A stretch of DNA of 64,000 bases. It comes from Candidatus Omnitrophota bacterium. GTDB taxonomy: Bacteria > Omnitrophota > Gorgyraeia > Tantalellales > Tantalellaceae. The notes beneath the pieces were generated by a model, which worked only from the letters and a program-made list of their open reading frames with translations, searched no databases and was not told the origin of the DNA. How positions within the stretch are numbered: position 1 is the stretch's first letter; each line of letters begins with the position of its first letter. Below, one piece after another: positions 1 through 64,000 of this stretch. The stretch spans positions 64,189-128,188 of the forward strand of contig JADGBR010000004.1 in assembly GCA_015231405.1 (NCBI GenBank). The letters run 5' to 3'. The translations under genes were made by a program, and so were the position numbers.

Positions 1-423
1 GTTCCAACTCAATCCTCTACTATTGAACTGTTTTAAGATACTGTTCCATCCAACCTGTGGGACCTTATAAATATCCCCATCACCCGGAGGGTCCAATCTC
101 TTGACCATACCCTTAATAATATCCAGGCCTTCCCATGTACCGTGCTCTTCGGATGTCGTCATCAGAAGCTGCATCCCGAGACAGATACCCAGGAGCGGCT
201 TCCCCGATGAGGCGAACTCTTTTAACGGAGCGATAAGCCCTCTTTCTTTGAGATGCTTTATCCCCTCGCCAAACGCCCCTACCCCAGGCAGGATAATACT
301 TGAAGCGGCGAGAATGTCTTCCGGATCAGCGGAAACCGCAACCTGGGTCCCGACAGATTCGAACGCTCTCCGGAGATTAAACAAATTACCCAGATTATAA
401 TCGACTATGACAATATTTTTCAT
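1..423 (-). CDS. hisH: Imidazole glycerol phosphate synthase glutamine amidotransferase subunit homolog (HisH/WbuY-like). Partial: the 3' end lies outside the window
   Basis: Manual translation of the minus strand gives MKNIVIVDYNLGNLFNLRRAFESVGTQVAVSADPEDIL...GKPLLGICLGMQLL, the class-I GATase fold with the catalytic Cys in GICLGMQ. The start ATG at 421-423 is preceded by a GGAAAACAATG RBS-like stretch. It is not in the ORF track because no stop codon falls in the window. Confidence 0.8.
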   Translation of the reverse strand, partial: MKNIVIVDYNLGNLFNLRRAFESVGTQVAVSADPEDILAASSIILPGVGAFGEGIKHLKERGLIAPLKEFASSGKPLLGICLGMQLLMTTSEEHGTWEGLDIIKGMVKRLDPPGDGDIYKVPQVGWNSILKQFNSRGLSWN

Positions 424-444
424 TGTTTTCCGAGGCTATTAAGT

Positions 445-1338
445 TCATATCCTGACTTCTATCCCGTTTTTTACCATATCCTCTTTAACCTCACGAATGG
501 ATGCGGGCTTTACGGTACAAGCTCGCTCCCCCCCATACCCATGATTCAGAAAATCAACGTTCCCCGAATCTATATGTTCTCCCATACGCAGTCTAGCTTC
601 CGAAAAAGACATGAAAGGTTTATTCACGGGCGTCGCGTAGTTATAGTGGAATATTGACGCCGCCGCGGCGGCCTGCGCGCCGCCATTTCTTATGACCTTT
701 GAGAGATCGCTTTTAGTTCCTGCGCCGCCTGAGGCTATAACCGGGATACTGACGATCGAAGAGATCCTGTTTGTAAGCTCAATATCATAACCTTCCCCCA
801 TCCCTTCAGAGTTTATGGATGTCAATAGGATCTCCCCGACGCCCAGTCCTTCCACCTGTTTGGCCCATTCTATGGCGTCAAGGCCCGTAACCTCTCTACC
901 ATAATCGACCCATACCTGATATTTCCCGTCACTTATCCGGAACGCCTCTATCGAGCTTACTATGCATTGTGACCCGAACACCTTTACCGCTTCGGAAAGA
1001 AGCGCGGGATTCTCTACCGCTCCCGTATTGATCGCTACCTTATCCGCGCCTGCCCTTAATATCTGCCGGATATCCTCGATCGTCCTTATTCCTCCGGCTA
1101 CGGTAAGCGGGACAAAAACTTTCATCGCTGTCTTCTTAATTATCTCTAAAAGAGAATTTCTGCGATATAAACTGGCTACAGCGTCCTGATATATCAGCTC
1201 GTCTATCCCTTCCCTGTAATAAAGCTCCCCGAATTGCTCGGCGGTGCCAAGCACCCGGTGTCCGTCAAATTGGACGCCCTTTATCAGATTAGGCCCTTTG
1301 ATATCAAGCCTGGCTATGACTCTAACGGCATGTCCCAT
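445..1338 (-). CDS. hisF: Imidazole glycerol phosphate synthase cyclase subunit homolog (HisF/WbuZ-like) with a ~50-aa C-terminal extension
   Basis: 297 aa. It aligns along its length with HisF (GVQF, VAGGI...ADKV, SGGAG motifs). It sits 22 bp downstream of the hisH-like gene on the same strand. Confidence 0.85.
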   Translation of the reverse strand: MGHAVRVIARLDIKGPNLIKGVQFDGHRVLGTAEQFGELYYREGIDELIYQDAVASLYRRNSLLEIIKKTAMKVFVPLTVAGGIRTIEDIRQILRAGADKVAINTGAVENPALLSEAVKVFGSQCIVSSIEAFRISDGKYQVWVDYGREVTGLDAIEWAKQVEGLGVGEILLTSINSEGMGEGYDIELTNRISSIVSIPVIASGGAGTKSDLSKVIRNGGAQAAAAASIFHYNYATPVNKPFMSFSEARLRMGEHIDSGNVDFLNHGYGGERACTVKPASIREVKEDMVKNGIEVRI

Positions 1339-1364
1339 TTATCGAGCTTTATCCTCAAAGCAAA

Positions 1365-2090
1365 TTAAATATTCAATACGGAAAGATTGTTGTGAAAATT
1401 CGGCAATAATTTCAGATCCGGGGATTTTCCCATAACAAGACAATTATCGGGAATATCCTGGTTAATAATAGTTGTACCGTGAGAAACGATCACGTTATTT
1501 CCGATCTTGCAATCGCCGTAAATAGTGACATTCGCCATAATTACTACCCCGTCACCGAAAACCGGATGAATGTAATCGGCAGGGTCCTTGCCTACTATGT
1601 CGTAAGGCCCGATATGCACGTTATTGTATAAATTCAATCCAATCCCATATTTTGAATGTGAATCAATTACCGTACCTATAGGATGGCACGGTATAAAATA
1701 ATCGCCGATATCCGACCTGTAATAAATATCTACCGAGGTCCTGGCCCTCGATGAGTAGTAGATCGCTTCAGCTATATCCAGCCTTGTCCCGGCCCTGAAA
1801 AGAGCGTTAGCCACTCTTAAACAGATAATTAAATAATGGTCAAAATGTTTAAGGTCCAGCAACCCTTTCCCGCTTTGAGAAAAATACCTGTCCTTGATCC
1901 GGGAATGCTGTTCGAGCAGGCATTGATGAACGCCCTTGAAAGTAGACTTAAACTCCCCACCATCCATGTAATCATCCATTTCATATGGATGATCAGATTT
2001 GACCGTCCTGACAAAAGCCTTATAATTCCTATTCAAAATATCCTTTCCTGAACAATTCATGCTCAAAAACCCTAACTTCTGCTTTTTCAA
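1365..2090 (-). CDS. Hexapeptide-repeat (LbH) acetyltransferase, serine-acetyltransferase (CysE)-like; probable sugar O/N-acetyltransferase
   Basis: 241 aa. The C-terminal half has a left-handed beta-helix repeat pattern (NVHIGP...GDGVVIMANVTIYGDCKIGNNVIVSHGTTI). It has an N-terminal extension and an AT-rich promoter region upstream (2091-2219). Confidence 0.6.
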   Translation of the reverse strand: MKKQKLGFLSMNCSGKDILNRNYKAFVRTVKSDHPYEMDDYMDGGEFKSTFKGVHQCLLEQHSRIKDRYFSQSGKGLLDLKHFDHYLIICLRVANALFRAGTRLDIAEAIYYSSRARTSVDIYYRSDIGDYFIPCHPIGTVIDSHSKYGIGLNLYNNVHIGPYDIVGKDPADYIHPVFGDGVVIMANVTIYGDCKIGNNVIVSHGTTIINQDIPDNCLVMGKSPDLKLLPNFHNNLSVLNI

Positions 2091-2219
2091 TTATTCGTTT
2101 AGTAAGTTTTAAACAATCTAAACATCGTAACTATTTCATTTTTAATATCAATTTTTATCACATCAAATACCGATTTATTAAGGATAAATCAGCTCGGCCA
2201 AGTTATTTTATATTCTAAC

Positions 2220-3191
2220 TTACCGCATTAACGCCATTTTTGTCAACCGGTGACGCTTCTCCAGTTTGTCTATGTGCACAAAAGGATAATGCCTCGAGAA
2301 ATGATAGTTCACGAAAACAGGCTTTCCATCGATAATGTGGATATCCCTCACATCCCATGGGTAGTTATTAAATTCGACCATCTCTCCACAAGGTAATTTC
2401 TTGCTTACCCTGTTCAAACAGTAGAAAATATTATCCGTAGCGGCATATTTGCGTATATAACGGAAGTACTCTCCAACCGTGCGCATGTTCATTTCCTGCA
2501 TCGAATTTATGTTCACAGAGAGGGTATATTCGACCGAATCTATTTTTTCGTAATGTTCAGCCGGGCAATATATAAGGTCCGAAACTTCCAGCCTGTCTTT
2601 ATCAACTACTCCTTCTTCCACGCCATAATGGCTGGCTTGGGGAAAAAAAAGCTGCATATTAACGGATTGGTAAAGCAATACTTTCCCGATATCGACTAGT
2701 ATTATCCGGGCATTCGGATATGCGGTCTTCAACAATAGAGATGTTATTCCGGGGCCATCACCTATTATTAAAATACTGAACTTGGCGGCTATATCCATTT
2801 TGAGATGTTTTTTTATAAGAGTGACGGCGCAGACTTGCTTGAAAACCTCATTAGTAAGGGCATATCCTTTTTCTTGAAGTAGCTGATATGCCTTTATGGT
2901 TTCCCTGAAATGCGACAACGGGTCCTCCAACCGAAAGAAATAAGTAAATACGCATAGATAGCTCAGGATCCTATTAATGATATTAAGTTTGAGGCTAGGC
3001 AAACCAGAAGACCTAAGAGATAGAATCCCGGTCCTCACATCATGATCCGCCTGTAACTTAGCGCCATAGATCTTCCAATGAGAAGAAATATGGGCCTCTG
3101 GGTCCATATTAGTCGCGGAGAAATATCGTTTCAGTAAAAATAAGACATAATTTTTCTCAACCAGCTCAGTGGTCTTTATCTTTAATTCCAT
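2220..3191 (-). CDS. Hypothetical protein, possible sugar O-methyltransferase-like (Rossmann G-rich motif LIIGDGPG)
   Basis: 323 aa. It has a glycine-rich loop resembling a SAM/nucleotide-binding motif. There is no other recognisable signature. Confidence 0.35.
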   Translation of the reverse strand: MELKIKTTELVEKNYVLFLLKRYFSATNMDPEAHISSHWKIYGAKLQADHDVRTGILSLRSSGLPSLKLNIINRILSYLCVFTYFFRLEDPLSHFRETIKAYQLLQEKGYALTNEVFKQVCAVTLIKKHLKMDIAAKFSILIIGDGPGITSLLLKTAYPNARIILVDIGKVLLYQSVNMQLFFPQASHYGVEEGVVDKDRLEVSDLIYCPAEHYEKIDSVEYTLSVNINSMQEMNMRTVGEYFRYIRKYAATDNIFYCLNRVSKKLPCGEMVEFNNYPWDVRDIHIIDGKPVFVNYHFSRHYPFVHIDKLEKRHRLTKMALMR

Positions 3192-3206
3192 AATGAGATC
3201 CTAATA

Positions 3207-3914
3207 TTATTTTTTATCTCTACCACGGGAGGCCAACAAGTGTATTTTTCTCATAGCGTAATACGGCAAACGCAACAACCTGTTAAATATCGGGTCATTG
3301 ATTCCGTGATAGACGGTACCGCCTCCAAGCCTTTCAATGGACTTCAATATGACCTCCCTGTCTCCCATAAATGGTTTGTTGCTATTTTTCCGATAACAGG
3401 GGCAAACTAAGCCATTGATATCCCGCAACAAGATAAGCGTATAATCGTTATATTTTACGAGCATATCCACGAATCCAACCGAGTAAAAGTTATTGCAGTG
3501 TCCTTTCCATTTCCCGGTTTCCTGAAAAGCTTTGATATCCGGCAGAAAATGGATGGCGATGCCTCCTGTTTTGAGGCAATCGTGGACGTTCTTGAAACAT
3601 GTATATTGCGCTTCGTAGGGTTCAACGTGTTCTAAAGTACCCGCGTTTGTAACAATGTCGAATTGGCTTAACCATTCAGGCTTTTTTATGGGCTTGGATA
3701 GATCAACTTTCAAGGCGCCGCGGCGGCCGTTGAGGTCGAAGGAGGTGTGGATGACTCCTCTATTAGTAAAATATTCTTTACCCGTTTTCTCCGGGATACC
3801 CTCGCCGGACACTTCCTGGTCGCCGAGCTCAAGCATTTTTTTGCCTCTTAAGTCGCCTATGCTCATGGCAGCGCATTCTAATATGTATTCCAGATATGGT
3901 TTTTTTAAGCCCAT
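3207..3914 (-). CDS. Class I SAM-dependent methyltransferase
   Basis: Motif I LELGDQ and a post-I acidic residue are present. The start is placed at the internal Met MGLKKPY because its ATG overlaps the upstream gene's TAA stop (TAATG), which is classic translational coupling. The 263-aa track ORF begins further upstream inside the neighbouring gene. Confidence 0.6.
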   Translation of the reverse strand: MGLKKPYLEYILECAAMSIGDLRGKKMLELGDQEVSGEGIPEKTGKEYFTNRGVIHTSFDLNGRRGALKVDLSKPIKKPEWLSQFDIVTNAGTLEHVEPYEAQYTCFKNVHDCLKTGGIAIHFLPDIKAFQETGKWKGHCNNFYSVGFVDMLVKYNDYTLILLRDINGLVCPCYRKNSNKPFMGDREVILKSIERLGGGTVYHGINDPIFNRLLRLPYYAMRKIHLLASRGRDKK

Positions 3915-5479
3915 TATCTCTTCTCCATATTTTTGAACATTTCGTTGACCTTTTCGGGCAGGAACATCTTCATTCTGTATTTCCTTTCGGCCGTCCATTT
4001 CCTTTCCTCAACAGAAAAACCCTCAAAAAGGTAGGCTTTGAAGGTCAAGGGGTGCGGGGATGAAGAAGCAAGGACCAGGCCTTTCGGGTCCTCTAATGGA
4101 AAATGGTCTTTCTTTATAGGAGACAAGAAATTCGTGTTGACGAGGAGCATAAGATCGTGGCCGGGACCGGTTTCCCATTGTTTGCCGGTCTCGTCTATCC
4201 TGGTTATCCGTTCTCTGGGGCAGTTTTTAGTATTCTTGTAAATGAAATATCGCGGATACTCTAAATCGAAATAGGCGCGGAAAAATATCAGGAAAGAGAT
4301 AATTGAGGTCCCCGCGACCGTCCAAACAGCTAACCTCCTCACACCCGGCAAAGAGATTTCCTTTATCGCCAAGACGAGAGCGATCACAAGCATCGGGATG
4401 TAAAAATGTATAAGCCTGCCGTAAAACACCACTTTATTGAAGAAGACACCCAGGATGCCGTGATAAAGATACAGGATAAGCGCGGCGGTTATGACGCTTT
4501 TATCGGGAGTGAATTTAAGAATATCTTTTCGTGTGCGGGATATCACATAGGCGAGAAAGCCGCATATAAGGATAGCACCCGCCGGTCCCTCGACCTGGAG
4601 AAGATATTTAACGATAAATACAAGGCTTTCGCTGAAAGTCCCCTGGGTGGCTGTTCCGCTGAGCTGAGCGAGATCGGCTAAATAGGGACGCCCGGCTATC
4701 CGCGAGATCACCTCGGTTATCGAAATAACACAACCGGCGGAAACAAAATATACCAGTATGCCGGGCAATATTCTGTCTTTAAGCAAAATGAAAACTATCC
4801 CGAAGAACGCTAAAATATTGCAGTAACCCGGATAGACCAGGAACGATAACGCGCTTAAAATACCGCATAACGCGTAGATCGATATCCCGGGTTCTTTGAC
4901 GGCCCTGACCCTGAGATACAGATACAGCGCAAGAAAAAAAATGGAAATAGCCATATCGTACGGGAAAATATGACGCAAATAAATATTTGAGTTACAGAGA
5001 AGAGCATACACTCCCGCGCCCAGGAATGATATCCTCCTTTCCCCGGAGAGCACGAAGATGATCCTGTAAAACAAGTAAAGCGCCCCGACAGAGACCGCCA
5101 CGTTAAAAAAACTGACGACACAAGGGAAATGATAACCGTACGGCGTTATAAGCCGCAGTTTTACGAGCAGTTGCTGCACTGCCGCTATCGGGATACAAGC
5201 GGCGATGAACCCGGGCCTTCCCTGGGAGTGGAACATATTGTAAAACGCGTCCCGAAAATGCCCATCTACCAGGGCCCCATACGCCTTATAAACCATATTG
5301 TACCTGAATTCGTCCGGAAAGAAGAACTGGCCTTTGTTTATTAGCGACAACCGAAGCAGAAACACGACCAGCAATAGAACAAATGTAAGAGAACCCCTAA
5401 CGAAAGGTTTCTGAAATGATATCATAATTCTATTTCGCTTCATAAAGGCCTTGGCAATTGCCCCATAAAATCTCGCCAT
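3914..5479 (-). CDS. Polytopic membrane glycosyltransferase, GT-C fold (ArnT/PMT-like, GT39/GT83-type)
   Basis: 521 aa and more than 10 predicted TM helices. FFFPDEFRY (a DE motif) lies in the first predicted periplasmic loop, and the C-terminal ~100 aa is soluble. The start is possibly at M19 (5425) rather than 5479, which would avoid overlap with the next gene. Confidence 0.55.
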   Translation of the reverse strand: MARFYGAIAKAFMKRNRIMISFQKPFVRGSLTFVLLLVVFLLRLSLINKGQFFFPDEFRYNMVYKAYGALVDGHFRDAFYNMFHSQGRPGFIAACIPIAAVQQLLVKLRLITPYGYHFPCVVSFFNVAVSVGALYLFYRIIFVLSGERRISFLGAGVYALLCNSNIYLRHIFPYDMAISIFFLALYLYLRVRAVKEPGISIYALCGILSALSFLVYPGYCNILAFFGIVFILLKDRILPGILVYFVSAGCVISITEVISRIAGRPYLADLAQLSGTATQGTFSESLVFIVKYLLQVEGPAGAILICGFLAYVISRTRKDILKFTPDKSVITAALILYLYHGILGVFFNKVVFYGRLIHFYIPMLVIALVLAIKEISLPGVRRLAVWTVAGTSIISFLIFFRAYFDLEYPRYFIYKNTKNCPRERITRIDETGKQWETGPGHDLMLLVNTNFLSPIKKDHFPLEDPKGLVLASSSPHPLTFKAYLFEGFSVEERKWTAERKYRMKMFLPEKVNEMFKNMEKR

Positions 5480-6600
5480 GGCAGGAATTCTATTTTTTCA
5501 TACTTATAGGGGCGAGGCGTAAAGCAAACACAGATAGCCCTTGTATGGCCATGGTCGCTGATAAAACTTCTAAGCCCCCTGACATCGCTTAAACGCGGCT
5601 CCCCCGAGGCCTTTATCTCGACAGCCCAGATCTCATCCCTGAACTCCAAGATCATATCTATTTCAGCCCCGTCCGATGTCCTAAAAAAACTCATCTTTGA
5701 CGCCGCCTCCGAGTAGTCAAGTATCCTTTTCGTTTCGACCATAATAAAATGCTCGAATGCCCTGCCATAGGGAGGAGTTCCCGCGACCAATCCGCTATAG
5801 ATGACATTTTTCAAACAGGCAACTATCCCGCAATCAAAAAAGTAAAACTTCGGATGGGACACTATTTTAGTCCGGCTTGATCTGCCATAAGGGTATATAA
5901 AAAAACCCAGCAGGGTATCTTCCAGGATCTGAAAATATTCTTTGATGGTCTTTGAATGAACGCCCACTTCACGGGCCAAACTCTGGTAATTGATCAGATT
6001 GCCGTTCTCATAAGCCGCCAACTCCTGGAACCTGGCGAAAGCCGGTATGTTCCTGATCAACGCTTCCTGGGTCACCTCTTCATTAAGATAAGTCTCAATA
6101 TAGCTTTTTAACAGCCGTATTTTATCTTCTCCTTTCTTTTCCAGGGCTATCTTGGGCAATGTTCCGAAAAGAAGAGCGTCTTCCAGAATAAAACCATCCC
6201 CCAGTTCCATATGCGTAAAAGGATAAAGATGTATCGTAATGGCCCTCCCTCCCAACAGGTTCGCGCCTGATCTCTTAAGTTTACGGGCACTTGATCCGGT
6301 CAAAATAAATTTCATCTTTGGTTTTTCTTCCATAAGTAACTGAACCTCATCCAGGAGCCCGGGTAAACGTTGGATCTCATCGATAACGATCAATCCCTCC
6401 TCTATATTTAACGCCCTTACTTCCCCGGAAAGCAAGGATACATCCCTGGCATATCGCATAAACTCGCTATGTTTAAGAAGATCGATAAAAATAACAGGAG
6501 ATAGGGTATTTTTTATTAAATACGTTTTTCCGGTCTGGCGAGGACCAAGTAGAAATAATGAGTGTTTGTATTTTTCTAGGCAGATTGTTCGTTGAGTCAT
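5440..6600 (-). CDS. AAA+ ATPase with DUF4143 C-terminal domain
   Basis: 386 aa. Walker A GPRQTGKT and Walker B VIDEIQ are present. The architecture is that of the widespread 'ATPase (AAA+ superfamily), DUF4143' proteins. Confidence 0.8.
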   Translation of the reverse strand: MTQRTICLEKYKHSLFLLGPRQTGKTYLIKNTLSPVIFIDLLKHSEFMRYARDVSLLSGEVRALNIEEGLIVIDEIQRLPGLLDEVQLLMEEKPKMKFILTGSSARKLKRSGANLLGGRAITIHLYPFTHMELGDGFILEDALLFGTLPKIALEKKGEDKIRLLKSYIETYLNEEVTQEALIRNIPAFARFQELAAYENGNLINYQSLAREVGVHSKTIKEYFQILEDTLLGFFIYPYGRSSRTKIVSHPKFYFFDCGIVACLKNVIYSGLVAGTPPYGRAFEHFIMVETKRILDYSEAASKMSFFRTSDGAEIDMILEFRDEIWAVEIKASGEPRLSDVRGLRSFISDHGHTRAICVCFTPRPYKYEKIEFLPWRDFMGQLPRPL

Positions 6601-6646
6601 ATATCAATAATACACGTAATTATTGGAATGTCAACCATTATTTACG

Positions 6647-7753
6647 TCATTTAAGCGATTTAGTCACTATGTCGTATATCCATCCTGCGATATATTGATT
6701 GCCTGTTCCGGTGTAATGGCCTTCGGAGTACGCGAACGAAAGGACCCCGGGCTTAAGAAAGAATTTGTCGATCTCTTCCTTAGACAGGTTCCTTAAAGGC
6801 GGCACGAGATCGATAAACGTAATACCATAAGAGGCTAATTTATCTTTAAGCAAAGCCCTCCATACGTCGGATCCGCTGCCATTAACATCCTGATATACGG
6901 GCAAATATACCACGTATAGCTTTGAGTTTCCAATTTTATCCAGCTCTTCGAAAAGTTTCAGCACCATTCCCTCGGCGGATTCAGGGGTGTCATATATTGT
7001 TACACTGGCTTTCTTGATCGCGTCAGTTTTAGGGAAAAAATGTCTGTGGATATCTTTCAAAAGCTTGAATGATCTTAATTCCCACATTATCCACAGATTA
7101 CGCGATAACCATGGGAATGAATACCATTTTTTGGGGACAGGGACGTTCTCTACCGCCAGTTCATTATTAACGAGCCTCAAAACCGGTTTCCCATAGCGCT
7201 GAAAAGTTTTCCACTGGGTCCTTCTGATGTCGTCTGTTATGAAAGCGAAAATATGGATGTCATGGTCGTATTTAACGCCGTCTTCCTCATACCACAGGTA
7301 TGACTGGTCGATGCCATAACCGCACTGGCCCATGTTGATAATTTCGAGACCCGGATCTATTTTTTCCATTAAAGACGGCCAGGTATCGTTATTCGCGACC
7401 CCGTAACCGAAAGTAAAAGAATCACCGGAACAAATTATTCTTTTTTTACCCGAGGGGATCTCTTTAGAGTATTCCTTATCCGCCCTGATCGATCCGGAAT
7501 TGATAGTTACATCATTGCCCGGGCCGAACATATCCGCGATATGCGTGTTCGGTATACTTTTCCAGCCTAAAAGGCTGTCATATCTGGTGTATAGCCTATC
7601 GGCTAAAGGGGGTTTGGCATTACAGGCTATGTCCCTAATGAACAGCACCAGGCTGGAAGTGCCTTCAAATAGGATAAAGATCGCGACAAAGACCAGAATT
7701 AAGAGCGCTATATTCCCTGCAGCTCTTTTTATTATCCCCATTGTTATCCTCAC
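6647..7753 (-). CDS. Membrane-anchored SGNH/GDSL hydrolase family protein
   Basis: 368 aa. It has an N-terminal TM helix, then the SGNH block I ICSGDSFTFGYG, and a later DxxH-like region. Confidence 0.6.
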   Translation of the reverse strand: MRITMGIIKRAAGNIALLILVFVAIFILFEGTSSLVLFIRDIACNAKPPLADRLYTRYDSLLGWKSIPNTHIADMFGPGNDVTINSGSIRADKEYSKEIPSGKKRIICSGDSFTFGYGVANNDTWPSLMEKIDPGLEIINMGQCGYGIDQSYLWYEEDGVKYDHDIHIFAFITDDIRRTQWKTFQRYGKPVLRLVNNELAVENVPVPKKWYSFPWLSRNLWIMWELRSFKLLKDIHRHFFPKTDAIKKASVTIYDTPESAEGMVLKLFEELDKIGNSKLYVVYLPVYQDVNGSGSDVWRALLKDKLASYGITFIDLVPPLRNLSKEEIDKFFLKPGVLSFAYSEGHYTGTGNQYIAGWIYDIVTKSLK

Positions 7754-7761
7754 TCTACTTT

Positions 7762-9363
7762 TTATGGATACGGCTGTATCTTGACGGGTTGCCGCTGTTC
7801 TCCAACTTCAAGGAGCCACTTTTTTCTGTCCTTGTAGTATTCGAACAGATCCGAATTATCCGCCATATCCCTCGCCCAAACGACGGATGAGGCGTCAATG
7901 TCGGCGTTATTATAAACCCACTCTTCATGGACAGTATGCCCCGAAAGATATTTTACTACCACCAGATGCTTCTTGCCCGTCTTTTCGAGATATCGTTCGA
8001 TCTTAGCGCGCTCTTTGCCGTGTAAATAAATTTCCGAATTCCTGTCCTTTCTCAGGTTTACGACCCCGCCTATGAATAGCAGTACGGCTAAAAGAATATA
8101 ACCCCCGAGAAGAAACCGGCCTATCTTTTTACCGCCTGTATTTACCCCTGATATCTCCCCAAGCGCTTTAACCGACAATAAGAAAACAAGCCCGGTAAAT
8201 GGCGCGGCATAATGAGAGTAGAAGTGCACAGACAAACCGATGACAATGAAATACGCTATCAAAATGACATAAGCGAAAACCGCCCATTTATCGCGCCTGA
8301 ACGATAGTGCCGGATAAATTAGAAGTATTCCAAAATATATGCCGTAAAGCAATTTCCCGCCCCAGAAATTCCATAGTTCATTTATCCGTTCTCCGTAACG
8401 GGTGATAATATTTCCGGGTTTATAAAATTCCGGCGAAGTCTTATCCTCATAAAATATCTTCATTTCGATATTATTGTAAACGGGCGCCGGCTTAACACCC
8501 TGCCATACAAAAACAGGGGTTGGGCAGTATTGTTCTTCGTAAGCCTTATACGGCATTTCCAGGGCATCTCCCGTCAGGCGGTAGTTGTAATATCCCATCC
8601 AAAGGACGATGGGGACTAAGAGAACGACCAAAGGCAAAAACAATTTTCTAAGGATATTCGCCGGAGTACACCCTTCTTTTTTCATGAAGAGGACCAGCGC
8701 AAGTATCGAAAGCGCCCCGAGGATCAACCCTTCCCACGGCCTTGTGTTGGCCAAGACGGCAAGACCAAGCGCCAGGGGCAGGATATTTTTCATCTTTTTA
8801 TCCCCGAGAAAACGCGGCAGAGAACCAATAAGCAATGCTCCACCAAAAGCCGCCACGGCTCCCCCGAAATAGGTCTGGCTCCTATATCCCCCGACTCCGA
8901 GATACAAGTGCGTTATCGCCATCATACCGCCTATTATGGCCCAGGGAGGGCGCACAAATCCCCAAAGCATCCATGTTATACTCCCGGCCATTAGCGTAAG
9001 CCCTATCCATATACCCGCCGCGGCGTCACCCGCGAGAACCTTACCCAACGCGAGTACCAACCCCTGTCCGGGAGGATATTTTGACATGTAAGTAGGTTTT
9101 TGTGTCAGGTGAAATGTCTCAAAATGTCTCCACATGGGATGGGTCGGATTCGTAAGCCTGCCATGCGAAAAAGTGTCGGCGGCAAGCAGGTAACTATATT
9201 CGTCGTGGATCCTCGGGACCGGTTTGCCGATGACCCCCGAAACCCCGGCGGCGAGAAAAAAAGCCAGCAGAGAAACGAGACAAACAGACAATAACTGGTT
9301 GTCAAATAACGTTTTAGGACGCAGCATATGACTAATTCTAAAGAAAAAGACTCCGGCTTTCAA
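7762..9363 (-). CDS. Polytopic membrane glycosyltransferase, GT-C fold (PMT/ArnT-like with DE motif)
   Basis: 533 aa and about 12 TM helices. PRIHDEYSY (DE motif) sits after TM1. It is arranged divergently from a polyprenyl-phosphate sugar synthase gene. Confidence 0.6.
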   Translation of the reverse strand: MKAGVFFFRISHMLRPKTLFDNQLLSVCLVSLLAFFLAAGVSGVIGKPVPRIHDEYSYLLAADTFSHGRLTNPTHPMWRHFETFHLTQKPTYMSKYPPGQGLVLALGKVLAGDAAAGIWIGLTLMAGSITWMLWGFVRPPWAIIGGMMAITHLYLGVGGYRSQTYFGGAVAAFGGALLIGSLPRFLGDKKMKNILPLALGLAVLANTRPWEGLILGALSILALVLFMKKEGCTPANILRKLFLPLVVLLVPIVLWMGYYNYRLTGDALEMPYKAYEEQYCPTPVFVWQGVKPAPVYNNIEMKIFYEDKTSPEFYKPGNIITRYGERINELWNFWGGKLLYGIYFGILLIYPALSFRRDKWAVFAYVILIAYFIVIGLSVHFYSHYAAPFTGLVFLLSVKALGEISGVNTGGKKIGRFLLGGYILLAVLLFIGGVVNLRKDRNSEIYLHGKERAKIERYLEKTGKKHLVVVKYLSGHTVHEEWVYNNADIDASSVVWARDMADNSDLFEYYKDRKKWLLEVGEQRQPVKIQPYP

Positions 9364-9370
9364 GTTATTC

Positions 9371-9399
9371 TTGCCAATTTTCCGAAATTACGATATATT
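9371..9399 (+). promoter_or_regulatory. Sigma70-like promoter TTGCCA-17-TATATT; near-leaderless mRNA for the GT2 gene at 9411
   Basis: The -35 box is at 9371-9376 and the -10 box at 9394-9399. The predicted TSS is about 5 nt before the ATG. The region also serves the divergent GT-C gene. Confidence 0.45.
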
Positions 9400-9410
9400 C
9401 CATCTACCTT

Positions 9411-10568
9411 ATGAAAAAACCTTCACCTTTAGTGTCTATAGTAATGCCCTGCCTCAACGAAGAAGAAACACTCGGGATATGCATAGAAAGGTCTAAAGCT
9501 GTTCTTAAAGACAATGCTATTGACGGCGAGATCATTGTTTGCGATAACGGATCGACCGACAGATCTGTGGAAATAGCACGGAGCCTGGGCGCTAAGGTTG
9601 TCCACGAACCAGAAAAAGGGTACGGCAACGCTTATCTTAAAGGATTTTCGGAAGCGCGCGGCGAATATTTCGTAATGATCGACGCCGATAATACCTATGA
9701 TTTCTCCCAGATACCGGTCTTTATTGAAAAACTTGAGAAAGAGTGTTATGACTTCGTCACCGGCAAAAGAATATTGAATTCACCGGGGACAGGGGCGATG
9801 TCATCTTCTCACTTCTTCGGGAATAAGATACTGACCTTCCTTCTGAACATTTTTTTTGGCACGAATTATACCGATGTCTACTGCGGCTTCAGGGCATTTT
9901 CCCGGGGAGCGTATGACAGGATAAAACCTGTCAGCGAAGGAATGGAATTCAACCTGGAAATAGCGATCAACGCCGCTAAGGACCATCTCAGGATCATCGA
10001 GATCCCCACTTCTTTATCACCAAGGAAGGGACAATCCAAACTTCGAACTTTCTACGACGGATGGAGAAGCCTTCGCCTTATGATCCTTTACGCGCCGAAT
10101 AAAACATTCGTTCTGCCAGGTTCCCTGGCAGGGATCACGGGGCTTATTCTCCATGCGCTATCCATGGCCGGTGTTTTCAATAAGCCTGTCTCCTCCGGCA
10201 ATTCGATATCCGGTATCGCGGGGATGATACTGAGCATTTTAGGTTTACATATTCTAAGCCTCGGCCTTTACACAAAGACCTACAGCCTATCGAGAAAATT
10301 CGAACGGAAAAACCAGTTCCTTGTGAACTTCTACAGCACGTTCAAACTTGAACACGGCATGACCTTGGGATCGCTGTTACTCGCCGGGGGGATCATATCG
10401 TTCTTATTGCTCATACCGCGCCTTTCGGCTATGAATTTTGAATCGGTCCTACCGGGGATGCTCTTTTCTTCGACAATTATCATATCGGGCGTCACTATCA
10501 TTTTCTCATCATTATTCATTTCGGCGATGAGCCTTGGCGGGAATCAAATAGTTAAAAAGGGTACTTAA
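9411..10568 (+). CDS. GT2-family polyprenyl-phosphate sugar synthase (ArnC/GtrB/DPM1-like)
   Basis: 385 aa. The N-terminal GT-A domain has SIVMPCLNEE, a DxD-like motif in VCDNGSTD, and MIDADN. The C-terminus has 3-4 TM helices, which is typical of Und-P-sugar synthases. Confidence 0.8.
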   Translation: MKKPSPLVSIVMPCLNEEETLGICIERSKAVLKDNAIDGEIIVCDNGSTDRSVEIARSLGAKVVHEPEKGYGNAYLKGFSEARGEYFVMIDADNTYDFSQIPVFIEKLEKECYDFVTGKRILNSPGTGAMSSSHFFGNKILTFLLNIFFGTNYTDVYCGFRAFSRGAYDRIKPVSEGMEFNLEIAINAAKDHLRIIEIPTSLSPRKGQSKLRTFYDGWRSLRLMILYAPNKTFVLPGSLAGITGLILHALSMAGVFNKPVSSGNSISGIAGMILSILGLHILSLGLYTKTYSLSRKFERKNQFLVNFYSTFKLEHGMTLGSLLLAGGIISFLLLIPRLSAMNFESVLPGMLFSSTIIISGVTIIFSSLFISAMSLGGNQIVKKGT

Positions 10569-10661
10569 AAAGAGTCGGCATCCCCGCCGGGATCATTATT
10601 ATCTTGATGAGAGTTCAATCCTTTCTTCCTTTTATCCAAACCCCATTGTATAATCTTAGTC

Positions 10662-11009
10662 ATGGATAATTCAGGGATCGGCGGGATAGATCGGGAACTG
10701 ATCGATAAGATAATCGAGACGATATTGCGGCGCAAATCCGTCGAAAAGATAGTTATTTTCGGGTCAAGGGCTTCAGGGGACCATGGAAGGACGTCCGATA
10801 TCGATATCGCCGTTTTCGCCGAAAAATGGTCGAGGACAGATTTCGCGCTAACCAAGGATGATCTGGAGGAAACAGTTCTAACTCCTTTGAAATTCGACCT
10901 GGTGGACTACCATGATCTTGCCGAAGGATCCCTCAAAAATAACATTTTGGCGAAAGGGAAGGTCATATATGACAAAAGAACGGATCAGGCAGCTTTACGG
11001 GGACTATGA
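10662..11009 (+). CDS. mntA: MntA-type minimal nucleotidyltransferase (antitoxin of a HepT/MntA TA pair)
   Basis: 115 aa. It carries the GS-x9-D-x-D nucleotidyltransferase signature GSRASGDHGRTSDIDIAV. Confidence 0.8.
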   Translation: MDNSGIGGIDRELIDKIIETILRRKSVEKIVIFGSRASGDHGRTSDIDIAVFAEKWSRTDFALTKDDLEETVLTPLKFDLVDYHDLAEGSLKNNILAKGKVIYDKRTDQAALRGL

Positions 11010-11370
11010 AAAGGCTCTACTTAAGCTGGAAGAGATCCTGAAAGAAAAACCGGTTAAAGGCAGCATAGTCGTCGACGCGACCATTAAACGGTTTGAATTC
11101 ACCTATGAGCTAGCCTGGAAACTCATGCAGAAGATCCTGGATCACGAGGGGATAGAAGTCAACTCGCCCAGGTCGGCGATAAAGGAATCTTTCCGGGAAA
11201 AGATAATAACCGACGGCCAGGGCTGGATCGAGATCCTCGAGGCCAGGAACAGGACTTCACATATTTATAATGAAACGCAGGCTTTAGAAATATGCAGGGA
11301 TATAGAAAATAAATTCTACGATAACTTCCGGGCGCTCAGAGACTCCGCGTCTAACTTCTTGAAACAATAA
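10969..11370 (+). CDS. hepT: HepT-like nucleotidyltransferase substrate-binding protein (HI0074 family; HEPN toxin)
   Basis: Start is placed at the internal Met MTKERIRQLYGDY. It overlaps the mntA 3' end by about 40 nt, as is typical for HI0073/HI0074 pairs. The sequence is helical and HEPN-like. Confidence 0.7.
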   Translation: MTKERIRQLYGDYEKALLKLEEILKEKPVKGSIVVDATIKRFEFTYELAWKLMQKILDHEGIEVNSPRSAIKESFREKIITDGQGWIEILEARNRTSHIYNETQALEICRDIENKFYDNFRALRDSASNFLKQ

Positions 11371-11616
11371 TTATCATGAGCTCTGTTATTTGATCCCGCG
11401 GAGTTTCCAGAATATCTCGCGGCGTTTCGGGGAGGCTGTCCGGAGCAGGGAGTCATGCATCTTCTCGAGCCATTCCAGTTTTTTCTTAGGCGGTATCTTC
11501 ATGGACCGGGCGACCTTTTCCTCTTCGCTTTCCCATCCGAAGTTTATCTTTTCCCTCCGGTCAGCTTAATTATTATAATGTATCACAAGATCTCCTCATG
11601 CGCAAATGAAGCTCCG

Positions 11617-12396
11617 TTAGCCTCTGGCCATAAACATGAACTTATGCATCCACCCGATCTTCCGCATAAGGAATTCACTTCTAAGTAAAGGCGGGACATG
11701 TTTGCCGTATTTTTCGTGCAGGCGCTTCCTTTCGCTCCTGCGCACATCCTGGAGGCGGCTTGTTTTCGAGTCTTTGTGGATCCTGAATTTTGTGAAGTTC
11801 TCGTCCACATACTCGAATTTCGCGCCGTTAAGTATGAATCTGGTAAAGAGGTCCGGGTCCATCACGAACCGGAAAGAAGGGTCGATGCCTCCGGATCTTT
11901 CGTATATATCCCTGGTCCAGAAAGACGCGGGCTGCCAGACCATGTAGCCGCCATAGACGTAAAAAGGGAGAGCTAGTCTCTTGGGGAAAGGGCGCTGCAG
12001 GCGCTTTCCGATATCCGCGCCTTGCTCGTCGATCAGGAGTTCATTACCGTACACAACGTCGGCTGTTTTAGTCCTGAATACCTCAGCCGCTTTTCGAAGC
12101 GTCCCGGGCAAATACACGTCATCCGAGTTCAGCCAGGCGAAAATACTTCCTGTAGCCTTCTCGAAACCTTTCCGGATAGCGTCCGCCTGCCCGCCGTCTT
12201 TCTCACTGACCCAGTAAGACAGTTTATCCGCGTACTTTCGGATAATTTCGACGCAGCCGTCGGTGGAACCGCCGTCGATGATAATGTATTCGATATAAGG
12301 ATAGTCTTGCGTGAGTACGGATCTTATCGTCTCTTCCAAAAACGCCGACTGGTTGAATGACGGCGTTATAACAGTGAAAATAGGGTTTATTTTCAT
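11617..12396 (-). CDS. GT2-family glycosyltransferase
   Basis: 259 aa. Motifs: TVITPSFNQ, DYPYIEYIIIDGGSTDG, and a DxD in NSDDVY. Confidence 0.8.
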   Translation of the reverse strand: MKINPIFTVITPSFNQSAFLEETIRSVLTQDYPYIEYIIIDGGSTDGCVEIIRKYADKLSYWVSEKDGGQADAIRKGFEKATGSIFAWLNSDDVYLPGTLRKAAEVFRTKTADVVYGNELLIDEQGADIGKRLQRPFPKRLALPFYVYGGYMVWQPASFWTRDIYERSGGIDPSFRFVMDPDLFTRFILNGAKFEYVDENFTKFRIHKDSKTSRLQDVRRSERKRLHEKYGKHVPPLLRSEFLMRKIGWMHKFMFMARG

Positions 12397-12418
12397 AGGT
12401 CAGCACTGAGGTTCGCGC

Positions 12419-14914
12419 TTATTTTTTCCGACCCCAATCGGCCAGTATCTCCTCATACCATTTATGATATTTCGAACATTGATTATTAAGATCGAACCTC
12501 TGGCAGGCGTCTTTCGCAGCATTCTGCCCTAGCATCGTATTAAGGTCCCGCTCCTTCAATAATTTGGCGATAGCCTCGCTCATTTTTGCGGAGTCACCTC
12601 TTGGAACAAGAATACCCGTAGCTTCTTCCGGGCCATATGAATTCCATTCATCCGGCGGCGCCCCCTCAGCCTTCAACCCCTTTACCTGCTCTGGTATACC
12701 GCCAACAGCGCTAGCTACTACGGGTATACCGCAAGCCAAAGCCTCAAGGACCGTATTGGGAAAAGTGTCAGCCCTGGCCGCGTGAGCGTAGATATCCGCT
12801 GCTCGATACATATCCGCCACTTTCCGGGTATCATTCTCGAAACTCATGAACTTAATCTCAAGATTATCCTGTATCTCCACCGGTCCCGTCTCACCCAGGA
12901 CCAGAAAAAGTATTTTCCCGGACGGGGCAAAAGACCTGGAAGCCTTTATCGCGGATGTCCTGATAGTTTCATAATCCTTAAAAACGTTCTTCCTTATGCC
13001 GTTACCAATGAACAGTATTATCCTGGCATCGAGAGGCAGTCCCAACCTCTTACGGGCCACGCTCTTATCCCCCGGGCGGAATACCGAAAGATCCACCCCG
13101 TTGTTTATGACCCTGAGCTCAGCGATCGCCGGCATCATCATGGACCTTTTCACATTCTCCATAAGCCACTTTGAAGGAGTCGCCACATAAAGCCTGCTGC
13201 GCGAAAATATATCTTTCCTCACGGCCCAATCCCTTGCGGTTATATCCCTCCAAACCGACGGATATATCAGAAGGTCCGGGCATTCGCCGCATCCGGTCTT
13301 CCACCTCATGCATTCCATGAAATGCGCGCAATGGCCTGTCAGAAGCCACGCGTCATGAAGGGTGAACATCAATGGAACTTCCGACGAAAGATACGGGATA
13401 GCTCCAAGATCGAAATATCCGCCGTGAAGGCAATGACAATGGACCAGGTCTGGGCGTTCCCTTGGGATATCAAGAAGTTTTCGGCATACGGGAAAATCAA
13501 GGTCTTCAAAACCGTAATAGCGTTCTTTTTTGCCGAACAGCCCGGCTAATGAGCACGAAATGCGTAAAGGCCATACCGCGATCCTGCCCATGTATTTTCT
13601 TATGGAACGCCCTACTAGAAGCCACGCTCTCACCCAATATTCATTAAGGCCCTTCCCCAATATCCTGTAAACCCTGTTTTTTTTGCTTCGCTTATAACCG
13701 ACACCCATCAAAGGCATACACCCGCGTTTTTCAAGATAATTAAAAAGGTTCCACGCGACCTTCGCGGCCCCGCCACCTTCTTCGACGGTATGCACCTGCA
13801 TTACCTTGAGCTTCTGAAGGGTCATGTCATAAAGTTTTTTATCTTTTATGCCGCTCAATAATTTATCGAATTTTGGGAAGAAAAGATATAACCTGTCCCC
13901 GAAGAATATCCAGTAATCGTTGTTATATGCTTTACGGAACACGAATCTCAACTGCGATTTAAATTGCCCTATTCTGGAATGCCATTTCTCGGGTTTTCCG
14001 CCTTTGACCGTACGGATGGAAGCGGTATGGAACGGAAGTTTCCCTGTGCCAAATAAATCCCTGAGCCAGCTCTCAATTTCGATAAGCCCTTTTATGTACG
14101 GCATGTACAAATAGTGTCTGAGCGCGATGCTCGCATCCACTTCATACCTATGTAGCCTTGGATCATAGATGTTTTTTGTTATTTTCCTGAGCCCGTGGAA
14201 ATGGAAAAGCACCAGTGGCAATGAATCTATGAATATCCCGCGTTCTTCGTATCTAATTTTATATCTTTCAACGTTCCAGGGCGCCAACCCCACGCCTTTA
14301 TGTTCGAGAACAACGACACCTTTGAACAGCCGCGGCCAATCGTCAAGATATTTCTGGTCCGCGTAGAGCCCGTTCTCCTCACGGTCATAGCACCATTCCA
14401 GGCATTGTTCACCCCATTTTTTCAGGCACTTAACCGCCGAGCCATCCCTTCTGAAAGCCAGAAGGCTGACGTTATATATCCCCCGGGCCTCCAGATGTTC
14501 CAAATGAGGCGGGAATCTGTGGCCGATTATCAGTATGGACCCGTCGCCGAGTTCAGTATAGATCGGGTCAGGGCTTGAAAGGAATAAAAGGTCCGCGTCC
14601 AAATAGGTTATAAGATCGACCTCGGGGGCCGCGTTGAGAATAAAAAGCGGCAGAAATGGGGTACAAGTAAAATAATATTCGACGGTGGTCCTGTTACTTT
14701 TAACATCGGCCAATCCCGGATTGAACGCTTCAAACTCTAATAATCTGATCGGGACGACCTCCGGGAGGTTTATTTTCTGCAAAGTCTCGAAGGTCATGTC
14801 ATCGAAACAAAGCACCCATAACCTGAAATCCCCGGCAAAACGGCACAACGACCTGTATAACGCTATGCCTTTCGTCAGGTAATGCGAATCAAAATATGTG
14901 CAGTAATATTTCAT
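12419..14914 (-). CDS. Bifunctional glycosyltransferase: N-terminal GT-A-like nucleotide-sugar transferase domain fused to a GT4 (GT-B) domain
   Basis: 831 aa. The N-terminal ~330 aa contains DADLLF (a DxD). The middle region has QVHTVEEGGGAAKVAWNL (the GT4 N-lobe start). The C-terminal region has the GT4 E-x7-E-type region ...FPNTVLEALACGIPVVAS. Confidence 0.7.
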   Translation of the reverse strand: MKYYCTYFDSHYLTKGIALYRSLCRFAGDFRLWVLCFDDMTFETLQKINLPEVVPIRLLEFEAFNPGLADVKSNRTTVEYYFTCTPFLPLFILNAAPEVDLITYLDADLLFLSSPDPIYTELGDGSILIIGHRFPPHLEHLEARGIYNVSLLAFRRDGSAVKCLKKWGEQCLEWCYDREENGLYADQKYLDDWPRLFKGVVVLEHKGVGLAPWNVERYKIRYEERGIFIDSLPLVLFHFHGLRKITKNIYDPRLHRYEVDASIALRHYLYMPYIKGLIEIESWLRDLFGTGKLPFHTASIRTVKGGKPEKWHSRIGQFKSQLRFVFRKAYNNDYWIFFGDRLYLFFPKFDKLLSGIKDKKLYDMTLQKLKVMQVHTVEEGGGAAKVAWNLFNYLEKRGCMPLMGVGYKRSKKNRVYRILGKGLNEYWVRAWLLVGRSIRKYMGRIAVWPLRISCSLAGLFGKKERYYGFEDLDFPVCRKLLDIPRERPDLVHCHCLHGGYFDLGAIPYLSSEVPLMFTLHDAWLLTGHCAHFMECMRWKTGCGECPDLLIYPSVWRDITARDWAVRKDIFSRSRLYVATPSKWLMENVKRSMMMPAIAELRVINNGVDLSVFRPGDKSVARKRLGLPLDARIILFIGNGIRKNVFKDYETIRTSAIKASRSFAPSGKILFLVLGETGPVEIQDNLEIKFMSFENDTRKVADMYRAADIYAHAARADTFPNTVLEALACGIPVVASAVGGIPEQVKGLKAEGAPPDEWNSYGPEEATGILVPRGDSAKMSEAIAKLLKERDLNTMLGQNAAKDACQRFDLNNQCSKYHKWYEEILADWGRKK

Positions 14915-14989
14915 CGTCCCGCTTTAGATTTCATTATTTTGTCCGAAACATACCCTGCGCCAGGCCGTTAATATCCATGGTATTGGGGA

Positions 14990-16537
14990 TCAGCCTGTCT
15001 GATCGCGCGCATATTTACCGCCATTTATGATACCTCTGGCCTCAAGCCTCGATCTATCCAGGCATATCTGGATATTTTCATAGATGCCGTTATCCGCTAA
15101 TCCGGCCTTATAGCATATTCGGCCTGCCCAGAGCATAATAAGCTCCAGTACCGCTACTTTCCACCCGACCGCTTTTCTTTTCTCGATCCTGTAAACTTTC
15201 CATATTCTATCATACATAAGCGACAATTTCTCATCGCTCATCGCCGACATGTTCACGACGCTTTTCCAATGCCCCTCGGATCTGAAATACTTATCGTAGA
15301 ACTCCTTATCGTCTTTCATATATCCCCCGGAAAATATCTGCTCATAAAGTTTAGACCCCGGGAAAGGCGTCGCTATAGTGAAATTAAATTGTATGTTCTT
15401 ATTCTCCCTGACAGCATCCCTGACCAGCCGGATAGACATTTCAGCTTCTTCCTCTGTTTCCGCGTACTGCCCAAGCATTATCGATACGGTCGGCAATATC
15501 CCGGCTTCTTTCAGTCTCCTTAAACCTCTCCGTACCGTATCCGCCGTGAACGCTTTGCCTATTACCTTGAGCACCCGGTCGGACCCGGATTCTATCCCCA
15601 GACCCATTATCCTGCATCCCGTCGTTCTCAGCTCCGCCAAAAGGCCGTCGTCTATCCTGTCCAGGATATCGAACCGGGATGAAACGGAATACTCGATCGG
15701 ATAAGGCAGGGACTTTATTTGATCTATTATCTTTCTCACCCTATCCGTCGAATACAGGGTCGTTTCATCGGAAAAATATAGGACGTTCCCCTTAAATGAG
15801 AGAAGGGCTTCCCTGGCTTCTTTCATCATCAGCTCTACCGGACGGAACCGGGGCTTGCTGTGATGATAACAGAAATTACATGTGAACGGACACCCTCGCC
15901 CGCCATGGACATTGATAACCCTGTCGTTAAACCGCCAGTGCGGCTGCGGGAATTTGCGCGCGTACCACCTGCCGATCTCTAACCACTGCCGCTCCGGGAA
16001 TAGCTCATAAGGTATCGCGGGCAGATCTTTAAGGTCCTCGATATATTCTTCCCCGCCGGTATGGACGAACTCCCCGTCTTTTTTGAATACCAGCCCTCTG
16101 ACGCCGCTGAGATCCTTCCCCTCCCTCAAGTATTTTACCAGATTATACAGGGTGACCTCGCCTTCCCCTAAAGCCGCGAGATCGGCTCCGGTAACTTCCA
16201 GTGCTAGTTCAGGTATTGGGGTGACCATCTGTCCGCCTATGACGACCGGCACCCCGGGACAGGCTTCTTTGATCATACTGATAAGCCCGGCCAGTTCCTT
16301 AAGTTCCGGATAGAGTCCACCTATCCCTACGAGAATAGGACGTTTATCGGCGATATCCCTTACCAGATTTCCATACTTTTTATCCTCCGGCCGGAACAGA
16401 AGCTCGACGGGTTCTCCCTTTTCCTTCAAATACCCGGCCAGGTACGCGTAGGATAAGGGGAACGTGAACGCTATAGCCCTGGATACGAGAACAACCGGAC
16501 GATGGATACCTTTAACTGTCACTTTTATCTCCATTTC
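14990..16537 (-). CDS. B12-binding domain radical SAM protein (class B rSAM)
   Basis: There is an N-terminal cobalamin-binding Rossmann region and then CPFTCNFC (CxxxCxxC). Start is placed at the internal Met MEIKVTVKG (16537), which leaves a 24-nt gap to the upstream gene. The track ORF extends to 16642. Confidence 0.8.
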   Translation of the reverse strand, partial: EMEIKVTVKGIHRPVVLVSRAIAFTFPLSYAYLAGYLKEKGEPVELLFRPEDKKYGNLVRDIADKRPILVGIGGLYPELKELAGLISMIKEACPGVPVVIGGQMVTPIPELALEVTGADLAALGEGEVTLYNLVKYLREGKDLSGVRGLVFKKDGEFVHTGGEEYIEDLKDLPAIPYELFPERQWLEIGRWYARKFPQPHWRFNDRVINVHGGRGCPFTCNFCYHHSKPRFRPVELMMKEAREALLSFKGNVLYFSDETTLYSTDRVRKIIDQIKSLPYPIEYSVSSRFDILDRIDDGLLAELRTTGCRIMGLGIESGSDRVLKVIGKAFTADTVRRGLRRLKEAGILPTVSIMLGQYAETEEEAEMSIRLVRDAVRENKNIQFNFTIATPFPGSKLYEQIFSGGYMKDDKEFYDKYFRSEGHWKSVVNMSAMSDEKLSLMYDRIWKVYRIEKRKAVGWKVAVLELIMLWAGRICYKAGLADNGIYENIQICLDRSRLEARGIINGGKYARDQTG

Positions 16538-17360
16538 CTGCGGACTTGAACAGATATCCTCTGTAGCCGCACTCTTCGGGAGCGCGGTAAATCCTCGGCT
16601 TATAACCGTAAATAAACTCCCTGACAAGCTCGAGCCCGGCATCCGCGGCGGATCTTAAAAAGACTTTGCCGTTAAGGCACCATGAAAGGTATTCCGTTCC
16701 ATATCCGTACTTGTAAGGCCTCTGGATAAAAACGAACGGTTCGCCGGAAAACACCACGGGCAGCTGCGCGACGTATATATATCCCTCGGTCACCCTCGCC
16801 AGATCTCGAAGGGTCTTTCTCCAATCTTCCGAATAGTGCAAGCTTGTACCGGCCATTACCAGGTCGTACCTTCCATTAAGACAACTCTCATCGGATACGA
16901 ATACCTGATCCGGAAACAGGGTTTTACCGTGTTCCGTGAATACCGCGTGGTCTTTACAGGTATAGGATATGTCCAGCCGCGGGAACATTTCTTTCGCCAG
17001 GAAATAATACTGTCCTATCCCTCCCCCCCAATCCAACATACTTATGGAACTTTTCCCGAGCGCTGAAACCCCGAGAGCATAAGAGAAAGACATGTTTATA
17101 TTGTGCGCGAAAACATCTTCCCGCTCCGGTCTCTTCATCTCCAGAGTAATTCCCACAGGCCCTTTATCGGAGACGCAAGAGGCGTAAAACGGCCATTTCT
17201 TTCTATAAACATCCAGTATTTTCTCAACACCCCAGCCCTTAACTTCGGGGTGCCCTTTGAGGTATTTCCACCCCTCGGGGATATATTCCCACTGCGGCTT
17301 TTTCAGCCTCAAGACGAACATCGCCTTTTCGACCAGGTCTATCGCGCTGTTCTTTCCCAT
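16512..17360 (-). CDS. Putative SAM-dependent methyltransferase
   Basis: 282 aa. The G-rich motif MLDWGGGIGQYY resembles MTase motif I. It is 1 nt from the next gene. Confidence 0.5.
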   Translation of the reverse strand: MGKNSAIDLVEKAMFVLRLKKPQWEYIPEGWKYLKGHPEVKGWGVEKILDVYRKKWPFYASCVSDKGPVGITLEMKRPEREDVFAHNINMSFSYALGVSALGKSSISMLDWGGGIGQYYFLAKEMFPRLDISYTCKDHAVFTEHGKTLFPDQVFVSDESCLNGRYDLVMAGTSLHYSEDWRKTLRDLARVTEGYIYVAQLPVVFSGEPFVFIQRPYKYGYGTEYLSWCLNGKVFLRSAADAGLELVREFIYGYKPRIYRAPEECGYRGYLFKSAGNGDKSDS

Positions 17361-17361
17361 G

Positions 17362-18522
17362 CTATAACTCCAAAGCGGGTTTAACTTTTTCGAATAACCT
17401 CTCCATATTATAATCCCTGATCGTCCTTTTTTGTCCCTCTTTCGCTACCATACCTGTTTCTTTCCACTTTTTTCCGATAATAATGTCTTTCAATTTGTCC
17501 AGCAACTCTTCTTTGTGACTATATGTCAATATTTCCTTGCCGGGCTCAAATAATTCCGGTGTGTTTTCAAACCCTTCGGTAACAAGGCAGGCACCGGATC
17601 CGGTAGCTTCGTACATGCGCATATTCCCGCTGTACCGGCAGGCAAGGCCTATATGCGTATTCAGCGTGAGCTTTGACCTCGCGAGCGTTTTATACATTTC
17701 CAGATCGTAAAGGGGCCCTCTGTGCTTTGTCCGGATAACTTCGCAGTTCTTGACGTACTCACGCAAAATATCTTTCCCCTCGGGTGAAACCTTGCCTATA
17801 TCACGCCCCTTTCGTTTTCTGACCATATCGGACAGGATCGCCTTGACGTCACTCAAAAACCCCGGTTGATCCATCCGTCCGAACACGTCTATGTCTATCC
17901 CGTTCCTGATGAGGAAGGCCAGGGTATCCGCTCTTTCCGCGTGCGAGGGCGATATCGTCCCGATAAAAGTGATATCGTGTTCTTTTTCCGGACTTCCCAG
18001 AAGTTTCAACACCTCACCGTCAAACCCCGGCTTAAGAACGATGACTTTTTCGAACCTGTCATGGTATCCGGCATAAGTCCCCGGATTTTCGGTGAATAAT
18101 ACCGATATCCCGCGAGGGTCGATCTCCTTCCTAAAAGGGAGCGCAATCCAGGTAACCACTTTCCCCGCATATCCGGATATCTCTTTTATAAAATCCCCGT
18201 AAAGATCGAATATCCCGTCTATCCAGAGTATATCGGGCTTTAACCTTTTTATCTGCTCCGCTACGGTCTTTTCCCAGCTCCTCTCATCAGCGCCATTCTC
18301 AGCGACCCATTTCCTCTGGAGCGGGATATCATTGACCACTATAAAATCGGACGAAAATCCTTTCTCCGAGGCGTATCTCAAGAGCCGTAAAGGCCAGGAA
18401 AAATTCTCGCGGGCTATCCTTTCCTTGTGTTCCAGGTACGAAAGACGACCGAGGCCGGGGTTTTTCCCGTAAAACCATTTAAGATGATCGCCGTAAAACC
18501 TTAGAAGCATCAGGATCTTCAT
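17362..18522 (-). CDS. CgeB-like glycosyltransferase (GT-B fold, DUF3880/Glyco_trans_1_2-like)
   Basis: 386 aa. The C-terminal region ...ATGSGACLVTEG... and the overall layout resemble the spore-maturation CgeB family. Confidence 0.5.
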   Translation of the reverse strand: MKILMLLRFYGDHLKWFYGKNPGLGRLSYLEHKERIARENFSWPLRLLRYASEKGFSSDFIVVNDIPLQRKWVAENGADERSWEKTVAEQIKRLKPDILWIDGIFDLYGDFIKEISGYAGKVVTWIALPFRKEIDPRGISVLFTENPGTYAGYHDRFEKVIVLKPGFDGEVLKLLGSPEKEHDITFIGTISPSHAERADTLAFLIRNGIDIDVFGRMDQPGFLSDVKAILSDMVRKRKGRDIGKVSPEGKDILREYVKNCEVIRTKHRGPLYDLEMYKTLARSKLTLNTHIGLACRYSGNMRMYEATGSGACLVTEGFENTPELFEPGKEILTYSHKEELLDKLKDIIIGKKWKETGMVAKEGQKRTIRDYNMERLFEKVKPALEL

Positions 18523-19925
18523 TTGCTTTTCAGATAAACCCTTATCCCTCCGAGTAGAGCCCTGTATAAAGCGTTAAGGGCCTTAGGCACATATGCCCGG
18601 TTAGTGATACATATAAGCTTGATCACCTTTCTCCACCGGCACAGAAATTCGTAAGTTCCGCCGTCCAGCCATGCCGGCCTGCCTTTATTTTTCATCTCGA
18701 ATATCCGCGACCAGTCCTCCAGCGTGAACTCCCCGGCCTTATCCGCCAAACATTCTTTCGCTATGGCCGTCCCCGGAGTAGGTATAAGGAACGGGCTATC
18801 GCATATAGCCCGTTCGTTCTCGAGCAGGATATCGATATTCATAAGGATAGTCTCTATCGTATCTTTTTTTGTTTCGCCGGGAAAACCCTGTATCGTGACA
18901 AAATGAGGTATGATGTTCAAACCGCGGAGTTTCCTGTTAGCGTGAAGCACGTCCTCCTTGGAAGCGAACTTATTCACCATCTTAAGTATCCTTTCGGAAC
19001 CTGACTCCGCCCCGAAGGTCAGCATCCTGCAACCCGACCTCTCTATCTTTTCGATAGTGGCCGGCGTGGCTCTCGCCATATAATCCGTCCTCGCGTTCGT
19101 ATACCACTTGATCCCCACATTCTCTTTTATCAGAAGATCCAGAATGCTTTCGGCTCGTTTGATATTCCCGAAGAAATTATCGTCTATGAACGTAAAATTA
19201 GTGACGCCGTATTTCCGGATATACGTTTTTATATCCTCCACTACCCTCTCGGGCGGTAAAGCCCTCCATTTTTTCTTACGCACCGACTCCGTGCAGAAAG
19301 AACATGAAAAAGGGCATCCTCTGCTTGTCTCGACGGGAAGCACTTTTTCCCCTTCGCACCAAAGGTCCCGGGAACGGTAATTATCAAGGTCAATAAGGCC
19401 GAACGGAATGAGCGGGACACTTTCGATATTAGCGGGCTCGCCCGGGCCGGTCAATATTATTTCACCGTTCTTTTTAAAACCGATACCCGGAAGGCCGCTA
19501 AGATCGCTCTTGGAAGCGCCTATCATCTCCATAAGCTTTGGAAAAGTATTTTCACCGTCATCCCTGACGATAATATCTACGAACTCGTTCGCTATGGTCG
19601 ACCCGGGCTCAAGAGAAGCGTGGACCCCTCCCCACACGACCGGGATATCCGAAAGCTCCTTAACTAATTTTGAAACGCGCAGCGCCCCCGTTATGTGGCT
19701 CCCGCTCATCGAGGATACCCCGACGCAAAGCGGACCTTTTTTGAGTTCTTCGGATAATTTCATGTCAAAATCCGGCTCAGCCCGCTCGTCAAGAACGGTC
19801 ACATCCATACCCTTTTCGACAAGCGGCGCCGCGACCGTCAATATGCCGAGAGGCGGACGGTCAGGCATTTTACTTTCTCCGGGCTTTGCCGGATAAACCA
19901 GAACGACCCTGTTATTTCGATCCAT
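18519..19925 (-). CDS. B12-binding domain radical SAM protein (class B rSAM), paralog 2
   Basis: 468 aa. It has an N-terminal B12-binding-like domain, then CPFSCSFC. It overlaps the neighbouring gene by 4 nt. Confidence 0.8.
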   Translation of the reverse strand: MDRNNRVVLVYPAKPGESKMPDRPPLGILTVAAPLVEKGMDVTVLDERAEPDFDMKLSEELKKGPLCVGVSSMSGSHITGALRVSKLVKELSDIPVVWGGVHASLEPGSTIANEFVDIIVRDDGENTFPKLMEMIGASKSDLSGLPGIGFKKNGEIILTGPGEPANIESVPLIPFGLIDLDNYRSRDLWCEGEKVLPVETSRGCPFSCSFCTESVRKKKWRALPPERVVEDIKTYIRKYGVTNFTFIDDNFFGNIKRAESILDLLIKENVGIKWYTNARTDYMARATPATIEKIERSGCRMLTFGAESGSERILKMVNKFASKEDVLHANRKLRGLNIIPHFVTIQGFPGETKKDTIETILMNIDILLENERAICDSPFLIPTPGTAIAKECLADKAGEFTLEDWSRIFEMKNKGRPAWLDGGTYEFLCRWRKVIKLICITNRAYVPKALNALYRALLGGIRVYLKSK

Positions 19926-20742
19926 TCGCGACCTTCCTTATAAACGCCCTGTGCCATATCCGCATTATATTCAGCAGCTTCCATGGCCAGGGACAAGCGA
20001 GAATAATAAAAGCGGTCCCTTCTATCGGGTTAGCGGGATTTTTTCTTGAAAAAATATCATTTAAACGCCCGGTCCTCTCCCGTCCCTTAAGAAGCTTTTC
20101 GTCTTCGGCAGTTCCTTCATTCATGTACAACTTTAGTTCTTTATCCAACAGCAGCCTCATCCCCGAACGTCTGGCCCTTATCGTGAACTCGTAATCGGAG
20201 TGACAGTGGGGTAATAAATACGGATAAAAACCGCCCAGCTTCAAAAAATCACCGGCGGACAAGAACACTCCCCTGGTTGAAAAACAGTTGATCTTCCGAT
20301 CGTCATCGGTCATACGGAACGACAACTTGCTCCAGTCAACATGCACCCCTGAGTCCAACGCCTCTCCCGTTATCCTGTCCGTATTATAAGAATGTATCAT
20401 GTAATTGTTTTTCCCGCGCATGGCGACCGCGCCCCTTTCCAAAAAGGAGCTATCCATTTCCGTATCGTCATTCACTATAAGGATCAACTCTTCTCCGGGG
20501 ATAGCGTTATCCCTGACCCACTCATACCCTTTTTGCAGCGCCCCAGCCCACCACCAATCCCCTTTGCCTCTTATTACATCGCAGGAAGGAACTTTATCCT
20601 TGACCATCCGATCCGTTCCATCCAGGGAACCATCGTCTATCAAAACCAGATGAAAGCGCCGATACGTCTGCGCAAGCAGAGAATTAACGAATTTCTCCGT
20701 TACATTTTTCCTGTTATGGACAGGAAGCAATATGTATATCAT
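19912..20742 (-). CDS. GT2-family glycosyltransferase
   Basis: Start at MIYILLPVHNRKN. Motifs: LIDDGSLDGT and a DxD in VNDDTE. The track ORF extends to 20808. Confidence 0.75.
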   Translation of the reverse strand: MIYILLPVHNRKNVTEKFVNSLLAQTYRRFHLVLIDDGSLDGTDRMVKDKVPSCDVIRGKGDWWWAGALQKGYEWVRDNAIPGEELILIVNDDTEMDSSFLERGAVAMRGKNNYMIHSYNTDRITGEALDSGVHVDWSKLSFRMTDDDRKINCFSTRGVFLSAGDFLKLGGFYPYLLPHCHSDYEFTIRARRSGMRLLLDKELKLYMNEGTAEDEKLLKGRERTGRLNDIFSRKNPANPIEGTAFIILACPWPWKLLNIMRIWHRAFIRKVANGSK

Positions 20743-20765
20743 TACTTCACTCGATCCAACGGCAT

Positions 20766-21803
20766 TCATAGATAGTCCCAATCGTAAGATCTCCTTGTCA
20801 TGGACCATGGTATGAGTGTGTTCTTAAATTTTTCTCTGACGATCTCCAATTCCTCGTCAGTAGGTTCGGAATGAAAACCCCATTTTTCAAGAAAAAACCC
20901 TTCGACCTTGTCGATATCCTCTTTGATGATATCCCACGACCTTGTGTTCCCGCCGGCCTTATTTCCCCTGAAATGAAAATATTCGATATCGGGGACCCAG
21001 ATATTCGGAAAATTGAGCCGGAGCGCCCTTAACCCCCAATCCTCATCCACCAAAAGAGCGTTCCCGGTCCCCCAGTCATCGCAATCCCCTATTTTATTCA
21101 GTGTTTCCATACGTATAAGCACAAAGTGGTTGAAAGGGGCGTGACATCGGACGATACCCGCGGGCATATCAGCGACAAGACCCCTTATCCTGCCGACGGG
21201 TTTGGGATATGGCAGTGTTTTCCCTGTCAGCTTCCTTAACGAATAATTACAAAAATGATAAAATGTGTCCGCAAGTGGCCCCCGCTTCCACCAGTTTTCG
21301 GGAAAAACATGGAACTGGAATAATTTCCTTCTGTCCCAGCCATTTTCTTGCCTATGGTCTATATGATATCCGGACCTTACAGACGGGCTAAAATCGCCAT
21401 ATTTCCACCCGGTATCCGTAAAGCTCACCCACCCGACCTCGCGGCCTAAACGTTCAAGATAACCACTCACTTTACCATAGAAATCCCCTGTCAAAAGCTC
21501 TATATCGTCATGGGACTTTACAAAATACCTGCACGCTCCGGCTTCTCTTATGGCGGCATTGATAAAAGACGCCCATGAAACATTTTTTTCCTGAAAAACC
21601 CTGAAATTCCCGCTATGTATCGACACATATCTTTTCACAAAACGGCTGACAGCCGGGTCAATGTTCAGACCCAGCGAAATAAGCACTCGCCAATCACAAG
21701 CGCCGATATTACGCCTAAAGGAATCGAAAGCCCTCCCGACGAGTTTTACTGATGAACCCGGAGACCCTACCCTAATGGCGATGATCAGATCATTCATTTC
21801 CAT
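20766..21803 (-). CDS. Hypothetical protein, possible GT-A-fold glycosyltransferase
   Basis: 345 aa. VKSHDDIELL is a DxD-like motif. Nothing else is recognisable. Confidence 0.3.
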   Translation of the reverse strand: MEMNDLIIAIRVGSPGSSVKLVGRAFDSFRRNIGACDWRVLISLGLNIDPAVSRFVKRYVSIHSGNFRVFQEKNVSWASFINAAIREAGACRYFVKSHDDIELLTGDFYGKVSGYLERLGREVGWVSFTDTGWKYGDFSPSVRSGYHIDHRQENGWDRRKLFQFHVFPENWWKRGPLADTFYHFCNYSLRKLTGKTLPYPKPVGRIRGLVADMPAGIVRCHAPFNHFVLIRMETLNKIGDCDDWGTGNALLVDEDWGLRALRLNFPNIWVPDIEYFHFRGNKAGGNTRSWDIIKEDIDKVEGFFLEKWGFHSEPTDEELEIVREKFKNTLIPWSMTRRSYDWDYL

Positions 21804-22803
21804 GTCCCGATATATCCATGTATTTACAAGAGTTCTTTACCGTGACGTGGTGGGCTGTATAAAAATCCCGTTTATCCTTCTCATTAGCGAATACCAAAAC
21901 CCCTCCCAAACCCAGGATCTCCCCTTCATAATCCCGGAGCCCCAGGCTCGAGAACGCCGCTACCCTTTTAAATCTATTCATGACAAGTTCCACCGGAATA
22001 TATCTGGATACCTCCCTGGACATCGCCTTGACGCGAAGTCCATCCAGACAGCTTTTATAGCTATTAGGATGGCTTTTATGATAAAGGTTCATCCCCTTCC
22101 CAATTAATGCCAATAGAACAGTCTCAAGTTTTTTACCCGTCTCCGTCACATCCACGCCCTTTATGTCCTGCATCGGATAATCCACTATCAAAAGACTGTT
22201 GGGTAAAACATCCTCAAGTCCTTTTATCCTGGGTCCCAGCGCGCCGGAAAGCTCAGCCCATTCGCGCCCGCCACGCCTCGCCATGGCCGCATCATCATAA
22301 CCATACATTTTAGCCCTATGTCCTGATATTTCTGATATTTTTATCTCGAATCCATATAAAACCCTCATGAGGAAGGAGTATTTGATCGTTTCTTTCAGAT
22401 TCGGCACTACAGGCTTTTTCATGGCGTCCATATGTTTATCGGAATTGATAAATATGATCGTTGCTCCCCTTTTCCTCAAATGGTCTATCAGAAAAAAGAA
22501 TGCCATCGTATACAAGTTGCAAAAATAATAAACTTTGCCTGCCTCACCCGCGAGGAAAGGGAAAGTATCATTCAACCAGCGCCTGACCTTGGCCGGGTTC
22601 GAGATAAACAAAAAACCGCTATCGACCTCGTCAATGTTTATAATTTCGGTCGTATTCGAAACTATGACTTCGCCGAGAAAATCGAACAAGTCACGGTTCG
22701 CGAGGACTACTACCCGATTTATCTCATCCTCGCGGAACACATTGAAAAAATCCTTAAGGCACACATACGAGGACACGCAAAATATGTTCATTTTACCGGC
22801 CAT
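21790..22803 (-). CDS. Hypothetical protein; candidate CMP-sugar (nonulosonate/Kdo-type) transferase with an HP motif
   Basis: 337 aa. LYHKSHPNSYKS contains an H-P dipeptide like the CMP-binding HP motif of sialyl/Kdo transferases (GT52/GT80/KpsS). It lies immediately upstream of the CMP-nonulosonate operon. Confidence 0.3.
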   Translation of the reverse strand: MAGKMNIFCVSSYVCLKDFFNVFREDEINRVVVLANRDLFDFLGEVIVSNTTEIINIDEVDSGFLFISNPAKVRRWLNDTFPFLAGEAGKVYYFCNLYTMAFFFLIDHLRKRGATIIFINSDKHMDAMKKPVVPNLKETIKYSFLMRVLYGFEIKISEISGHRAKMYGYDDAAMARRGGREWAELSGALGPRIKGLEDVLPNSLLIVDYPMQDIKGVDVTETGKKLETVLLALIGKGMNLYHKSHPNSYKSCLDGLRVKAMSREVSRYIPVELVMNRFKRVAAFSSLGLRDYEGEILGLGGVLVFANEKDKRDFYTAHHVTVKNSCKYMDISGHGNE

Positions 22804-22810
22804 ATTACAC

Positions 22811-24610
22811 CTAAAGGATTTTCGCTATCTCGGTCATGTGCCTGAACCCGGGGCATTTCTCCAGAAGCTCGGCATAAGATCCGGAACCCGCGAGCCCCCC
22901 TTTTTCCAGAAAAAATATCGTATCACAATTCCTTATAGTCGTGAGCCTGTGGGCTATCATTACAACGGTTTTCCTCGCAGTTATCTCTAACAGGACCTTC
23001 ATGAACATGCGCTCGGTTTCATTATCCAGAGCCGCGGTCGCCTCGTCCATCACCAGAACATCCGGATCATGGTACAGCGCCCTCGCTATGCCGACACGCT
23101 GTCTTTCCCCTCCGGAAATACGCGTACCTTTCTCCCCGATAACGGTCCCTATTTTTTCCGGCAAAGAACGGACGAGAGCCTCAAGCTGTGCCATCTTCAA
23201 AACGTCCCACACCCTCCCCTCGTCTATCTCGCCCTCCGGAACGCCGAAGGCGACATTGGCCTTGATCGTATCATCGGAGAGATATATGTCCTGGGGTATA
23301 TACCCGATCTGTCTCTGCCACCCCGCGATATTCCCGGCCACGTCCGCTCCATCCACGCAAACGCTTCCGGCCGTGGGCTTTAAAAGGCCCAGTAAAATAT
23401 CCACCGCCGTCGTCTTCCCTGCGCCCGAAGGCCCTACGAACCCTACGACTTTCCTCACGGGTATATTTATGGATACAGTCTTAAGGGCCAACCCCGCTGA
23501 TCCTTCGTACCTAAAAGAAACATTCCGAAATTCTATGTTCTTCTCGAACGCCGTTTTAACGAAAGTACCGCTCCCCGGGACCATATCCGCCGACCTTTCG
23601 CAATCAACGAGATCCCGGTATATCCGGTTAAAAGACGGAATATAAAAACGTATTGTATTGACCGATGTGCTTATCCTGGTAAGGCTCGGCATAAGTCGGG
23701 CGGCGGCCACTGCCAGCATCGAAAGCCTGAAAAGAACACCCCGACTGTCAGACCCGCTCATCAGAAGACCTATCATGACGAGAAGCACAAGGGCCACCGC
23801 GACCGTCTCTATGTAGAACCTCGGAGCCTGAGTGATAACCTGTTTAAAATGGGCCGCGCGGATGACTTCCTTAAAATGATGGGAATATGCGTCGCTGAAG
23901 AAGTCCTCACAGCCTAATATTTTTGTCTCTTTAATGCTGCCCAGACCCTGGTTAACGTTCTGGATAGTCTTGCCTATATGGTACTGCTGCATCTCGCCAT
24001 GCGCCCGCAATTTTTTTCGTACAAGGACATAAAACAACAGCATGGAAAGCGCCAGAACGGCTATCACGCTCCCTGAAATAACGAAACTCGTCCATAAAAG
24101 CGCCGCGCAGATGATGATAACTACCGCGCCCTCCGTAAATATAAGCAGTATAGGCCACAACAGACCCTGCGACAGGACAAAGACGTTCTGGATATTCCGC
24201 AAAAGCTCGGCGGAGTTCCTCTGGAGATGGAACGTATAAGGGCTTAAAAGATATGAACGATAAAGCCTGGATGAAAGGCGCAAACACTTCCTATTCATAA
24301 AAAGGCTCTGGAAATGGACGGCCAGGCACAGGTAAAGGTTCTTGACAACGAACACCGCGATAAGCCCCGCTCCGGCACATATCATGAACCCGTTGAATGA
24401 GCCCCCGGAAAAACGGACAAATATCCCGTTTAAAAATGGATTTGAGTTAACGAGCTCTGGTCTGTTAAGCAACGCTATGAACGGAAGAAGCGCCCCTATG
24501 CCTATGACCTCGAAGCACGCCCCAGCAAGTATCATGGCCAAAAGGCAAAAGATCCCGATCTTCTCTTTACCGTCGAATATATCCCAGAGTTTCGCTAAGA
24601 GGTCCTTCAT
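22811..24610 (-). CDS. ABC transporter, fused permease/ATP-binding protein (MsbA/PglK-type exporter)
   Basis: 599 aa. It has a six-TM N-terminal domain plus an NBD with Walker A GPSGAGKTT, signature LSGGERQRV and Walker B VLVMDEAT. Confidence 0.9.
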   Translation of the reverse strand: MKDLLAKLWDIFDGKEKIGIFCLLAMILAGACFEVIGIGALLPFIALLNRPELVNSNPFLNGIFVRFSGGSFNGFMICAGAGLIAVFVVKNLYLCLAVHFQSLFMNRKCLRLSSRLYRSYLLSPYTFHLQRNSAELLRNIQNVFVLSQGLLWPILLIFTEGAVVIIICAALLWTSFVISGSVIAVLALSMLLFYVLVRKKLRAHGEMQQYHIGKTIQNVNQGLGSIKETKILGCEDFFSDAYSHHFKEVIRAAHFKQVITQAPRFYIETVAVALVLLVMIGLLMSGSDSRGVLFRLSMLAVAAARLMPSLTRISTSVNTIRFYIPSFNRIYRDLVDCERSADMVPGSGTFVKTAFEKNIEFRNVSFRYEGSAGLALKTVSINIPVRKVVGFVGPSGAGKTTAVDILLGLLKPTAGSVCVDGADVAGNIAGWQRQIGYIPQDIYLSDDTIKANVAFGVPEGEIDEGRVWDVLKMAQLEALVRSLPEKIGTVIGEKGTRISGGERQRVGIARALYHDPDVLVMDEATAALDNETERMFMKVLLEITARKTVVMIAHRLTTIRNCDTIFFLEKGGLAGSGSYAELLEKCPGFRHMTEIAKIL

Positions 24611-24620
24611 GATCTATGCT

Positions 24621-25832
24621 TCATGAGAAATGATCGATCGTCTTTGAAAGAGATCTGGCCTGATCCCCCATTTCCTCATCGTTCTTCTGATTGGTAGTAA
24701 ATTGCATGAGTTGAGGCTGGATCAATTCGGCGTTAGGGCATATCCCCTTATCCGTAACCATCCTGCCGCCAAGGCCTATCGACCTTAACAGCTTTTTCAC
24801 GTCATCGATGCAATCTTCCTGGTATGTGAGCGCCCACGCCGCGTATATCCCGTCCCCCCCGTTCTCCACATGTTTCTTTCTAAAATCAGTCCATTTAATA
24901 TCCTGGCGCAAAAACCTGAGACCAAAGGTAAAATATGAGTTCCTGTCGCCCGCGGGAACGGATTGCGGCTTAAGCCATTCATACCCGGAAATAACGTCCA
25001 GATATAGCCCCGCCATCTTCTCCCTTTTCTCAACGAACCAGTCCAGCTTTTCAAGCTGAGCCAGGGCCAGCGCGGCCGCGACCTCGGATAACCTGTACAT
25101 GAACCCGAACATGTCATGCCGCTTATAAGCCGGGTCCTGGAACAGATTCTTGTCTATGCGGACTTTTCCGGACAGCGCGCTCGCGTTACGGAAACCTATC
25201 GAGCTCAATTTCCTTATCCTGGTCGCGAGAGCTTCATCATTCGTGGCTATTATCCCACCATCGCCGCATGTCAGGTGTTTCGAGTTCTCGAAACTCCAGC
25301 TGCCGACATCGGCGGTAGTTCCGCCTATTTTACCGCGGTGCGTCCCGAGGAAACACTGAGCGCTGTCCTCAAGGACCTTCAAATTAAATTCCCTGGCGAT
25401 ATTCATTATCTCGGTCATGTTACATACCTGCCCATAAAGATGCACGGGCATGATAGCTTTAGTCCGGGATGTGATCTTTTTTCTTACATCGGCCGGATCA
25501 ATGAGAAAAGTATCCTTATCAACGTCCGCGAAAACAGGGACCGCATTGCAATAAAGCACCGCGTACATGCATGAAATGACCGTAAGCGCCGGGATAATGA
25601 CCTCATCCCCGTATCCAACCCCTAAGGCCACGAGCGCCGCGTGAAGCGTCGTCGTGCCGGAATTGAATGTCACGGCGTATCTCATACCAAAGCGCTCGGC
25701 GAAAGCCCTTTCTATCCTTGAATTCATGTTCCCGGAAGTCCCGCTCGCGAAACCGGAATCAAGCACCTCATTGATATACTTTCTTTCCCTTTCATCGAAC
25801 CGCCAGGAGAGATCTCCCATGATACCCGTCAC
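24621..25832 (-). CDS. DegT/DnrJ/EryC1/StrS-family PLP-dependent sugar aminotransferase (LegC/PseC-like)
   Basis: 403 aa. The conserved fold is present, including ...SFENSKHLTCGDGG... (the lysine region). Confidence 0.85.
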   Translation of the reverse strand: MTGIMGDLSWRFDERERKYINEVLDSGFASGTSGNMNSRIERAFAERFGMRYAVTFNSGTTTLHAALVALGVGYGDEVIIPALTVISCMYAVLYCNAVPVFADVDKDTFLIDPADVRKKITSRTKAIMPVHLYGQVCNMTEIMNIAREFNLKVLEDSAQCFLGTHRGKIGGTTADVGSWSFENSKHLTCGDGGIIATNDEALATRIRKLSSIGFRNASALSGKVRIDKNLFQDPAYKRHDMFGFMYRLSEVAAALALAQLEKLDWFVEKREKMAGLYLDVISGYEWLKPQSVPAGDRNSYFTFGLRFLRQDIKWTDFRKKHVENGGDGIYAAWALTYQEDCIDDVKKLLRSIGLGGRMVTDKGICPNAELIQPQLMQFTTNQKNDEEMGDQARSLSKTIDHFS

Positions 25833-25838
25833 CTCCGT

Positions 25839-26552
25839 CTAATGAGTTCCGCGCTTTTTCATTATTTCCTCTATGATTGCAAGGTCCCACTCATCGTCCA
25901 CCTCGTAATTCTGCCACCTCTCTATAAAAAGAGGGATAGTCCTGGCCGTATCGAACGTTCTTGCCCTGCAAAAGGGCCCGACCTTCGCGAGATACAGAAC
26001 TCCATACGGGAAGTAGGCTTTTCCCCTGTCCTGGCGGCGGTAGACAGCCTTCAGCCCCGAATACGGCAGCATCCTTCCGGAGCTGATCTTTTTCGCCAAA
26101 CATGGATGCTCCAGGTGTATTTCACCCAGCGTCATGAGATTGTCCATCCCAGGCTTCCCGATCAATTCCTTTATGCCATTATCGATATCCTCATCCCTTC
26201 TTAACGGCGAAGTAGGCTCCAAAAGGGCGATGAAATCGAACGATACCCCTTTCTTCTTAAAATGCCCCAGAGCATGAAGTATGACATCGGAAGCTTTCGC
26301 GGTATCGGACGCCAGCTTTCGCGGACGGATAAAAGGGACTTCCGCCCCGCACTGAACGGAAATATCCGCGATCTCACGGTCATCCGTCGAAACGACCACT
26401 TTGTCGGCATATTCGCTTTTCATAGCCTGCTCTATCGTCCAGGCTATGAGAGGCTTGCCCCCCAGATCCCTGATATTTTTACGGGGAAGGCCTTTACTCC
26501 CGCCCCTGGCCGGTATAAGAGCCAATATTTTTTTTCCTTTGTACATTGTCAT
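25839..26552 (-). CDS. Acylneuraminate cytidylyltransferase family (CMP-nonulosonate synthetase, NeuA/LegF/PseF-like)
   Basis: 237 aa. ILALIPARGGSKGLPRKN is the hallmark CMP-NeuAc synthetase P-loop. Confidence 0.85.
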   Translation of the reverse strand: MTMYKGKKILALIPARGGSKGLPRKNIRDLGGKPLIAWTIEQAMKSEYADKVVVSTDDREIADISVQCGAEVPFIRPRKLASDTAKASDVILHALGHFKKKGVSFDFIALLEPTSPLRRDEDIDNGIKELIGKPGMDNLMTLGEIHLEHPCLAKKISSGRMLPYSGLKAVYRRQDRGKAYFPYGVLYLAKVGPFCRARTFDTARTIPLFIERWQNYEVDDEWDLAIIEEIMKKRGTH

Positions 26553-26572
26553 CCCTTACGATCTTTTTTTCG

Positions 26573-27655
26573 TTAACCTTTAAGACTGTCGCTGACAAGC
26601 CTTATATCGCACCGGGAACTGCATTTGTAATTGCCGGGAAATCCACCGTATATGTGCCGCTTCCTGAATTCCTCATAGCGCTTTCCATTCCATATTTCCC
26701 CGAGAGTCTCGGTAGAAACGTTGCCCATGACCATCTCGGCATTGTAGTCCTGCGTACAAGGGACCACGGACCCGTCGGCCATGACCGTCAGGGACATCCA
26801 CGGGAATTCGCAATACTGCGACTCGTAATGCGATCTGCATTCAAGTTCCTCGGACCCTTCATAAAGCCATCTATTGTCCTGGCTTTTCACATAGGCATAC
26901 ACCGGCTCCTCCCGCCATAAGCTCAGAAAATCCTCGCACATCTTTTCCATATGCGGTCCGGACTCAAGAGCCAGCATCACAACGGTTATCTTTGTTTTAA
27001 TGGCCGGATCTCTCTCCTTGATACTTATCAGCTCCTTGACCTTCCTGTACGAATCTGTGAAATTGCTTTTTTCACCTCGTATCTTTTTCTCAGTCAAATC
27101 GTCCAAGCTGTCCATAGAAAATTTAATGACGCCAAGACCGTTTTTCATCATTTCGGCGACTTTCTCCACCTTTATGTTCGCCGGCATACATGAAAAGTAA
27201 GTAGGCACACCCATCCTCGTACATGCTTTTATCCTTTCACCTATATGCGGATCAAGAAGAGGGTCGCCGAACCCATGCAGAACAAGATATCTTGAACTAG
27301 TATAGAAATAAAAAGCGTTCTCACTCATCTCCGAAGGATAAATAGAATATGTCCTCTGAATAAACCCGTCAAAATCGTCCAGGTCCTCTCCGGTGAAAGG
27401 TTTGATCTGTGACAAGACCTTTTCAAAAAGCTCCATGTCCATAGTCTTGATGGGGCGATCCATAAGAGTCGTACGCGGACACATGATACAAGTCATGTTA
27501 CATACGTTAGTAGTTTCGATATTAAAAACGGCCGGCAACCTTGAACGCTCGCGCTCGAAAAACGCGGCTATTTCTTCCTCACCAGGTTTTTCATCCGGAC
27601 CGGTTATCCTTCTTTTTATATCCCCGCAAACCCTGAAAAACCGAATATCATACAT
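26573..27655 (-). CDS. Radical SAM protein with C-terminal SPASM/twitch-like Cys cluster
   Basis: 360 aa. CNMTCIMC (CxxxCxxC) is at about residue 52. The C-terminus has Cys-rich CEFPW...CTQDYN...CSSRC. Confidence 0.75.
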   Translation of the reverse strand: MYDIRFFRVCGDIKRRITGPDEKPGEEEIAAFFERERSRLPAVFNIETTNVCNMTCIMCPRTTLMDRPIKTMDMELFEKVLSQIKPFTGEDLDDFDGFIQRTYSIYPSEMSENAFYFYTSSRYLVLHGFGDPLLDPHIGERIKACTRMGVPTYFSCMPANIKVEKVAEMMKNGLGVIKFSMDSLDDLTEKKIRGEKSNFTDSYRKVKELISIKERDPAIKTKITVVMLALESGPHMEKMCEDFLSLWREEPVYAYVKSQDNRWLYEGSEELECRSHYESQYCEFPWMSLTVMADGSVVPCTQDYNAEMVMGNVSTETLGEIWNGKRYEEFRKRHIYGGFPGNYKCSSRCDIRLVSDSLKG

Positions 27656-27681
27656 AACTATTCCCCGCCGGAGCCGTAAGG

Positions 27682-28809
27682 CTAAACTGTATCGACAAAA
27701 TATTTCTGAAGTTTCACATCCCAGAACCCGGGCCTTTTTACCGTCCTGATGAACCGCTCGGCGCTTTTACCGTCGCCGAAGTGCATTGACCTTTTCTTTT
27801 TTATCCCGGGCACCTTATTGATAGCCGTAAGAATGTCTTCTTTTGATCCCAGACAATTAATTATGGTATCGCATAAATAGCGCCGCTCCTGGCGGTTCCC
27901 GATATTGACGCTCGGAATAGAATATATCGGCGCTTCTCTTATGCCCGCGCTGGAGTTCCCGATTATGAACTCGCAATGTTTAAGAAGCACCAGAAAACTC
28001 TCGAAACGCGTCGAAGGGAATATCCTAAAACGCGGATTACCCCTATAAAGCTCGATCTCCTCAATAATAATGTCAGCCCCGGGGTCATTGTTGGGATATA
28101 TGAGAATATAGTTCCTTCCCGACTCGATCAAAGACTCCATGACCGCCCTGAAATCTCTCAGAAGGTTGTGAAGATTGTGGCTGACCGGATGATAGATGCA
28201 CATGGCGTATTTATCTTTGAACGGTATAGCGTAATGCCTTTTCACCGTATCAAGAGCAGGAAGGCTATCGGAGACCATCAAATCTATATCTGGAGACCCT
28301 ATCACATTTATACTTTTGGGGTCCTCGCCCATGCGTAGAAGCCTTTTACGCGCCTCATCATTAGCCGCGAAATGCACATGCGCCAGTTTCGAGACGGCAT
28401 GCCTGATAGACTCGTCGATCGCCCCGGAAACCTCTCCTCCTTCAATGTGCGCCACAAAGAAATTATTCAATACCCCTGAAATAGCCCCGGCGAGAGCCTC
28501 GGTACGGTCGCCGTGAATGACCAGCATGTCCGGCTTCAAAAGATGCAGGTAATTGCCCAGGCCCTGGACGGTATTGGTAAATATCGTATCCAATGAGTCA
28601 CCGAGTTTCTGGTTGATGAAATAATGTATTTTCTTAAAACCCCTTTTTTTGACTTCGCTGGCGGTGTTCCCGTATTTTGGGAGCATGTGCATGCCTGTAA
28701 CGAATATGTACAGCTTAAACCCCCGTTCCTTTTCTAACGCGTGCATCAAAGGCCGTAATTTCCCGAAATCGGCCCGAGACCCGGTAAGGAATAAGATCTT
28801 TTTAACCAT
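27682..28809 (-). CDS. neuC: UDP-N-acetylglucosamine 2-epimerase (hydrolysing), NeuC/LegG-like
   Basis: 375 aa. Motifs: GSRADFGKL...HIEGGE... Confidence 0.85.
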   Translation of the reverse strand: MVKKILFLTGSRADFGKLRPLMHALEKERGFKLYIFVTGMHMLPKYGNTASEVKKRGFKKIHYFINQKLGDSLDTIFTNTVQGLGNYLHLLKPDMLVIHGDRTEALAGAISGVLNNFFVAHIEGGEVSGAIDESIRHAVSKLAHVHFAANDEARKRLLRMGEDPKSINVIGSPDIDLMVSDSLPALDTVKRHYAIPFKDKYAMCIYHPVSHNLHNLLRDFRAVMESLIESGRNYILIYPNNDPGADIIIEEIELYRGNPRFRIFPSTRFESFLVLLKHCEFIIGNSSAGIREAPIYSIPSVNIGNRQERRYLCDTIINCLGSKEDILTAINKVPGIKKKRSMHFGDGKSAERFIRTVKRPGFWDVKLQKYFVDTV

Positions 28810-29839
28810 TAGTATCTCTCCACTTTAACTGTGAATCCATCGCGATGTTATCCTTCGCTTTTTTCCCAAGCAGACTTTTGAAAGATACTGCCTTAATCTC
28901 GCCGGTACCGGGGCGTTTCACCCAGATATTATCGGGAGTAAATTTCTCGTTTTTCTTTATGTCGCGTATCGCCACGACGGAAGCGTAGGCGAAATTTATG
29001 ACAGGCATTTCCTCAGACAATATCTCTTTCTTTCCTCCCATGGCCTGCCATACCGCTTTCGCCCCCTTCACAAGCTCCGATAGCTCTCCCGGTTCGATCG
29101 AGATAGAAATATCCGGGCCCGGCCATTTTCGGCTAACCGTAAAATGTTTTTCCAAAACACACGCTCCGAAAGATACCGCCCCCAGGCATGTATATATCCC
29201 CTGGGAATGGTCGCTCAATCCCACCGGAAGTCCAAAGATATCCATCAGCTGTCCGATGGCCCCCAGCCGGACCTTTTCATAGGGTGTCGGATATATAGAA
29301 GTACAATGCATGAGCATGACCGGAGTTTTATACTTTCTGATAACTTTCAAGGTTTTGCCTATGGAGCCGATATCATTCATCCCGGTAGAAAGGATCATCG
29401 GCTTGCCCTTTTTAGCTATATGTTCAATAAGAGGGAGGTTATTACATTCTCCGGACCCTATTTTAAAAGCCGGAACGTCCATCCTTGAAAGCCTGTCGGC
29501 GGCTTCCCTGGAAAACGGCGTCGACAGGTACATTATATTATTTTTTTCACAGTATTTCTTGATACGCTTTTCCTCATCTTCACTTAATTCACAGCGCTTG
29601 ATTATATCCCATACGCTTTCACTCGATAATTTACCGGGCTTGGCTTTGGATTTTATCATTTCGGCCTCGGCAATATGGGATTGGAACTTAATGCAATCCG
29701 CTTTAGCGATGACGGCCGCGTCTACAAGCTTGAGCGCCTTATCAAAAGAACCTTCATGGTTTATCCCGGCTTCAGCGATTACAAAAGGAGGATGCCCCGC
29801 CCCTACTTTCCTATCCCCAATTCTCATATTTTTCATCAT
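28802..29839 (-). CDS. neuB: N-acetylneuraminate synthase family protein (NeuB/LegI/PseI-like) with C-terminal SAF domain
   Basis: 345 aa. FVIAEAGINHEGS is the hallmark motif. Confidence 0.9.
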   Translation of the reverse strand: MMKNMRIGDRKVGAGHPPFVIAEAGINHEGSFDKALKLVDAAVIAKADCIKFQSHIAEAEMIKSKAKPGKLSSESVWDIIKRCELSEDEEKRIKKYCEKNNIMYLSTPFSREAADRLSRMDVPAFKIGSGECNNLPLIEHIAKKGKPMILSTGMNDIGSIGKTLKVIRKYKTPVMLMHCTSIYPTPYEKVRLGAIGQLMDIFGLPVGLSDHSQGIYTCLGAVSFGACVLEKHFTVSRKWPGPDISISIEPGELSELVKGAKAVWQAMGGKKEILSEEMPVINFAYASVVAIRDIKKNEKFTPDNIWVKRPGTGEIKAVSFKSLLGKKAKDNIAMDSQLKWRDTNG

Positions 29840-29897
29840 TTCACCCCATTTGATCGGCAGAATCGTTTAAATCGTTTAAAATGCTTTTAACGCAACT

Positions 29898-29925
29898 ATT
29901 ATATTTAATTAAACCCTTTTGTCAA
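29898..29925 (-). promoter_or_regulatory. Near-consensus sigma70 promoter TTGACA-16-TATAAT (minus strand) driving the neuB-neuC-rSAM-neuA-aminotransferase-ABC operon
   Basis: The minus strand reads TTGACAaaagggtttaattaaaTATAAT. The -35 box is at 29920-29925 and the -10 box at 29898-29903. It lies 60 nt upstream of the neuB ATG. Confidence 0.6.
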
Positions 29926-29973
29926 TTGCCAACAGATCAGTTGACCACTTAATAAGCAATTAGGCTCAGGTCT

Positions 29974-31383
29974 TTAATCGAGAGGGATTTCACCATCCAG
30001 ATACTTTTTAAAATTCTCATAAAAATGGATCTGCCGATCCTTTCTGAAATCAGGCATATCAATGCAGGTATTAGAATCGCCGATAATATGGTCCTCCGGA
30101 ATATACCCAAGATCCACTGCCATTTTTCTCATTTCCGTCCCTCTGTAAGGCTGAAAATAATTGATAGAAATGCTTTTCGGCCGTATCTTTCTCAAAAGAT
30201 CTATCGTTTCCCTGAACATACATTCTTTTTCATAAGGCATGCCGATAATGATGTTAGCCGTAGTCCTTATGCCGTGTTTATGGACAATATCAAAAGCCTC
30301 GATTATCTTTTCGTTGCTCATATATCTTCTCATGTGTGTTTTTCTCAGTTCCACGTTGCCGTTCTCTATCCCTATGCCGATGGAGGAAACATTGGCATCT
30401 TTTAACTTCTTTATGTAACCCTCACTTATTGTTTCCGGCCTGGTCTGGATGTAAAACGGCAAACCTATCCTGGACTTATATCTTTCACAGAACAGGTCAA
30501 ATCTTTCGGGAGGCATACCCAAAAAATTATCATCTATGAAGAACACCAATTCCAATCCGTACCTATCCTTTACCATTGAAACTTCGTCCATGGTCCTATC
30601 AATATCCCTGAATCTGAGGAAGTCGCCTTTTTTCTCATATAGTTCCTTCAAACTCGCGGTGCAGCAAAACGTACAGTTAAATGGACACCCTCTCGCTAAC
30701 TCAAAAAAACCTGTTCTGAAAAATGAGCCGCAATAAGGCTTGTAGTAATGTCTTTTGTCGAAAATGGACCAATCCTGAAATGAAAGAGTGGCCATATCCT
30801 TTAACGGCCTTAACGGATTTTTTATTATTTTCCCTTCTTTCTTGACCCACAGGTTCTTTATCGCGGCATGGTCCCGCCCTTCAACCAAACTTTCCGCCAG
30901 TTCTACAAGAGGATCCTCCCCTTCCCCGACACACACAATATCTATTCCGTCATTATTGATCACCATATCAGGACACATCGTTACCGTTGGTCCGCCGGCA
31001 ATAACCGGAACCTTCACCGTCTTTCTAAACTCCCCGAGAAGTGCTACGACGAATTTATAAGATACGTCAATTATTGTCACCGCGATAAGATCCGGCCTAA
31101 AATCGTCAACCGCTTTCTTGAACAACTCCGGTATCTTTTCCGGGACCGTAGGATCCCAGTAATCCCCCCAGTATTTCAAGTGATCCGCTTTTAAAACTCC
31201 CCCATGTTTTTGCCTGTACAAATGGGTCTTTGGAGGGGCTTTTAAAAATGTTGTGTCGAAGCACGCGGTTTCGAACCCGGCGGCCTTAAGCCCCCCCGAA
31301 AGCAATGCCAAACCGTTAGGAATACCGCCATCCCCTTCGGTATTGGGATACAAAAAAAGGACCCGCCCCTTAATGTTAAGCAT
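29974..31383 (-). CDS. B12-binding domain radical SAM protein (class B rSAM), paralog 3
   Basis: 469 aa. It has an N-terminal B12-like domain, then CPFNCTFC. It overlaps the upstream sulfotransferase gene by 8 nt. Confidence 0.8.
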   Translation of the reverse strand: MLNIKGRVLFLYPNTEGDGGIPNGLALLSGGLKAAGFETACFDTTFLKAPPKTHLYRQKHGGVLKADHLKYWGDYWDPTVPEKIPELFKKAVDDFRPDLIAVTIIDVSYKFVVALLGEFRKTVKVPVIAGGPTVTMCPDMVINNDGIDIVCVGEGEDPLVELAESLVEGRDHAAIKNLWVKKEGKIIKNPLRPLKDMATLSFQDWSIFDKRHYYKPYCGSFFRTGFFELARGCPFNCTFCCTASLKELYEKKGDFLRFRDIDRTMDEVSMVKDRYGLELVFFIDDNFLGMPPERFDLFCERYKSRIGLPFYIQTRPETISEGYIKKLKDANVSSIGIGIENGNVELRKTHMRRYMSNEKIIEAFDIVHKHGIRTTANIIIGMPYEKECMFRETIDLLRKIRPKSISINYFQPYRGTEMRKMAVDLGYIPEDHIIGDSNTCIDMPDFRKDRQIHFYENFKKYLDGEIPLD

Positions 31384-32194
31384 ATGAAACTAAGTCCCCC
31401 GACTTCCTGTAAAGTTTATCAAAAAGACCGGCATCGTAATATCTAAACCGCTTGATATCGTATTTCTCGTTCACCGTTCTATCGCATATTTCCTTCAGTA
31501 ACACGGGATCTATCTTTTCGGAAGGCGCGATAAAGGATATGACTTTCCAAACCTGTTCATAAGGCCTCTCAATGAGACTCTGGTACGGAATAAAAACTGT
31601 TTTCGGGTTCTTATTTTGAACCACCCATTTTCTCATGAACCTCTTCCATTCAACAAGCACCGGCGGGGTAACTAACAATAGGTTATACCTCAGACACTTT
31701 TTAATTATTCCCGTGATTTTTGAGTGATACAAAAGAACCGCCATAGCTTTCACCAACAAGTTTGACTCGAAAGTCCCCCCGAACACCTCCCTAAGCAGAT
31801 ACGAATGCCAATGGTCAACGCTGATCTTAATTGACGGATCCGACTCTAATGCCCCCTTGGAAACGTAGTTGTACAGAGAAACCAGCGTTTCAACCGGGTC
31901 ACGGTATTGTACTATATACCTCTTAAACGGGTCATTTGGCAATTTAAGATCAAAATCATGATTTTTCTGGAAGTTAGTGACTGATTCGACACAAGGAGTC
32001 CGTCCACAGTGGCTATAGTTTTCGCAGTAATGAAACCGGCCGGCATGTATTATGTTTCGGCACTGAGCGGCTGTGCTTACGTCTCTGATCTCCGGATAAT
32101 TAATATCGCCGCTGAAATATTTCAACAGACAATTGACAAGCAAGTGGTGCCCGCTACGCGGAAAACTAACGCAAATGACCTTTTCTAACGACAT
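31376..32194 (-). CDS. Sulfotransferase family protein (PAPS-dependent)
   Basis: 272 aa. The 5'-PSB-like motif is VSFPRSGHH (compare PKSGTT), and the 3'-PB-like motif is YRDPVE (RDP). Confidence 0.6.
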   Translation of the reverse strand: MSLEKVICVSFPRSGHHLLVNCLLKYFSGDINYPEIRDVSTAAQCRNIIHAGRFHYCENYSHCGRTPCVESVTNFQKNHDFDLKLPNDPFKRYIVQYRDPVETLVSLYNYVSKGALESDPSIKISVDHWHSYLLREVFGGTFESNLLVKAMAVLLYHSKITGIIKKCLRYNLLLVTPPVLVEWKRFMRKWVVQNKNPKTVFIPYQSLIERPYEQVWKVISFIAPSEKIDPVLLKEICDRTVNEKYDIKRFRYYDAGLFDKLYRKSGDLVSYA

Positions 32195-32330
32195 CCCATC
32201 CCTGATTACTTTATGTATATGAAAACCTGATCCCCGTAAAAATTTGTTTCATTATTATACGAAAAAGATTATATTAAGTCTATGTCTTACGACCATCCTT
32301 TTCCCGTTATGCGCAAAAGGCTAAATATTT

Positions 32331-33116
32331 ATGTTCAATAAACTTCGTTCCAGGGTCAAAAGAACCTTACTAAAGTTATTCGAAATTTTCTCCAATAAGG
32401 TCCTTGACCCGGATCGTATCAGAGACCCTTTCTACAGACAGAAATTCCTGACAAACAATTGCGGTCCTTTGACTATTTTTGATGTAGGGGCGTATATCGG
32501 GACCGTCGCCCTTGGCTATAACGACATTTTTCCGGGATCGGAGATACACTGTTTCGAACCCTATCCCGGTAATTATAAGAAACTTTGCGAAAATGTTAAA
32601 GGTCGTCCGTCGATCAAACCTTTCCAGCTGGCTGTTTCCGACAAGGATTCATCCGTTGACTTTTTCGTTAATAGCGGGTGGGAATCGACCAGTTCATTGT
32701 TCGAACGCTCGCAATATGGCCGGAGGTATTACCCGAACGGAGCCGATTCCTCCTCGCGGATAGAGGTCCGGGCTATAACGTTAGACTACCATTGCGAAAA
32801 GAACGCTATTAACAAAATTGATATCCTTAAAATGGACATCCAGGGTGGCGAATTATCCGCATTGCGAGGGGCTCAGAAACTTCTGAAAGGGAACAAGATA
32901 TCCGTGCTTTTCCTGGAAGTGATGTTCATCCCCCATTATAAGGATGCCCCCCTGTTCCGCGATATCGAACAGTTCCTGGCCCAATACGGATATTCCCTGT
33001 ATAATATTTATTCTCTATCACATGGGAAGAACGGTCAACTCAGGCACGGAGACGCGATTTTCGTTAGCGAAATGATACGAAATAATGTTTTGGATAAATT
33101 TCACAATGAGCCATAG
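32331..33116 (+). CDS. FkbM-family methyltransferase
   Basis: 261 aa. Motifs: IFDVGAYIGTVAL and LKMDIQGGE. Confidence 0.8.
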   Translation: MFNKLRSRVKRTLLKLFEIFSNKVLDPDRIRDPFYRQKFLTNNCGPLTIFDVGAYIGTVALGYNDIFPGSEIHCFEPYPGNYKKLCENVKGRPSIKPFQLAVSDKDSSVDFFVNSGWESTSSLFERSQYGRRYYPNGADSSSRIEVRAITLDYHCEKNAINKIDILKMDIQGGELSALRGAQKLLKGNKISVLFLEVMFIPHYKDAPLFRDIEQFLAQYGYSLYNIYSLSHGKNGQLRHGDAIFVSEMIRNNVLDKFHNEP

Positions 33117-33126
33117 AAAAGCACTT

Positions 33127-34422
33127 TCACATTACATCTTTGGGATCCGAAGCATTTTTGCCATTTTGATAAATCGCCGTCATCTCTTTAGCCAATATTT
33201 CGGCGATCATTTCGCACCCGGAAATATTATAATGGCAGCCGTCATAAAAGACCGAGGTATCCTTAGGCAGCATTGAGGCAAGATCGACGTATGGGATCCC
33301 CTCCTGCCGGCATACTTCTATCAGAGCGCTGTTGTAAACGTCCAGGATCTTCCCGAGAGCTTCTGTCGTGTACGCCTCACCCGGACCATTGTGCTGCCAA
33401 AGAAGTTCTTCAAGGTCCGGGGGCAGATCTTTTCGCCACATAGAGGGTTGTGTGAGCATTAACAGCTTTTGATCTCTGACCTTACACATATCTATGATCT
33501 TTTTTAAATTGCTTTTATAAACACGGACAGATTCGTCCAGGCCCTCGGGCAATCGGTCGATCGCGCGATTTTCCAGGGCTTTCTTTCGCATTTGTCTCGC
33601 GGTATCGAACCAGCGCCCGCTCGGATCCTGCAGGACGGTTTCAAGACAGAAATAATTCAAAAAAGCGTTCCTGCATTTGGCAAACAGTTTCATATCCCTG
33701 TAATAGATCTTCCCGCGGGCAGAAACCGTTTTGATATTTGCTTGAGACCTGATCTCATAGTTCCTCCTCAAAAGAGTTCCCATGTCATTTATACCAACCA
33801 GCATTATTACCCAATCGAACTTGTTCGCCCACCGATAATTACGGAGAAGCTCCATATGGTTCAAGGTAAAATGCCCGCTCCTGCCGGCATTCCCTACAAA
33901 AACTTTTTTCCCGAGTCTGTCCGCAAGCTTATCCTGTAATCTCCAGGGCCAGGTTAGTTTATCGCTCACGTACAAACACTCAGCAGTGCTCCCACCCGCG
34001 ACCAGTATCCTGATATCTTTTTTTTCAATATCAACCTCAGGTCCCCTTAAGTTTAAATTATTAACCGAAAGCTCAATCTTTCCATCAATACCAGGCATAA
34101 CTCCGGTGGCAGCATAACTGATCCTGTGTATTCGCGGCCATGGGATATACGCCTCCGGTTTAAGTCTGAGATACTGTTCGCAGAGAAATATCGACAGGAT
34201 CAATGAATACGTTATCAGTATCAAACGGACAAGCTGTTCCTTATTTTCGCGAAAAAGGAACAGGCAACCAAGATAAAGAGTAAGCACCACAAAAATCAAT
34301 AGATCGAATTTCTCGAACGTTTTATAGGAATTTTTCACAATGGCATATAGCACCAGCGCTTCATGAATGAAAACAGGAATCAACGCCGCCAAGATTAGAA
34401 TTGTTTTAATATTTTTTTTCAT
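33127..34422 (-). CDS. Membrane-anchored SGNH-type hydrolase/esterase
   Basis: 431 aa. There are three N-terminal TM helices, block I ILVAGGSTAE and block V DGCHYN. Confidence 0.5.
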   Translation of the reverse strand: MKKNIKTILILAALIPVFIHEALVLYAIVKNSYKTFEKFDLLIFVVLTLYLGCLFLFRENKEQLVRLILITYSLILSIFLCEQYLRLKPEAYIPWPRIHRISYAATGVMPGIDGKIELSVNNLNLRGPEVDIEKKDIRILVAGGSTAECLYVSDKLTWPWRLQDKLADRLGKKVFVGNAGRSGHFTLNHMELLRNYRWANKFDWVIMLVGINDMGTLLRRNYEIRSQANIKTVSARGKIYYRDMKLFAKCRNAFLNYFCLETVLQDPSGRWFDTARQMRKKALENRAIDRLPEGLDESVRVYKSNLKKIIDMCKVRDQKLLMLTQPSMWRKDLPPDLEELLWQHNGPGEAYTTEALGKILDVYNSALIEVCRQEGIPYVDLASMLPKDTSVFYDGCHYNISGCEMIAEILAKEMTAIYQNGKNASDPKDVM

Positions 34423-34473
34423 TATGCTGCCTGCGTCGTCCAGTGCCGTTACTTCCCCTATTAAACTCGGCCT

Positions 34474-35214
34474 TTATTTACGTATCGTCCAGAAATCACC
34501 TGACAGGGTCTCCAGGTACTCGAAAGGCATGGTGAAATAACCTTTCAGACCCCAATCCTCGCCCCAGGAGTTACGCACGGTGAAACGTTTCTTTTTACGG
34601 TCGTATCCGACGGCCATTACAGCATGGCCGCCCAGCTGGGTCTCGTCCTCTTTCGGCATGGGGACTATGCCGGTCCGCGCGACTTTCGCGGACTCGAAAC
34701 TTTCGTATACGGCGAAACCGAAAACGAAAGGGTATCCTTCCGCGAGACAGGCTAGCATTTCATTTGTCGTACTTAGACGATGATACGCCTTTATCGAACG
34801 TTTTTTGCCTTCATCGTAACATTTCTTAGGAGGTTTTTTCGCGAATTTGGATATCACGTAGGGCCAGAGTTTTTCCCGGCACGCGCCTTCGTTCTTCAGG
34901 GTTTTGATGCCGTCGCGGAGAGACGCGCCTGAGTCCGAATCTATCGTGCCCATCAGGGCCCTTTCGTTATAATACACGAACAGCCGGCTGGCGTCCTCAT
35001 ATTCGCCGTCTATTTTCTTATCAAGAAATTCAAGGTTCCCCGCCAGAGCCTGGGACGTACAGCTCCCGAGAGCTTCCTGGTCCTCAACAGCGGAACAACC
35101 CTCCCGGAGGTCGACTTTTTCCGGCAGCTTAATGACGGGCTTAATAGCCTTGTACAGATAGTCCCTCTGGTCCGGTATATCGGGCACCCAGCCGTAGTTC
35201 CTTGCTCTCTCCAT
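34474..35214 (-). CDS. Papain-like cysteine peptidase (C1 family), cytoplasmic (no signal peptide)
   Basis: 246 aa. QEALGSCTSQA (Gln, then the catalytic Cys), GGHAVMAVGYD (His) and NSWGEDWG (Asn/Trp) match the C1A catalytic signature. Confidence 0.7.
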   Translation of the reverse strand: MERARNYGWVPDIPDQRDYLYKAIKPVIKLPEKVDLREGCSAVEDQEALGSCTSQALAGNLEFLDKKIDGEYEDASRLFVYYNERALMGTIDSDSGASLRDGIKTLKNEGACREKLWPYVISKFAKKPPKKCYDEGKKRSIKAYHRLSTTNEMLACLAEGYPFVFGFAVYESFESAKVARTGIVPMPKEDETQLGGHAVMAVGYDRKKKRFTVRNSWGEDWGLKGYFTMPFEYLETLSGDFWTIRK

Positions 35215-35354
35215 ACCTTATACCCCCCCTTTTTCTAATTTACAATATCACATGGTGGCAATTATCGCCGAATTTGGATCGCTTGTCATCAATTTTCCGA
35301 ACTGACACTACTTGTATCTATGAACACTCTATCCATATTTTACCACCTATCCGC

Positions 35355-35630
35355 CTACCCGCATAAATATTCATCATGTTTGGCCGACGCGTCATTTACA
35401 TTCAGTTTTATACCCCCTACCATACGGATCAATGGGTCATTGTCCCAGTTCACCCTCTTCTCCCGGGTTTTCAAGAACTTGTCTATCGCCTCTCTTATAA
35501 GCTCTGAGACTGCTAACTGTTTGCGCTTAGCCTCGAGCTTAAGCATCCTCATCTGGCTTTCCTCCAGATATATCTGTGTCCTATGCAACGCTCCTCTCTC
35601 ATTACGCCCTCCTCTTATACGATGTTTCAC
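35355..35630 (-). CDS. Ribbon-helix-helix (CopG/VapB-type) antitoxin, orphan
   Basis: 91 aa. RTQIYLEESQMRMLKLEAKRKQLAVSELIREAIDKFL is a typical RHH antitoxin DNA-binding domain. No toxin gene follows. Confidence 0.6.
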   Translation of the reverse strand: MKHRIRGGRNERGALHRTQIYLEESQMRMLKLEAKRKQLAVSELIREAIDKFLKTREKRVNWDNDPLIRMVGGIKLNVNDASAKHDEYLCG

Positions 35631-35702
35631 AAAATCTCGGCCTAATATCGTTATACATTATACACGATACATCATCCATGACCTTTTGGGAAGTTTGTAC
35701 TA

Positions 35703-35977
35703 GTTCAGTTGTGGAACGGAACACCGTCATTGCGAGGAGCGAAGCGACGAAGCAATCCCAACACTCTCATTAGAGTACCTTTTAATTCCTTCAGTTCTTT
35801 TTCATATTGGCTGCAATCCTTGCAACCGGTCAAATGATATGCTCCCTTTTTGCATGGAGAATATCATAGATATTTCAATTCGCAAGTATTCGGATATTTT
35901 TGCAGGGATTGCTTCGTCGGCCTGCGGGCCTCCTCGCAATGACACCAAGGCGCCCTTATCGCTGCCATAACTGAACT
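35703..35977. mobile_element. MITE-like non-autonomous element, copy A (~275 bp) with ~60-bp imperfect terminal inverted repeats
   Basis: The left TIR AGTTCAGTTGTGGAACGG...CGTCATTGCGAGGAGCGAAGCGACGAAGCAATCCC is the reverse complement of the right TIR GGGATTGCTTCGTCGGCC...CCTCGCAATGAC...AACTGAACT. It is non-coding. Confidence 0.6.
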
Positions 35978-35993
35978 TTTACCCCATAGGGAT

Positions 35994-37079
35994 TTACCAT
36001 CTCCACGCGACGCCGGCGTTGATCGTTGTTTCGGCGCCGGATGCCAGGATGGAGAGGAAGGCCTGGCCGTCGCCTTTCAGGATGTTGTGGGATAATTTTA
36101 GTTCGATGCCGATGTCCCTGTTCTCCGGGTCGTTCTTCAGCCGGAAAGAAACGGTGTTGTTTTCGAGGAGCCTGATATCGGCGCCGAAGACTATCGTTCC
36201 CGTCCTTTTATCGCCGTACCGCGCCTCGAAAGCCAGGCCCAAGTCCCTTTTCAAATACCATTTGCCGGATAAAGTTATTATCCGTTTTACCGGATCGGCT
36301 TTTGAGACCAGTCCGATCCCGGCCTCGTAGCGTATATCCCCTTCCCTGAAGACCCCCGCTCCGGTCTTAAATGAGAATACCGAATCCGTATCCCCGCTGA
36401 GCGCGTATGTGATGCGGAACTTCTCTTTTACGACCCAACGCCCGGCGAAGACAAGCGTATGGGTCTGGCTCTTTTTCCTAATGAGAGCTTTCTCTTCGTA
36501 ACGATAAACTAACTGGAAGTCGTCGTTCATATCCCATGCGCCCATAAAAGTGAGGATGTCGTACCTGCCTCCCTCTTTTCGCGCGTGGAACGTTATCCTG
36601 TTATTATCGTCAGCTTTCCAGGACCCGCCGAGCTCGAGAACATAGATCGAACGCGTGTGCTTTTTTGTCACCGTCGTGACGGCGAATAAAAGGGAATTGC
36701 CTTTAACGTCGAGGATATCGCCCTCGAGGGTTATTTTATCGCCGAATGTTTCACGCGAGGATTTGTCCAGGGTAAGAGAGAGAGCGTGGTCATCCGTTAA
36801 AGCCCAATCGCCCGTCAGCCTGAGCTGGTTCGGGATCTCCATGCCTTCGGGGAGAGGCGCTTTAATACGGTAGGTGAGTTCGTTATTCCCGTCGACCATG
36901 AACCGGCCGTCAAGCACCTGCCTGAATTCGGGGAGATCGCTTTTTTCGCCGTAGCTGTTAAGGACCAGCCTGTTATAGGGGTCTATTTCGTAGCGTATCC
37001 GCGGCACGCGATCTCCTCCCGGATGTTTAGGATCGTCTTGAATAAAATTCCCGTATTTTCTCCGCGACGCGCCTGGCAT
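35994..37079 (-). CDS. Hypothetical beta-rich protein (C-terminal ...AGVAWRW)
   Basis: 361 aa with no recognisable motif. It has the C-terminal aromatic ending of OM beta-barrels but no obvious signal peptide. Confidence 0.35.
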
Positions 37080-38133
37080 TGTCCTCGGGCATATCGGGAT
37101 AAATGGGAAGGCTTAAGATCTCGCCGGATATTTTTTGAGTATTCTTAAGGCTTTTGCCGGTCCTGGCACTGCCGCTATAGGCCGGCTGGAGATGTACGGG
37201 TACGGGATAATGGATAGCTGTCTGGATACCATTATCGGATAAAAAAGCCCTTAGCTCTTCCCTTCTTTTAGAACGGATGACGAACTGGTGATAAACATGC
37301 CGGACATTAGGGGCCTCGTAAGGCAACACTATATCGAGCCCGGATAACATTTCTTTATAAATAGCGGCTATCCCTATCCGCCTGGAATTCTCCATGTCCA
37401 GATATTTTAGCTTCACCCGCAATATGGCCGCCTGTATCTCGTCGAGCCTCGAGTTCATGCCTTTCGACGCGCTCACATACCTTTCTTTCCAGCCGTATTC
37501 CCTCGCGGCCCTGACTTTATCGGCGAGAACGCCGTTATCCGTGACGACAATGCCACCGTCACCGAGCGCACCGAGATTCTTGGTCGGGTAAAAGCTGAAC
37601 GCCGCCATATCGCCCATGGAACCGGTCTTTTTCCCGGAAAATAGAGCGCCATGGGACTGGGCGGAATCTTCTATCACTTTGAGGCCTCTTTCACGGGCGA
37701 AAGGAATGATCTTATCCATGTCCGCCGGATGTCCATAAAGATGCACCGGTATAATGGCCTTGGTTTTTTGGGTGAGGGCGCCTTCCATTTCGCGGATATC
37801 GATCGTATAAGTTTCGGGATCGACGTCCACTAGAACAGGCGCCCCGCCGGCAAGCTCGATAGCGGCGACGGTCGCGACCGCCGTATGTGAAACAGTGATG
37901 ACCTCGTCGCCCGGCCCTATCCCTCCGGCCATGACGGCGAGAGCTACCGCTTCCGTTCCGTTAGCGACGCCGATCGCGTATTTCACGCCGATATACCCGG
38001 CGAACTCTTCCTCGAATTTTCTGACTTCACCGCCAAGGATATAGCACCCGCCCTCGAGCGCAATGGCGATAGCCTGTTCTATCTCATTTTTATGGCTCAG
38101 GTAATTCGCTTTAGGGTCGGCCTGTTTTATCAT
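37027..38133 (-). CDS. DegT/DnrJ/EryC1/StrS-family sugar aminotransferase (ArnB/WbpE-like)
   Basis: Start is at the internal Met [12 protein letters not shown], whose ATG overlaps the upstream stop by 1 nt. The PLP-aminotransferase fold is present, including ...[17 protein letters not shown]... Confidence 0.85.
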
Positions 38134-39116
38134 CAGATATAATTCCCCGCGTTCTCCCTGTAATAATCCAATGTCTCTTTTAGCGCCTGTTTCAGCCTGA
38201 CTTTCGGCTTCCAGCGGCACTGTTTCGTGAACTTCGAATGGTCCGCGTAATAATCATCGATGTCTATTTTTTTCCGGTCGGCCGGGAATTCTTTTATTTT
38301 GTAAGAGCCTTCCCCGTTAACGGCGACGAGAAGTTCCGCGAGGTCTTTCAATTTGATGGACCCGTCCCCGCCCAGGTTGAAGATATTCCCCGCCGCTTTC
38401 TTATCCGACCCGGCTATCAAAAAGGCGCTGGTCGCGTCCCTGGAATAAGTGAAATCCCTTATCTGGTCCCCGCCCCAGACCTCGAAAGGCTTCCCTTCCA
38501 GAAGAAACCGTATCCATATGCCCAGGAATGTCTGCCGTGAGTCCTTGATCCTCATACGCGGACCGATCGTATTGGTCAAACGAAGCACGCATACCCTGAT
38601 GCCGTATACCCTGTGGTAAAGCATATGGTACTGTTCCCCGGCCAGTTTATTGACGCCGTTGATATCCACGGGGCATAAAGGATGTTTCTCATCGACGGGA
38701 AGATATTCGGGCTTACCGTAGATCTGGCGGGTGCTGGCGTATACGATCGAAATACCCGGGTTATATTTACGGCAGGCTTCCAGGATATGCAGCTGGGCCC
38801 GCGCGTTGATGTCCAGGTCCGCGAGCGGGTCCGACATGGAATCCATATGGGAAGTCTGACCCGCGAGGTTAAAAAGATGGTCGACGCCCCTGACGAGATA
38901 TTTCATGCTGTGATCGTCCCTCACGTCGGAAATGTTTATCTTTATCTTATCCGCAATACCCTCGACGTTAAAGAGGTTGCCGCCATATTCGGGAATGAGA
39001 CTATCTATGACCACGACCTTAGCCCCGAGTCCGACCAGCTCGATGGCCAGGTTAGAACCTAAGAAACCCAACCCGCCGGTTATGAGCACCTTCTTGTTCT
39101 TATAATAATTTTTCAT
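38133..39116 (-). CDS. NAD-dependent epimerase/dehydratase, extended SDR (UDP-glucuronate decarboxylase/ArnA-C-terminal-like)
   Basis: 327 aa. Motifs: [14 protein letters not shown] and [10 protein letters not shown] (Ser-Tyr-Lys). Confidence 0.8.
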
Positions 39117-39190
39117 AAGCTGATGGACTTTTCTATTATTTTCCTGTATTTTACCAATACGCCGTTGTTTTGCAACAAATTATTCCATAA

Positions 39191-40171
39191 TTGGAGCCTG
39201 ATATGATAGCCGGTCCGGACCTTCAATGTATATTCTGTAGAGGCGCTCTGGATAAGACGCCGCGTTTTATCGTCACCGATAAGCTTGCCCTTGGCCGGAA
39301 AATACCCTACCGGTTCCACAGGTGTTCCCTCTGCGGATCGGATATACTCGCCGGAGGAGTGGACGAAGGCGAGAATTCGAAGACATATGAAGAGAACTAC
39401 ATGTTCAGCATGGATGAGAAAGGCGGACGCCTCCGAAAGGCGCTGCAAAAAGCGGAATGGAACCTCTTCTACAAGAGAACTTACCTTTCCGACGCGCGGC
39501 TCATCGAAAAGTACATGGGCGGGAGACGTTTCAGACTATTGGATGTCGGATGCGGGTCGGGCCTCCGTGTTAAATGTTTCGGGGAATACGGGTTCGACGC
39601 CCGCGGGATCGAGACATCACACCCGGCGGTCGAATACGCGGCCAACAAACTTGGCTGTGACGTAAGGCTTAGATCCCTCCGGGACTGTGTCATTGCGAGA
39701 GAGAGCTACGATATAGTCACATCTTACGCCGTGCTCGAGCATATTACCGACCCTTCGGTTTTTATCGCCGATCTCGTTAAATTGCTTAAGCCCGGAGGGC
39801 TACTGCTCTTAAGGGTCCCGCTCGCCGGATCGTTCCAGATGAGGATTTTCGCCGGGAGCCACAGCCTTTACAGGGAAGCTCCACGGCATGTCTGGATACC
39901 CTCATTTAAAGCGATGACGGAAAATATCGAAAAGTTCGGGTTGTCGCTTATCGGGCACCGGAGTGAGCCTCTTCTTAGCGCAGCCAGCCACGCGAGTTTG
40001 TCATTGTTCCCTATGGCCGCTAACGCTATCGCGGTAAAGGTCGGCTTAAGAGGGGTATTTTACAGGTTGGTTGGAGCACTTTTGGCCGTTTTCCCCGGAA
40101 TACCTCTGGCGCTTGCCGATTCTTTCCGGGGCGTCGGGGCGCATACGGATTTTGTTTACAGGAAGTCCTAG
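39191..40171 (+). CDS. Class I SAM-dependent methyltransferase with N-terminal Zn-ribbon (CxxC...CxxC)
   Basis: 326 aa. Motif I is LLDVGCGSG. The N-terminus has CIFC...CSLC. Confidence 0.7.
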   Translation: MEPDMIAGPDLQCIFCRGALDKTPRFIVTDKLALGRKIPYRFHRCSLCGSDILAGGVDEGENSKTYEENYMFSMDEKGGRLRKALQKAEWNLFYKRTYLSDARLIEKYMGGRRFRLLDVGCGSGLRVKCFGEYGFDARGIETSHPAVEYAANKLGCDVRLRSLRDCVIARESYDIVTSYAVLEHITDPSVFIADLVKLLKPGGLLLLRVPLAGSFQMRIFAGSHSLYREAPRHVWIPSFKAMTENIEKFGLSLIGHRSEPLLSAASHASLSLFPMAANAIAVKVGLRGVFYRLVGALLAVFPGIPLALADSFRGVGAHTDFVYRKS

Positions 40172-40184
40172 GGTATATTATTAT

Positions 40185-40219
40185 GGGGATTGCTTCGTCG
40201 CTTCGCTCCTCGCAATGAC
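40185..40219 (+). repeat. Solo copy of the 35-38-nt MITE core motif GGGATTGCTTCGTCG-N-CTCCTCGCAATGAC
   Basis: It is identical in its arms to the TIR cores of elements A and B. It lies just upstream of, and partly overlaps, the annotated start of the next GT-C gene. Confidence 0.6.
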
Positions 40220-40227
40220 GGCGGTTC

Positions 40228-42688
<2,461 letters not shown>

Positions 42689-42781
42689 CTATATCCTCCT
42701 TACTATTTTAAATAGTAGCTCCTCCATTAAAAATCCCGCGCCCCGACATCGCGAACCCCGGGAAGCGGGGTGAAGCGATCT

Positions 42782-43786
42782 CTATTGGGATTGCTTCGTC
42801 GCCTTCGGCTCCTCGCAATGACGGAGCTGATCCAAAATTCTGTCATGGCAAAGGCCATTAGTGGCTATAATGCCGATATTATTCTCGAGCGACCGGTCGA
42901 AACTGAAGTCAAGGGGTTTGCCGGTTATGTCAGTCACTTTGCCTCCGGCTTCTTCTACTATTACGCACCCGGCGGCGTGGTCCCATATCATCTGCCGGTA
43001 GTCCGGGGTTAGAGGCGACTGCATCCTGAGATATGCCGAGACATCTCCTCTCGCCACGAGGGCGTATTTAGCCTGGCCGTCTATACGCGTATGCGGAGCT
43101 GATACTCCAAGCCGTCCATATAAACGGTCATGGGCGGCGTGATCGGTATGGGCTGATTCGAAGCTTTCGACGAATTTGAGTTCACCCGGATCTTTATCGG
43201 CCGAAACATGTATACTCCTGGATACCGATATGTCCTCTATCCATATCACCCGAGCGCCGCGGCGTTTTTCGGCGACGAAAATACAACCCTTCTTCCCGTC
43301 TTCGTAGTCGATGTTCGGACAGCCAAGCGCGCCGAAAAGGATCTCGCCGTTCTCGATCAGAGCCAGGGCTATGGCGTATTGGCCGCCCCTTAAGAACCCT
43401 TTGGTGCCGTCTATGGGGTCGAGCACCCATTTCCTGGACGGCCCTCTTTTATGATCGCAGTCTATCCACCGGGATATGTTCGCTAACGATACTTCCCCGG
43501 GGAAAATATCTCCGACAAGACCCACGATCTGTTCGACCATTTCATTATCGCCGGAAATAAGGCCGGAAGAGTGTTCTTCGGCTACGACGGGTTCTCCCGG
43601 AAAATGTTCGCGGAGTTCCCTGCATATGACGGCCTGGGAGGCGTAATCGGCGACGGTCACGGGGCTTTTGTCGGATTTCTTCTGGGACCGGTACAGGACG
43701 AGATCGGCCTGGACCTTTATGCAGATCCGCGACGCGGCGAGTACCGCCTTAACCGCTATTTCTGTCTCTTTTGTCAGCTCCGCCAT
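42782..43786 (-). CDS. cysQ: 3'(2'),5'-bisphosphate nucleotidase (CysQ/inositol-monophosphatase family)
   Basis: 334 aa. WVLDPIDGTKGF is the metal-binding signature. Confidence 0.75.
   Translation of the reverse strand: MAELTKETEIAVKAVLAASRICIKVQADLVLYRSQKKSDKSPVTVADYASQAVICRELREHFPGEPVVAEEHSSGLISGDNEMVEQIVGLVGDIFPGEVSLANISRWIDCDHKRGPSRKWVLDPIDGTKGFLRGGQYAIALALIENGEILFGALGCPNIDYEDGKKGCIFVAEKRRGARVIWIEDISVSRSIHVSADKDPGELKFVESFESAHTDHAAHDRLYGRLGVSAPHTRIDGQAKYALVARGDVSAYLRMQSPLTPDYRQMIWDHAAGCVIVEEAGGKVTDITGKPLDFSFDRSLENNIGIIATNGLCHDRILDQLRHCEEPKATKQSQ
42787..42822 (+). repeat. Solo copy of the MITE core motif (GGGATTGCTTCGTCGCCTTCGGCTCCTCGCAATGAC)
   Basis: The arms are the same as in the other copies. 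The central spacer is a different small palindrome (GCCttcGGC). It overlaps the cysQ stop codon region. Confidence 0.6.
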
Positions 43787-43802
43787 AAGTCAGCCCTCGG
43801 AT

Positions 43803-44867
43803 CTACATATACAGGTAATCAAGCCCCACTTCGCCCTTGTTCTCCAATAACTCAATATCGGCTTTCACCATTATCTCGACCAGTTCCGTGAATTTTACCT
43901 TCGGGGACCATCCCAGCTCTTTCCGGGCTTTGGATGGATCTCCCAGGAGCTGTTCTACCTCGGCCGGCCTGAAGTACTGGGGGTCGATCTCTATAAGGAC
44001 CTTGTTCTTTTTCTTGCAAAGACCTTTCTCGGTAACGCCTTTACCCTGCCAGACGATATCTATCCCCGCGCATTTGAAAGCTTTCTCTGAGAATTCCCTG
44101 ACGGTATGGTTCTCTCCCGTCGCGATGACATAATCCCCGGGTTCGTCCCTATCCATCATCATCCACATGGCCTCTACGTATTCCGGCGCGTATCCCCAGT
44201 CCCTTTTCGCGTCCAGATTGCCGAGATATACTTTTTCCTGAAGCCCGGCTTTTATCTTGGCAACCGCGCTGGTTATTTTGCGGGTGACGAACCGCGAGTC
44301 CCTTCTCTCCGATTCGTGGTTAAAAAGTATGCCGTTACAGGCGAACAAGCCGTAAGCCTCACGGTAATTCACGGTTATCCAGTACCCGTAGACCTTGGCG
44401 GCCGCGTACGGGCTTCTCGGGTAGAACGGAGTGGTCTCTTTCTGCGGTATTTCCATGACCTTCCCGAACATCTCGCTCGATGACGCCTGGTAGAACTTGG
44501 CTTTTATCCGCACCTCTCTTATCACGTCAAGGAGCCTTAAAACCCCGAGCGCGTCGGTATCGGACGTATACTCGGGCTGGCTGAATGAGACCCCTACATG
44601 GCTCTGCGCGGCGAGATTGTATATCTCATGCGGCTCTATCTTCTCGATAAGCCTGCTCAAATTGCTCGAGTCGACCATATCGCCGTAATGGAGATGGAAC
44701 TTCACCCCTTTCTCATGCAGGTCCTTGTAAAGGTGGTCCAGCCTCTGCGTATTGAAATTCGACGCCCTCCTTATTATCCCGTGCACTTCGTAGCCTTTTT
44801 TGAGCAAGAGCTCCGCGAGATATGAACCGTCTTGGCCGGTTATGCCGGTTATCAGAGCTTTTTTCAT
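43803..44867 (-). CDS. gmd: GDP-mannose 4,6-dehydratase
   Basis: 354 aa. [47 protein letters not shown] is a near-canonical Gmd N-terminus. Confidence 0.95.
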
Positions 44868-44913
44868 TATTCACGACCTCCTCATTAAATACTCCAACTC
44901 CAAAAAAACGCGG

Positions 44914-45657
44914 CTAAACAGGTTTTTTCGCCACACAGAAAACCGACGATCCGAAGGGAAACGTAACCCTTAACAATAATTCATTCTCCAGGAACAACAC
45001 GCCTTTCAGCATATCGTTAATAAAACCTGGTAATCTGTTCAACCCGGCGATGTTCTTTTTATGACAGAACGGGAATACCCTCTCCAATAACCGGCCTGCC
45101 AGAAGGACGGGAAACAGCAGCGAATCCCTGTAAGTTATCCTTTCAATGGCGAACCCGGCGTTAAGTACCTTCATTTTTACCTCACCCAGGGTATACCTGT
45201 GCTTCGCGTGAACAAGCTCATCGTGTTTCGCGGTCAGAAAAGAGAATGCCGGGACGTTGACTATAAATAACCCGCCGTCAGTCATGACCCTGAATATTTC
45301 CGACAATGCCGCCATATCGTCCCCTACATCCCTGTGGTACAACACACCCATCGAAACTACAACTCCGAAACTCGAACTTTTAAAAGGCAGCCCCGATACC
45401 GACGCCCGGGCAAGCCGCGTCAAATTCCTTTTTTTGCAGAAACGAAGCGCTTCGGACGATATATCGACCCCGTATGCCTCGCGCCTCCCTAAGGAAGCGA
45501 GCAGCCCACCCGTCCCGCACCCGGCGTCAAGGAGCTTTGTTCCGTACCAATTTCCGCAATATCCCTCCAAGGTCCTCGAAAGGAACCTTTTCTGGGCTTC
45601 ATACCACCAGTACGAATCCTCAAGCTCATACATTTTAGCGTATTCCGGTATTTCCAT
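44914..45657 (-). CDS. Class I SAM-dependent methyltransferase
   Basis: Start is at MEIPEYAKMYELED. Motif I is LLDAGCGTGGL. The track ORF extends to 45786 and would overlap the upstream gene. Confidence 0.7.
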   Translation of the reverse strand: MEIPEYAKMYELEDSYWWYEAQKRFLSRTLEGYCGNWYGTKLLDAGCGTGGLLASLGRREAYGVDISSEALRFCKKRNLTRLARASVSGLPFKSSSFGVVVSMGVLYHRDVGDDMAALSEIFRVMTDGGLFIVNVPAFSFLTAKHDELVHAKHRYTLGEVKMKVLNAGFAIERITYRDSLLFPVLLAGRLLERVFPFCHKKNIAGLNRLPGFINDMLKGVLFLENELLLRVTFPFGSSVFCVAKKPV

Positions 45658-46585
45658 CCCTCTCCCCGTGCAACCCCCTAACGACGTACTGGGGCGTCTG
45701 GTTGTTATATAGGAACAACCTTCCGATATATTCCCCCAGGAGGCCCAGCGTAAGGAGCTGTATACCGGAAAAGACCATGATGGCAATGATCAAGGACGGG
45801 TACCCCACGACCAGCCCGGGGTTTTTTATCTTTTCCGTGATAACGACCCCGCTGAATACCACCCCGAGCACGCTTAGGAAAATACCGAGAAAAGTACTTA
45901 TCCTCAACGGGTTGATAGAAAAATTCACGAACATGTTCAGCCATAAAAGGAAAAGTTTCCGTAATGTATACCCCGACCCGCCCGAATAACGGTCCTCATG
46001 GCGCACCTTTACCCGGCCGATATTGTTCGTGCACCTCAATATCAACCCATCTATGTAAGGGAAAGGCCCCCTGTACTTTATTATCTCGCCGGCCACGAAA
46101 CGGCTTACGCATTTGAAACTGGATAAATACAGGTCCTTCGGCTTATCCATCACCAGGTTCGCCACAAAATGGTTAAACCTGCTGCCAAGGTTCCTGGCCC
46201 ATGAATGTTTCTTCTCATCGTACTGGACATAAACAACGTCTAAAGACCCAGCCAGCGCTTTATCGAAGAGGATGGGAACTTCTTCCGGGGGATTTTGGAA
46301 GTCATCGTCCATTATAACCACGTTATCCCCGGTAACGTGGTTAAGCCCGGCCATTACGGCGTTATGCTCCCCGAAATTCTTCGAAAGCTCCAGGTACATG
46401 ACCGAGCCTTTATATTTCCCGGCCAGGGCCAGGCACGCCCCATGGCTGTTATCCCGGCTGCCGTCGTTCACAAGGATGATCTCAACGCCCTGTTTCCCGA
46501 GTATCTCTATAAGCTTATCCACAAGCATGGTTATTGTCTTTTCTCCGTTATATACGGGTATTACCAAGGATCGCTTAATATCCAT
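45635..46585 (-). CDS. GT2-family polyprenyl-phosphate sugar synthase (ArnC/GtrB/DPM1-like), second copy
   Basis: 316 aa. Motifs: LVIPVYNGE, ILVNDGSRD and a DxD in VIMDDDFQ. The C-terminus has two TM helices. Confidence 0.8.
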   Translation of the reverse strand: MDIKRSLVIPVYNGEKTITMLVDKLIEILGKQGVEIILVNDGSRDNSHGACLALAGKYKGSVMYLELSKNFGEHNAVMAGLNHVTGDNVVIMDDDFQNPPEEVPILFDKALAGSLDVVYVQYDEKKHSWARNLGSRFNHFVANLVMDKPKDLYLSSFKCVSRFVAGEIIKYRGPFPYIDGLILRCTNNIGRVKVRHEDRYSGGSGYTLRKLFLLWLNMFVNFSINPLRISTFLGIFLSVLGVVFSGVVITEKIKNPGLVVGYPSLIIAIMVFSGIQLLTLGLLGEYIGRLFLYNNQTPQYVVRGLHGERDGNTGIR

Positions 46586-46950
46586 TTTTTCTCCCGATAG
46601 AGTTGAACAAAGCCGAAATATCCTTTGACAAAGGGTTATACCTCATGAAAATATCCAGGAATTTAAACGGCAAAGTGAAAAGCATCATGATGCCCAGCAG
46701 GATATTCCGCAGGCGTTCGTTCCCGAAAGACAGAATGATGGCCACCCATCCCTGGAATACCCATAGTCGGGCGGCTGTTCACCCCCAGCCCCATTATCCC
46801 GAACCCCTGGATCCACATTATCACGCGGAAAAACAACGGCATTTATCACATCGGCCTGGACCCGGGTATTACCGGACCCGAGGTTCATGAAAACCCCTTC
46901 TTTCCCATTTAAGGATATCATACTCATCGCGGGGAATAAAGCCCGCCTGT

Positions 46951-47943
46951 TTAAAATCTTTTCCTGACATACCTTCCAACCTTGCGCAAACTGACACCAC
47001 GGTTCGGGAAACCGCATATCTCATTCAAAACTTCTCCCGCGACCCTAATGACGGACGCTTCACCGGCGCTGACGTACTTGAAACCCTCATAGGGGCACGT
47101 GCAGTCTATAAGGGGGCACGGGGCGGGTGTTTTGTCGGGTGTGTACTTCCCTTTAAGAAGGTTGCCGTATCTCTTGTACGAGCTCGAGCAGCGGTAGAGG
47201 TTGCCGGAGGGGTCCATGCGGAAATAATCCATCCCCGTCCGGCATGGGTTTCCGAAATAATTGACGCTCGTGTTCATGACCTTCTCTTCCCGGGGATCGA
47301 GGGAGTATTTATAGATGAACTCTTTTTCCTCGCGGGTAAAAGCGGCCGGATATTTTTTGCCGTTATGGTATCCCCTGAAAGTCTTGGCGTTAACGAGCTT
47401 GATCCCGCGAGATTTCAGGTATTTTACGTCCAGGGCCATTTTTTCCAATAGACGGGGGTATGTCAGATATCCTACATCGATATTGAAACCTTTCTCCTGG
47501 AGGATGAGCACCTTTTCAATAAAATGATCTATGCCGGCAGGATTTTTCTCTCGCGCGGTTTTATGGAACCCGGCGTTCAGGAAAACGACCTTATCGGGCG
47601 ATATCCTGTTAGCGAATTCCCTGACGTTCAAGGTCGAAAGATTGGTATTAAGAGATATGAAGTGCCCTTTCGTCAGCTCGGCGCAAAGATCGACGAATTT
47701 CGGGTAAAGGAACGGCTCGCCGCCCGACATGTGTACCTGCCAGACCTTACCGGTATCGTTAAAACACCCGGCGATATGAGCGGGACCGTATTTGCCGCAA
47801 TCGGGATGCTCCTTCGACAGTTTCTCCTCGCCGCAAAAACAGTACTCGCAACGGAAATTGCACAGGTTATTAAGCTGCCAGAAGACCATGCTGTCCGGCC
47901 GTTTACCGCTCGTACCCTTAATATCCCTTGTAAAGTCGCTCAT
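46951..47943 (-). CDS. Radical SAM protein with SPASM-like C-terminal Cys cluster (anSME/BtrN-like architecture)
   Basis: Start is at MSDFTRDIKG. WQLNNLCNFRCEYCF (CxxxCxxC) is near the N-terminus. The C-terminus has CRTGMDY...CPLIDCTCPYEG. The track ORF extends to 48018. Confidence 0.7.
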   Translation of the reverse strand: MSDFTRDIKGTSGKRPDSMVFWQLNNLCNFRCEYCFCGEEKLSKEHPDCGKYGPAHIAGCFNDTGKVWQVHMSGGEPFLYPKFVDLCAELTKGHFISLNTNLSTLNVREFANRISPDKVVFLNAGFHKTAREKNPAGIDHFIEKVLILQEKGFNIDVGYLTYPRLLEKMALDVKYLKSRGIKLVNAKTFRGYHNGKKYPAAFTREEKEFIYKYSLDPREEKVMNTSVNYFGNPCRTGMDYFRMDPSGNLYRCSSSYKRYGNLLKGKYTPDKTPAPCPLIDCTCPYEGFKYVSAGEASVIRVAGEVLNEICGFPNRGVSLRKVGRYVRKRF

Positions 47944-47944
47944 A

Positions 47945-49570
47945 TTAAGATCTGTCCGAATACACCACGAATTCCCCTTCGGGGTATCTGAACGCTTTCC
48001 TTTCGTATTTACCGGCATTGAACCATGCTTCTGACCCTAGAAGGAAATCCTTTTCGAGCCCGGGGAAGACGGCTATTGTCTTTATATTCTCGGGGTCCTT
48101 GATATCCTTGAGCCATCTTCCCGTGTATCTCGTTTTGGCCTCTTCTTTCAGCCTTCGGGTCTCGGCCTTATCCACAAAAACGCGATCGGTGAAAATGAAC
48201 ATGTAATACAGGTTCTCCCCGGAGATCTGCCCGTAATGGGATAGATATACCGGCATCGTAAAAGAGGCTTCGCAGTTAATAACAGGGTCCACGACCGCCA
48301 GGATCCTGTCTTTTACCCCGGCGGTTCTTATGATCTCTTTCAAAAAGGCGTTAGTCTGCTTACCTTCGTCAGCAAGATATTTCACGCGGAAATATCCATA
48401 GCCCAGGCGCGGTATGAACATCAGGAATACCAGGGTAAAAAAAACCAGTTTTGAGAACACGGTTACCCTTTTATCTTTCCTTATCCGCCGGATCAGATAG
48501 ACCACCATAAAAGCCGTGCCCAGGAACGCCGGCAATAGGAACCTGTGGACGAGCCCGGTCTTGTTGTAGAGCGCCATCTCGGGGATCAATATCAGTAGAA
48601 ATAGGGTTAAAGCCTTAAAGGTATCAGTCCCGAATATCTTTTTAACGGAAAGCGCGTCTATTTTCCTTTTATCCCCGAAATAGGACTCGCCCACGATGAA
48701 TACGCCGAAGAATATCACAAGGACAGGGATTAGCTCGATAAGATCCAGCAGGAACAATTTGAATTCACGCGCAGCGAAAAGAGGATTTCTTATCATCATC
48801 GCAAGAAAAGTACCCTCACCAAAACCGGCCATCGATTCCTTGTGGATATCTACGTAATGTCTGATGATGTAAATATCGAACGCCAGTATCGAGAATAACA
48901 CCGCGGCGGCGGTGATATTACCCGCGGCAGCGCGAATAAATGGAACATTATCCCTTTTTGAACACAGCCATACCTTCCAGAAAAAGAACGCCGGAACGAT
49001 CACAATGAAACTCTCCTTACACAGTGATGAGATGAAAAGCATGGATAAAGATATGACGCCATACGCCTTCCCTCCCGAGCGCACCCCTTTAGCCATAAAA
49101 AAAAGGGCCCCCGAGAAAAATACCATACCTATCGACTCCGCCACGCCCAGCCGCCACCAGATGGGGACCTGCTGCCCAATAAGCGTCAAAAAAGAAAAAA
49201 ACAGCGATTCGGCCGCATCGTATCCCATAGCGCGCATAAAAAGGAAGAGGAAATACGCGCAAACGACAGCCAAAAAGGTATGGTAGACATAAAACAGTTT
49301 GAAATTATCCCCGAACGATCGGATCTCCAGGAACCTGTGCAGGTTCCTGAACGGCCTAAACCTTATATGTTCCTTAAAGATCTCATCCAATACGCTTTTT
49401 TTGGCTCCGGCAAGAAAGCCCGTGCCATTATTCCCCCGAGCGCCTGAAAGTATCTGAGAATCATCCTTAAAATGGAACCCGGAACCCAATGTTCCGCTAA
49501 TAATGAGCAAACCGGAGTAAAACGATACTATAAACAATAAAACCAGCAGATTCGTCCTCATAGTTAGCAC
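47945..49570 (-). CDS. Polytopic membrane protein, probable GT-C-type glycosyltransferase
   Basis: 541 aa and about 12 TM helices. FKDDSQIL (an acidic pair) follows TM1. The C-terminal ~130 aa is soluble. Confidence 0.4.
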   Translation of the reverse strand: MLTMRTNLLVLLFIVSFYSGLLIISGTLGSGFHFKDDSQILSGARGNNGTGFLAGAKKSVLDEIFKEHIRFRPFRNLHRFLEIRSFGDNFKLFYVYHTFLAVVCAYFLFLFMRAMGYDAAESLFFSFLTLIGQQVPIWWRLGVAESIGMVFFSGALFFMAKGVRSGGKAYGVISLSMLFISSLCKESFIVIVPAFFFWKVWLCSKRDNVPFIRAAAGNITAAAVLFSILAFDIYIIRHYVDIHKESMAGFGEGTFLAMMIRNPLFAAREFKLFLLDLIELIPVLVIFFGVFIVGESYFGDKRKIDALSVKKIFGTDTFKALTLFLLILIPEMALYNKTGLVHRFLLPAFLGTAFMVVYLIRRIRKDKRVTVFSKLVFFTLVFLMFIPRLGYGYFRVKYLADEGKQTNAFLKEIIRTAGVKDRILAVVDPVINCEASFTMPVYLSHYGQISGENLYYMFIFTDRVFVDKAETRRLKEEAKTRYTGRWLKDIKDPENIKTIAVFPGLEKDFLLGSEAWFNAGKYERKAFRYPEGEFVVYSDRS

Positions 49571-49703
49571 ATTTTTAACACTTTTAATTTACTGTGTCAA
49601 TAGCCTGTGTCGCTATAATTAATAATGGAAAGACATAGTCTGAACATTAACATTTACAAATGCCGGCCAAACGTGGATAATTAGTCCGGAGGGGGGTCCA
49701 TCT

Positions 49704-50774
49704 ATGGTCAATATCGGGGTCATAGGCTTCGGATACTGGGGTCCGAACCTTGTAAGAAATTTCACGCATCATCCAAAATGCTCGGTCAAAAGGATAGCTG
49801 ACCAGTCGGAAGCCCGCCTCGCTACCGCCCAGAAGATGTACCCTTTTATCCAGACCACGACGGACATGTACAGGGTACTCGATGACCCCGGGATACAGGG
49901 CGTCGTGATCGCCACTCCTATCAACACGCATTACCGTATCGCTAAGGAAGCTCTTTTACGCGGCAAGCACGTGCTGGTCGAAAAGCCGCTGACAAACTCG
50001 AGAGCCCACGCCCTCGAACTCATCAAAATAGCCAAAGAAAAAGACCTGCGGCTCATGGTGGACCATATCTACCTCTATAACGGGGCGATAAGGAAGATAA
50101 AAGAGATCATTTCCAAAGGCGAGCTCGGGAAAATACAGTATTTCGATTCCATAAGGGTCAATCTGGGCCTTATACAGAACGACTCGAACGTCCTATGGGA
50201 CCTCGCGGTGCACGACCTGTCGATCTTGAATTTTCTGGTGGAAGAGAAGCCTTCGAGCCTCATCGCGACGGGCGTATCGCATACGATGAACAATATCGAG
50301 AATATCGCCTATATCACGCTCAACTACAGTTCAGGCATGATAACGCATATCAACTGCTCGTGGATCTCGCCCGTCAAGATACGCATGATACTCATCGGCG
50401 GAACAAAAAAAATGATAGTCTACAACGACGTCGAGCCGACGGAGAAGGTCAAGCTCTACGACACTAACTACCAGATAATCGAAAGGGAAAAAACCCTGGT
50501 CGATTATAGGATCGGGGATATCTATATACCAAAATTCGACCAGACCGAGGCTTTAAAGAACGTCGCCGACGATTTTATAGACTCTATCATCGAAGGGCGA
50601 GAACCTTTCTCTAACGGTAAAAGCGCTTACGATACCATCGATATCCTGGAAGCCGCACAGGAGTCCATAAAAAAGAACGGCAAAGAGGTGTTCCTTGATG
50701 GAAACAGTCAATATCGAGAACCCAAGGCAGCTGGTAAAGAACGTAAAGCTCGGAACAAACGTAGTGCTGCGTGA
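49704..50774 (+). CDS. Gfo/Idh/MocA-family NAD-dependent sugar oxidoreductase (WbpB-like)
   Basis: 356 aa. MVNIGVIGFGYWGPNLVRNF is the Rossmann N-terminus. GGAGG RBS sits 8 nt upstream. The 3' end overlaps the next gene. Confidence 0.85.
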   Translation: MVNIGVIGFGYWGPNLVRNFTHHPKCSVKRIADQSEARLATAQKMYPFIQTTTDMYRVLDDPGIQGVVIATPINTHYRIAKEALLRGKHVLVEKPLTNSRAHALELIKIAKEKDLRLMVDHIYLYNGAIRKIKEIISKGELGKIQYFDSIRVNLGLIQNDSNVLWDLAVHDLSILNFLVEEKPSSLIATGVSHTMNNIENIAYITLNYSSGMITHINCSWISPVKIRMILIGGTKKMIVYNDVEPTEKVKLYDTNYQIIEREKTLVDYRIGDIYIPKFDQTEALKNVADDFIDSIIEGREPFSNGKSAYDTIDILEAAQESIKKNGKEVFLDGNSQYREPKAAGKERKARNKRSAA

Positions 50775-51225
50775 GTTCATAAACCTTTACGGCTGTAGGA
50801 TCGGCGACAATTCCCGTGTGGGTACTTTCGTCGAGATACAAAAGAACTCGAGCGTCGGAAAGAACTGCAAGATACAAAGCCACTCCTTCATTTGCGAAGG
50901 GGTGGATATCATGGATAACGTATTCATCGGGCATAACGTTTCCTTCATCAACGACAAATACCCGAGATCCGTCAACCCCGACGGGACGCTCATGAACGAC
51001 GCGGACTGGAGCGTCTCTAAAACCCTAGTCGGGAAAGGCGCCTCTATCGGCACCAGCGCCACGATACTCTCGGGCGTCACCATAGGCGAGAATTCCATTA
51101 TCGGGGCGGGTTCTGTCGTCACCAAAGACATTCCGGCCAACGTGATAGCGGCCGGTAACCCCGCCAGGGTATTAAGGACCGTCGGAGGGAAAAGCCTTCC
51201 CGAGCGCGGCAAAAGGGTATCATGA
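50698..51225 (+). CDS. Hexapeptide-repeat N-acetyltransferase (WbpD-like)
   Basis: It has LbH repeats (...IGDNSRVGTFVEIQKNSSVGKNCKIQSHSFICEGVDIMDNVFIGHNVSF...) and ends with the typical ...AAGNPARVLR. Confidence 0.8.
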   Translation: METVNIENPRQLVKNVKLGTNVVLREFINLYGCRIGDNSRVGTFVEIQKNSSVGKNCKIQSHSFICEGVDIMDNVFIGHNVSFINDKYPRSVNPDGTLMNDADWSVSKTLVGKGASIGTSATILSGVTIGENSIIGAGSVVTKDIPANVIAAGNPARVLRTVGGKSLPERGKRVS

Positions 51226-51944
51226 TAAGCGGCGCCGGGCTCAGCGTTATTATACCCGTATACAACGAGAAGGAACTTCTCGCCCCGGCGATCAAAAGAT
51301 CAATGGATGCCCTCTCTTCAGGGTTCAGCGATTACGAGCTGATCATCGTCAACGACGGCTCCGACGCCTCAGGCACCCTCGAATTGAAGAGGGCCGCGGG
51401 TATCTACCCGGGCATAAAGGTCATAAACAACGACGTCAACCTGAACCTGGGCATATCGATACAGCGCGGGTTCATGGCGGCCTCTAAGGACCATATTCTC
51501 TTCAATTCAATTGACCTGCCTCTAGCTCCGGAAGATTATCCGGCCCTTATAGAAAAAGCGCGCGGCCTGGATATGCTCATACTCCAGAGAGAGGTTTACG
51601 CGGGGGCGTCCCTCTGGAGAAAGATCACATCTCGATCGAACCTCTTCTTAATTAAAACTCTTTTCCCAGTCGCCTCGCGCGGCATCAGAGATCTCAATTA
51701 CACGTTCATTTTCAGGCGCGATATCCGCTCGAAAATAATGCCGGTATCGAAAAGTCCCGCGTTCACCCAGCCCGAAATGATACTCCGGGCGATCTACAAT
51801 AAATTGAAAGTGCAAGTTGTCACCGTCCCCTACCACCCCCGCACCGCCGGTAAAGCTTCTTTAGGCAAACCGCATGACATCATCTGGTCGATGTACGATA
51901 TGTTACGATTCAGGGTTATGGCGTTCAGGCGTTTTTTGAGATAG
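51222..51944 (+). CDS. GT2-family glycosyltransferase
   Basis: 240 aa. Motifs: SVIIPVYNEKE, LIIVNDGSD and SIDLPL. The start overlaps the upstream stop (ATGA). Confidence 0.7.
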   Translation: MISGAGLSVIIPVYNEKELLAPAIKRSMDALSSGFSDYELIIVNDGSDASGTLELKRAAGIYPGIKVINNDVNLNLGISIQRGFMAASKDHILFNSIDLPLAPEDYPALIEKARGLDMLILQREVYAGASLWRKITSRSNLFLIKTLFPVASRGIRDLNYTFIFRRDIRSKIMPVSKSPAFTQPEMILRAIYNKLKVQVVTVPYHPRTAGKASLGKPHDIIWSMYDMLRFRVMAFRRFLR

Positions 51945-52050
51945 CGGTTAGCGTATAGCGGCTAGCGTTTAGTGAACAATACCTGCGCTAAACGCCAAAC
52001 ACGTTATCATAACCGACTAACCGCTAAACGCTGATCGCTAAACGCTAAAC
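51945..52050. repeat. Imperfect ~100-bp palindrome built from GCTAAACG/CGTTTAGC units, immediately upstream of a promoter
   Basis: The left arm agcggttagcgtatagcggctagcgtttag is the inverted complement of the right arm ctaaccgctaaacgctgatcgctaaacgctaaacc. The right arm recurs as a 28-bp exact inverted copy at 61424-61451. Confidence 0.6.
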
Positions 52051-52065
52051 CGTTGACTCTAAAAT

Positions 52066-52094
52066 TTGTTCCTCGCGATATCCTGTGGTATAGT
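52066..52094 (+). promoter_or_regulatory. Sigma70-like promoter TTGTTC-17-TATAGT for the LOG-family gene
   Basis: The -35 box is at 52066-52071 and the -10 box at 52089-52094. GGAG RBS is at about 52113 and the ATG at 52128. Confidence 0.45.
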
Positions 52095-52127
52095 TTATGG
52101 AGCTTTTAACCGAAAGGAGCGGGCCGC

Positions 52128-52970
52128 ATGACAATGGACAGTAAAGACATTAAAAAAAAGCTGGTAAAGGCCTATAACAACTGGGATTTCCTCAACGGCC
52201 CGGACGCGCGTATCGTAAGGGTGCTCGCGGAAATGGTAGAGCCCGCCACGCGTTTCAGGAAACTCGGGATCCGCAACACCGTCGTCTTTTTCGGATCAGC
52301 CCGGACGCTTCCGGCCGATACGGCCATGAGTAACCTCCGTGCGGTCGAAGCCAAAATGCGGCAGGTAAAAAAGGTCTCCCCTAAGCTCAAAGAGAATTAT
52401 CACACGGCCATGCGCAACCTCAAGACATCGAGATACTTCGAGGACGCCTCAGACCTGTCGGAAAAACTGGCGCTGTGGTTCAAACAGCTGAGAAAAAAGA
52501 ACATCCATTTCAGCATCTGCTCCGGAGGAGGCCCCGGGATCATGGCGGCCGCGAATAAGGGCGCCTGGAAAGCTAAAGAAAAATCCATTGGGCTAAATAT
52601 AAGCCTGCCCATGGAGCAGTACCCTAACCCTTACCAGGACAAGGAACTTTCATTCGAGTTCCATTATTTTTTCATCCGCAAATTCTGGTTCACTTACCCG
52701 GCCAAGGCGCTCGTGGTCTTCCCCGGAGGTTTCGGGACCATGGACGAGCTCTTCGAGCTCCTGACCCTGATACAGACCCAAAAGACCAAAAAATATATGC
52801 CCATAGTCCTATACGGCAAGGAGTACTGGGAGGAGGTAATTAACCTCAAGAAAATGCTGGACTCCGGCTATATAGACGCTAGCGACCTGAAACTGTTCAA
52901 AATATTCGACGACGTGAACGAGGCTTTCGATTTTCTGAAGGGAGAATTAAAAAGGCACTACGTCGATTGA
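52128..52970 (+). CDS. LOG-family protein (cytokinin riboside 5'-monophosphate phosphoribohydrolase-like/TIGR00730)
   Basis: 280 aa. GGGPGIMAA and PGGFGTMDEL are the LOG signatures. Confidence 0.8.
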   Translation: MTMDSKDIKKKLVKAYNNWDFLNGPDARIVRVLAEMVEPATRFRKLGIRNTVVFFGSARTLPADTAMSNLRAVEAKMRQVKKVSPKLKENYHTAMRNLKTSRYFEDASDLSEKLALWFKQLRKKNIHFSICSGGGPGIMAAANKGAWKAKEKSIGLNISLPMEQYPNPYQDKELSFEFHYFFIRKFWFTYPAKALVVFPGGFGTMDELFELLTLIQTQKTKKYMPIVLYGKEYWEEVINLKKMLDSGYIDASDLKLFKIFDDVNEAFDFLKGELKRHYVD

Positions 52971-52984
52971 CACAGAGCTATAAG

Positions 52985-53209
52985 CTTTCAGTTGCGGGAC
53001 ATACCGCCGTCATCGCGAGGAGCGAAGCGACGAAGCGATCTCAACAGATAACCTAAGTAGGAACCTTTCGAAGAACTTCGATTTGCTTGGAGTATATCTT
53101 AGTTATTTTAATTCGCAAGTATTCGGATATTTTTGTAGGGATTGCTTCGTCGGCCTCATGGCCCCTCGCAATGACGACACGGCGCCTTAATCGCTACCGC
53201 AACTGAACT
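52985..53209. mobile_element. MITE-like element copy B (~225 bp), same family as 35703-35977
   Basis: The left TIR is CTTTCAGTTGCGGGAC...CGTCATCGCGAGGAGCGAAGCGACGAAGCGATCTC. The right TIR is GGGATTGCTTCGTCGGCCTCATGGCCCCTCGCAATGAC...AACTGAACT. The internal segment shares TTAATTCGCAAGTATTCGGATATTTTTG with copy A. Confidence 0.6.
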
Positions 53210-53232
53210 ATTACGACAGCTGATAGCTAAGT

Positions 53233-54894
53233 TCATAAATATCCCAGGCTTTTTATCTTCTCCGTGTCGGCGTCATCGCCTTTCCGGGATATCCTTTTGA
53301 TCAAAACTCCGGACATCGACCTGAAATATCCTTCCATCCGCTTAAGAAGCTTTTCGTATATCGTGGAATACGCGGCATTCGCGGCCAGGTCCTGTTGCTC
53401 CAGCGGGTCGGCGGCAAGGTCGTACAGTTCAGGTCTCACGGACTTAAGCTCTTCCCTCGTAATGATGAGCTTGAACCCGTCCTCGACGAGCGCAGCGTGG
53501 TTGAATGCCTGAACGAAAAATATGTAGTCTTTCGGAGGCCTCGCGCCGTTCTTATCGCCGTTATCGCCCGGTTTTCTCAGCCTCAGCCCGTCGGAAGTAT
53601 GAGAAAAAACAAAATACGCCCCCGGCAAAACTATCTTACTTCCGGTCTTTATCATGTTCCAGTAAGAGATCCCGTCGATCTTCACTCCCAGCTCTATGCC
53701 AAGATACTCGAGAAGCGTCGGCATTATATCCGCCCCGGTTATCCCTGGAATTATCCGTTTCTGAGAAACACCCGGAAATTTCATGATAAGAGGGACATCG
53801 AGTGAGGCGTTGTACAGATATTTGTGATGCCCGAAATAGTTCGCTTTCTCGTAAAGGATCTCTCCATGGTCCGAGGTTATTATGATAGCGGTATTGTCGT
53901 AGAGCCCTTTTTCCTTAAGTTTGTCTGTCACTTTCCCGACGAGATCGTCGGCGAACGCTATTTCGCCGTCATAGGCGTTACGCATGGCTTTCACTTTATT
54001 TTCGGGGATCCCCTCTCCCGAAAAAGTAAGCTCCTCCTTCGCCAAGGCTTCGGAGGACAGGCCCTCCTTCGCCAAGGCTTCGGAGGACAGGCTCTCCTTC
54101 GCCAAGGCTTCGGAGGACAGGCTCTCCTCGTCATTCTTCTCTTCTTTAATATGTGTCTTATAATCCGGGTCGAACTCTAGTCCAAACTTCTCGGGAGGGT
54201 CATAAGGAAGATGCGGGTCGTAAAGGTGCAGCCACATGAAGAATTTCTTATCGCCGTTACCGTCAAGCCATCCCAGCGCCTCGCCGGTTGTTATATCCCC
54301 TGTTCTAAATAGCTGTTTATCTTCGGCGTCGAGATCGGAAAACGCGTCAAATCCCTGGCTGAAACCATTAGCGGCCCCCACGAGCCTTGTGCTCACAAAA
54401 CCCGCGGTAACATAGCCGTTACGTTTCATGACCTCGGCCAGCGTGGTGAATTTGTTATCCAAGCTATAAGCGTTCCGGTAGACAAGGTGCGACGCGGGAT
54501 AAAGTCCGGTCATTATCGTGCTATGCGAAGGAGTTGTCATGGGGATCGTTGTTATCGCCCCGTCAAAGACCACCGACTCAGCGGCTATCTTATCAATGTT
54601 CGGCGTCGTCCCGCGCCCGTACCCATAACACCCGAAACGGTCCTTTCTGGCAGTATCAATGACCACCAGAAGAACGTTAGGCCTGTCCTCCGAAGCCTCG
54701 GCGAAGGAGGGCCTGTCCTCCGAAGCCTCGGCGAAGGAGGGCCTGTCCTCCGAAGCCTCGCTTGTCCCGGGGGAAACCGGTGGGGCGAAGGAGGACCTGT
54801 CCTCTTCCGATATCGCCCAGCGCCAGTTAATAAACATCATTAACGCCAGAAAGATACCGGGTAATATGGAAAATCGACTTTTTCTCATGATCAT
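53233..54894 (-). CDS. Sulfatase-like hydrolase/transferase (alkaline-phosphatase superfamily) with signal peptide/TM anchor and two internal tandem-repeat insertions
   Basis: 553 aa. The N-terminus is hydrophobic. NVLLVVIDTARKDRFGCYGY is the metal-binding region. The nucleophile motif TTPSHSTIMTG has Thr where true sulfatases have Cys/Ser-x-P-x-R. There are low-complexity repeats SFAEASEDRP x3 and SSEALAKE(S/G)L x3. Confidence 0.7.
   Translation of the reverse strand: MIMRKSRFSILPGIFLALMMFINWRWAISEEDRSSFAPPVSPGTSEASEDRPSFAEASEDRPSFAEASEDRPNVLLVVIDTARKDRFGCYGYGRGTTPNIDKIAAESVVFDGAITTIPMTTPSHSTIMTGLYPASHLVYRNAYSLDNKFTTLAEVMKRNGYVTAGFVSTRLVGAANGFSQGFDAFSDLDAEDKQLFRTGDITTGEALGWLDGNGDKKFFMWLHLYDPHLPYDPPEKFGLEFDPDYKTHIKEEKNDEESLSSEALAKESLSSEALAKEGLSSEALAKEELTFSGEGIPENKVKAMRNAYDGEIAFADDLVGKVTDKLKEKGLYDNTAIIITSDHGEILYEKANYFGHHKYLYNASLDVPLIMKFPGVSQKRIIPGITGADIMPTLLEYLGIELGVKIDGISYWNMIKTGSKIVLPGAYFVFSHTSDGLRLRKPGDNGDKNGARPPKDYIFFVQAFNHAALVEDGFKLIITREELKSVRPELYDLAADPLEQQDLAANAAYSTIYEKLLKRMEGYFRSMSGVLIKRISRKGDDADTEKIKSLGYL
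54031..54130. repeat. 30-bp tandem repeat x3.3 inside the sulfatase-like CDS (unit CTCCTTCGCCAAGGCTTCGGAGGACAGGCC)
   Basis: Direct inspection. It encodes SSEALAKE(S/G)L repeats. It is the inverted complement of the array at 54681-54804. Confidence 0.85.
54681..54804. repeat. 30-bp tandem repeat x3+ inside the sulfatase-like CDS (unit GCCTGTCCTCCGAAGCCTCGGCGAAGGAGG), inverted relative to the array at 54031-54130
   Basis: Direct inspection. The unit is 28/30 identical to the reverse complement of the other array. It encodes SFAEASEDRP repeats. Confidence 0.85.
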
Positions 54895-54965
54895 CTACGA
54901 GTATATCCTTTCGACCCTAAAAATGGAAGAAGTTTGACTATTTTTGGATATGATAAGCCTAAAAG

Positions 54966-54974
54966 TGGTATAAT
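54966..54974 (+). promoter_or_regulatory. Extended -10 element TGgTATAAT upstream of the response-regulator gene
   Basis: TGGTATAAT lies 31 nt before the ATG at 55005. A weak -35 TTGGAT sits at 19-nt spacing. Confidence 0.4.
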
Positions 54975-55004
54975 ATATGCGGCATCACAAAATGCCTCAA
55001 AAAA

Positions 55005-55364
55005 ATGTTCACCATATTGGTAGTTGACGATAACGAGGGTATGTGCGAAACGCTCGGTGATATATTTACCTCCGAGGGGTTTAAGGTCAAGACGGCCCTC
55101 TCCGGGTTAGAAGCACTTAAACTCGCCGACGAGAATAAGTTCGACATTCTCCTCACTGACCTTGTCATGGACGGAATGGACGGGGTGGAGACCTTGAAGA
55201 AAATGAAAAAGACCAGCCCGCAAACTCTGCTTTTCGCGATGACAGCCTACCGCGCCGATAACCGCGTAAAAGAAGCCATGAAGAACGGCGCGAGACAGGT
55301 TTTCGAGAAGCCTTTCGAGATAGCGCTTGTAGTGAACGTGTTCAAAAGATCCATGGCAGAATAG
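55005..55364 (+). CDS. Single-domain response regulator (CheY-like receiver)
   Basis: 119 aa. LVVDDNEG has the acidic pair, DLVMDGMDG has the phospho-acceptor Asp, and the conserved Thr and Lys (KPF) are present. Confidence 0.85.
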   Translation: MFTILVVDDNEGMCETLGDIFTSEGFKVKTALSGLEALKLADENKFDILLTDLVMDGMDGVETLKKMKKTSPQTLLFAMTAYRADNRVKEAMKNGARQVFEKPFEIALVVNVFKRSMAE

Positions 55365-55394
55365 AACGATCAGACTGTGGCATGATCCGTAAAA

Positions 55395-56327
55395 TTACCG
55401 GGACACGATCTGACTGATTTTCCTGATGATCCCTCCGTAATTCTCGTCGTCGCTGGCTATGAATATTTCCGTATCGTTTCCCGACGCGCCCCGGGCGGCG
55501 ATCCCTTCGACCTTCACGCCGTCAAGCGCGGCTATCCGTTCGGGTCCTTTAAAAAGCGCGACCGGTCCCGCCGGGCCCCGGGCATCCACTTTACCTATCC
55601 TGTATACCGCGCCCCGGAACGGGCCGTTATCGTCGCCTGTATCCTCGGTCGAGGCGGCGTAAATAAATCCTTCCGGATCGATCCCCAGTTCGCTTACGGC
55701 CCTCGAGTACACCCCATTAGGCCAGGGACACGTAAATATCCCTGCCGGCTTGAATTCCCCGAATTTCAGTTCATGAGGGTCAAATTCGGAATAACGTATC
55801 TCGGAAAAGCCCTTTCCATCTGCGCGCTCGGCGTAAATGAAAATGTATTTGTCTCCTGATCGAGCAACAGCCGTGCCCTCCACGTTCTCTATAGGCTCGG
55901 GCCACTTGACCGTCTTAAGTATCTTTACCTTTTTCCCTACCGGCTTAGCCAGGAATATCCTCCCGGCAAAAGGTTTTTTTCCGGGAAAGAAAGAGCTCTC
56001 GCATAAAAGGTAAAGGTCCGTACCGGGAACCCGGGCGACGCTTTCAAGGTCGCTGCTTTTTTCTTCCGGGAAATCGACCTCGAGCGGAGTAAAAAGTATC
56101 CCCCCGGTTCCTTCCGGCAGTCTGATAAGACTTACGCGAACGCCCTTTTTATCATTAGGGAATTTAGCGTCGTGCACCGCCAGAAAAGTATCCCCAAAAA
56201 CCCACGCCAGCCCGCTTACAGCCGGCAACCCGGCAAACTTTTCCCCATGATGAATATCCTTAGCCTCTCCCGCCAGAACAAACAACATAAACCCCGAAAA
56301 TATCACCACCCAAACCATTCCCTTCAT
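55395..56327 (-). CDS. Hypothetical secreted protein (signal peptide)
   Basis: 310 aa. MKGMVWVVIFSGFMLFVLAGEA is a cleavable signal peptide. The protein is beta-rich with no recognised motif. Confidence 0.4.
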   Translation of the reverse strand: MKGMVWVVIFSGFMLFVLAGEAKDIHHGEKFAGLPAVSGLAWVFGDTFLAVHDAKFPNDKKGVRVSLIRLPEGTGGILFTPLEVDFPEEKSSDLESVARVPGTDLYLLCESSFFPGKKPFAGRIFLAKPVGKKVKILKTVKWPEPIENVEGTAVARSGDKYIFIYAERADGKGFSEIRYSEFDPHELKFGEFKPAGIFTCPWPNGVYSRAVSELGIDPEGFIYAASTEDTGDDNGPFRGAVYRIGKVDARGPAGPVALFKGPERIAALDGVKVEGIAARGASGNDTEIFIASDDENYGGIIRKISQIVSR

Positions 56328-56373
56328 CCCCCACCCCCCAACTAACCCCGAATCACGAACCCCGAACCCCTCG

Positions 56374-59178
56374 CTACTTCCACGTCCGAACCCTCTCGCT
56401 CCGCCTCGCGAAAGCCGACGACATCGCGCGTCCCCTGGCCCTTAAGAGCATCCTCCTGCCTCCAGCCGTCCTCGTGTATATGAGTTTTGACGGCCCGACA
56501 TACTTCGACCACATCTTCGAGAAATATTCGGCGCTCTCCTTTTTTTTCGCTATGATCTCCGGAACGACATGGTAATCTTTTCTAGTCATTTTCCAGAAAG
56601 GGCTTTTCCGGATGAGAATGTACCGGGGGTTACCTATCGGCCCGAGTATTTCCTCGAGCGAATCGAGAAATAATGACTTTTCATATGTCGTAGCGCCCCC
56701 AAGTGAACATCTCACCACGCCGATCTTATCGCGTTCGGATCGCACGGAGAGCCTCGCGACAGGCGTTTTGATGAAGCCCGTGTAAAAAAGCGTCCTCACG
56801 ACAGCTTCCCCGACCTCCCGCACGCTCGACTCTATCGGTCCGTGTTTCACGAATAAATAAAGCGCCTTAAGGCATTTAGGCAAAGCGACGACACCGGCTA
56901 TGAGAAAAATAAGTGACAGGGTCACCGCGTATTCCCTCGCCGACATTGACCGGACGGATGAATTCTTTTCAAGAGCCTGGGATAATTCGGAAATTGCATA
57001 CCCTCCCCAGAACAACCCCTGCCAGAAAAGCGCGAGTATGGTATTCCGAAAAACCAGCGCACGCGGCAAAAAGATCGCCGGACTCCTGACCTCCTCGACC
57101 ATCTCATCCTTCTTATCGCCGATCTTTAGGGCTTTCATCCAGAGATCGTAAAGCCCCTTCCGGTCGGCCCCCTTCTCCATCATAGCCCTGTTTATTTCGC
57201 TGATACCTTCTTTCCAGAAAGGAGGGGTACCTATACCCAGACGGCTGAACCCGTTCTCGATAACGGGTTCCTTGAAAGACACTCCCACGAAAGCCTTGAA
57301 CCTCCGTTTGAGCAGATCAAGGTCGTCGTTATTCCCCGCCTTTCCTTCCTCAACGCAAACGAGATGCCAGACATTAGCCGTTTTACCCGGGTTCCCCTCC
57401 TGTGTGCGGATGGCCCTGCCCCGCATCTGATTAGAAAGGACAAAAGACCCCACAAAGCTGGCGAGGACAAGCGAATTGATCGACGGCGCGTCCCAGCCTT
57501 CACCTAAAAGGGATTTTGTCCCGACAAGCACCGTTATCCCGCCCTTATCGAAAAGCCTGGTTATGAGCCGCACAATTTTCTCGCCGTCCGAGCCGGATAT
57601 TTCAACGTAACAATACTCTTCGTCATGGGCAAGAACCGGCGTCTTTATGGCTGGCCCGGATATACCCGTCTCTTGAGCGATATCCAGAAGCCTCTTAACC
57701 GAAGACGACGGTATGACCACCATGGATCCGGTAAGGATCCCGAGTTTGATCTCGCCCGCGCGCGACCGCCGTATCTGCTCAAAAATAGGGACAATTCCCA
57801 TTTTATTGAGCTCTGGCGTGTCACCGCTCGAAGCCGGCATAAAAGACTTCCTTATATGATCGGTAAGTATGACCATCCGAAGATCGAGCTTAAGGGACAC
57901 ACTCTCGAATTTCACGATCTCCCCTATGCTTTTAAGCTTGGACATGCTTCTGACCAGAAGTTTCTGTATGTTATCGGTCCCGGAAAGTTTAACTTTTTTC
58001 CTTTCGACGGCGCCGATACGTTTAAGGTCATTCTCGATGCCTAGAAGAACGGATGACCCGTTCCCGAAATCGTCCGCATGGGAATAAAAACATCCTCCCA
58101 GCAGGATCTCCAGTATCTCGCTCCCCAGGTTCGGCAGGTCCTTAGTCTTTATGCCGATAGCCCTTAGAACAGCTTCCGGATATTTTTTCCCCGTTCTGTA
58201 TAGGAAGGTAACGATCGAGGAAAAGAAAGCCGGATCATCCAGTATTTTCTCGATATTCCCGCCAGGGTCCTTGCAGGCGGGATGCGCTAGGAGGACATCG
58301 GCGAATTTCTCGTCGGACGATATCCTCTTTATGGCGTCGTCCACGCCGGCGCGGAATTTTCTTATCTCGGCGCTTTCCTTTTCGAGCGGCAGGGATACGT
58401 AAACGTAGTCCTGGTGAGGGCAAAGATTCTTCTCAAGGACAAGTTCCGGTACCGAGATCTCGGAATCCACGGTGCCGCACAGTTCTGTATACCTTTCCCA
58501 TTCCGTTGCTGGGACATCGTAAGGCGGTGTGGCGGTCAAGGCGACTATCGTAGGATATCCCAGGGTTTCTTTGATATAAATGAGGGCTTTCCACCATTCG
58601 CTTCTCAAATGATGGGCCTCGTCGACGATCATGGTCTTTATGCCGGCTTCTTTGAGCGCGGATATGAGAGCCTCTTTCGGGTCGGCGGGAGCGTCCTCCC
58701 CATTCTTATCGTCATCGTCGCCTCGGGATGTTTCTTCTTCCTCGTCCTCGACATCACCCTCTTTTTCCTCGACTCCCTTAAAAGCGCTATAAAGCCCCTG
58801 ATATGTGGACACCGTCATTAATTTCGGGCTTTTGATATTCTTTGAGATAAGCCCCTTCATGCTCTCGTCGCCGGAACAAAATAGTTCGATGAACCGGTCC
58901 GACCACTGGTCCCTGATGGCCAAAGTCGGCGCGAATATGAGGGCCGGTCCGCCGAGTGTGAGCATCACCTCAAGCCCGAGGACCGTCTTACCGGACCCCG
59001 GAGCGGCTATCACGTGCAGGTGCCCGTCGTCCAGATGTTCTTCCAGCTCGGAGAGCACTCTCTCCTGATACGGCCTCCACTTCCGGCTGAATTTAACGTT
59101 TTCGGGGAATTTTTTCATATATCCACAGGGGTCATACGGCTTATGTCCCTTTTCTGGCGGCGTAAGCAAAATGGTCAA
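56374..59178 (-). CDS. Superfamily-2 DEAH/ResIII-type helicase with ~330-aa C-terminal region containing two predicted TM helices
   Basis: 934 aa. Motifs: RPYQ, Walker A AAPGSGKT, DEAH in IVDEAHH, and motif VI NQMRGRAIR. The C-terminus has the hydrophobic segments ILALFWQGLFWGGYAI and VTLSLIFLIAGVVAL. The start is probably at M21 (59118). Confidence 0.7.
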   Translation of the reverse strand: MTILLTPPEKGHKPYDPCGYMKKFPENVKFSRKWRPYQERVLSELEEHLDDGHLHVIAAPGSGKTVLGLEVMLTLGGPALIFAPTLAIRDQWSDRFIELFCSGDESMKGLISKNIKSPKLMTVSTYQGLYSAFKGVEEKEGDVEDEEEETSRGDDDDKNGEDAPADPKEALISALKEAGIKTMIVDEAHHLRSEWWKALIYIKETLGYPTIVALTATPPYDVPATEWERYTELCGTVDSEISVPELVLEKNLCPHQDYVYVSLPLEKESAEIRKFRAGVDDAIKRISSDEKFADVLLAHPACKDPGGNIEKILDDPAFFSSIVTFLYRTGKKYPEAVLRAIGIKTKDLPNLGSEILEILLGGCFYSHADDFGNGSSVLLGIENDLKRIGAVERKKVKLSGTDNIQKLLVRSMSKLKSIGEIVKFESVSLKLDLRMVILTDHIRKSFMPASSGDTPELNKMGIVPIFEQIRRSRAGEIKLGILTGSMVVIPSSSVKRLLDIAQETGISGPAIKTPVLAHDEEYCYVEISGSDGEKIVRLITRLFDKGGITVLVGTKSLLGEGWDAPSINSLVLASFVGSFVLSNQMRGRAIRTQEGNPGKTANVWHLVCVEEGKAGNNDDLDLLKRRFKAFVGVSFKEPVIENGFSRLGIGTPPFWKEGISEINRAMMEKGADRKGLYDLWMKALKIGDKKDEMVEEVRSPAIFLPRALVFRNTILALFWQGLFWGGYAISELSQALEKNSSVRSMSAREYAVTLSLIFLIAGVVALPKCLKALYLFVKHGPIESSVREVGEAVVRTLFYTGFIKTPVARLSVRSERDKIGVVRCSLGGATTYEKSLFLDSLEEILGPIGNPRYILIRKSPFWKMTRKDYHVVPEIIAKKKESAEYFSKMWSKYVGPSKLIYTRTAGGRRMLLRARGRAMSSAFARRSERVRTWK

Positions 59179-59473
59179 AGTATTTCCGCCAAAGGCTTTC
59201 CGTAGAAGAGAACTCGTTCGATCCGAAAAAATAATCCACGACCGCCTCTCTCACTCGAGCGATCTCCCTGATACGCGGAAAATACCTTGACGATTCCAGG
59301 CTCAGGTCCAAAAGCTCAAGGGCTCTGGTAACGGCTTTTTGGCTGAGCTCTTTATTCCCTTTCTTTTCCCAATTGAGCGCGCGGCTTATCTCACTGCCGA
59401 TATTCGCCATTTGAACCGAGATAGAAAGCTCCGCCCATCGCCCCAGAGCCAGATCTTTATGCTGATACTTCAT
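59141..59473 (-). CDS. Hypothetical small protein
   Basis: 110 aa with no motif. It is translationally coupled (4-nt overlap) to the upstream small gene and lies upstream of the helicase gene. Confidence 0.35.
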   Translation of the reverse strand: MKYQHKDLALGRWAELSISVQMANIGSEISRALNWEKKGNKELSQKAVTRALELLDLSLESSRYFPRIREIARVREAVVDYFFGSNEFSSTESLWRKYFDHFAYAARKGT

Positions 59474-59811
59474 CTCTCAACCCATTTCGCGACGACCGAA
59501 ATGATCTTCCGGCGAACTGATCCGTCTTTGACCCACCTCGACATATTCCCTTCCGAAGGGCGCAGATTTATCATCGAATCAATCTCAACAAAATCATCCC
59601 CTTCGACATCCGGATAAAAATTCACTCCCCAAAGATTCTTCCGCCGTGACCCATCAGCCAGAAGAAGAGCCTCCAGGTCCGAGTGCAGGTCGGCGTCAAC
59701 CGCCACCAGTTCCCTCTCAGTATCAACAACAGCTTTGACCATATCCCCGAACATATTAGCCGACATTATCTTAAGTTCATCAACACTGATCGGAATAGTC
59801 AATATTTTCAT
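59470..59811 (-). CDS. Hypothetical small protein, DUF5674-like
   Basis: Start is at MKILTIPISVDELK (113 aa). KAVVD...LWGVNFYP...IDSMINLRPS resembles what I recall of DUF5674 proteins (weak recollection). The track ORF (162 aa) extends into the permease gene. Confidence 0.4.
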   Translation of the reverse strand: MKILTIPISVDELKIMSANMFGDMVKAVVDTERELVAVDADLHSDLEALLLADGSRRKNLWGVNFYPDVEGDDFVEIDSMINLRPSEGNMSRWVKDGSVRRKIISVVAKWVER

Positions 59812-59846
59812 AGTCCCCCCCTTAAAGCTGCACGATCCCCCGATTT

Positions 59847-60650
59847 CTAGCTCAAAGTCTCGGCGCTGTACCTGGCCAATAGCCCGGTACGGAGCGCGTT
59901 TTTGTAAACCTTTACGAACACCCTGTACGCAAGGAACACGTACAATAACGACAGGCATACTCCGAATAACAGCGCCGTGCCGTCGGCCTTCCCCCCCGAA
60001 ACTATAGCTCTCAATCCTTCAAATACGTACGACGGCGGCAGTATCCATGAAACCGGACGCATCCATACCGGCAGCGTCGATACGGGATAAAGGACACCCG
60101 CGAACGGAGAAATAAGCGCGGGCAGAGGCCAGATGAACCATTCCGCGGCCGGGCCGAACTTGAGCACGATGGCGCTCCCGAGAACCCCTATCGAGATACC
60201 GAATAAAAATAGCACCAGGATAAAAGGGATAGCCATGAGCCCGTAGACAAGAACGGATAATTTGAACATGAAGCACGCGATAAAAAGCATGGCAACGATC
60301 CCTATCACGCTTGTCCCTACGCTTGAAAGGACGAGTCCGGCCACATATTCCGATATCTTGATCGGGGTAGCGAACACGTTGAGAAAATTCCTGGACCACA
60401 CATCCTCGAAGAACGCTATTGTGACACCCTGCATGATGCGTATGAAAAAATCCCATAGGAGCACAGCCCCGAGGAGCGCAGGAACGAAATTGAACCCCGG
60501 CGCCGCTACCGTATTCAGGTATCTGGTGAGAAACCCCCATAGCACCATATCGACCCCGGCCCACGCGAAGAGCGGGACCACGCGCGAAAAACTGCCCCTA
60601 ATGAGGTAGAACTGTCTTAGAAGTATCGCGTACACCCTTCCGAACGCCAT
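59847..60650 (-). CDS. ABC-2-type transporter permease
   Basis: 267 aa and six TM helices. It sits immediately downstream of an ABC ATPase gene. Confidence 0.7.
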   Translation of the reverse strand: MAFGRVYAILLRQFYLIRGSFSRVVPLFAWAGVDMVLWGFLTRYLNTVAAPGFNFVPALLGAVLLWDFFIRIMQGVTIAFFEDVWSRNFLNVFATPIKISEYVAGLVLSSVGTSVIGIVAMLFIACFMFKLSVLVYGLMAIPFILVLFLFGISIGVLGSAIVLKFGPAAEWFIWPLPALISPFAGVLYPVSTLPVWMRPVSWILPPSYVFEGLRAIVSGGKADGTALLFGVCLSLLYVFLAYRVFVKVYKNALRTGLLARYSAETLS

Positions 60651-60654
60651 TTCT

Positions 60655-61395
60655 TTATACCTCCAGCGAAAGCGGCTCCCTCGCGACCGTTATGAAAAGC
60701 TCCTCGAGCGTCTTCTTACCATATTCCCCCGGCAATGTCCTGGGGTTACCTTCAAGGAGCGTACGCCCGCGGGAAAGGAAAATAACACGGTCGCAAACCT
60801 CCTCCACCTCGTACATATTGTGCGACGTCCATAGCACCGCTCCGCCCTTACGGGCCGCGAATTCCCGTATCTTGACCCGGATATCCCCGGCGGTAGCCGG
60901 ATCGAGCGACGCCGTGGGTTCGTCCAGAAGCAGTAGTTCCGGAAGGTTCAGCATAGCTTTCGCCAGACTCGCCCTGGTCTGCTCGCCGGAAGAAAGCACC
61001 CCGCATTTCTTTTTCCTGAACCGTTCGAGATCGAACTCGCTTATGACCTCGTCCACCCTATCTTTCAGCCTCTTCACCCCATACAAGAGACCGAACACCC
61101 TTAGATTCTCCTCGACCGTCAGGTTCCCGGGAAGCGGCGTATAAACCGCCGCGAAATTCGTCCGCGAAAGAGCGGTCGAACGCCCCGTGCGGAGGTCCGT
61201 ATCCCCCACGAAAACCGACCCGGTATCCGCATCGAGAACGCCGAGCACTATATTTATGGTAGTTGTCTTCCCGGCCCCGTTAGGGCCAAGGAGCCCGACT
61301 ATCTCGTTCTTTTTGACATCGAAAGAAACCCCGTCGACGGCGGGCGTTCCGCCGTAGGATTTCCGGAGGTCTCTTACTGAAAGAATGCTTACCAT
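60655..61395 (-). CDS. ABC transporter ATP-binding protein (ABC-2 type)
   Basis: 246 aa. Motifs: GPNGAGKTT, LSSGEQTRASLA and LLLDEPTASLD. Confidence 0.9.
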   Translation of the reverse strand: MVSILSVRDLRKSYGGTPAVDGVSFDVKKNEIVGLLGPNGAGKTTTINIVLGVLDADTGSVFVGDTDLRTGRSTALSRTNFAAVYTPLPGNLTVEENLRVFGLLYGVKRLKDRVDEVISEFDLERFRKKKCGVLSSGEQTRASLAKAMLNLPELLLLDEPTASLDPATAGDIRVKIREFAARKGGAVLWTSHNMYEVEEVCDRVIFLSRGRTLLEGNPRTLPGEYGKKTLEELFITVAREPLSLEV

Positions 61396-61423
61396 TGAAG
61401 TTGATTATACCATATGCGTAGAT

Positions 61424-61451
61424 CGTTTAGCGATCAGCGTTTAGCGGTTAG
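61424..61451. repeat. Second copy (inverted) of the CGTTTAGCG direct-repeat motif, immediately upstream of the rubrerythrin promoter
   Basis: cgtttagcgatcagcgtttagcggttag is the exact reverse complement of 52016-52043. Confidence 0.7.
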
Positions 61452-61457
61452 GGCTCC

Positions 61458-61485
61458 TTGACTATCGCCGGGGGTATGATATTAT
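61458..61485 (+). promoter_or_regulatory. Sigma70-like promoter TTGACT-16-TATTAT for the rubrerythrin gene
   Basis: The -35 box is at 61458-61463 and the -10 box at 61480-61485. AAGGAGG RBS is at 61617-61623 and the ATG at 61631. Confidence 0.45.
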
Positions 61486-61630
61486 GAACCCGTACTACTC
61501 CACGGGTTGAAACCCGGGGTTTCCAGGTATGGGTTCATACTGAGGCGGCTTACATGTAACCCAGCCGTTAACGGCGGGGTTTAGCGCCGCCGAATGTATG
61601 GACCTACTAACAAAACAAGGAGGTACGGCA

Positions 61631-62266
61631 ATGTTCTCGAAGATGCTGAAAGTGTCACTGTTCGTTGTTCTTTGCTCGGTCCTTTGCGCGGGAGTTGTTC
61701 TAGCCAAGGAAGAAGCTGCCTCAAAGTCCGCTACCACGCTGGACAACCTTATGGCCGCGTTCAACGGTGAAAGCAACGCCAACGCCAAATACCTGGCATT
61801 CGCGAAAAAGGCCGACGAAGAAGGTTACGGCGCGGTAGCCAGCCTTTTCAGGGCCGCCGCTCAGGCGGAAGAGATCCATTTTAAAAGGCACGCTAAGGTG
61901 ATCGAATCCCTCGGCGGCAAGGCTAAAGCCGAAATCGTCCAGGCATCGGTCAAAACAACCGCCGAAAATCTGCAGAACGCGATCGACGGAGAAACCTACG
62001 AAAGCAAGGTCATGTATCCGGGCTTTCTGGCCAAAGCGAAAAAAGACAAGATAGCGGACGCCATCGACGCTTTTGAGGACGCCATGTCCGCCGAAAAGGT
62101 GCACGCGGATCTCTACAAGAACGCCCTCAAGAATCTCGCAAAAATGAAAGGAGCGGCTAAGGAATATTTCCTTTGCCCGAAATGCGGCAATATTGAGAAA
62201 GCCATACCCGGTCCCTCATGCCCGATATGTATGTTCGATACGAAGAAATTCATATCCGTTAAATAA
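61631..62266 (+). CDS. Rubrerythrin-family protein with N-terminal signal peptide (ferritin-like diiron domain + C-terminal rubredoxin-like CxxC-x-CxxC)
   Basis: Start is at MFSKMLKVSLFVVLCSVLCAGVVLA, which has a strong RBS. ExxH motifs (AQAEEIHFKRH) are present. The C-terminus has CPKCG...CPICM. Confidence 0.8.
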   Translation: MFSKMLKVSLFVVLCSVLCAGVVLAKEEAASKSATTLDNLMAAFNGESNANAKYLAFAKKADEEGYGAVASLFRAAAQAEEIHFKRHAKVIESLGGKAKAEIVQASVKTTAENLQNAIDGETYESKVMYPGFLAKAKKDKIADAIDAFEDAMSAEKVHADLYKNALKNLAKMKGAAKEYFLCPKCGNIEKAIPGPSCPICMFDTKKFISVK

Positions 62267-62294
62267 TACCCCGAAATTCAATACGCCAATAAAA

Positions 62295-62326
62295 AGGCCG
62301 GGATAACTCCCGGCCTTTTTATTTTA
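62295..62326. terminator. Rho-independent terminator (GGCCGGGAtaacTCCCGGCC + T-run); bidirectional for the convergent genes
   Basis: A perfect 8-bp GC-rich stem with a 4-nt loop is followed by TTTTTATTTT on the plus strand and preceded by an A-run (the T-run on the minus strand). Confidence 0.8.
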
Positions 62327-62334
62327 GAGGAACG

Positions 62335-62565
62335 TCACTTTTTTCTGAAATTGAACATATTAGCTTTTACCCATCCCCAATTAAGGTAGATATGCGTAAA
62401 TATCAGGAGGATGAGTATGATCCCGTTATTTGTGTGCACCGCGAATACCATTTTCGGCTTCGGGACGGGGATATGAAATAACATTATCGTGACGGTCGTG
62501 ACCTGGGTCAGCAAAGATAAGGCAAGGACCCTGTTAACAGGTCTCAGTAAAGCGATTTTATTCAT
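62335..62565 (-). CDS. Small membrane protein, DUF4405-like
   Basis: Start is at MNKIALLRP (76 aa). There are two TM helices. The pattern H..W..I..L..TG....H...HIYLNWGWVK is reminiscent of DUF4405. Confidence 0.4.
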   Translation of the reverse strand: MNKIALLRPVNRVLALSLLTQVTTVTIMLFHIPVPKPKMVFAVHTNNGIILILLIFTHIYLNWGWVKANMFNFRKK

Positions 62566-62590
62566 GAACTCCTCCTTTTGTGTCACGATT

Positions 62591-63148
62591 TTAGTAACTC
62601 TTCTCTTTGTACCTGGAATATCCCTGGGGGAGCTCAAATAAAGCGGTATCCTCGGGCCATGTAACCGCGTTCCTGTATTCTACAGTCCACCCGCCGTCTT
62701 CGGCCCTCACGCGGAAGGGAAGGGATGACACGGGATCGAGCCACAATTCAAGGGCCCGGCTCATCCCGTTATCGTCATAGACCACCCGATACCTCGCCAC
62801 TTTCCGGCCGTTCACGGTATCGTTCCCCAGAAATTCACGCTCGATCTCTCCCGGCATCGTTTCCGACGTTCCAGCTATCATCCTGGCGTCCACAGGGCGT
62901 TCAAGATACATCCTTCGCCCAGGCATTAACGCCCAGGTAACACCCTTGTCCCCCCGGACTATATTCACGTCCGCCCCGCTTTCCATCCTGACTTTATTAC
63001 CGGATACGTATACTTTCCCGTCGAAAGAGACCCCGCGGGAAGATGTCACCGTTTCCGACGAAAACTCCAAAGCGGAAGCGTCGCCCGCCCCGGAATGGAA
63101 CAAAACCACCCATAGGAACAACCTGTATCTTTTCAGCTGTAAACCCAT
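62591..63148 (-). CDS. Hypothetical secreted protein (signal peptide)
   Basis: 185 aa. MGLQLKRYRLFLWVVLFHSGAGDASA is a signal peptide. Confidence 0.4.
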   Translation of the reverse strand: MGLQLKRYRLFLWVVLFHSGAGDASALEFSSETVTSSRGVSFDGKVYVSGNKVRMESGADVNIVRGDKGVTWALMPGRRMYLERPVDARMIAGTSETMPGEIEREFLGNDTVNGRKVARYRVVYDDNGMSRALELWLDPVSSLPFRVRAEDGGWTVEYRNAVTWPEDTALFELPQGYSRYKEKSY

Positions 63149-63255
63149 ACTTACCCCTCGATATCGTATGTATCTCTATATTCCCTTCATGTTTTTCGAT
63201 AAACATTTCCTTTAACTTACGCCCCATTTAATATGGTCAGCCTTCCCCTGATTTA

Positions 63256-64000
63256 TTATCCCTTAGGCAATGTGAAAACAACCTCCGCCCCGTTCCTCAT
63301 ACCCTCAGTGACCCAGATCTTCCCGTTATGGGCTTCGACGATCCCTTTAGCTATCGCGAGGCCCAGGCCTATCCCTTTTTTCCCGGCCTTGATCATTTCT
63401 TTTGTTCTCTCGAATTTCACGAACACCCTCTCAAGCGAGTCTTTAGGTATCCCCGGCCCGGTATCTTTAACACGGAATTCGATCGAGGCGACATTCTCGA
63501 TAAGAGAGACCTCCACGGAGCCCCTCTCGGTATATTTCAAAGAATTGCCTATCAGGTTCATAAGCACATGGCTCAGTTTTTCGCCGTCAACCTGGGCGTA
63601 GACGTCTTTTCCGGGAAGCGCGCGGTCAAGCTCCAGCCCCTTCGCCTTGAAGGGAAGAAAAAATCCGTCGCACATCTCATTGATCATTTCCGTGATATTT
63701 ATCTTCTCCTTGCGGAGGCTTATCTTCCCCAGTTCCGTGGCCGCGGATTCACGCAAGTTGTCGACCATTTCCGTGAGCCGGCGCATATTACGCCTCGCCA
63801 TGGTCAGAAAGTTCCGCTGTTCTTTGTTGATATCCCCGGCCATACCATCAAGGATAAAGGCGATGGCTTCGCTCGTTACCGATATGGGGGTTTTCATATC
63901 ATGGATCACCATGCTGAGGATCTCCTGCTTCATCCGGAGCGTCTCGGCGCGCAGAAGCCCGTATCGGATGACACGCTCAAGCACCCCCTTATCCATATTT
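63256..64000 (-). CDS. Sensor histidine kinase, C-terminal portion (HisKA + HATPase_c). The 5' end probably lies outside the window
   Basis: H-box VIHDMKTPISV, N-box NLIGNSLKYT, G1 VKDTGPGIP and G2 GIGLGLAIAKGIVEAHNGKIW are present. Confidence 0.8.
   Translation of the reverse strand, partial: NMDKGVLERVIRYGLLRAETLRMKQEILSMVIHDMKTPISVTSEAIAFILDGMAGDINKEQRNFLTMARRNMRRLTEMVDNLRESAATELGKISLRKEKINITEMINEMCDGFFLPFKAKGLELDRALPGKDVYAQVDGEKLSHVLMNLIGNSLKYTERGSVEVSLIENVASIEFRVKDTGPGIPKDSLERVFVKFERTKEMIKAGKKGIGLGLAIAKGIVEAHNGKIWVTEGMRNGAEVVFTLPKG

Follow-up and report, generated by a model that had tools for sequence, protein, structure and literature searches.

What kind of glycan do the first 51,944 nucleotides of a 64,000-nucleotide stretch of Candidatus Omnitrophica DNA encode, and on which face of the membrane is it assembled? 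The stretch, called the window below, belongs to a MAG of an uncultured organism (locus tags HQL30_035xx-037xx). An earlier note described positions 1-51944 as a mega-locus for a heavily tailored cell-surface glycan, with more than 45 co-directional genes. The gene inventory by Pfam and NCBIfam HMMs (Table 1) bears out the mega-locus, glycan-biosynthesis genes filling the block without a break, and nearly all of the note's family calls survived the HMM tests. The gene number also stands, with 47 credible genes counted, but only ~81% are co-directional: 38, including the gene cut by the left edge, lie on the minus strand versus nine on the plus strand (starts at 9411, 10662, 10912, 32331, 39191, 40228, 49704, 50695 and 51222). 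The ORFs at 35320-35703 and 46685-47017 look spurious. The unusual points of the island are its four extracytoplasmic membrane glycosyltransferases and five radical-SAM (rSAM) enzymes; otherwise, the inventory supports a real, single, very large and heavily tailored surface-glycan locus that is essentially ordinary.

Table 1. Features annotated in the window, with gene starts in brackets where one row holds several genes
Positions	Strand	Feature	Basis or remark
1..432	-	HisH/WbuY-like glutamine amidotransferase, 5' part	Open to position 1, exits window at left edge
445..1338	-	WbuZ/HisF-like cyclase subunit (sugar acetamidino/amidation module)	Pfam His_biosynth E 1.5e-59
1365..2090	-	LbH acetyltransferase, CysE/WcaB-like	Pfam Hexapep; NCBIfam EpsC/CysE/WcaB similarities
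2220-3191	-	NanM-type sugar O-methyltransferase	TIGR04371 55 bits vs cutoff 44
3207-3998	-	Methyltransferase-like gene	Weak Methyltransf_11 match, E 0.0036
3914..5479	-	GT-C fold glycosyltransferase, Pfam-less family	AF2 pLDDT 90.3; Foldseek
5440..6600	-	AAA_14 + DUF4143 ATPase, not a glycan enzyme	Pfam
6647-7753	-	Membrane-anchored SGNH-like protein, after GT-C gene 7762	Pair kept elsewhere
7762-9363	-	GT-C glycosyltransferase	AF2 pLDDT 85.9; Foldseek
9411..10568	+	GT2, AglJ/dolichyl-P-hexose-transferase-like	Pfam GT2 E 1.7e-32; NCBIfam AglJ 137 bits
10662..11370	+	MNT/HepT-type toxin-antitoxin pair	NTase_sub_bind E 2e-35, HepT-like (Pfam)
11617-12396	-	Soluble GT2	Pfam
12419-14914	-	831-aa protein, C-terminal half GT4	Pfam
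14990..20808	-	B12-rSAM, methyltransferase, CgeB-like GT (Glyco_trans_1_2), B12-rSAM, GT2 (19912)	Pfam
20766..22803	-	Two family-less soluble proteins	No Pfam or NCBIfam match
22811..24610	-	Fused TMD-NBD ABC exporter, PglK/MsbA/HepA-like	Pfam ABC_membrane + ABC_tran
24621..29839	-	CMP-nonulosonic acid module: LegC-like aminotransferase, CMP-transferase, rSAM/SPASM, NeuC, NeuB	Pfam, NCBIfam
29974..35214	mixed	B12-rSAM, sulfotransferase (weak), FkbM methyltransferase (+), TM-anchored SGNH protein, papain-like C1 peptidase	Pfam, TM profile
35704..35978		MITE-like element copy 1	Direct + inverted repeats
35994..39116	-	Family-less 361-aa repeat protein, DegT aminotransferase, SDR 4,6-dehydratase-like protein	Pfam; NCBIfam
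39191..41751	+	SAM methyltransferase (39191), PMT_2-type GT-C glycosyltransferase (40228)	Pfam; PMT_2 E 2.6e-9
41738..44867	-	fcl-like gene, HAL2-type PAP phosphatase, gmd	Pfam; NCBIfam
44914..49570	-	Operon-like run: GT-C candidate, rSAM, ArnC/PgfS-like GT2, methyltransferase	Members in the next four rows
44914-45786	-	Methyltransferase	
45635-46585	-	ArnC/PgfS-like GT2, two C-terminal TM helices	NCBIfam, TM profile
46951-48018	-	rSAM	
47945-49570	-	GT-C candidate	Family members with PMT_2 matches
49704..51944	+	UDP-GlcNAc 3-dehydrogenase-like oxidoreductase (GFO/IDH/MocA; 49704), LbH N-acetyltransferase-like protein (50695), soluble GT2 (51222)	Pfam; NCBIfam (49704, 50695); Pfam (51222)
52987..53207		MITE-like element copy 2, just beyond the block's right end	Direct + inverted repeats

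The four proposed GT-C enzymes were all supported, two through AlphaFold models and Foldseek, one through Pfam PMT_2 and one through PMT_2-matching members of its family. Every high-probability Foldseek match of the protein encoded at 3914 is a GT-C enzyme (ALG9, ALG12, STT3, DPY19, PglB, PimE), as are the top 34 matches of that at 7762, the first being ArnT (5ezm). The protein at 40228 has ~10 TM helices and the sequence CDEVVEY after TM1, while 4 of the 52 members of the 47945 family match PMT_2 (best E 2e-7). An acidic D-E or D-D pair directly after TM1 is conserved in all three family alignments (D56-E57 at 3914 and D54-E55 at 7762, both invariant; D36-D37 at 47945, near-invariant), and profile-profile comparisons among these three Pfam-less families gave no significant match. 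The five GT2 enzymes reported earlier were likewise recovered (9411, 11617, 19912, 45635, 51222), including the two called ArnC/DPM1-like: 45635 gives full-length alignments with PgfS and ArnC, and 9411, with four C-terminal TM helices in the TM profile, aligns to AglJ/Dol-P-hexose transferase. Each of these two adjoins a GT-C gene, 9411 being the divergent neighbour of 7762. GT2/GT-C pairing recurs in loci L084 and L088 and in the P0114 context (GT2 with GT2_TM_C); L084 carries a GT2, methyltransferase and GT-C module analogous to the run at 44914..49570, and L088 repeats the order of the GT-C gene 7762 and its SGNH-like neighbour (46% and 50% identity). Since GT2s resembling polyprenyl-P sugar synthases thus accompany four GT-C enzymes with the acidic motif, some glycosylation steps very probably take place at the periplasmic face with polyprenyl-P-monosaccharide donors.

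The earlier proposal of periplasmic assembly from such donors stands for these steps but not for the bulk of the glycan. The island encodes at least six soluble Leloir-type glycosyltransferases and a PglK-like flippase, which makes it more likely that most of the assembly proceeds in the cytoplasm on a lipid carrier and that the GT-C steps serve as decoration instead of as the main mode of assembly. Among the soluble enzymes, the CgeB-like call was matched by a Glyco_trans_1_2 protein, whereas the supposed GT-A+GT4 fusion was upheld by Pfam for its C-terminal GT4 half and shows in its N-terminal part a GT-A-like YLDADLL motif by eye only, with no HMM match. The module formed by this protein and the adjacent GT2 (11617-14914) is kept in L088 at 49% and 63% identity, respectively. 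The family-less protein at 21790-22803 contains one HP dipeptide, at residue 245, and its homologue in L088 (34.5% identity) lies directly after NeuB; we infer that it is a candidate nonulosonic-acid transferase. The expected MsbA-type exporter was found as an MsbA/PglK-type ABC protein.

In agreement with the earlier note, which had seen no Wzx/Wzy/Wzz, Wza or Wzm/Wzt pair in the block, the HMM scan (60 ORFs across the 64-kb window, E <= 0.001) gave no match to Wzx, Wzy, Wzz, Wza, an initiating phosphoglycosyltransferase or WaaL/PglL/PglB-type enzymes, and neither a small lipid-sugar flippase (GtrA, ArnE/F, MATE) nor an outer-membrane export component was detected in the window. This does not carry over to the whole locus. 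The left edge cuts a HisH/WbuY-like gene (minus-strand translation MKNIVIVDYNLGNL...GICLGMQLL) that pairs with the adjoining WbuZ-like gene (263 bits in NCBIfam, just under the cutoff of 299.7), the two accounting for the reported HisH/HisF-like enzymes; because the locus runs off the window here, absence of Wzx, Wzy, a ligase or an initiating enzyme cannot be asserted. The block might accordingly belong to a conventional locus for O-antigen or capsule as its variable part, with Wzx/Wzy or Wzm/Wzt, initiator and chain-length/export genes just to the left and the ABC exporter and GT-C modules as accessories. O-antigen loci typically contain WbuY/WbuZ, gmd/fcl and NeuABC modules, all of which are present here; homologues of the GT-C enzymes 47945 and 7762 also occur in a WecA/Wzx/Wzy_C locus (L081) and in Wzm/Wzt loci (L084, L089). 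We nevertheless consider this rather unlikely, as a central PglK-like flippase would duplicate Wzx, no canonical machinery appears across 64 kb, and the ABC-2 permease/ATPase pair 8 kb past the block (59847-61395) is DrrAB/GldA-like and lacks the Wzt C-terminal domain (Wzt_C).

Because GT-C homologues reside in these ordinary loci, the modules alone indicate no unusual pathway, and hence not the protein O-glycosylation or lipid A decoration proposed earlier. As for the ArnB/ArnA-like calls, the HMMs found an SDR dehydratase alongside two DegT aminotransferases; a lipid A pathway of Arn type is only partly encoded, Pfam matching neither a formyltransferase nor a deformylase. An island for general protein O-glycosylation (an S-layer, pilin or adhesin glycan), in which at least one GT-C would, like PMT, have protein as its direct acceptor, is suggested by the PMT_2-type GT-C, by PgfS, of the streptococcal protein-glycosylation machinery, as top named match of the ArnC-like GT2, and by a 7762-family cassette that TpsA and TpsB genes flank in L085. 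Such an island would resemble the nonulosonic-acid- and methyltransferase-rich clusters of Tannerella forsythia, which encode protein O-glycans (PMC6120980), and the heavily methylated O-glycan on the S-layer of Kuenenia, a PVC bacterium (PMC5088730). It is nonetheless distinctly unlikely: the window has neither a PglL/Wzy_C-type O-oligosaccharyltransferase nor a gene for an obvious target protein, and the same GT-C families have members in polysaccharide loci.

Activated-sugar modules are encoded for GDP-6-deoxyhexose/fucose, CMP-nonulosonic acid and amino/acetamido sugars, besides the acetamidino-forming WbuY/WbuZ pair. The GDP-fucose call rests on gmd and the fcl-like gene (Fcl, 262 bits), and the NeuABC-like call on NeuC (402 bits, cutoff 236), NeuB (390, cutoff 399.65) and the CMP-transferase (PseF-like, 143), next to the LegC family match (221). 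The 3-dehydrogenase-like gene and its LbH neighbour supply the WbpB/WbpD-like pair, and two LbH proteins were confirmed in all. Tailoring was also largely as described: five or six methyltransferases (2220, NanM-like; 16512, TIGR04325 61 bits; 32331; 39191; 44914; possibly 3207), two SGNH proteins (one a weak match), which together with the LbH proteins form the acetyl-handling set, and five rSAMs, of which three carry a B12-binding domain, one is SPASM and one is of another kind. The sulfotransferase was recovered weakly (23.9 bits); its companion phosphatase is of HAL2 type (291 bits, cutoff 267), and the CysQ identity was rejected. The B12-rSAMs of 14990..20808 show generic NCBIfam similarity to the methylases HpnJ, PhpK and BchE, all far under cutoffs, and putative radical-SAM tailoring appears to be the newest aspect of the locus. 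B12-rSAM methylases, DegT aminotransferases, GFO/IDH/MocA oxidoreductases and an ABC exporter, all present in the island, are also typical of aminoglycoside clusters. The gentamicin methyltransferases offer a comparison (PMC5819394). It is nevertheless highly improbable that the island makes a glycosylated natural product for secretion (a glycolipid or an aminoglycoside-like compound), given that no cyclitol synthase, PKS or NRPS was matched and that the four GT-C enzymes, polyprenyl-P-sugar synthase-like GT2s, NeuABC and WbuY/Z indicate lipid-linked envelope glycans.

The interspersed elements of the earlier note were all found, namely the MNT/HepT pair (with GSxxxG...SDIDI seen by eye in 10662-11009), the AAA_14/DUF4143 ATPase and two MITE-like copies. 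The accessory-island status drawn from them fits by composition the left 35 kb, where GC and GC3 fall below the flank, but not 36-52 kb, which cannot be told apart from the flank at 52-64 kb. No close relative was found for a synteny comparison; Omnitrophota genomes reportedly carry polysaccharide cassettes that differ between populations (bioRxiv 10.64898/2026.06.07.730766). The GC3 step lies at ~35.5 kb, with a 779-nt gap and MITE-like copy 1 exactly at the junction, and modules from the block recur separately in other genomes. These observations raise the possibility, somewhat unlikely in our judgement, that the block consists of at least two adjoining clusters, each with its own glycan or envelope modification: the one at 1-35 kb (nonulosonic acid, ABC exporter) would be low in GC and possibly acquired, the one at 36-52 kb (GDP-fucose, ArnC-like, GT-C) native in composition. 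Speaking against it, both parts hold only partial pathways, neither having an initiator or ligase and only the left an exporter, and they share a tailoring style (rSAM, methyltransferase, GT-C).

We favor, with a probability of about 0.6, a mosaic island for one, possibly two, lipid-carrier-linked surface glycans that are built in the cytoplasm, flipped by the ABC protein and decorated by GT-C enzymes in the periplasm. Leloir glycosyltransferases would work at the cytoplasmic face, building an oligosaccharide on undecaprenyl (pyro)phosphate, and the PglK/Wzk-like protein is predicted to flip the product. The GT-C enzymes would then add sugars from polyprenyl-phosphate monosaccharides at the periplasmic face, the glycan would be methylated, acetylated and sulfated, and a ligase or oligosaccharyltransferase would transfer it to lipid A-core or a surface protein (S-layer, pilus subunit); this enzyme and the initiating phosphoglycosyltransferase would lie outside the window. 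Counting against this reading are the exporter's top NCBIfam match, PglK, at 330 bits far below the cutoff of 1000 (MsbA and HepA follow), a window in which no initiator, ligase or oligosaccharyltransferase, outer-membrane export component or small lipid-sugar flippase was detected, the non-significant profile-profile comparisons among the three Pfam-less GT-C families, and the GC3 difference between the two halves. In its favor, the PglK homologue Wzk stands in for Wzx in H. pylori LPS synthesis (PMC2841628), and the proposed GT-C decoration resembles the three-component O-antigen and teichoic-acid glycosylation systems, in which a GT2, a flippase and a GT-C decorate a glycan and which are widespread (PMC11127046, PMC8035078).

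Sugar-nucleotide, glycosyltransferase and tailoring genes run unbroken from the left window edge to the end of the block, as seen in a gene inventory built from ORF calling and six Pfam batches over 60 ORFs of the 64-kb window. The block holds 47 credible genes, which agrees with an earlier description of more than 45, whereas the same description called them co-directional, an overstatement given that 38 lie on the minus and nine on the plus strand. Two further candidate ORFs were set aside as genes, their composition looking non-coding. The leftmost gene, encoding a HisH/WbuY-like amidotransferase, continues past the window edge, so that the locus lacks its left end here; at the other end, the last glycan gene in the Pfam annotation stops at 51944. 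Rfam and tRNA scans of the window were both empty, and promoter and terminator scans gave no excess over shuffles. In the distal flank, the DUF5674 gene and a small ORF without a family match follow an ABC-2 pair on the minus strand and lie upstream of the gene for the 934-aa ResIII helicase; as far as can be told, the pair is unrelated to the glycan block.

Coordinates of the block, its principal genes and its flanking features (window positions)
Feature	Coordinates	Strand	Remark
Glycan block	1-51944		
HisH/WbuY-like amidotransferase gene	start near 432		continues past left window edge
g3914, GT-C	3914-5479	-	
g7762, GT-C	7762-9363	-	
g9411, membrane GT2	9411-10568	+	
rSAM/SPASM gene	26573-27655		
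Papain-family cysteine peptidase gene	34474-35214		Peptidase_C1, E 2e-17
ORF set aside	35320-35703		composition looks non-coding
MITE-like element, copy 1	35704-35978		within 779-nt gap
g35994, repeat protein	35994-37079		361 aa
g40228, GT-C		+	
g45635, membrane GT2	45635-46585	-	
Gap	46586-46950		365 nt
ORF set aside	46685-47017		composition looks non-coding
g47945, GT-C	47945-49570	-	
Right flank (Pfam): LOG-family gene, sulfatase, response regulator, ResIII helicase, DUF5674, ABC-2 pair, rubrerythrin, histidine kinase	past 51944		
LOG-family gene	52128-52970		
MITE-like element, copy 2	52987-53207		
Sulfatase gene	53233-54894		
30-nt unit, threefold tandem	54033-54128		in sulfatase gene
30-nt unit, threefold tandem	54680-54760		in sulfatase gene
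DUF5674 gene and small ORF with ABC-2 pair	59141-61395	-	
ABC2_membrane + ABC_tran pair	59847-61395		8 kb from block

Four polytopic proteins of the block each carry a D-E or D-D pair right behind TM helix 1, and only one of them, the product of g40228 (genes are named by their lower coordinate), gave a significant PMT_2 match (E 2.6e-9). AF2 models were obtained for two of the others, g7762 (pLDDT 85.9) and g3914 (pLDDT 90.3), and were compared with PDB structures by Foldseek. The best 34 matches of g7762 were GT-C enzymes without exception (34/34), among them ArnT, PglB, AglB, Pmt4, ALG9/12, STT3, Emb, AftA and DPY19, and the same held for the best 19 matches of g3914, which were the high-probability ones (19/19; ALG9/12, STT3, DPY19, PglB, PimE, Pmt and AftA/AftD). 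The D-E pair was invariant in homologue alignments of both families. The fourth protein, g47945, was approached through its relatives: a profile search collected 1316 representatives, PMT_2 was matched by 4/52 sampled members (best E 2e-7) and Wzy_C by 1/52, and D36-D37 was near-invariant in the alignment. The proposal that the block encodes four GT-C enzymes is thus firm for g7762, g3914 and g40228 and indirect, through family members, for g47945. Profile-profile comparisons among the three Pfam-less families returned nothing significant, and at the sequence level the GT-C families are not detectably related. Searches of PDB sequences and profiles likewise gave no result for the membrane proteins or for the N-terminal half of g12419, an 831-aa glycosyltransferase. 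The g7762 family is large, with at least 4885 database matches at E <= 0.001; its members are called 'hypothetical protein' wherever a source name is given, and a precomputed Pfam domain is present in one of the 120 matches listed. On the strength of the predicted model we are confident that this family adopts a GT-C fold.

Modules that pair a GT2 with a GT-C enzyme for periplasmic decoration are known from pathogens. The Omnitrophota have almost no cultured members. Two GT2 proteins of the block, g45635 and g9411, combine a GT2 catalytic domain with C-terminal TM helices, the architecture of polyprenyl-phosphate glycosyltransferases. The first has two such helices, and its whole length aligned to PgfS (158 bits) and to ArnC (154 bits); the second, with four TM helices, aligned to AglJ (137 bits) and a Dol-P-hexose transferase (90 bits). 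All of these scores fall under the equivalog cutoffs, and the similarity is therefore one of family level only. Matches to AglJ, Agl23 and AglZ-like proteins had raised the idea that the DNA is archaeal, which we rejected since three proteins of the window are 100% identical to proteins that NCBI assigns to Candidatus Omnitrophica. The GT-C gene g47945 shares its minus-strand run with g45635, and g7762 has g9411 as its divergent neighbor. A small lipid-monosaccharide flippase of the GtrA, ArnE/F or MATE type found no Pfam match in any ORF scanned, the extra TM helices of g9411 did not match GtrA, and the gap of 365 nt beside g45635 is without a convincing membrane ORF.

Relatives of these genes recur together in loci from other genomes and metagenomes. 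A metagenome contig (L088) carries a four-gene module of GT(A)+GT4, GT2, GT-C and SGNH-like genes at 49, 63, 46 and 50% identity and in the gene order of the window, where the module is interrupted by the plus-strand g9411 and a TA pair. In L084 an ArnC-like GT2, a methyltransferase, a small TMEM234 membrane protein and a g47945-like GT-C adjoin an ABC-2 (Wzm/Wzt-like) pair; a WecA/Wzx/Wzy_C locus (L081) contains another g47945 relative, and a Wzm/Wzt locus with Wzt_C (L089) contains a relative of g7762. Judged by their contexts, the modules are portable decoration cassettes; they are found in conventional polysaccharide loci, and decoration modules within such loci have been described for three-component systems (PMC11127046, PMC8035078). 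A g7762 relative also adjoins a GT2 with a GT2_TM_C domain (P0114), and in L085 genes for a TpsA exoprotein and a TpsB transporter flank a cassette of epimerase, GT2, epimerase and a GT-C of the g7762 family (8001-9581), and a two-partner-secreted protein may thus be glycosylated there. The earlier note had read the block as assembling its product at the periplasmic face from polyprenyl-phosphate-monosaccharide donors. This reading is partly right, in that modules of GT-C enzymes and lipid-sugar GT2s are present, but the same modules also occur in conventional loci.

The alternative, that the block is an ordinary O-antigen or capsule locus, turns on its export genes. Pfam detected no Wzx (Polysacc_synt), Wzy, PCP/Wzz, OPX/Wza or initiating phosphoglycosyltransferase in the 64-kb window, where WaaL/PglL/PglB, STT3, Wzy_C, Bac_transf and Glycos_transf_4 were also without a match; with the left end of the locus cut off, the absence of Wzx/Wzy, initiator and ligase holds for the window and not necessarily for the whole locus. 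An ABC2_membrane + ABC_tran pair does lie in the right flank, with unrelated genes between it and the block. It resembles DrrA/DrrB, GldA and NodI most and lacks Wzt_C, and we consider it unlikely to be a Wzm/Wzt system of the kind that would mark the block as an ordinary locus. The block itself encodes a 599-aa fused TMD-NBD ABC exporter, for which the best NCBIfam match was PglK, over the full length (330 bits against a cutoff of 1000), followed by MsbA (275) and HepA (260), all three far under their equivalog cutoffs. In H. pylori the PglK homologue Wzk flips the O-antigen precursor, and neither Wzx/Wzy nor Wzm/Wzt takes part in that pathway (PMC2841628); by analogy we infer that the exporter could plausibly flip a lipid-linked glycan in a Wzk-like role.

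The inventory of enzyme families first drawn up for the block was largely right, almost every named family being recovered by Pfam and NCBIfam. Five GT2 proteins and a CgeB-like glycosyltransferase were confirmed, and the C-terminal half of g12419 is a GT4, its N-terminal half showing a GT-A-like YLDADLL motif by eye only. Both steps of the GDP-L-fucose pathway are present, as a GDP-mannose 4,6-dehydratase (gmd; GDP_Man_Dehyd, 515 bits) and an epimerase/reductase-like gene, although the Fcl-like SDR scored 262 bits against an NCBIfam cutoff of 500 and could produce another GDP-6-deoxyhexose. The set for CMP-nonulosonic acid biosynthesis (Neu/Leg type) is present, comprising NeuC (402 bits, NCBIfam cutoff 236), NeuB (390 bits, cutoff 399.65, with Pfam NeuB and SAF domains) and a CTP_transf_3/PseF-like CMP-nonulosonic acid synthetase (143 bits). 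The block further encodes a WbuZ/HisF-like protein (263 bits, NCBIfam), two DegT aminotransferases and one 4,6-dehydratase-like SDR, and an LbH acetyltransferase accompanies a 3-dehydrogenase-like enzyme of the GFO/IDH/MocA type. Tailoring is represented by five or six SAM methyltransferases, one of them a NanM-type sugar O-methyltransferase above its own cutoff, by two LbH and two SGNH proteins, and by a sulfotransferase whose Pfam match is weak. The proposed CysQ proved to be a 3'(2'),5'-bisphosphate nucleotidase above cutoff, but the cutoff passed was that of the HAL2 model. A pattern scan with the orphan protein g2220 found no match in GTDB genomes or JGI metagenomes. We also considered g21790 as a nonulosonic-acid transferase, taking a sialyltransferase to be recognized by a GT38/42/52/80 domain with D/E-D/E-G and HP motifs. 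This protein has a single HP dipeptide, at residue 245, and no match in Pfam, NCBIfam or PDB sequence searches; its homologue in L088 comes after NeuB.

Five radical SAM proteins are encoded in the block: three with a B12-binding domain, one rSAM/SPASM protein and one of another type, the gene for which adjoins a GT-C gene. The rSAM/SPASM gene sits between the CMP-nonulosonic acid synthetase and NeuC genes, and the other loci compared that carry NeuA/NeuB/NeuC homologues (L034 and L035, and L079 with NeuA and NeuB) showed no detectable homologue of this gene. Homologues of the B12 proteins adjoin nonulosonic-acid, cytidylyltransferase or gmd genes in an unclassified archaeal MAG (L051, ~700-7670), a Woesearchaeota MAG (L079, 3460-5644) and the L088 contig (14081-15520), a hint that such proteins are repeatedly associated with glycan loci of uncultured lineages. 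Radical SAM tailoring of sugars has been characterized for aminoglycoside and phosphonate natural products; we know of no such characterization for bacterial envelope glycans. Candidate reactions in the block are C-methylation, epimerization or deoxygenation. We regard it as rather unlikely, at about one chance in four, that the five enzymes act by radical chemistry on surface-glycan sugars while these are linked to a nucleotide, CMP or a lipid. If they do, they and the four GT-C enzymes, which come from otherwise unannotated families, one with over 4800 'hypothetical' members, would amount to a new anaerobic way of diversifying glycans in uncultured lineages.

The claim that the block is an accessory island fared differently along its length. 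Genes between 1 and 35 kb have a GC of 0.41-0.51 and a GC3 of 0.46-0.63, an atypical composition that supports the claim, but those between 36 and 52 kb (GC3 0.58-0.69) match the 52-64 kb flank (mean 0.63) and do not. The step in composition coincides with the 779-nt gap that contains the first copy of a MITE-like element, and the block may be composite. MITE elements had been proposed, and this one, 220-275 nt long, was found twice, with TTCAGTTGYGG...CCRYAACTGAA as its terminal inverted repeats and with long inverted repeats inside (GTCATTGCGAGGAG and CGACGAAGCAATCCC). The 36-52 kb half of the block and the LOG-family gene lie between its two copies. An AAA_14/DUF4143 ATPase and an MNT/HepT toxin-antitoxin pair bore out the remaining accessory elements. 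A scan with gmd gave 80 loci, the best at 74% identity (Elusimicrobia), with Brocadiaceae and other Planctomycetota next at 68-69%, and in none of the 80 did synteny extend past gmd-fcl and generic nonulosonic acid genes. A search with the flank helicase returned relatives at 32-38% identity only, and the island borders are therefore not definable by synteny. Complete Omnitrophota genomes are reported to carry population-variable polysaccharide cassettes (preprint bioRxiv 10.64898/2026.06.07.730766), with which a variable surface-glycan island here would, by analogy, be compatible.

Three genes near these boundaries have features of their own. The low-GC half closes with the papain-family peptidase gene, whose product has no predicted transmembrane segment. 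The 361-aa protein g35994 shows by eye repeats of ~45 aa with a recurring G-x-W, ends in ...GVAWRW and appears rich in beta-strands; it is without a family match in Pfam and NCBIfam, and PDB sequence and profile searches were also empty. The sulfatase gene contains one 30-nt unit as two threefold tandems in both orientations, each in frame, reading EASEDRPSFA x3 after the N-terminal anchor and ESLSSEALAK x3 within the sulfatase domain, and the unit looks like a mobile, coding-tolerant repeat.

From the observed gene content and GT-C folds we infer an order of steps, a flipped substrate, donors and an acceptor. Activated sugars would be made in the cytoplasm and built by soluble GT-A and GT-B enzymes into an oligosaccharide on a polyprenyl carrier, which the PglK-like ABC protein would then flip. 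The ArnC-like GT2s would supply polyprenyl-phosphate-monosaccharides, from which the GT-Cs may attach side sugars on the periplasmic side, and O-acetyl groups may be acted on outside the cytoplasm by membrane-anchored SGNH proteins. Further diversity would come from methylation, radical SAM chemistry and PAPS-dependent sulfation, with the HAL2-type phosphatase removing PAP, and a ligase or oligosaccharyltransferase would finally link the glycan to lipid A-core or protein.

Among known systems, GtrA/GtrB/Gtr(type) modules (Shigella/Salmonella) act on O antigens and CsbB/GtcA/YfhO on teichoic acids (PMC11127046, PMC8035078). Together with Citrobacter GT136 (same sources), they resemble the block in placing an ArnC/GtrB-type GT2 beside a GT-C within a glycan locus, in the acidic motif of the first external GT-C loop and in a GT2 + GT-C pairing conserved in other genomes. 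The block differs from these three-component systems in stacking four GT-Cs of four unrelated sequence families in one locus, three of the four without a Pfam model match, and the ORFs scanned with Pfam gave no match to a flippase of the GtrA, MATE or ArnE/F type. With the PglK route of C. jejuni N-glycosylation and the Wzk route of H. pylori LPS it shares a single-polypeptide TMD-NBD exporter in a locus that is Wzx-less in the window, but the exporter reaches one third of the PglK equivalog cutoff, and PglB, WaaL and WecA/PglC genes are not in the window. Nonulosonic and acetamidino O-antigen/capsule loci likewise have NeuC, NeuB, a CMP-transferase and a LegC-like aminotransferase, and the WbuX/WbuY/WbuZ genes of E. 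coli O145-type loci parallel the WbuZ/HisF-like and HisH-like pair; here, by contrast, an rSAM/SPASM gene lies between CMP-transferase and NeuC with three B12-rSAM genes nearby, and no WbuX-type amidotransferase is visible in the window, its gene presumably lying off-window. The T. forsythia protein O-glycosylation cluster (PMC6120980) is similarly a large locus with nonulosonic acid synthesis, several glycosyltransferases and methyltransferases, and the block comes from a PVC-related lineage, for which methylated surface glycans are documented, Kuenenia having a methylated S-layer O-glycan (PMC5088730), whereas neither an O-oligosaccharyltransferase nor a target protein was found in our window. 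The Arn pathway for lipid A L-Ara4N offers an ArnB-like aminotransferase, an SDR, an ArnC-like GT2 and ArnT-like GT-Cs as points of likeness, but scores are far under the equivalog cutoffs (g38133 reached 45.6 bits against ArnA in NCBIfam), the genes are not ordered as an arn operon, and Formyl_trans, polysaccharide deacetylase (the ArnD deformylase) and EamA/ArnE-type domains had no match in the window.

The locus thus fits the three-component, PglK/Wzk, nonulosonic/acetamidino O-antigen and protein O-glycan kinds while belonging to no curated equivalog family. It leaves current concepts of glycan assembly unchanged, and its value is that of a catalogue from which candidate enzymes can be drawn: an extensive inventory of the chemistry of envelope glycans, with decoration modules stacked four-fold in one island, three of four GT-C families unannotated in Pfam despite GT-C folds or GT-C links, and radical SAM enzymes to which the locus points as possible glycan tailoring enzymes. 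Against the systems compared, what is unusual is the stacking of four unrelated GT-C families in one locus, the size of one of these families (at least 4885 matches, called 'hypothetical' in all those listed), and the presence of five radical SAM genes, one of them within the nonulosonic acid operon.

Follow-up and report, generated by a model that had tools for sequence, protein, structure and literature searches.

A probable Gtr-like periplasmic glycan-decoration system in a 50-kb glycan island of an uncultured Omnitrophica bacterium

An uncultured Omnitrophica bacterium encodes, within one glycan island of ~50 kb, four polytopic membrane proteins (C1 to C4) and two membrane-anchored GT2 glycosyltransferases (GT2-A and GT2-B). 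What kind of system do these six proteins form? The original prediction read them as a periplasmic-face glycosylation system of PMT/ArnT-like enzymes, and all six ORFs were found where it had placed them. The window, that is, the whole stretch of 64,000 nucleotides analyzed here, covers most of the island, which is cut by the left edge of the window and is packed with sugar-nucleotide, glycosyltransferase, flippase and tailoring genes. G+C values along the island lie between 0.41 and 0.53, and its interruptions include an AAA_14/DUF4143 gene and a toxin-antitoxin pair. C1 to C4 are encoded on both strands, in no fewer than three transcription units. Our analysis indicates that the island probably harbors a Gtr-like periplasmic glycan-decoration system consisting of two synthases and GT-C enzymes. 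The system is of a known kind, and the GT-C families of C1, C2 and C4 are unclassified.

Four GT-C candidates

C1 to C4 have 7–13 hydrophobic segments each, and in their translations a D-E or D-D pair is located 9–12 residues past the first membrane helix (TM1). The chance of finding D[DE] in the 20 residues that follow TM1 was 3–6% per protein in composition-matched random loops. The pair, which all four proteins carry as predicted, is invariant or nearly so in the three families that could be aligned (C1, C2 and C4). The start codons are uncertain by 3–18 codons (NCBI proteins of 503, 521 and 538 aa versus ORFs of 521, 533 and 541 aa), and this uncertainty leaves the motifs unaffected. PMT enzymes carry a D-E pair in loop 1, as do the D-E-bearing proteins of the island. 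However, an acidic pair after TM1, which had been taken for the hallmark of PMT/ArnT, is a mark of GT-C enzymes generally, including oligosaccharyltransferases, and is not specific to monosaccharide-donor enzymes. The proposed membership in GT39/GT83 was not supported: only C3 passes the PMT_2 model, and searches of Pfam and NCBIfam gave no matching model for C1, C2 or C4. The MIR domain and the PMT C-terminal domain were undetected, and the present data do not indicate a protein acceptor as in PMT O-mannosyltransferases. The four proteins show no detectable relatedness to one another. We consider a GT-C fold established or very probable for each of them.

C2 (7762..9363, minus strand) belongs to a very large unnamed family: one search found more than 4885 relatives, and the family occurs in no fewer than 590 GTDB species. 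Its motif HDEYSY (HDE[FY]SY in the family) contains Asp54 and Glu55, which are invariant among 47 aligned relatives, and His53 is nearly invariant. The AF2 model (pLDDT 89.3, pTM 0.90) has ~13 TM helices, with TM1 at residues 23–45, and a small C-terminal alpha/beta domain. In a Foldseek search against the PDB, the best 30 matches were all GT-C proteins, headed by ArnT (5ezm, 1.2e-5) and followed by PglB, AglB, ALG12, STT3, Pmt4, AftA and Emb. Judging from this model, C2 is very probably a GT-C-fold glycosyltransferase. Directly downstream lies the gene of an SGNH/GDSL-like protein (6647..7753, minus strand) anchored by an N-terminal TM segment, which weakly matches Pfam Lipase_GDSL_2 and NCBIfam LA_2490 GDSL (1.3e-6).

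C4 (47945..49570, minus strand) represents a second unnamed family, with 1316 cluster representatives. Its motif HFKDDS holds Asp36 and Asp37, and the family motifs are HFxDDH after TM1, IWWRLG and SLCKESF. Among 70 relatives, Arg70, Glu145, Lys185 and Glu186 are invariant, Asp36 and Asp37 are at least 90% conserved, and four relatives are weakly matched by PMT_2. The AF2 model is of moderate quality (pLDDT 68.5, pTM 0.68). Its best 10 Foldseek matches are STT3 and DPY19 proteins, and PglB, Pmt and PimE come next, which makes C4 very probably a GT-C-fold glycosyltransferase as well.

C1 (3914..5479, minus strand) belongs to a small unnamed family. In its motif FFFPDEF, Asp56 and Glu57 follow TM1 (approximately residues 29–47) and are invariant across 47 relatives, and the family also has RPG, RHxxPYD and YPG motifs. 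PMT_2 weakly matches 5 of the 47 relatives (best 1.2e-6), and PMT and GtrII match one each; the weak PMT_2 matches suggest that C1 is a probable GT-C glycosyltransferase. The gene of a Hymenobacter relative of C1 directly follows that of a 1588-aa T9SS surface protein. C3 (40228..41751, plus strand) has its acidic pair at Asp48-Glu49, in the motif RECDEVVEY, and, by its Pfam match (2.6e-9, 37.9 bits versus a cut-off of 26.1), is a PMT_2-family GT-C glycosyltransferase; NCBIfam gave a weak match to TIGR03663 (Agl23). The gene just upstream of C3, in the same orientation, encodes a SAM methyltransferase (39191..40171, Methyltransf_23/11 in Pfam).

Two lipid-sugar synthases and their GT-C neighbors

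GT2-A (9411..10568, plus strand; Pfam Glycos_transf_2 1.7e-32) has four hydrophobic C-terminal TM helices and resembles polyprenyl-phosphate hexose synthases. In the PDB it matches P. furiosus DPMS (5mlz, 1.2e-14) and ArnC (1.5e-10) best, and in NCBIfam archaeal AglJ and Dol-P-hexose transferase. GT2-B (45635..46585, minus strand) consists of a GT2 domain and two hydrophobic C-terminal TM helices and is of the ArnC/GtrB type of undecaprenyl-phosphate sugar synthases. It matches ArnC (9hwj, 3.5e-39) and GtrB (5ekp, 3.5e-37) along its full length, and NCBIfam gave PgfS at 158 bits and ArnC at 154 bits. As full-length homologues, TM region included, of the solved ArnC, GtrB and DPMS, both proteins are assigned by sequence as polyprenyl-phosphate sugar synthases, in line with the original view that they make lipid-sugar donors. 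A short GT2 of 240 aa lacking TM segments (51222..51944, plus strand), for which Pfam gives a GT2 match and the best NCBIfam match is ArnC at 56 bits, far below the cut-off, is a possible third synthase, a role that is not established. Short TM-less GT2 genes also occur near relatives of C2 and C4 in several loci.

C2 and GT2-A are divergent neighbors with a 47-bp gap. Of 80 genome loci, at least 15, from several phyla, have a GT2-A orthologue (217–262 bits, 3–6 TM) beside a C2 relative, mostly within ~1 kb, and the same pairing occurs in a further locus (L086) and a JGI contig; for ~80% of C2 relatives, a full-length GT2-A orthologue is absent within 8 kb. GT2-B shares an operon with C4. Of 31 metagenome loci, 12 have a GT2-B orthologue (121–159 bits) beside a C4 relative, as do the loci L089 and L090. 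No GT2 genes were found beside C1 relatives elsewhere, and neither C1 nor C3 has a partner synthase in the island. The GT2-A/C2 and GT2-B/C4 pairings in other genomes support a periplasmic-face glycosylation system as the best reading of the locus.

The GT2-B/C4 operon also includes an Fcl-like GDP-6-deoxyhexose gene (41738-42685, minus strand; Fcl 262 bits) and a GMD gene (43803-44867, minus strand; TIGR01472, 567 bits against a cut-off of 415), which flank a HAL2-type PAP phosphatase gene (42782-43786, minus strand; 291 bits against a cut-off of 267). GMD or Fcl relatives adjoin GT2-B/C4 pairs in L104 and L105. Directly downstream of GT2-B is a SAM methyltransferase gene (44914..45786, minus strand; Methyltransf_11/25 in Pfam), and a methyltransferase gene between the synthase and GT-C genes was also observed in L089, L099, L104, L087 and L018. 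The gene between C4 and GT2-B (46951..48018, minus strand; Pfam Radical_SAM) encodes an STM4011-like radical SAM protein (NCBIfam rSAM_STM4011 1.2e-14, below the cut-off), and none was seen adjoining C4 relatives in other loci.

The island might instead be a mosaic that merely carries the four GT-C enzymes, which would be functionally independent and serve separate targets, such as protein O-glycosylation, LPS core or exopolysaccharide. Their mutual unrelatedness, their scattered transcription units, the uneven G+C content, the toxin-antitoxin pair and AAA_14/DUF4143 gene, and the varied settings of their relatives (stand-alone, Wzx/Wzy clusters and Wzm/Wzt clusters) are all consistent with such an origin. 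However, one contiguous glycan island holds all four, two of them retain a conserved synthase partner here, and this account differs from a Gtr-like decoration system solely in the acceptor; we regard it as rather improbable.

Flippase, sugar supply and the DegT/SDR pair

A fused ABC exporter of the PglK/MsbA type (22811..24610, minus strand; Pfam ABC_membrane and ABC_tran) scored best with the NCBIfam PglK model (330 bits, below the cut-off; MsbA 275 bits) and probably flips the main lipid-linked glycan. It is encoded beside a CMP-nonulosonic acid pathway (24621..29839, minus strand) comprising a LegC-type aminotransferase, a cytidylyltransferase, an rSAM-SPASM protein, NeuC (402 bits, above the cut-off of 236) and NeuB (390 bits versus a cut-off of 399.65), with PseF-like and LegC-family matches.

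The window yielded no recognizable ligase or oligosaccharyltransferase to act on the flipped glycan, a role that may therefore fall to a GT-C enzyme. At least one of the four, most likely the unpaired C1 or C3, would then represent a new oligosaccharyltransferase or ligase family and transfer the whole PglK-flipped glycan from undecaprenyl diphosphate to protein, lipid A-core or another acceptor. No window ORF matched Wzy_C (WaaL/PglL) or the PglB family, which fits this idea. The island resembles the PglB system in having a PglK-like flippase, and it has four GT-C genes against two clear synthases. The GT66 enzymes share the GT-C fold, with STT3 subunits as the best structural matches of C4 and PglB and AglB as second and third for C2, and the Hymenobacter gene order described above would also suit a ligase. 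In contrast to GT66 enzymes, however, the four proteins lack WWDxG (the closest sequence is WWRLG of C4, in a membrane-domain loop), no STT3 family match appeared in the Pfam scan, and conserved synteny ties C2 and C4 to monosaccharide-carrier synthases. A ligase may also lie beyond the window, as the island exceeds its left edge. We thus consider a ligase role unlikely, albeit the foremost of the alternatives.

The adjacent, overlapping genes of a DegT-family sugar aminotransferase (37027-38220, minus strand) and an atypical extended SDR (38133-39116, minus strand) had been compared with ArnB and ArnA. The SDR most resembles 4,6-dehydratases in its scores (RmlB 134 and LegB 124 bits versus 57 for UXS-type enzymes and 46 for ArnA). 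It has STRQIYG where ArnA/UXS-type enzymes have the TSE motif, and NGVNK at the expected YxxxK, with Asn replacing the catalytic Tyr. The aminotransferase is generic, with scores of 231 bits for PseC and 217 bits for ArnB that fall far short of the respective cut-offs. Pfam scans of the window found no genes for ArnD, ArnE/F or a formyltransferase. The dehydratase-best SDR, its missing catalytic Tyr and the lack of other Arn genes contradict the reading as an ArnB/ArnA pair. An Arn-like lipid A system, in which this pair makes a UDP-4-amino-pentose that a GT2 loads onto undecaprenyl phosphate for an ArnT-like GT-C enzyme, is accordingly very improbable, even though GT2-B resembles ArnC along its full length, the Pfam family of C3, PMT_2, also includes ArnT, and the aminotransferase has the above ArnB score. 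Structurally, C2 matches ArnT best, and ArnT likewise has an acidic residue after TM1, but C2 is only 14% identical to it and lacks a PMT_2 match. Every Arn equivalog score is far under its cut-off, and the pair adjoins neither synthase.

A model for decoration outside the cytoplasm

In the Gtr-like system that we favor, cytoplasmic enzymes would supply activated sugars (CMP-nonulosonic acid, GDP-6-deoxyhexose and amino sugars), from which Leloir glycosyltransferases (GT2 and GT4) would assemble a lipid-linked glycan to be flipped by the PglK-like transporter. At the cytoplasmic face, GT2-A and GT2-B would each move one sugar from a nucleotide sugar onto polyprenyl phosphate. With the lipid-linked sugar in the outer leaflet, the GT-C enzymes, using the conserved acidic pair of what we infer to be the first external loop, would pass it to the glycan or another envelope acceptor. 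GT2-A would serve C2 and GT2-B would serve C4, whereas C1 and C3 probably share these donors or use a donor encoded elsewhere. Several results count against this system: C1 and C3 have no partner synthase, most C2 relatives have no full-length GT2-A orthologue nearby, and neither a monosaccharide flippase nor a ligase was recognizable in the window.

Three-component periplasmic glycosylation combines a GT-A-fold membrane synthase with a polytopic GT-C enzyme acting outside the cytoplasm (PMC11127046), as in GtrA/GtrB/GtrC of Salmonella and Shigella, the streptococcal SccN/SccM and SccP/SccQ proteins and the Citrobacter GT136 system. The proposed system agrees with these in that the synthase would make a polyprenyl-phosphate monosaccharide for transfer by a polytopic GT-C enzyme, and in that synthase and GT-C genes adjoin, with several pairs possible per glycan locus (PMC11754754, PMC11127046). 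The suggestion that the four-enzyme locus is unusual was not supported, as two synthases have already been characterized together with two GT-C enzymes in one locus, for instance S. mutans SccN/SccP and SccM/SccQ (PMC11754754). Unlike these systems, the island has four GT-C genes against two clear synthases, and its C1, C2 and C4 families lack a Pfam or NCBIfam model. GT2-B is homologous to GtrB throughout its length, whereas GT2-A is of the 4-TM DPMS/AglJ type. In contrast to Gtr loci, no GtrA, SMR or MATE-type flippase gene for a lipid-linked monosaccharide was recognizable in the window, including by Pfam scans. The island thus appears to follow a known route of decorating surface glycans outside the cytoplasm, here with enzyme families that are still unnamed.

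Acidic pair and fold of the four polytopic proteins

The four polytopic proteins C1 (3914-5479, minus strand; HQL30_03505), C2 (7762-9363, minus strand; HQL30_03520), C3 (40228-41751, plus strand) and C4 (47945-49570, minus strand; HQL30_03705) each contain a membrane domain of 7-13 hydrophobic segments, as estimated from hydropathy, with Lys or Arg ahead of the first transmembrane (TM) segment. The original prediction of an Asp-Glu pair past TM1 in C1, C2 and C3 and an Asp-Asp pair in C4 was borne out in the translations, where all four open reading frames (ORFs) and their motifs were confirmed: FFFPDEF (D56-E57) in C1, HDEYSY (D54-E55) in C2, RECDEVVEY (D48-E49) in C3 and HFKDDS (D36-D37) in C4. 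The pair is located 9-12 residues past the first hydrophobic helix in each protein. Because C1-C4 contain few acidic residues, chance would place a D[DE] pair within 20 residues past TM1 in just 3-6% of composition-matched random loops. Conservation is a stronger argument than this chance calculation. In the alignments, D56 and E57 are invariant among 47 C1 relatives, D54 and E55 are invariant among 47 C2 relatives, and conservation of D36 and D37 reaches at least 90% among 70 C4 relatives. The conserved acidic residues of GT-C enzymes in the loop after TM1 are present in C1, C2 and C4, and C3 has the pair. Based on the whole-length fold matches described below, this loop would face the periplasm.

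The acidic pair had been taken as the hallmark of PMT/ArnT enzymes. The GT-C identity stands, and C1-C4 are supported as GT-C enzymes, whereas assignment to the PMT/ArnT family holds for C3 alone. C3 exceeds the gathering score of Pfam PMT_2 (37.9 bits versus a cut-off of 26.1), and its relatives were sought in a metagenome scan that returned none. C1, C2 and C4 showed no match in the Pfam and NCBIfam scans, and the C2 relatives likewise gave no model match. PMT_2 was weakly matched in 5 of 47 C1 relatives (best 1.2e-6), in 4 of 70 C4 relatives and in 0 of 47 C2 relatives; PMT appeared in one relative each of C1 and C4, and GtrII in one C1 relative. The classification of C1 as a GT-C enzyme is supported by its polytopic nature, its invariant Asp-Glu pair and the weak family matches in its relatives. 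Searches of the PDB sequences with single sequences and profiles of C1-C4 gave no relevant match, and when the profiles of the C1, C2 and C4 families and of C3 were compared with one another, all probabilities stayed under 3% and no paralogy among the four was detectable.

The AlphaFold2 model of C2 is confident (pLDDT 89.3, pTM 0.90) and consists of approximately 13 long helices, including one that starts at D54 directly past TM1, and a small C-terminal alpha/beta domain. When this model was compared with the PDB using Foldseek, all of the 30 best matches were GT-C enzymes, with E values down to 1.2e-5 (ArnT) and TM-scores of 0.32-0.55. ArnT came first, followed by PglB, AglB, ALG12, STT3, Pmt4, ALG9, AftA and EmbA/B, and unrelated folds began only at E ~0.5, after the GT-C matches. 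The model of C4, built from an alignment of five sequences, is moderate (pLDDT 68.5, pTM 0.68); its ten best Foldseek matches were all STT3 subunits and the C-mannosyltransferase DPY19 (E down to 5e-5), and PglB, PIG-U, Pmt1/2/4 and PimE came after them. A Wzy/WaaL reading was rejected because the significant matches of the C2 and C4 models are GT-C enzymes and include no Wzy/WaaL-type structure. Assignment by HMM to O-antigen ligase or Wzy, which the original prediction had named as contrary evidence, did not arise, as none of the four proteins matches Pfam Wzy_C (one of 70 C4 relatives does, at 6.4e-5).

The STT3- and PglB-like fold matches, and the fact that no ligase was recognised in the window, lend some weight to the main rival explanation, which we rate as less likely: a GT-C enzyme with no partner synthase may be the missing en bloc transferase for the flipped glycan. 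For C2 and C4, this role is opposed by the pairing of each with a synthase (discussed below) and by the absence of WWDxG, which marks the C-terminal periplasmic domain of oligosaccharyltransferases, from C1-C4 in a regular-expression search. C4 contains only WWRLG, at residue 138, which is inside the membrane domain.

Predicted partner synthases and conserved gene pairing

The two TM-anchored GT2 proteins GT2-A (9411-10568, plus strand) and GT2-B (45635-46585, minus strand) are predicted to be polyprenyl-phosphate glycosyltransferases because they are homologous to ArnC, GtrB and enzymes of the dolichol-phosphate mannose synthase (DPMS) type. This homology to solved structures supports the earlier proposal that the pair would make polyprenyl-phosphate sugar donors. 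GT2-B aligns over its full length (residues 3-307), TM helices included, to ArnC (3.5e-39) and Synechocystis GtrB (3.5e-37), with E values of 1e-36 to 1e-39 for matches of these two types; PgfS and ArnC are its highest-ranking NCBIfam models. The best PDB match of GT2-A is the 4-TM DPMS of Pyrococcus furiosus (1.2e-14, residues 6-249); it also aligns to ArnC over residues 4-287. Among NCBIfam models it scores highest on AglJ and a haloarchaeal dolichyl-phosphate hexose transferase, and its relatives bear Pfam GT2_TM_C. Both have the architecture of polyprenyl-phosphate glycosyltransferases, with two TM segments in GT2-B and four in GT2-A that lie C-terminal to the GT2 (GT-A) domain. Separately, a third synthase may be encoded by a short ArnC-like GT2 gene (51222-51944), although this candidate is weak.

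The main new evidence is the conserved pairing of GT2-A with C2 and of GT2-B with C4. In the window, 47 bp separate the divergently oriented C2 and GT2-A genes. Among 80 loci with C2 relatives, examined with flanks of up to 8 kb, 15 contain an orthologue of GT2-A over its full length (226-262 bits, 3-6 TM segments), in most cases no more than approximately 1 kb from the C2 gene; in two more loci from other look-ups, the neighbour is annotated as GT2 with GT2_TM_C. We estimate the chance adjacency at approximately 1%, since only a few GT2-A-type genes occur per genome. C4 is followed on the minus strand by genes for a radical SAM protein, GT2-B, a methyltransferase, GMD, a PAP phosphatase and an Fcl-like protein, in this order. 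For C4, the metagenome scan was seeded by the five-sequence alignment, the deep alignment being too divergent as a seed. A GT2-B orthologue (121-159 bits) was observed on the same strand, usually immediately upstream, in 12 of the 31 metagenome loci with C4 relatives, and many of the others are too short to judge its presence. The pair is repeated in loci L089 and L090; in L089 the two genes are separated by one for a 117-aa TMEM234-like membrane protein. A methyltransferase recurs between the synthase and GT-C genes in L018, L087, L089, L099 and L104 (compare 44914-45786 in the window), and relatives of GMD or Fcl flank the GT2-B/C4 pair in L104 and L105, as they do in the window. The recurrent adjacency of polyprenyl-phosphate sugar synthase genes points, indirectly, to a lipid-phosphate-linked sugar as the putative donor. 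In addition, sulfatase-family genes flank C4 relatives in L094, L097, L098 and L116.

Relatives of C2 occur in at least 590 GTDB species, mostly Acidobacteriota, and also in Planctomycetota, Desulfobacterota, Binatia, Methylomirabilis, Rokubacteria and Verrucomicrobiota. Thousands of proteins make up the family, which is spread over phyla of soil and sediment (Acidobacteriota, Planctomycetota, Binatia, Methylomirabilota and others), and all are annotated as hypothetical. An Acidobacteriota module (L009, L031, L068 and L080, around the C2 match at ~8000-9600, and L083 at 3636-5621) places a 675-707-aa protein with 13-16 TM segments divergently upstream of the C2 relative and GT2-A downstream on the opposite strand. 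In L031, L068 and L083, GT2-A is accompanied by a protein of 414-442 aa that has 7-9 TM segments; L080 has a 512-aa, 6-TM ORF on the other strand in its place. A soluble ORF fills the 0.6-0.8-kb gap between C2 and GT2-A in most of these loci, and L031 is gapless. The extra proteins of this module gave no matches among the window genes. In L087 (6001-9412), tandem C2-family paralogues (572 and 590 aa), preceded by a GT2 gene and a methyltransferase, lie inside an O-antigen-type cluster with Wzm/Wzt (ABC-2, Wzt_C).

A different arrangement is found in Planctomycete-type loci (L001:4243-8581, also L002 and L005), where a four-gene operon consists of a short-chain dehydrogenase/reductase (SDR), a short GT2 (258 aa), a second SDR and, last, the C2 relative. 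The first SDR of L001 carries STCEVYG...RWIYACAKELLERIIYAY and presumably resembles the ArnA decarboxylase domain of E. coli closely. If this resemblance holds, the operon would represent an Arn-like pentose route with a C2-family enzyme in the role of ArnT.

In the window itself, the DegT aminotransferase (37027-38220, minus strand) and the adjacent SDR (38133-39116, minus strand) had been proposed as an ArnB/ArnA-like pair, which the model scores and active-site residues of the SDR do not support. The SDR scores best as an RmlB-type 4,6-dehydratase (134 bits), followed by LegB (124), GalE (113), UXS-type (57) and ArnA (45.6, with a cut-off of 777). It reads STRQIYG in place of the TDE/TSE acid-base motif and NGVNK in place of YxxxK, and alignment with four other extended SDRs places Asn in the catalytic Tyr column, with the Lys kept. 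The ArnA reading is rejected on these grounds; the SDR may lack activity or work by a non-canonical mechanism. The aminotransferase gives similar scores on PseC, ArnB (217 bits versus a cut-off of 631) and other models, each far under its cut-off, and GT2-B reaches 154 bits on the ArnC model (cut-off 529). No formyltransferase, deformylase or ArnE/F was found among the window genes, and none of ArnB, ArnC, ArnD, ArnE/F and ArnT is present in the window at equivalog level.

Gene content of the glycan island

The window is part of a 130,279-bp contig in an NCBI metagenome-assembled genome labelled Candidatus Omnitrophica bacterium. The glycan island extends from 445 to approximately 52,000 and continues past the left edge of the window. 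It encodes a nonulosonic acid pathway (LegC-type aminotransferase, cytidylyltransferase, NeuC and NeuB), a WbuZ-type amidotransferase subunit, acetyltransferases, a NanM-like O-methyltransferase, FkbM and other methyltransferases, SGNH proteins, GT2 and GT4 Leloir transferases, a GFO/hexapeptide-transferase/GT2 trio and a PglK/MsbA-type exporter (22811-24610, minus strand). A sulfotransferase (31376-32194), a HAL2-type PAP phosphatase (42782-43786, with an NCBIfam score that exceeds the cut-off) and a sulfatase that is either secreted or anchored (53233-54894), all on the minus strand, suggest from their family assignments that the glycan is sulfated. Three B12-binding radical SAM enzymes (14990-16642, 18519-19925 and 29974-31383), an rSAM-SPASM protein (26573-27655) and an STM4011-like rSAM protein (46951-48018) are also encoded on the minus strand; this load is unusually heavy for sugar tailoring and may reflect C-methylation or a similar reaction.

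None of the genes in the window was recognised as encoding an initiating phosphoglycosyltransferase, Wzx, Wzy, WaaL, PglL or PglB. Because CMP-nonulosonic acid would be made and no sialyltransferase-like family was recognised in the island, two soluble proteins (345 and 337 aa; 20766-22803, minus strand) with no Pfam or NCBIfam match, just upstream of the PglK-like exporter gene, are candidates for the sialyltransferase role. No small multi-TM ORF that might be a dedicated flippase (GtrA, SMR or MATE) is present anywhere in the window. The 365-bp interval between the radical SAM gene and GT2-B (46586-46950) has no convincing ORF, membrane ORF or Rfam match, and an Rfam scan of the whole window returned no matches. 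A 110-aa ORF at 46685-47017, with no TM segment and no family match, was not counted as a gene.

Several other genes lie in the island. The C2-SGNH-C1 row is broken by an AAA_14/DUF4143 ATPase gene (5440-6600, minus strand) that extends into the start of C1 and probably represents an insertion with no role in making the glycan. A toxin-antitoxin-like pair of an MNT/Polbeta nucleotidyltransferase and a HepT-like substrate-binding protein (10662-11370, plus strand) is located between GT2-A and the long minus-strand glycan operon. A papain-family (C1) peptidase (34474-35214, minus strand) occurs mid-island together with a 361-aa protein (35994-37079, minus strand) that has no family match and, by eye, a repetitive strand-like sequence. 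The G+C content is mosaic: it is ~0.41-0.47 in two regions (2-10 kb and 28-36 kb) and rises to 0.50-0.53 in a third (36-46 kb), as would fit an island put together from pieces of differing origin.

Proposed mechanism and implications

We propose that GT2-A and GT2-B would act at the cytoplasmic face, each attaching a monosaccharide to polyprenyl phosphate, and that the lipid-linked sugar would then move to the outer leaflet. There, C2 and C4 would use the acidic pair of their first external loop to pass the sugar to a glycan that the PglK-like transporter had exported beforehand. This scheme builds on the fold, motif and pairing results; its donor, acceptor, topology and flipping step are inferred. 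C1 and C3 may draw on the donors of GT2-A and GT2-B or on others. A more far-reaching reading, which we consider improbable, is that C1 and/or C3, the two GT-C proteins that lack a partner synthase, is an en bloc glycan transferase of a new family and, separately, that C2 and C4 found new CAZy GT-C families. Such an oligosaccharyltransferase or ligase could take the whole PglK-flipped nonulosonic-acid glycan off undecaprenyl diphosphate and attach it to a protein or a lipid. The C2 family, for its part, would be linked with a 4-TM DPMS-like synthase in Acidobacteriota, Planctomycetota and further phyla.

The proposed addition of single sugars by C2 and C4 has precedents in multi-component periplasmic glycosylation, namely GtrABC, streptococcal SccN/SccM with SccP/SccQ, and the Citrobacter GT136 system (PMC11754754, PMC11127046). 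The window system follows the same paradigm as the multi-component Gtr-type systems but has no recognisable small flippase gene. The flippases of the Streptococcus mutans system are likewise unidentified (PMC11754754). Four ArnT/PMT-like enzymes in one locus had been called unusual; since the S. mutans locus holds two synthases and two GT-C enzymes (PMC11754754), several such genes in an island are not surprising in themselves. What appears new, as judged by sequence comparison, is that the C1, C2 and C4 families lack any Pfam or NCBIfam model, that the C2 family is very large, and that C2 is tied to a predicted DPMS-like 4-TM synthase rather than one of the GtrB type.

Because the mechanism is an already established paradigm, the gain lies in annotation and enzyme discovery and not in a new principle. 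GT-C enzymes are hard to detect by sequence, and three of the four here were missed by all Pfam and NCBIfam models. The modelled fold of C2, its putative catalytic motif HDE[FY]SY and its conserved partner synthase make this family annotatable and testable, and the same holds for C4 with its GtrB-like partner. In the Omnitrophica, the predicted product of the island is a surface glycan with heavy tailoring, which would carry nonulosonic acid, 6-deoxyhexose, methyl and sulfate groups as well as side-chains attached in the periplasm.

Follow-up and report, generated by a model that had tools for sequence, protein, structure and literature searches.

In butirosin biosynthesis, the radical-SAM (rSAM) enzyme BtrN, a 2-deoxy-scyllo-inosamine dehydrogenase with a 'twitch' auxiliary cluster, is followed by the DegT-family aminotransferase BtrS. 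Cobalamin-dependent class-B rSAM C-methyltransferases, which act on sugars and antibiotics (GenK, GenD1, Fom3, TokK, CysS, MgmA/QCMT), combine an N-terminal B12-binding domain with a radical-SAM core, and AprD4 of apramycin biosynthesis is an rSAM 1,2-diol dehydratase that has a B12-like domain, acts on an aminoglycoside sugar and does not use cobalamin. BtrN/BtrS and GenK/GenD1 exemplify how aminoglycoside pathways combine an rSAM dehydrogenase, an aminotransferase and a B12 methylase. In Shewanella, KdnB and KdnA, an Fe-dependent alcohol oxidase and an aminotransferase, act on an ulosonic acid in the synthesis of 8-amino-Kdo. The canonical nonulosonate pathways are those of Neu, Leg and Pse (NeuC/NeuB/NeuA; LegB, C, H, G, I, F); our literature search found a radical-SAM step in none of those described, and no paper linking radical SAM enzymes with nonulosonic acids.

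The window studied here, a stretch of 64,000 nucleotides from an uncultivated Omnitrophota bacterium (contig JADGBR010000004.1), carries a surface-sugar gene island with five rSAM genes. At least two of the five belong to uncharacterised families that adjoin genes for nonulosonic (sialic-acid-like) sugars in many phyla, and such families point to an undescribed radical step in nonulosonic sugar synthesis, the chemistry of which is inferred. All five are probably tailoring enzymes of sugar-nucleotide or glycan biosynthesis, not peptide maturases or housekeeping proteins.

Organisation of the gene island

The five rSAM genes reported in an earlier note on this DNA are all present, co-directional on the minus strand:

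14990..16537, minus strand: B12-binding radical-SAM enzyme #1, ORF reaching 16642 (Pfam B12-binding E=5.7e-12, Radical_SAM E=9.6e-21)
18519..19925, minus strand: B12-binding radical-SAM enzyme #2 (Pfam B12-binding E=2.3e-15, Radical_SAM E=5.3e-24)
26573..27655, minus strand: radical-SAM enzyme with a BtrN-like 'twitch' auxiliary-cluster domain (Pfam Radical_SAM E=1.3e-9, SPASM E=3.8e-16)
29974..31383, minus strand: B12-binding radical-SAM enzyme #3 (Pfam B12-binding E=1.3e-13, Radical_SAM E=2.6e-24)
46951..47943, minus strand: fifth radical-SAM enzyme, with a twitch-like four-Cys C-terminus (Pfam Radical_SAM E=3.7e-10 only)

The starts at 16537 and 47943 given in the earlier note, both internal ATGs, fit the upstream genes better than the longest-ORF starts at 16642 and 48018. 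The glycan enzymes that it listed as neighbours were recovered with Pfam and NCBIfam, namely GT2, GT4, CgeB-like (Glyco_trans_1_2), NeuB, NeuC, CMP-transferase, sulfotransferase and methyltransferases. Two DegT aminotransferases and an ABC exporter also belong to the island, and the window further holds many GT2 and GT4 genes, PMT_2 GT-C, Wzm/Wzt-like ABC-2 genes and multi-TM Wzy-like ORFs. Other features are:

445..2090, minus strand: WbuZ/HisF-like acetamidino-modification subunit (NCBIfam WbuZ 263 bits, cut-off 299.7) and hexapeptide acyltransferase
12419..14914, minus strand: GT4 glycosyltransferase of 831 aa, with a long N-terminal region without assigned function (Pfam GT4 domains in residues 478-801 only)
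38133-39116: LegB-like dehydratase

Five rSAM genes in about 33 kb would be well above genome-average expectation, and recurrence in other genomes is a stronger argument than this density. None of the five reached the NCBIfam cut-off of a curated housekeeping or RiPP family: the best scores, 90-145 bits, were those with BchE, HpnJ, PhpK and ApyD, whose cut-offs are 480-750, and MiaB/HemN-type models gave 20-35 bits. The enzymes are therefore not BchE, HpnJ, MiaB, HemN or known RiPP maturases, and the refutation that the earlier note had envisaged, through homology to housekeeping rSAMs such as HemN, MiaB or BchE, did not materialise. The window has neither a cobalamin riboswitch nor any gene for B12 transport or synthesis.

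The nonulosonate cassette and its recurrence

The core unit would start with a promoter matching the consensus near 29.9 kb and continue through NeuB, NeuC, the twitch rSAM, CMP-transferase and DegT to the ABC exporter, with B12-rSAM #3 and a sulfotransferase just upstream:

31376..32194, minus strand: sulfotransferase, overlapping B12-rSAM #3 by 8 nt (Pfam Sulfotransfer_1 23.9 bits, cut-off 22)
29898..29925, minus strand: TTGACA-16-TATAAT, a promoter-like site by consensus match only (12/12), which lies about 50 nt before NeuB in the one large gap
28802..29839, minus strand: NeuB-type nonulosonate synthase with SAF domain (Pfam NeuB E=5.6e-81; NCBIfam NeuB_NnaB 390 bits, cut-off 399.65; PseI 256)
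27682..28809, minus strand: NeuC-type hydrolysing UDP-HexNAc 2-epimerase (NCBIfam NeuC_NnaA 402 bits, above the cut-off of 235.9)
25839..26552, minus strand: CMP-nonulosonate synthetase-like cytidylyltransferase (Pfam CTP_transf_3; NCBIfam PseF 143 bits, below the cut-off of 205.7)
24621..25832, minus strand: DegT-family PLP aminotransferase (Pfam E=9.8e-84; closest NCBIfam model LegC, 221 bits, cut-off 420)
22811..24610, minus strand: fused TMD-NBD ABC exporter (Pfam ABC_membrane and ABC_tran)
20766..22803, minus strand, beyond the core unit: two soluble ORFs (20766-21803, 21790-22803) with no Pfam or NCBIfam match and no TM-like segments

Between 11.6 and 32.2 kb, neighbouring genes overlap or are separated by no more than 26 bp; only two gaps, of 75 and 134 bp, are larger. 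The 134-bp gap holds the promoter-like site, an opposite-strand ORF of 23 aa and nothing else; in total, promoter-like sites are no more numerous than expected from shuffling.

The twitch rSAM has the cluster motif CNMTCIMC and four cysteines (C282, C300, C345, C349) that are invariant across its family. The earlier note described it as SPASM-type, and Pfam indeed matches SPASM, but a full SPASM domain has 7-8 C-terminal cysteines, so the sequence predicts one auxiliary cluster and a 'twitch' rather than a full SPASM domain. The family profile convincingly matches BtrN alone (E=4.7e-15), and the four cysteines align with the ligands of the BtrN auxiliary cluster. BtrN is also the top Foldseek match of the model, with DesII and BlsE ranking equally high in fold searches.

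Members of this family with 40-59% identity occur in 80 genomes, which range from SAR11 to DPANN archaea. NeuB lies within 10 kb in 68 of the 80 loci and CMP-transferase in 58, and the gene directly downstream is NeuB in 35; B12-rSAMs are present in 22 loci, HisF-like genes in 11, and a DegT orthologue (43-74% identity) in 21, several directly upstream of the rSAM gene. When only loci with flanks of 5 kb or more on each side were counted (53 loci), NeuB and CMP-transferase were each within 6 kb in 45, and at least one of DegT, SDR, GFO or 2-hydroxyacid dehydrogenase was present in 41. Because DegT partners only about a quarter of the twitch rSAMs, amination cannot be the general role of the family.

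B12-rSAM #3 has about 60 orthologue clusters at 53-69% identity, which lie in nonulosonate loci in every context examined, including L172 and L173. In L006 and L008, the complete six-gene set of NeuB, NeuC, CMP-transferase, DegT, B12-rSAM #3 and twitch rSAM recurs at 54-74% identity, and the taxa concerned are Planctomycetia and Omnitrophota. In L173, an Fe-ADH beside DegT and CMP-transferase takes the place of the twitch rSAM. Domain content, cluster ligands, fold class and these conserved gene neighbourhoods are directly established. The comparative genomics that the earlier note had proposed as a check upholds a glycan role in this way, whereas the reactions are inferred.

Proposed pathway

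Every chemical step proposed here, the use of cobalamin, the substrate and the destination of the glycan (LPS, capsule or protein) are inferred. NeuC and NeuB would build a nine-carbon 2-keto-3-deoxy acid. The 5'-deoxyadenosyl radical of the twitch rSAM would then abstract a carbinol hydrogen in the manner of BtrN, the electron would pass to the single auxiliary [4Fe-4S] cluster, and the resulting ketone, formed from a secondary alcohol, could be converted to an amine by the adjacent DegT, following the logic of BtrN/BtrS and KdnB/KdnA; in relatives without DegT, SDR or GFO-type reductases may re-reduce the ketone to the epimer. B12-rSAM #3 would modify an unactivated carbon of the same sugar, most likely by methylating a substrate radical with methylcobalamin, the reaction type of GenK, Fom3 and TokK, and the CMP-transferase would activate the product.

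A different role of the twitch rSAM is possible, if unlikely. It could act before NeuB on a hexose or hexosamine precursor, for example making a 4-keto sugar nucleotide and so replacing an NAD-dependent dehydratase or dehydrogenase, or it could be a NeoN-like epimerase or a DesII-like deaminase/dehydratase. Most loci have a short NeuB and a CMP-transferase without NeuC (NeuC, 19/80), SDR and GFO partners outnumber DegT, and the sugar-modifying DesII and BlsE rank level with BtrN by fold, all of which would suit such a role. DesII, however, lacks the four-Cys auxiliary domain, which here aligns specifically to BtrN; the order of the steps is not distinguished by the data at hand.

B12-binding enzymes and the fifth rSAM

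B12-rSAMs #1 and #2 form a second module with the last two of the following genes:

19912..20808, minus strand: GT2 glycosyltransferase (Pfam Glycos_transf_2 E=1.6e-16)
17362..18522, minus strand: CgeB-like glycosyltransferase (Glyco_trans_1_2, Pfam E=1.3e-19)
16512..17360, minus strand: methyltransferase-like protein near the LIC12133 family (NCBIfam TIGR04325 61 bits, cut-off 80)

The B12-like domain and CPF-type cluster ascribed to the three enzymes in the earlier note were confirmed by Pfam B12-binding and Radical_SAM matches and by the motifs RGCPFTCNFC, RGCPFSCSFC and RGCPFNCTFC. Their description as paralogues is valid only at superfamily depth, because each has its own orthologous family elsewhere (50-69% identity); with pairwise identities of only 23-24%, they are three distinct families and not recent paralogues.

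The order B12-rSAM #2, CgeB-like glycosyltransferase, methyltransferase and B12-rSAM #1 is kept in the syntenic locus L086, in which the methyltransferase is 48%, the #1 orthologue 54% and a copy of the ABC exporter 45% identical. Orthologues of #2 at 51-63% identity are found in glycan loci L086, L169, L170 and L171, and DegT, GT, Wzx and NeuB genes surround such orthologues (51-60% identity) in 4/4 loci. SPASM genes are likewise found near some of them. Homologues at 46-49% identity have agr-peptide or NRPS-like contexts, so the context of #2 is not conserved at that distance, and more distant class-B relatives have any glycan-type gene in only 18 of 40 long loci. By the kind of chemistry proposed for the cassette, the second module may modify a further sugar or the glycan as it grows.

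The B12 enzymes are inferred to be either C-methyltransferases or dehydratases of the AprD4 type. The closest solved structure to #2 is MgmA/QCMT (9ccb, E=5.6e-21), and the AF2 model of #3 (pLDDT 93) has a class-B fold that best matches TsrM, MgmA, AprD4, CysS, OxsB and TokK. It is rather doubtful that these sugar-acting enzymes are not methyltransferases at all but AprD4-like radical 1,2-diol dehydratases or OxsB/HpnJ-like rearrangement enzymes, which might, for instance, dehydrate vicinal diols in the C7-C9 side chain of the nonulosonate, giving a keto-deoxy intermediate for amination by DegT. AprD4 is the best PDB sequence match of both #1 (E=2.2e-14) and #3 (E=3.5e-18) and is among the best fold matches of #3 (TM 0.69-0.72), HpnJ is the top NCBIfam match of #1, and the cassette has an aminotransferase without an adjacent 4,6-dehydratase. 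But the AprD4 match is limited to the radical-SAM core, the NCBIfam AprD4 model gives 49-57 bits against a cut-off of 500, the LegB-like dehydratase is present at 38133-39116, and the class-B enzymes characterised so far are mostly methylases (PMC12931638).

The fifth rSAM, at 46951, has no Pfam SPASM match, but four C-terminal cysteines (C234, C252, C276, C281) are invariant in its family, which has 242 representative clusters at E<=1e-30. It gives 54 bits with the NCBIfam STM4011 family (cut-off 200), is flanked by GT2 and a 9-TM protein, and is unrelated to the twitch rSAM beyond the superfamily.

It is improbable that the product of the island is not an envelope glycan but a secreted, glycosylated small molecule (aminoglycoside-like or a glycolipid) that the rSAMs tailor. 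The operon has a dedicated ABC exporter, and an rSAM dehydrogenase with an aminotransferase and a B12 methylase is the logic of aminoglycoside pathways (PMC4340712), but aminocyclitol genes such as that for 2-deoxy-scyllo-inosose synthase are absent, the NeuB, NeuC, CMP-transferase, GT2/GT4, PMT_2 GT-C, Wzm/Wzt-like and Wzy-like genes typify surface-glycan loci, and relatives lie beside flagellin and FlmG-like transferases. That the rSAMs are RiPP or other peptide maturases merely located in a glycan island can practically be set aside, and the earlier note had called a RiPP role unlikely: ApyD (RiPP) and rSAM_ocin_1 models match below threshold, in a Bacillota element a #2 homologue of 46% identity has agrB, a gene for an AgrD-like peptide and a small ORF as neighbours, and the fold neighbours of the twitch model include SuiB and SkfB, but no candidate precursor-peptide gene fits the gaps between genes at 11.6-32.2 kb, no protease, leader-binding (RRE) or cyclase gene adjoins the rSAMs, and the neighbours conserved over dozens of genomes are sugar genes, not peptides.

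Comparison with known systems

The rSAMs of the window were compared with BtrN and the class-B enzymes, as the earlier note had suggested, and BtrN emerged as the best sequence match of the twitch rSAM, MgmA of #2, and AprD4 of #1 and #3. BtrN and the twitch rSAM share a CX3CX2C core and the four aligned cysteines, BtrN has the highest sequence identity (22%) among the structural neighbours, and the recurrent DegT-family neighbour resembles BtrS. At 360 aa against about 250 aa, the twitch rSAM is the longer protein and carries an additional helical segment at its N-terminus and an insertion around residues 60-125. The match to BtrN is convincing over the C-terminal 70 residues only, and the twitch rSAM lies with nonulosonate rather than aminocyclitol genes; its activity is inferred.

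The class-B C-methyltransferases have the domain arrangement of the B12-rSAMs in common, and TsrM, MgmA, CysS and TokK match the #3 model with TM 0.64-0.69, but identity is at most about 20%, curated thresholds are not reached, and the window enzymes lie in an envelope-glycan and nonulosonate context, with cobalamin binding and methyl transfer unproven. AprD4 has a comparable fold score and a sugar substrate, with the restriction to the core noted above. KdnB/KdnA act on a 2-keto-3-deoxy acid and convert OH to C=O and then to NH2, the two steps that are also proposed for the window, and the Fe-ADH, DegT and CMP-transferase trio of L173 adjoins a #3 orthologue; the oxidant of the window would, however, be a radical-SAM enzyme and the sugar a nine-carbon one. 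As for the canonical Neu, Leg and Pse pathways, the NeuC of the window meets its equivalog cut-off, and NeuB, CMP-transferase and the LegC-like DegT are recognisable, but the NeuB, PseF-like and LegC-like proteins remain below theirs, which suggests a different product.

Results

Gene organization of the surface-glycan island

Based on the ORF listing and the Pfam and NCBIfam scans, the window is a large surface-glycan gene island lying nearly all on the minus strand. Eighteen co-directional genes run from 32194 down to 11617, and they overlap or are spaced by no more than 26 bp, except for a 75-bp and a 134-bp gap. The five radical-SAM (rSAM) genes of the island, three of them with a B12-binding domain, and the main gene string are as follows.

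Radical-SAM genes, main gene string and promoter of the island
14990-16537 (-): B12-rSAM #1
18519-19925 (-): B12-rSAM #2
26573-27655 (-): twitch rSAM
29974-31383 (-): B12-rSAM #3
46951-48018 (-): fifth rSAM
From 32194 downward (-), first part in transcription order: sulfotransferase, B12-rSAM #3, NeuB, NeuC, rSAM/SPASM (the twitch rSAM), CMP-transferase, DegT aminotransferase, ABC exporter
On to 11617 (-), second part: two unknown ORFs, GT2, B12-rSAM #2, CgeB-like GT, LIC12133-like methyltransferase, B12-rSAM #1, GT4, GT2
29898-29925 (-): predicted sigma-70 promoter, TTGACA-16-TATAAT, 12/12 consensus match, about 50 nt upstream of the NeuB start

The 134-bp gap, the only sizeable one in this 20-kb string, separates B12-rSAM #3 from NeuB and also contains a Shine-Dalgarno-like GGGGTG; the consensus promoter before NeuB suggests that the genes from NeuB to the ABC exporter form their own transcription unit. 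The Rfam scan of the window was empty, so that no cobalamin riboswitch was found, and the tRNA scan of the window was empty as well. Beyond the main string lie a second amino-sugar set, composed of a LegB/RmlB-like dehydratase and a PseC-like DegT, together with the fifth rSAM and genes for a GDP-mannose dehydratase, methyltransferases, a PMT_2 GT-C, a CysQ-like phosphatase and GT2 enzymes.

Several other features of the island were recorded. The GT4 gene at 12419-14914 (-) encodes an 831-aa protein whose GT4 domains occupy residues 478-801 only, and the N-terminal ~450 residues have no family match. A sulfotransferase (31376-32194), a CysQ-like PAP/inositol phosphatase (42782-43786) and a sulfatase (53233-54894) are all within the island, a hint that the glycan may be sulfated. 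At 33127-35214 (-), genes for a GDSL esterase and for a cysteine peptidase of the papain family (C1) directly adjoin the glycan genes; a C1 peptidase is an unusual neighbour there. Three ORFs without any family match (3914-5479, 7762-9363 and 47945-49570, all minus strand) have 11, 6 and 9 TM-like segments, respectively, and could be membrane proteins of the Wzy, Wzx or ligase type. Between two GT2 genes, 10662-11370 (+) holds two small overlapping ORFs, a minimal nucleotidyltransferase with a GSRASGD motif and a HEPN-like protein, which resemble an MNT/HEPN toxin-antitoxin pair on visual inspection of their translations. At its far end, the island encodes a Wzm/Wzt-like pair of ABC-2 permease and ATPase, a DUF5674 protein and a 934-aa ResIII/DEAD helicase (56374-61395, minus strand). 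An AAA_14/DUF4143 ATPase is inserted amid the glycan genes at 5440-6600 (-), and the GC content varies from 0.43 at 30-32 kb to 0.53 at 36-44 kb; the insertion and the GC swings suggest a mosaic, horizontally assembled island, which fits the hypervariable polysaccharide cassettes described in an Omnitrophota preprint that does not mention the radical-SAM enzymes of the island.

Identity of the radical-SAM proteins

The earlier note had described three B12-binding rSAM genes with a CPF(T/S/N)C(N/S/T)FC cluster, and their domains and motifs were confirmed, with corrections. All three proteins matched PF02310 B12-binding (E ~1e-12 to 1e-15) and PF04055 Radical_SAM (E ~1e-21 to 1e-24), each has the CX3CX2C motif in the form RGCPF(T/S/N)C(N/S/T)FC, and their pairwise identity is just 23-24%. 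They attained none of the NCBIfam cut-offs (251-775 bits) of the named class-B subfamilies BchE, HpnJ, HpnR, PhpK, KedN5, TsrM-type, BzaD, MgmA and ApyD; the best scores were 116 bits for HpnJ (cut-off 578), 145 for BchE (481) and 110 for TIGR04013 (251). Of the three, #3 alone was compared by fold: Foldseek matched its model (pLDDT 93) to TsrM, MgmA, AprD4, CysS, OxsB and TokK (E=1e-17 to 1e-22, TM 0.64-0.72). The class-B fold is established at the level of a predicted structure, and methylation by the B12-rSAMs is not established.

The other two proteins had been labelled rSAM/SPASM enzymes. Both are indeed rSAM proteins and the one at 26573 matches Pfam Radical_SAM and SPASM, but the one at 46951 matches Radical_SAM alone, and no kinship between them is detectable beyond the superfamily. 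Nor is either a full SPASM protein: anSME, PqqE and the sactisynthases have seven to eight auxiliary Cys, with two auxiliary clusters, whereas the 26573 and 46951 families each have four C-terminal Cys. A search with the 26573 protein gave 873 homologues at E<=1e-5, roughly 50% identical across phyla. Besides the CX3CX2C triad and C156, the only invariant Cys in a 21-member alignment are four C-terminal ones, C282, C300, C345 and C349, and these four align to the ligand Cys of the BtrN auxiliary [4Fe-4S] cluster. The family profile matched BtrN in the PDB with E=4.7e-15 (next-best match E=1.3e-4), in agreement with a search by the single sequence. By its C-terminal cluster site, the 26573 enzyme is classed as a BtrN-like twitch protein, and its family is linked to nonulosonate genes.

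The fifth-rSAM family (242 representative clusters at E<=1e-30) retains the CX3CX2C motif, and its C-terminus has four invariant Cys, arranged as GxxCxAG...RC...PCPxxxCxCPYEG; the family profile matched PDB entries in the N-terminal core only. In the island this gene stands between a GT2 gene and the 9-TM protein, and its glycan role rests on position alone. Five homologues (P0393, P0395, P0399, P0417 and P0418) are tandem duplications or fusions, 600-1480 aa long, and in each of them two stretches match.

The nonulosonate cassette and its conservation

A NeuC-type hydrolysing 2-epimerase, a NeuB-type synthase and a CMP-transferase together were taken to define a nonulosonate (NulO) cassette, and the predicted products meet this definition. 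NeuC scored 402 bits, above its NCBIfam cut-off of 235.9; NeuB matched Pfam with E=5.6e-81 and scored 390 in NCBIfam, slightly below 399.65; and the CMP-transferase matched CTP_transf_3 with E=3.9e-24.

Scanning species-representative genomes for the twitch family gave 80 loci, including many Pelagibacteraceae, Rhodospirillales, Planctomycetes, Omnitrophota, Anaerolineae, Dehalococcoidia, Nitrospina and DPANN archaea. The neighbours were counted by tblastn with the window proteins, by which the high-GC loci L009-L011 were also examined.

Genes within ~10 kb of the twitch rSAM (tblastn, n=80 loci)
NeuB homologue: 68/80
CMP-transferase: 58/80
B12-rSAM: 22/80
Orthologue of the window DegT: 21/80 (median identity 47%)
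NeuC: 19/80
HisF/WbuZ-like gene: 11/80

Unsupervised clustering of the neighbouring ORFs with Pfam annotation agreed with these counts: NeuB occurred in 61 loci (median distance 400 bp), CTP_transf_3 in 56 and 27 (two clusters), SDR in 40, GFO_IDH_MocA in 36, Capsule_synth in 22, B12-rSAM in 21, 2-hydroxyacid dehydrogenase and DegT in 20 each and NeuC in 19. When only the 53 loci flanked by 5 kb or more on each side were considered, NeuB and the CMP-transferase each lay within 6 kb of the twitch rSAM in 45, and in 41 a DegT, SDR, GFO or 2-hydroxyacid dehydrogenase gene, or more than one of these, was close by. The immediate downstream neighbour is NeuB in 35/80 loci and the immediate upstream one the CMP-transferase in 28/80. 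In Roseospira the twitch gene lies among sugar-nucleotide genes, and its neighbours include a TPR/GT41 FlmG-like protein and flagellin. In a Magnetospirillum MAG the twitch rSAM and a B12-rSAM are 2.3 kb apart, and in related Rhodospirillales the CMP-transferase, DegT or NeuB, the twitch rSAM and a B12-rSAM adjoin FlmG-like transferases.

All six cassette genes (NeuB, NeuC, CMP-transferase, DegT, B12-rSAM #3 and twitch rSAM) recur in two MAGs, one of Planctomycetia (L006) and one of another Omnitrophota bacterium (L008), with 54-74% identity to the window and in a rearranged order. B12-rSAM #3 has ~60 orthologue clusters at 53-69% identity, several of them on contigs equal in length to those of the closest twitch homologues, and two further orthologues that were inspected (L172 and L173) are both in nonulosonate loci.

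Gene order at the two B12-rSAM #3 orthologue loci
L172: SPASM, PseB-like, NeuB, NeuC, PtmE-like, CMP-transferase, HisF, HisH, B12-rSAM #3, three more B12-rSAMs
L173: NeuC and NeuB, Fe-ADH, DegT, CMP-transferase, B12-rSAM #3, Wzx, SPASM

The co-occurrence of the rSAM genes with neuB, checked in this way, held for the twitch rSAM in 68/80 loci and for the whole six-gene set in two genomes; inheritance of the cassette as a unit, rSAM genes included, is borne out by the twitch loci with L006 and L008, and for #3 by L172 and L173.

At L173, the Fe-ADH, DegT and CMP-transferase trio (5824-8997) lies beside the #3 orthologue in the NeuB/NeuC locus, and the Fe-ADH and DegT pair is the KdnB/KdnA arrangement. 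The trio may be a non-radical stand-in for the twitch rSAM; because Fe-ADH and DegT fill the position that the twitch rSAM has in the window, they give weak support to an "oxidise, then transaminate" role.

The module of B12-rSAM #2 and #1

Orthologues of B12-rSAM #2 share 46-63% identity. The Omnitrophota locus L086 encodes an ABC exporter, two ORFs, B12-rSAM #2 (59%), a CgeB-like GT, a methyltransferase (48%) and B12-rSAM #1 (54%) in an order that matches 24610-14990 of the window; it also has a 29%-identical homologue of the 47945-49570 ORF. Three other #2 orthologues (51-60%) lie in dense clusters of DegT, SPASM-rSAM, more B12-rSAMs, formyl- and methyltransferases, heptose genes, GT4/GT2, NeuB, NeuC and Wzx, with a recurrent triad of SPASM-rSAM, DegT and B12-rSAM. 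At 46-49% identity the contexts are others: one homologue lies with agrB and an AgrD-like gene in an element that also carries a recombinase, and another adjoins an NRPS fragment, so the function of #2 cannot be safely transferred beyond ~50% identity. A metagenome scan with the #2 family alignment found only relatives of at most 39% identity, too distant for synteny; as a loose control, 18/40 long metagenome loci of these relatives had a glycan-type match.

The recombinase-bearing element is on a Bacillota contig (L087, 3639-12833), where spoIVA is split into its ATPase and middle domains (3639-4907) and its C-terminal domain (12558-12833). The ~7.6 kb between them contains a serine recombinase, agrB, an AgrD-like 44-aa ORF, a histidine kinase, an MFS transporter and the 46%-identical #2 homologue, and looks like a sporulation-excised intervening element with radical-SAM cargo.

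Discussion

Our results uphold the proposal that the radical enzymes of this locus modify sugars or nonulosonates, on the strength of conserved neighbourhoods, and we consider it very probable that all five are sugar- or glycan-tailoring enzymes in this general sense. The reactions themselves are inferred. The twitch enzyme would act as a BtrN-like radical dehydrogenase yielding a keto intermediate of the nonulosonate pathway, the intermediate would be aminated by DegT in this Candidatus Omnitrophota organism, and the B12 enzymes would modify sugar carbons that are not activated, with methylcobalamin-dependent methylation as the likeliest reaction. We lean towards this joint mechanism, with its catalysis resting on inference, at clearly lower confidence than towards the tailoring role.

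The main rival for the B12 enzymes is that they are AprD4-like dehydratases or rearrangement enzymes. Among solved proteins, AprD4 is the closest by sequence to #1 and #3, and MgmA (9ccb) to #2. AprD4 shares the class-B fold and does not use cobalamin; cobalamin binding and methyl transfer by the three enzymes are inferences that sequence alone does not settle. For the twitch enzyme, the main rival is action on a hexose precursor, or as an epimerase; the alcohol-to-ketone oxidation that we prefer has its only support in the association with DegT, SDR and GFO genes. A RiPP maturase role, which the earlier note already held unlikely for lack of a precursor gene, was rejected: the gaps are at most 134 bp, no plausible small ORF was found adjacent, the 134-bp gap contains only a 23-codon opposite-strand frame and frames overlapping coding genes, and the intergenic space is too small for a precursor gene. 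Housekeeping rSAMs (HemN/HemZ, MiaB/RimO, MoaA, BchE) were rejected by the NCBIfam homology check, in which every curated cut-off was missed (20-145 bits against 231-653, with MiaB, HemZ and MoaA-type models at 20-35 bits), likewise by both non-B12 rSAMs.

Nonulosonic acids (sialic, legionaminic, pseudaminic and relatives) cap flagellins, LPS, capsules and S-layers and shape phage, host and immune recognition. To our knowledge, the described pathways for them use NAD-, PLP- and acyl-CoA-dependent steps only. A conserved rSAM between the CMP-transferase and NeuB across many phyla implies an unrecognised class of nonulosonic sugars and a new carbohydrate C-H functionalisation chemistry, and its carriers include Pelagibacteraceae, members of which are highly abundant in the ocean. 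Our literature search found no paper joining radical SAM with nonulosonic acid biosynthesis, flagellin glycosylation, NeuB or polysaccharides, and in a recent B12-rSAM review (PMC12931638) carbohydrates appear solely via antibiotic pathways. A 2026 preprint reported a CMP-activated ulosonic acid with one extra backbone carbon from Magnetospirillum gryphiswaldense without proposing genes; its link to the twitch rSAM and B12-rSAM of the Magnetospirillum MAG and the Rhodospirillales loci is our inference. The analysis thereby supplies specific genes as candidates for making higher-carbon ulosonic acids that have lacked an explanation. It is a speculative and rather doubtful extension that radical SAM marks a widespread overlooked NulO branch, in which a keto-nonulosonate hub made by the twitch enzyme leads to amination or epimerisation and C-methylation by B12-rSAMs leads to ulosonic acids of at least 10 carbons; the twitch family itself occurs in SAR11, Rhodospirillales, Planctomycetes, Chloroflexi, Omnitrophota and DPANN archaea.

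A substrate class, usually missing for members of this superfamily, is now predicted for three or four orthologous rSAM families that have not been characterised. These are known enzyme classes in a new pathway context, as orthologous families without any curated model, and the enzymology of aminoglycoside antibiotics (BtrN, GenK, AprD4) is paralleled in the primary biosynthesis of the cell surface.
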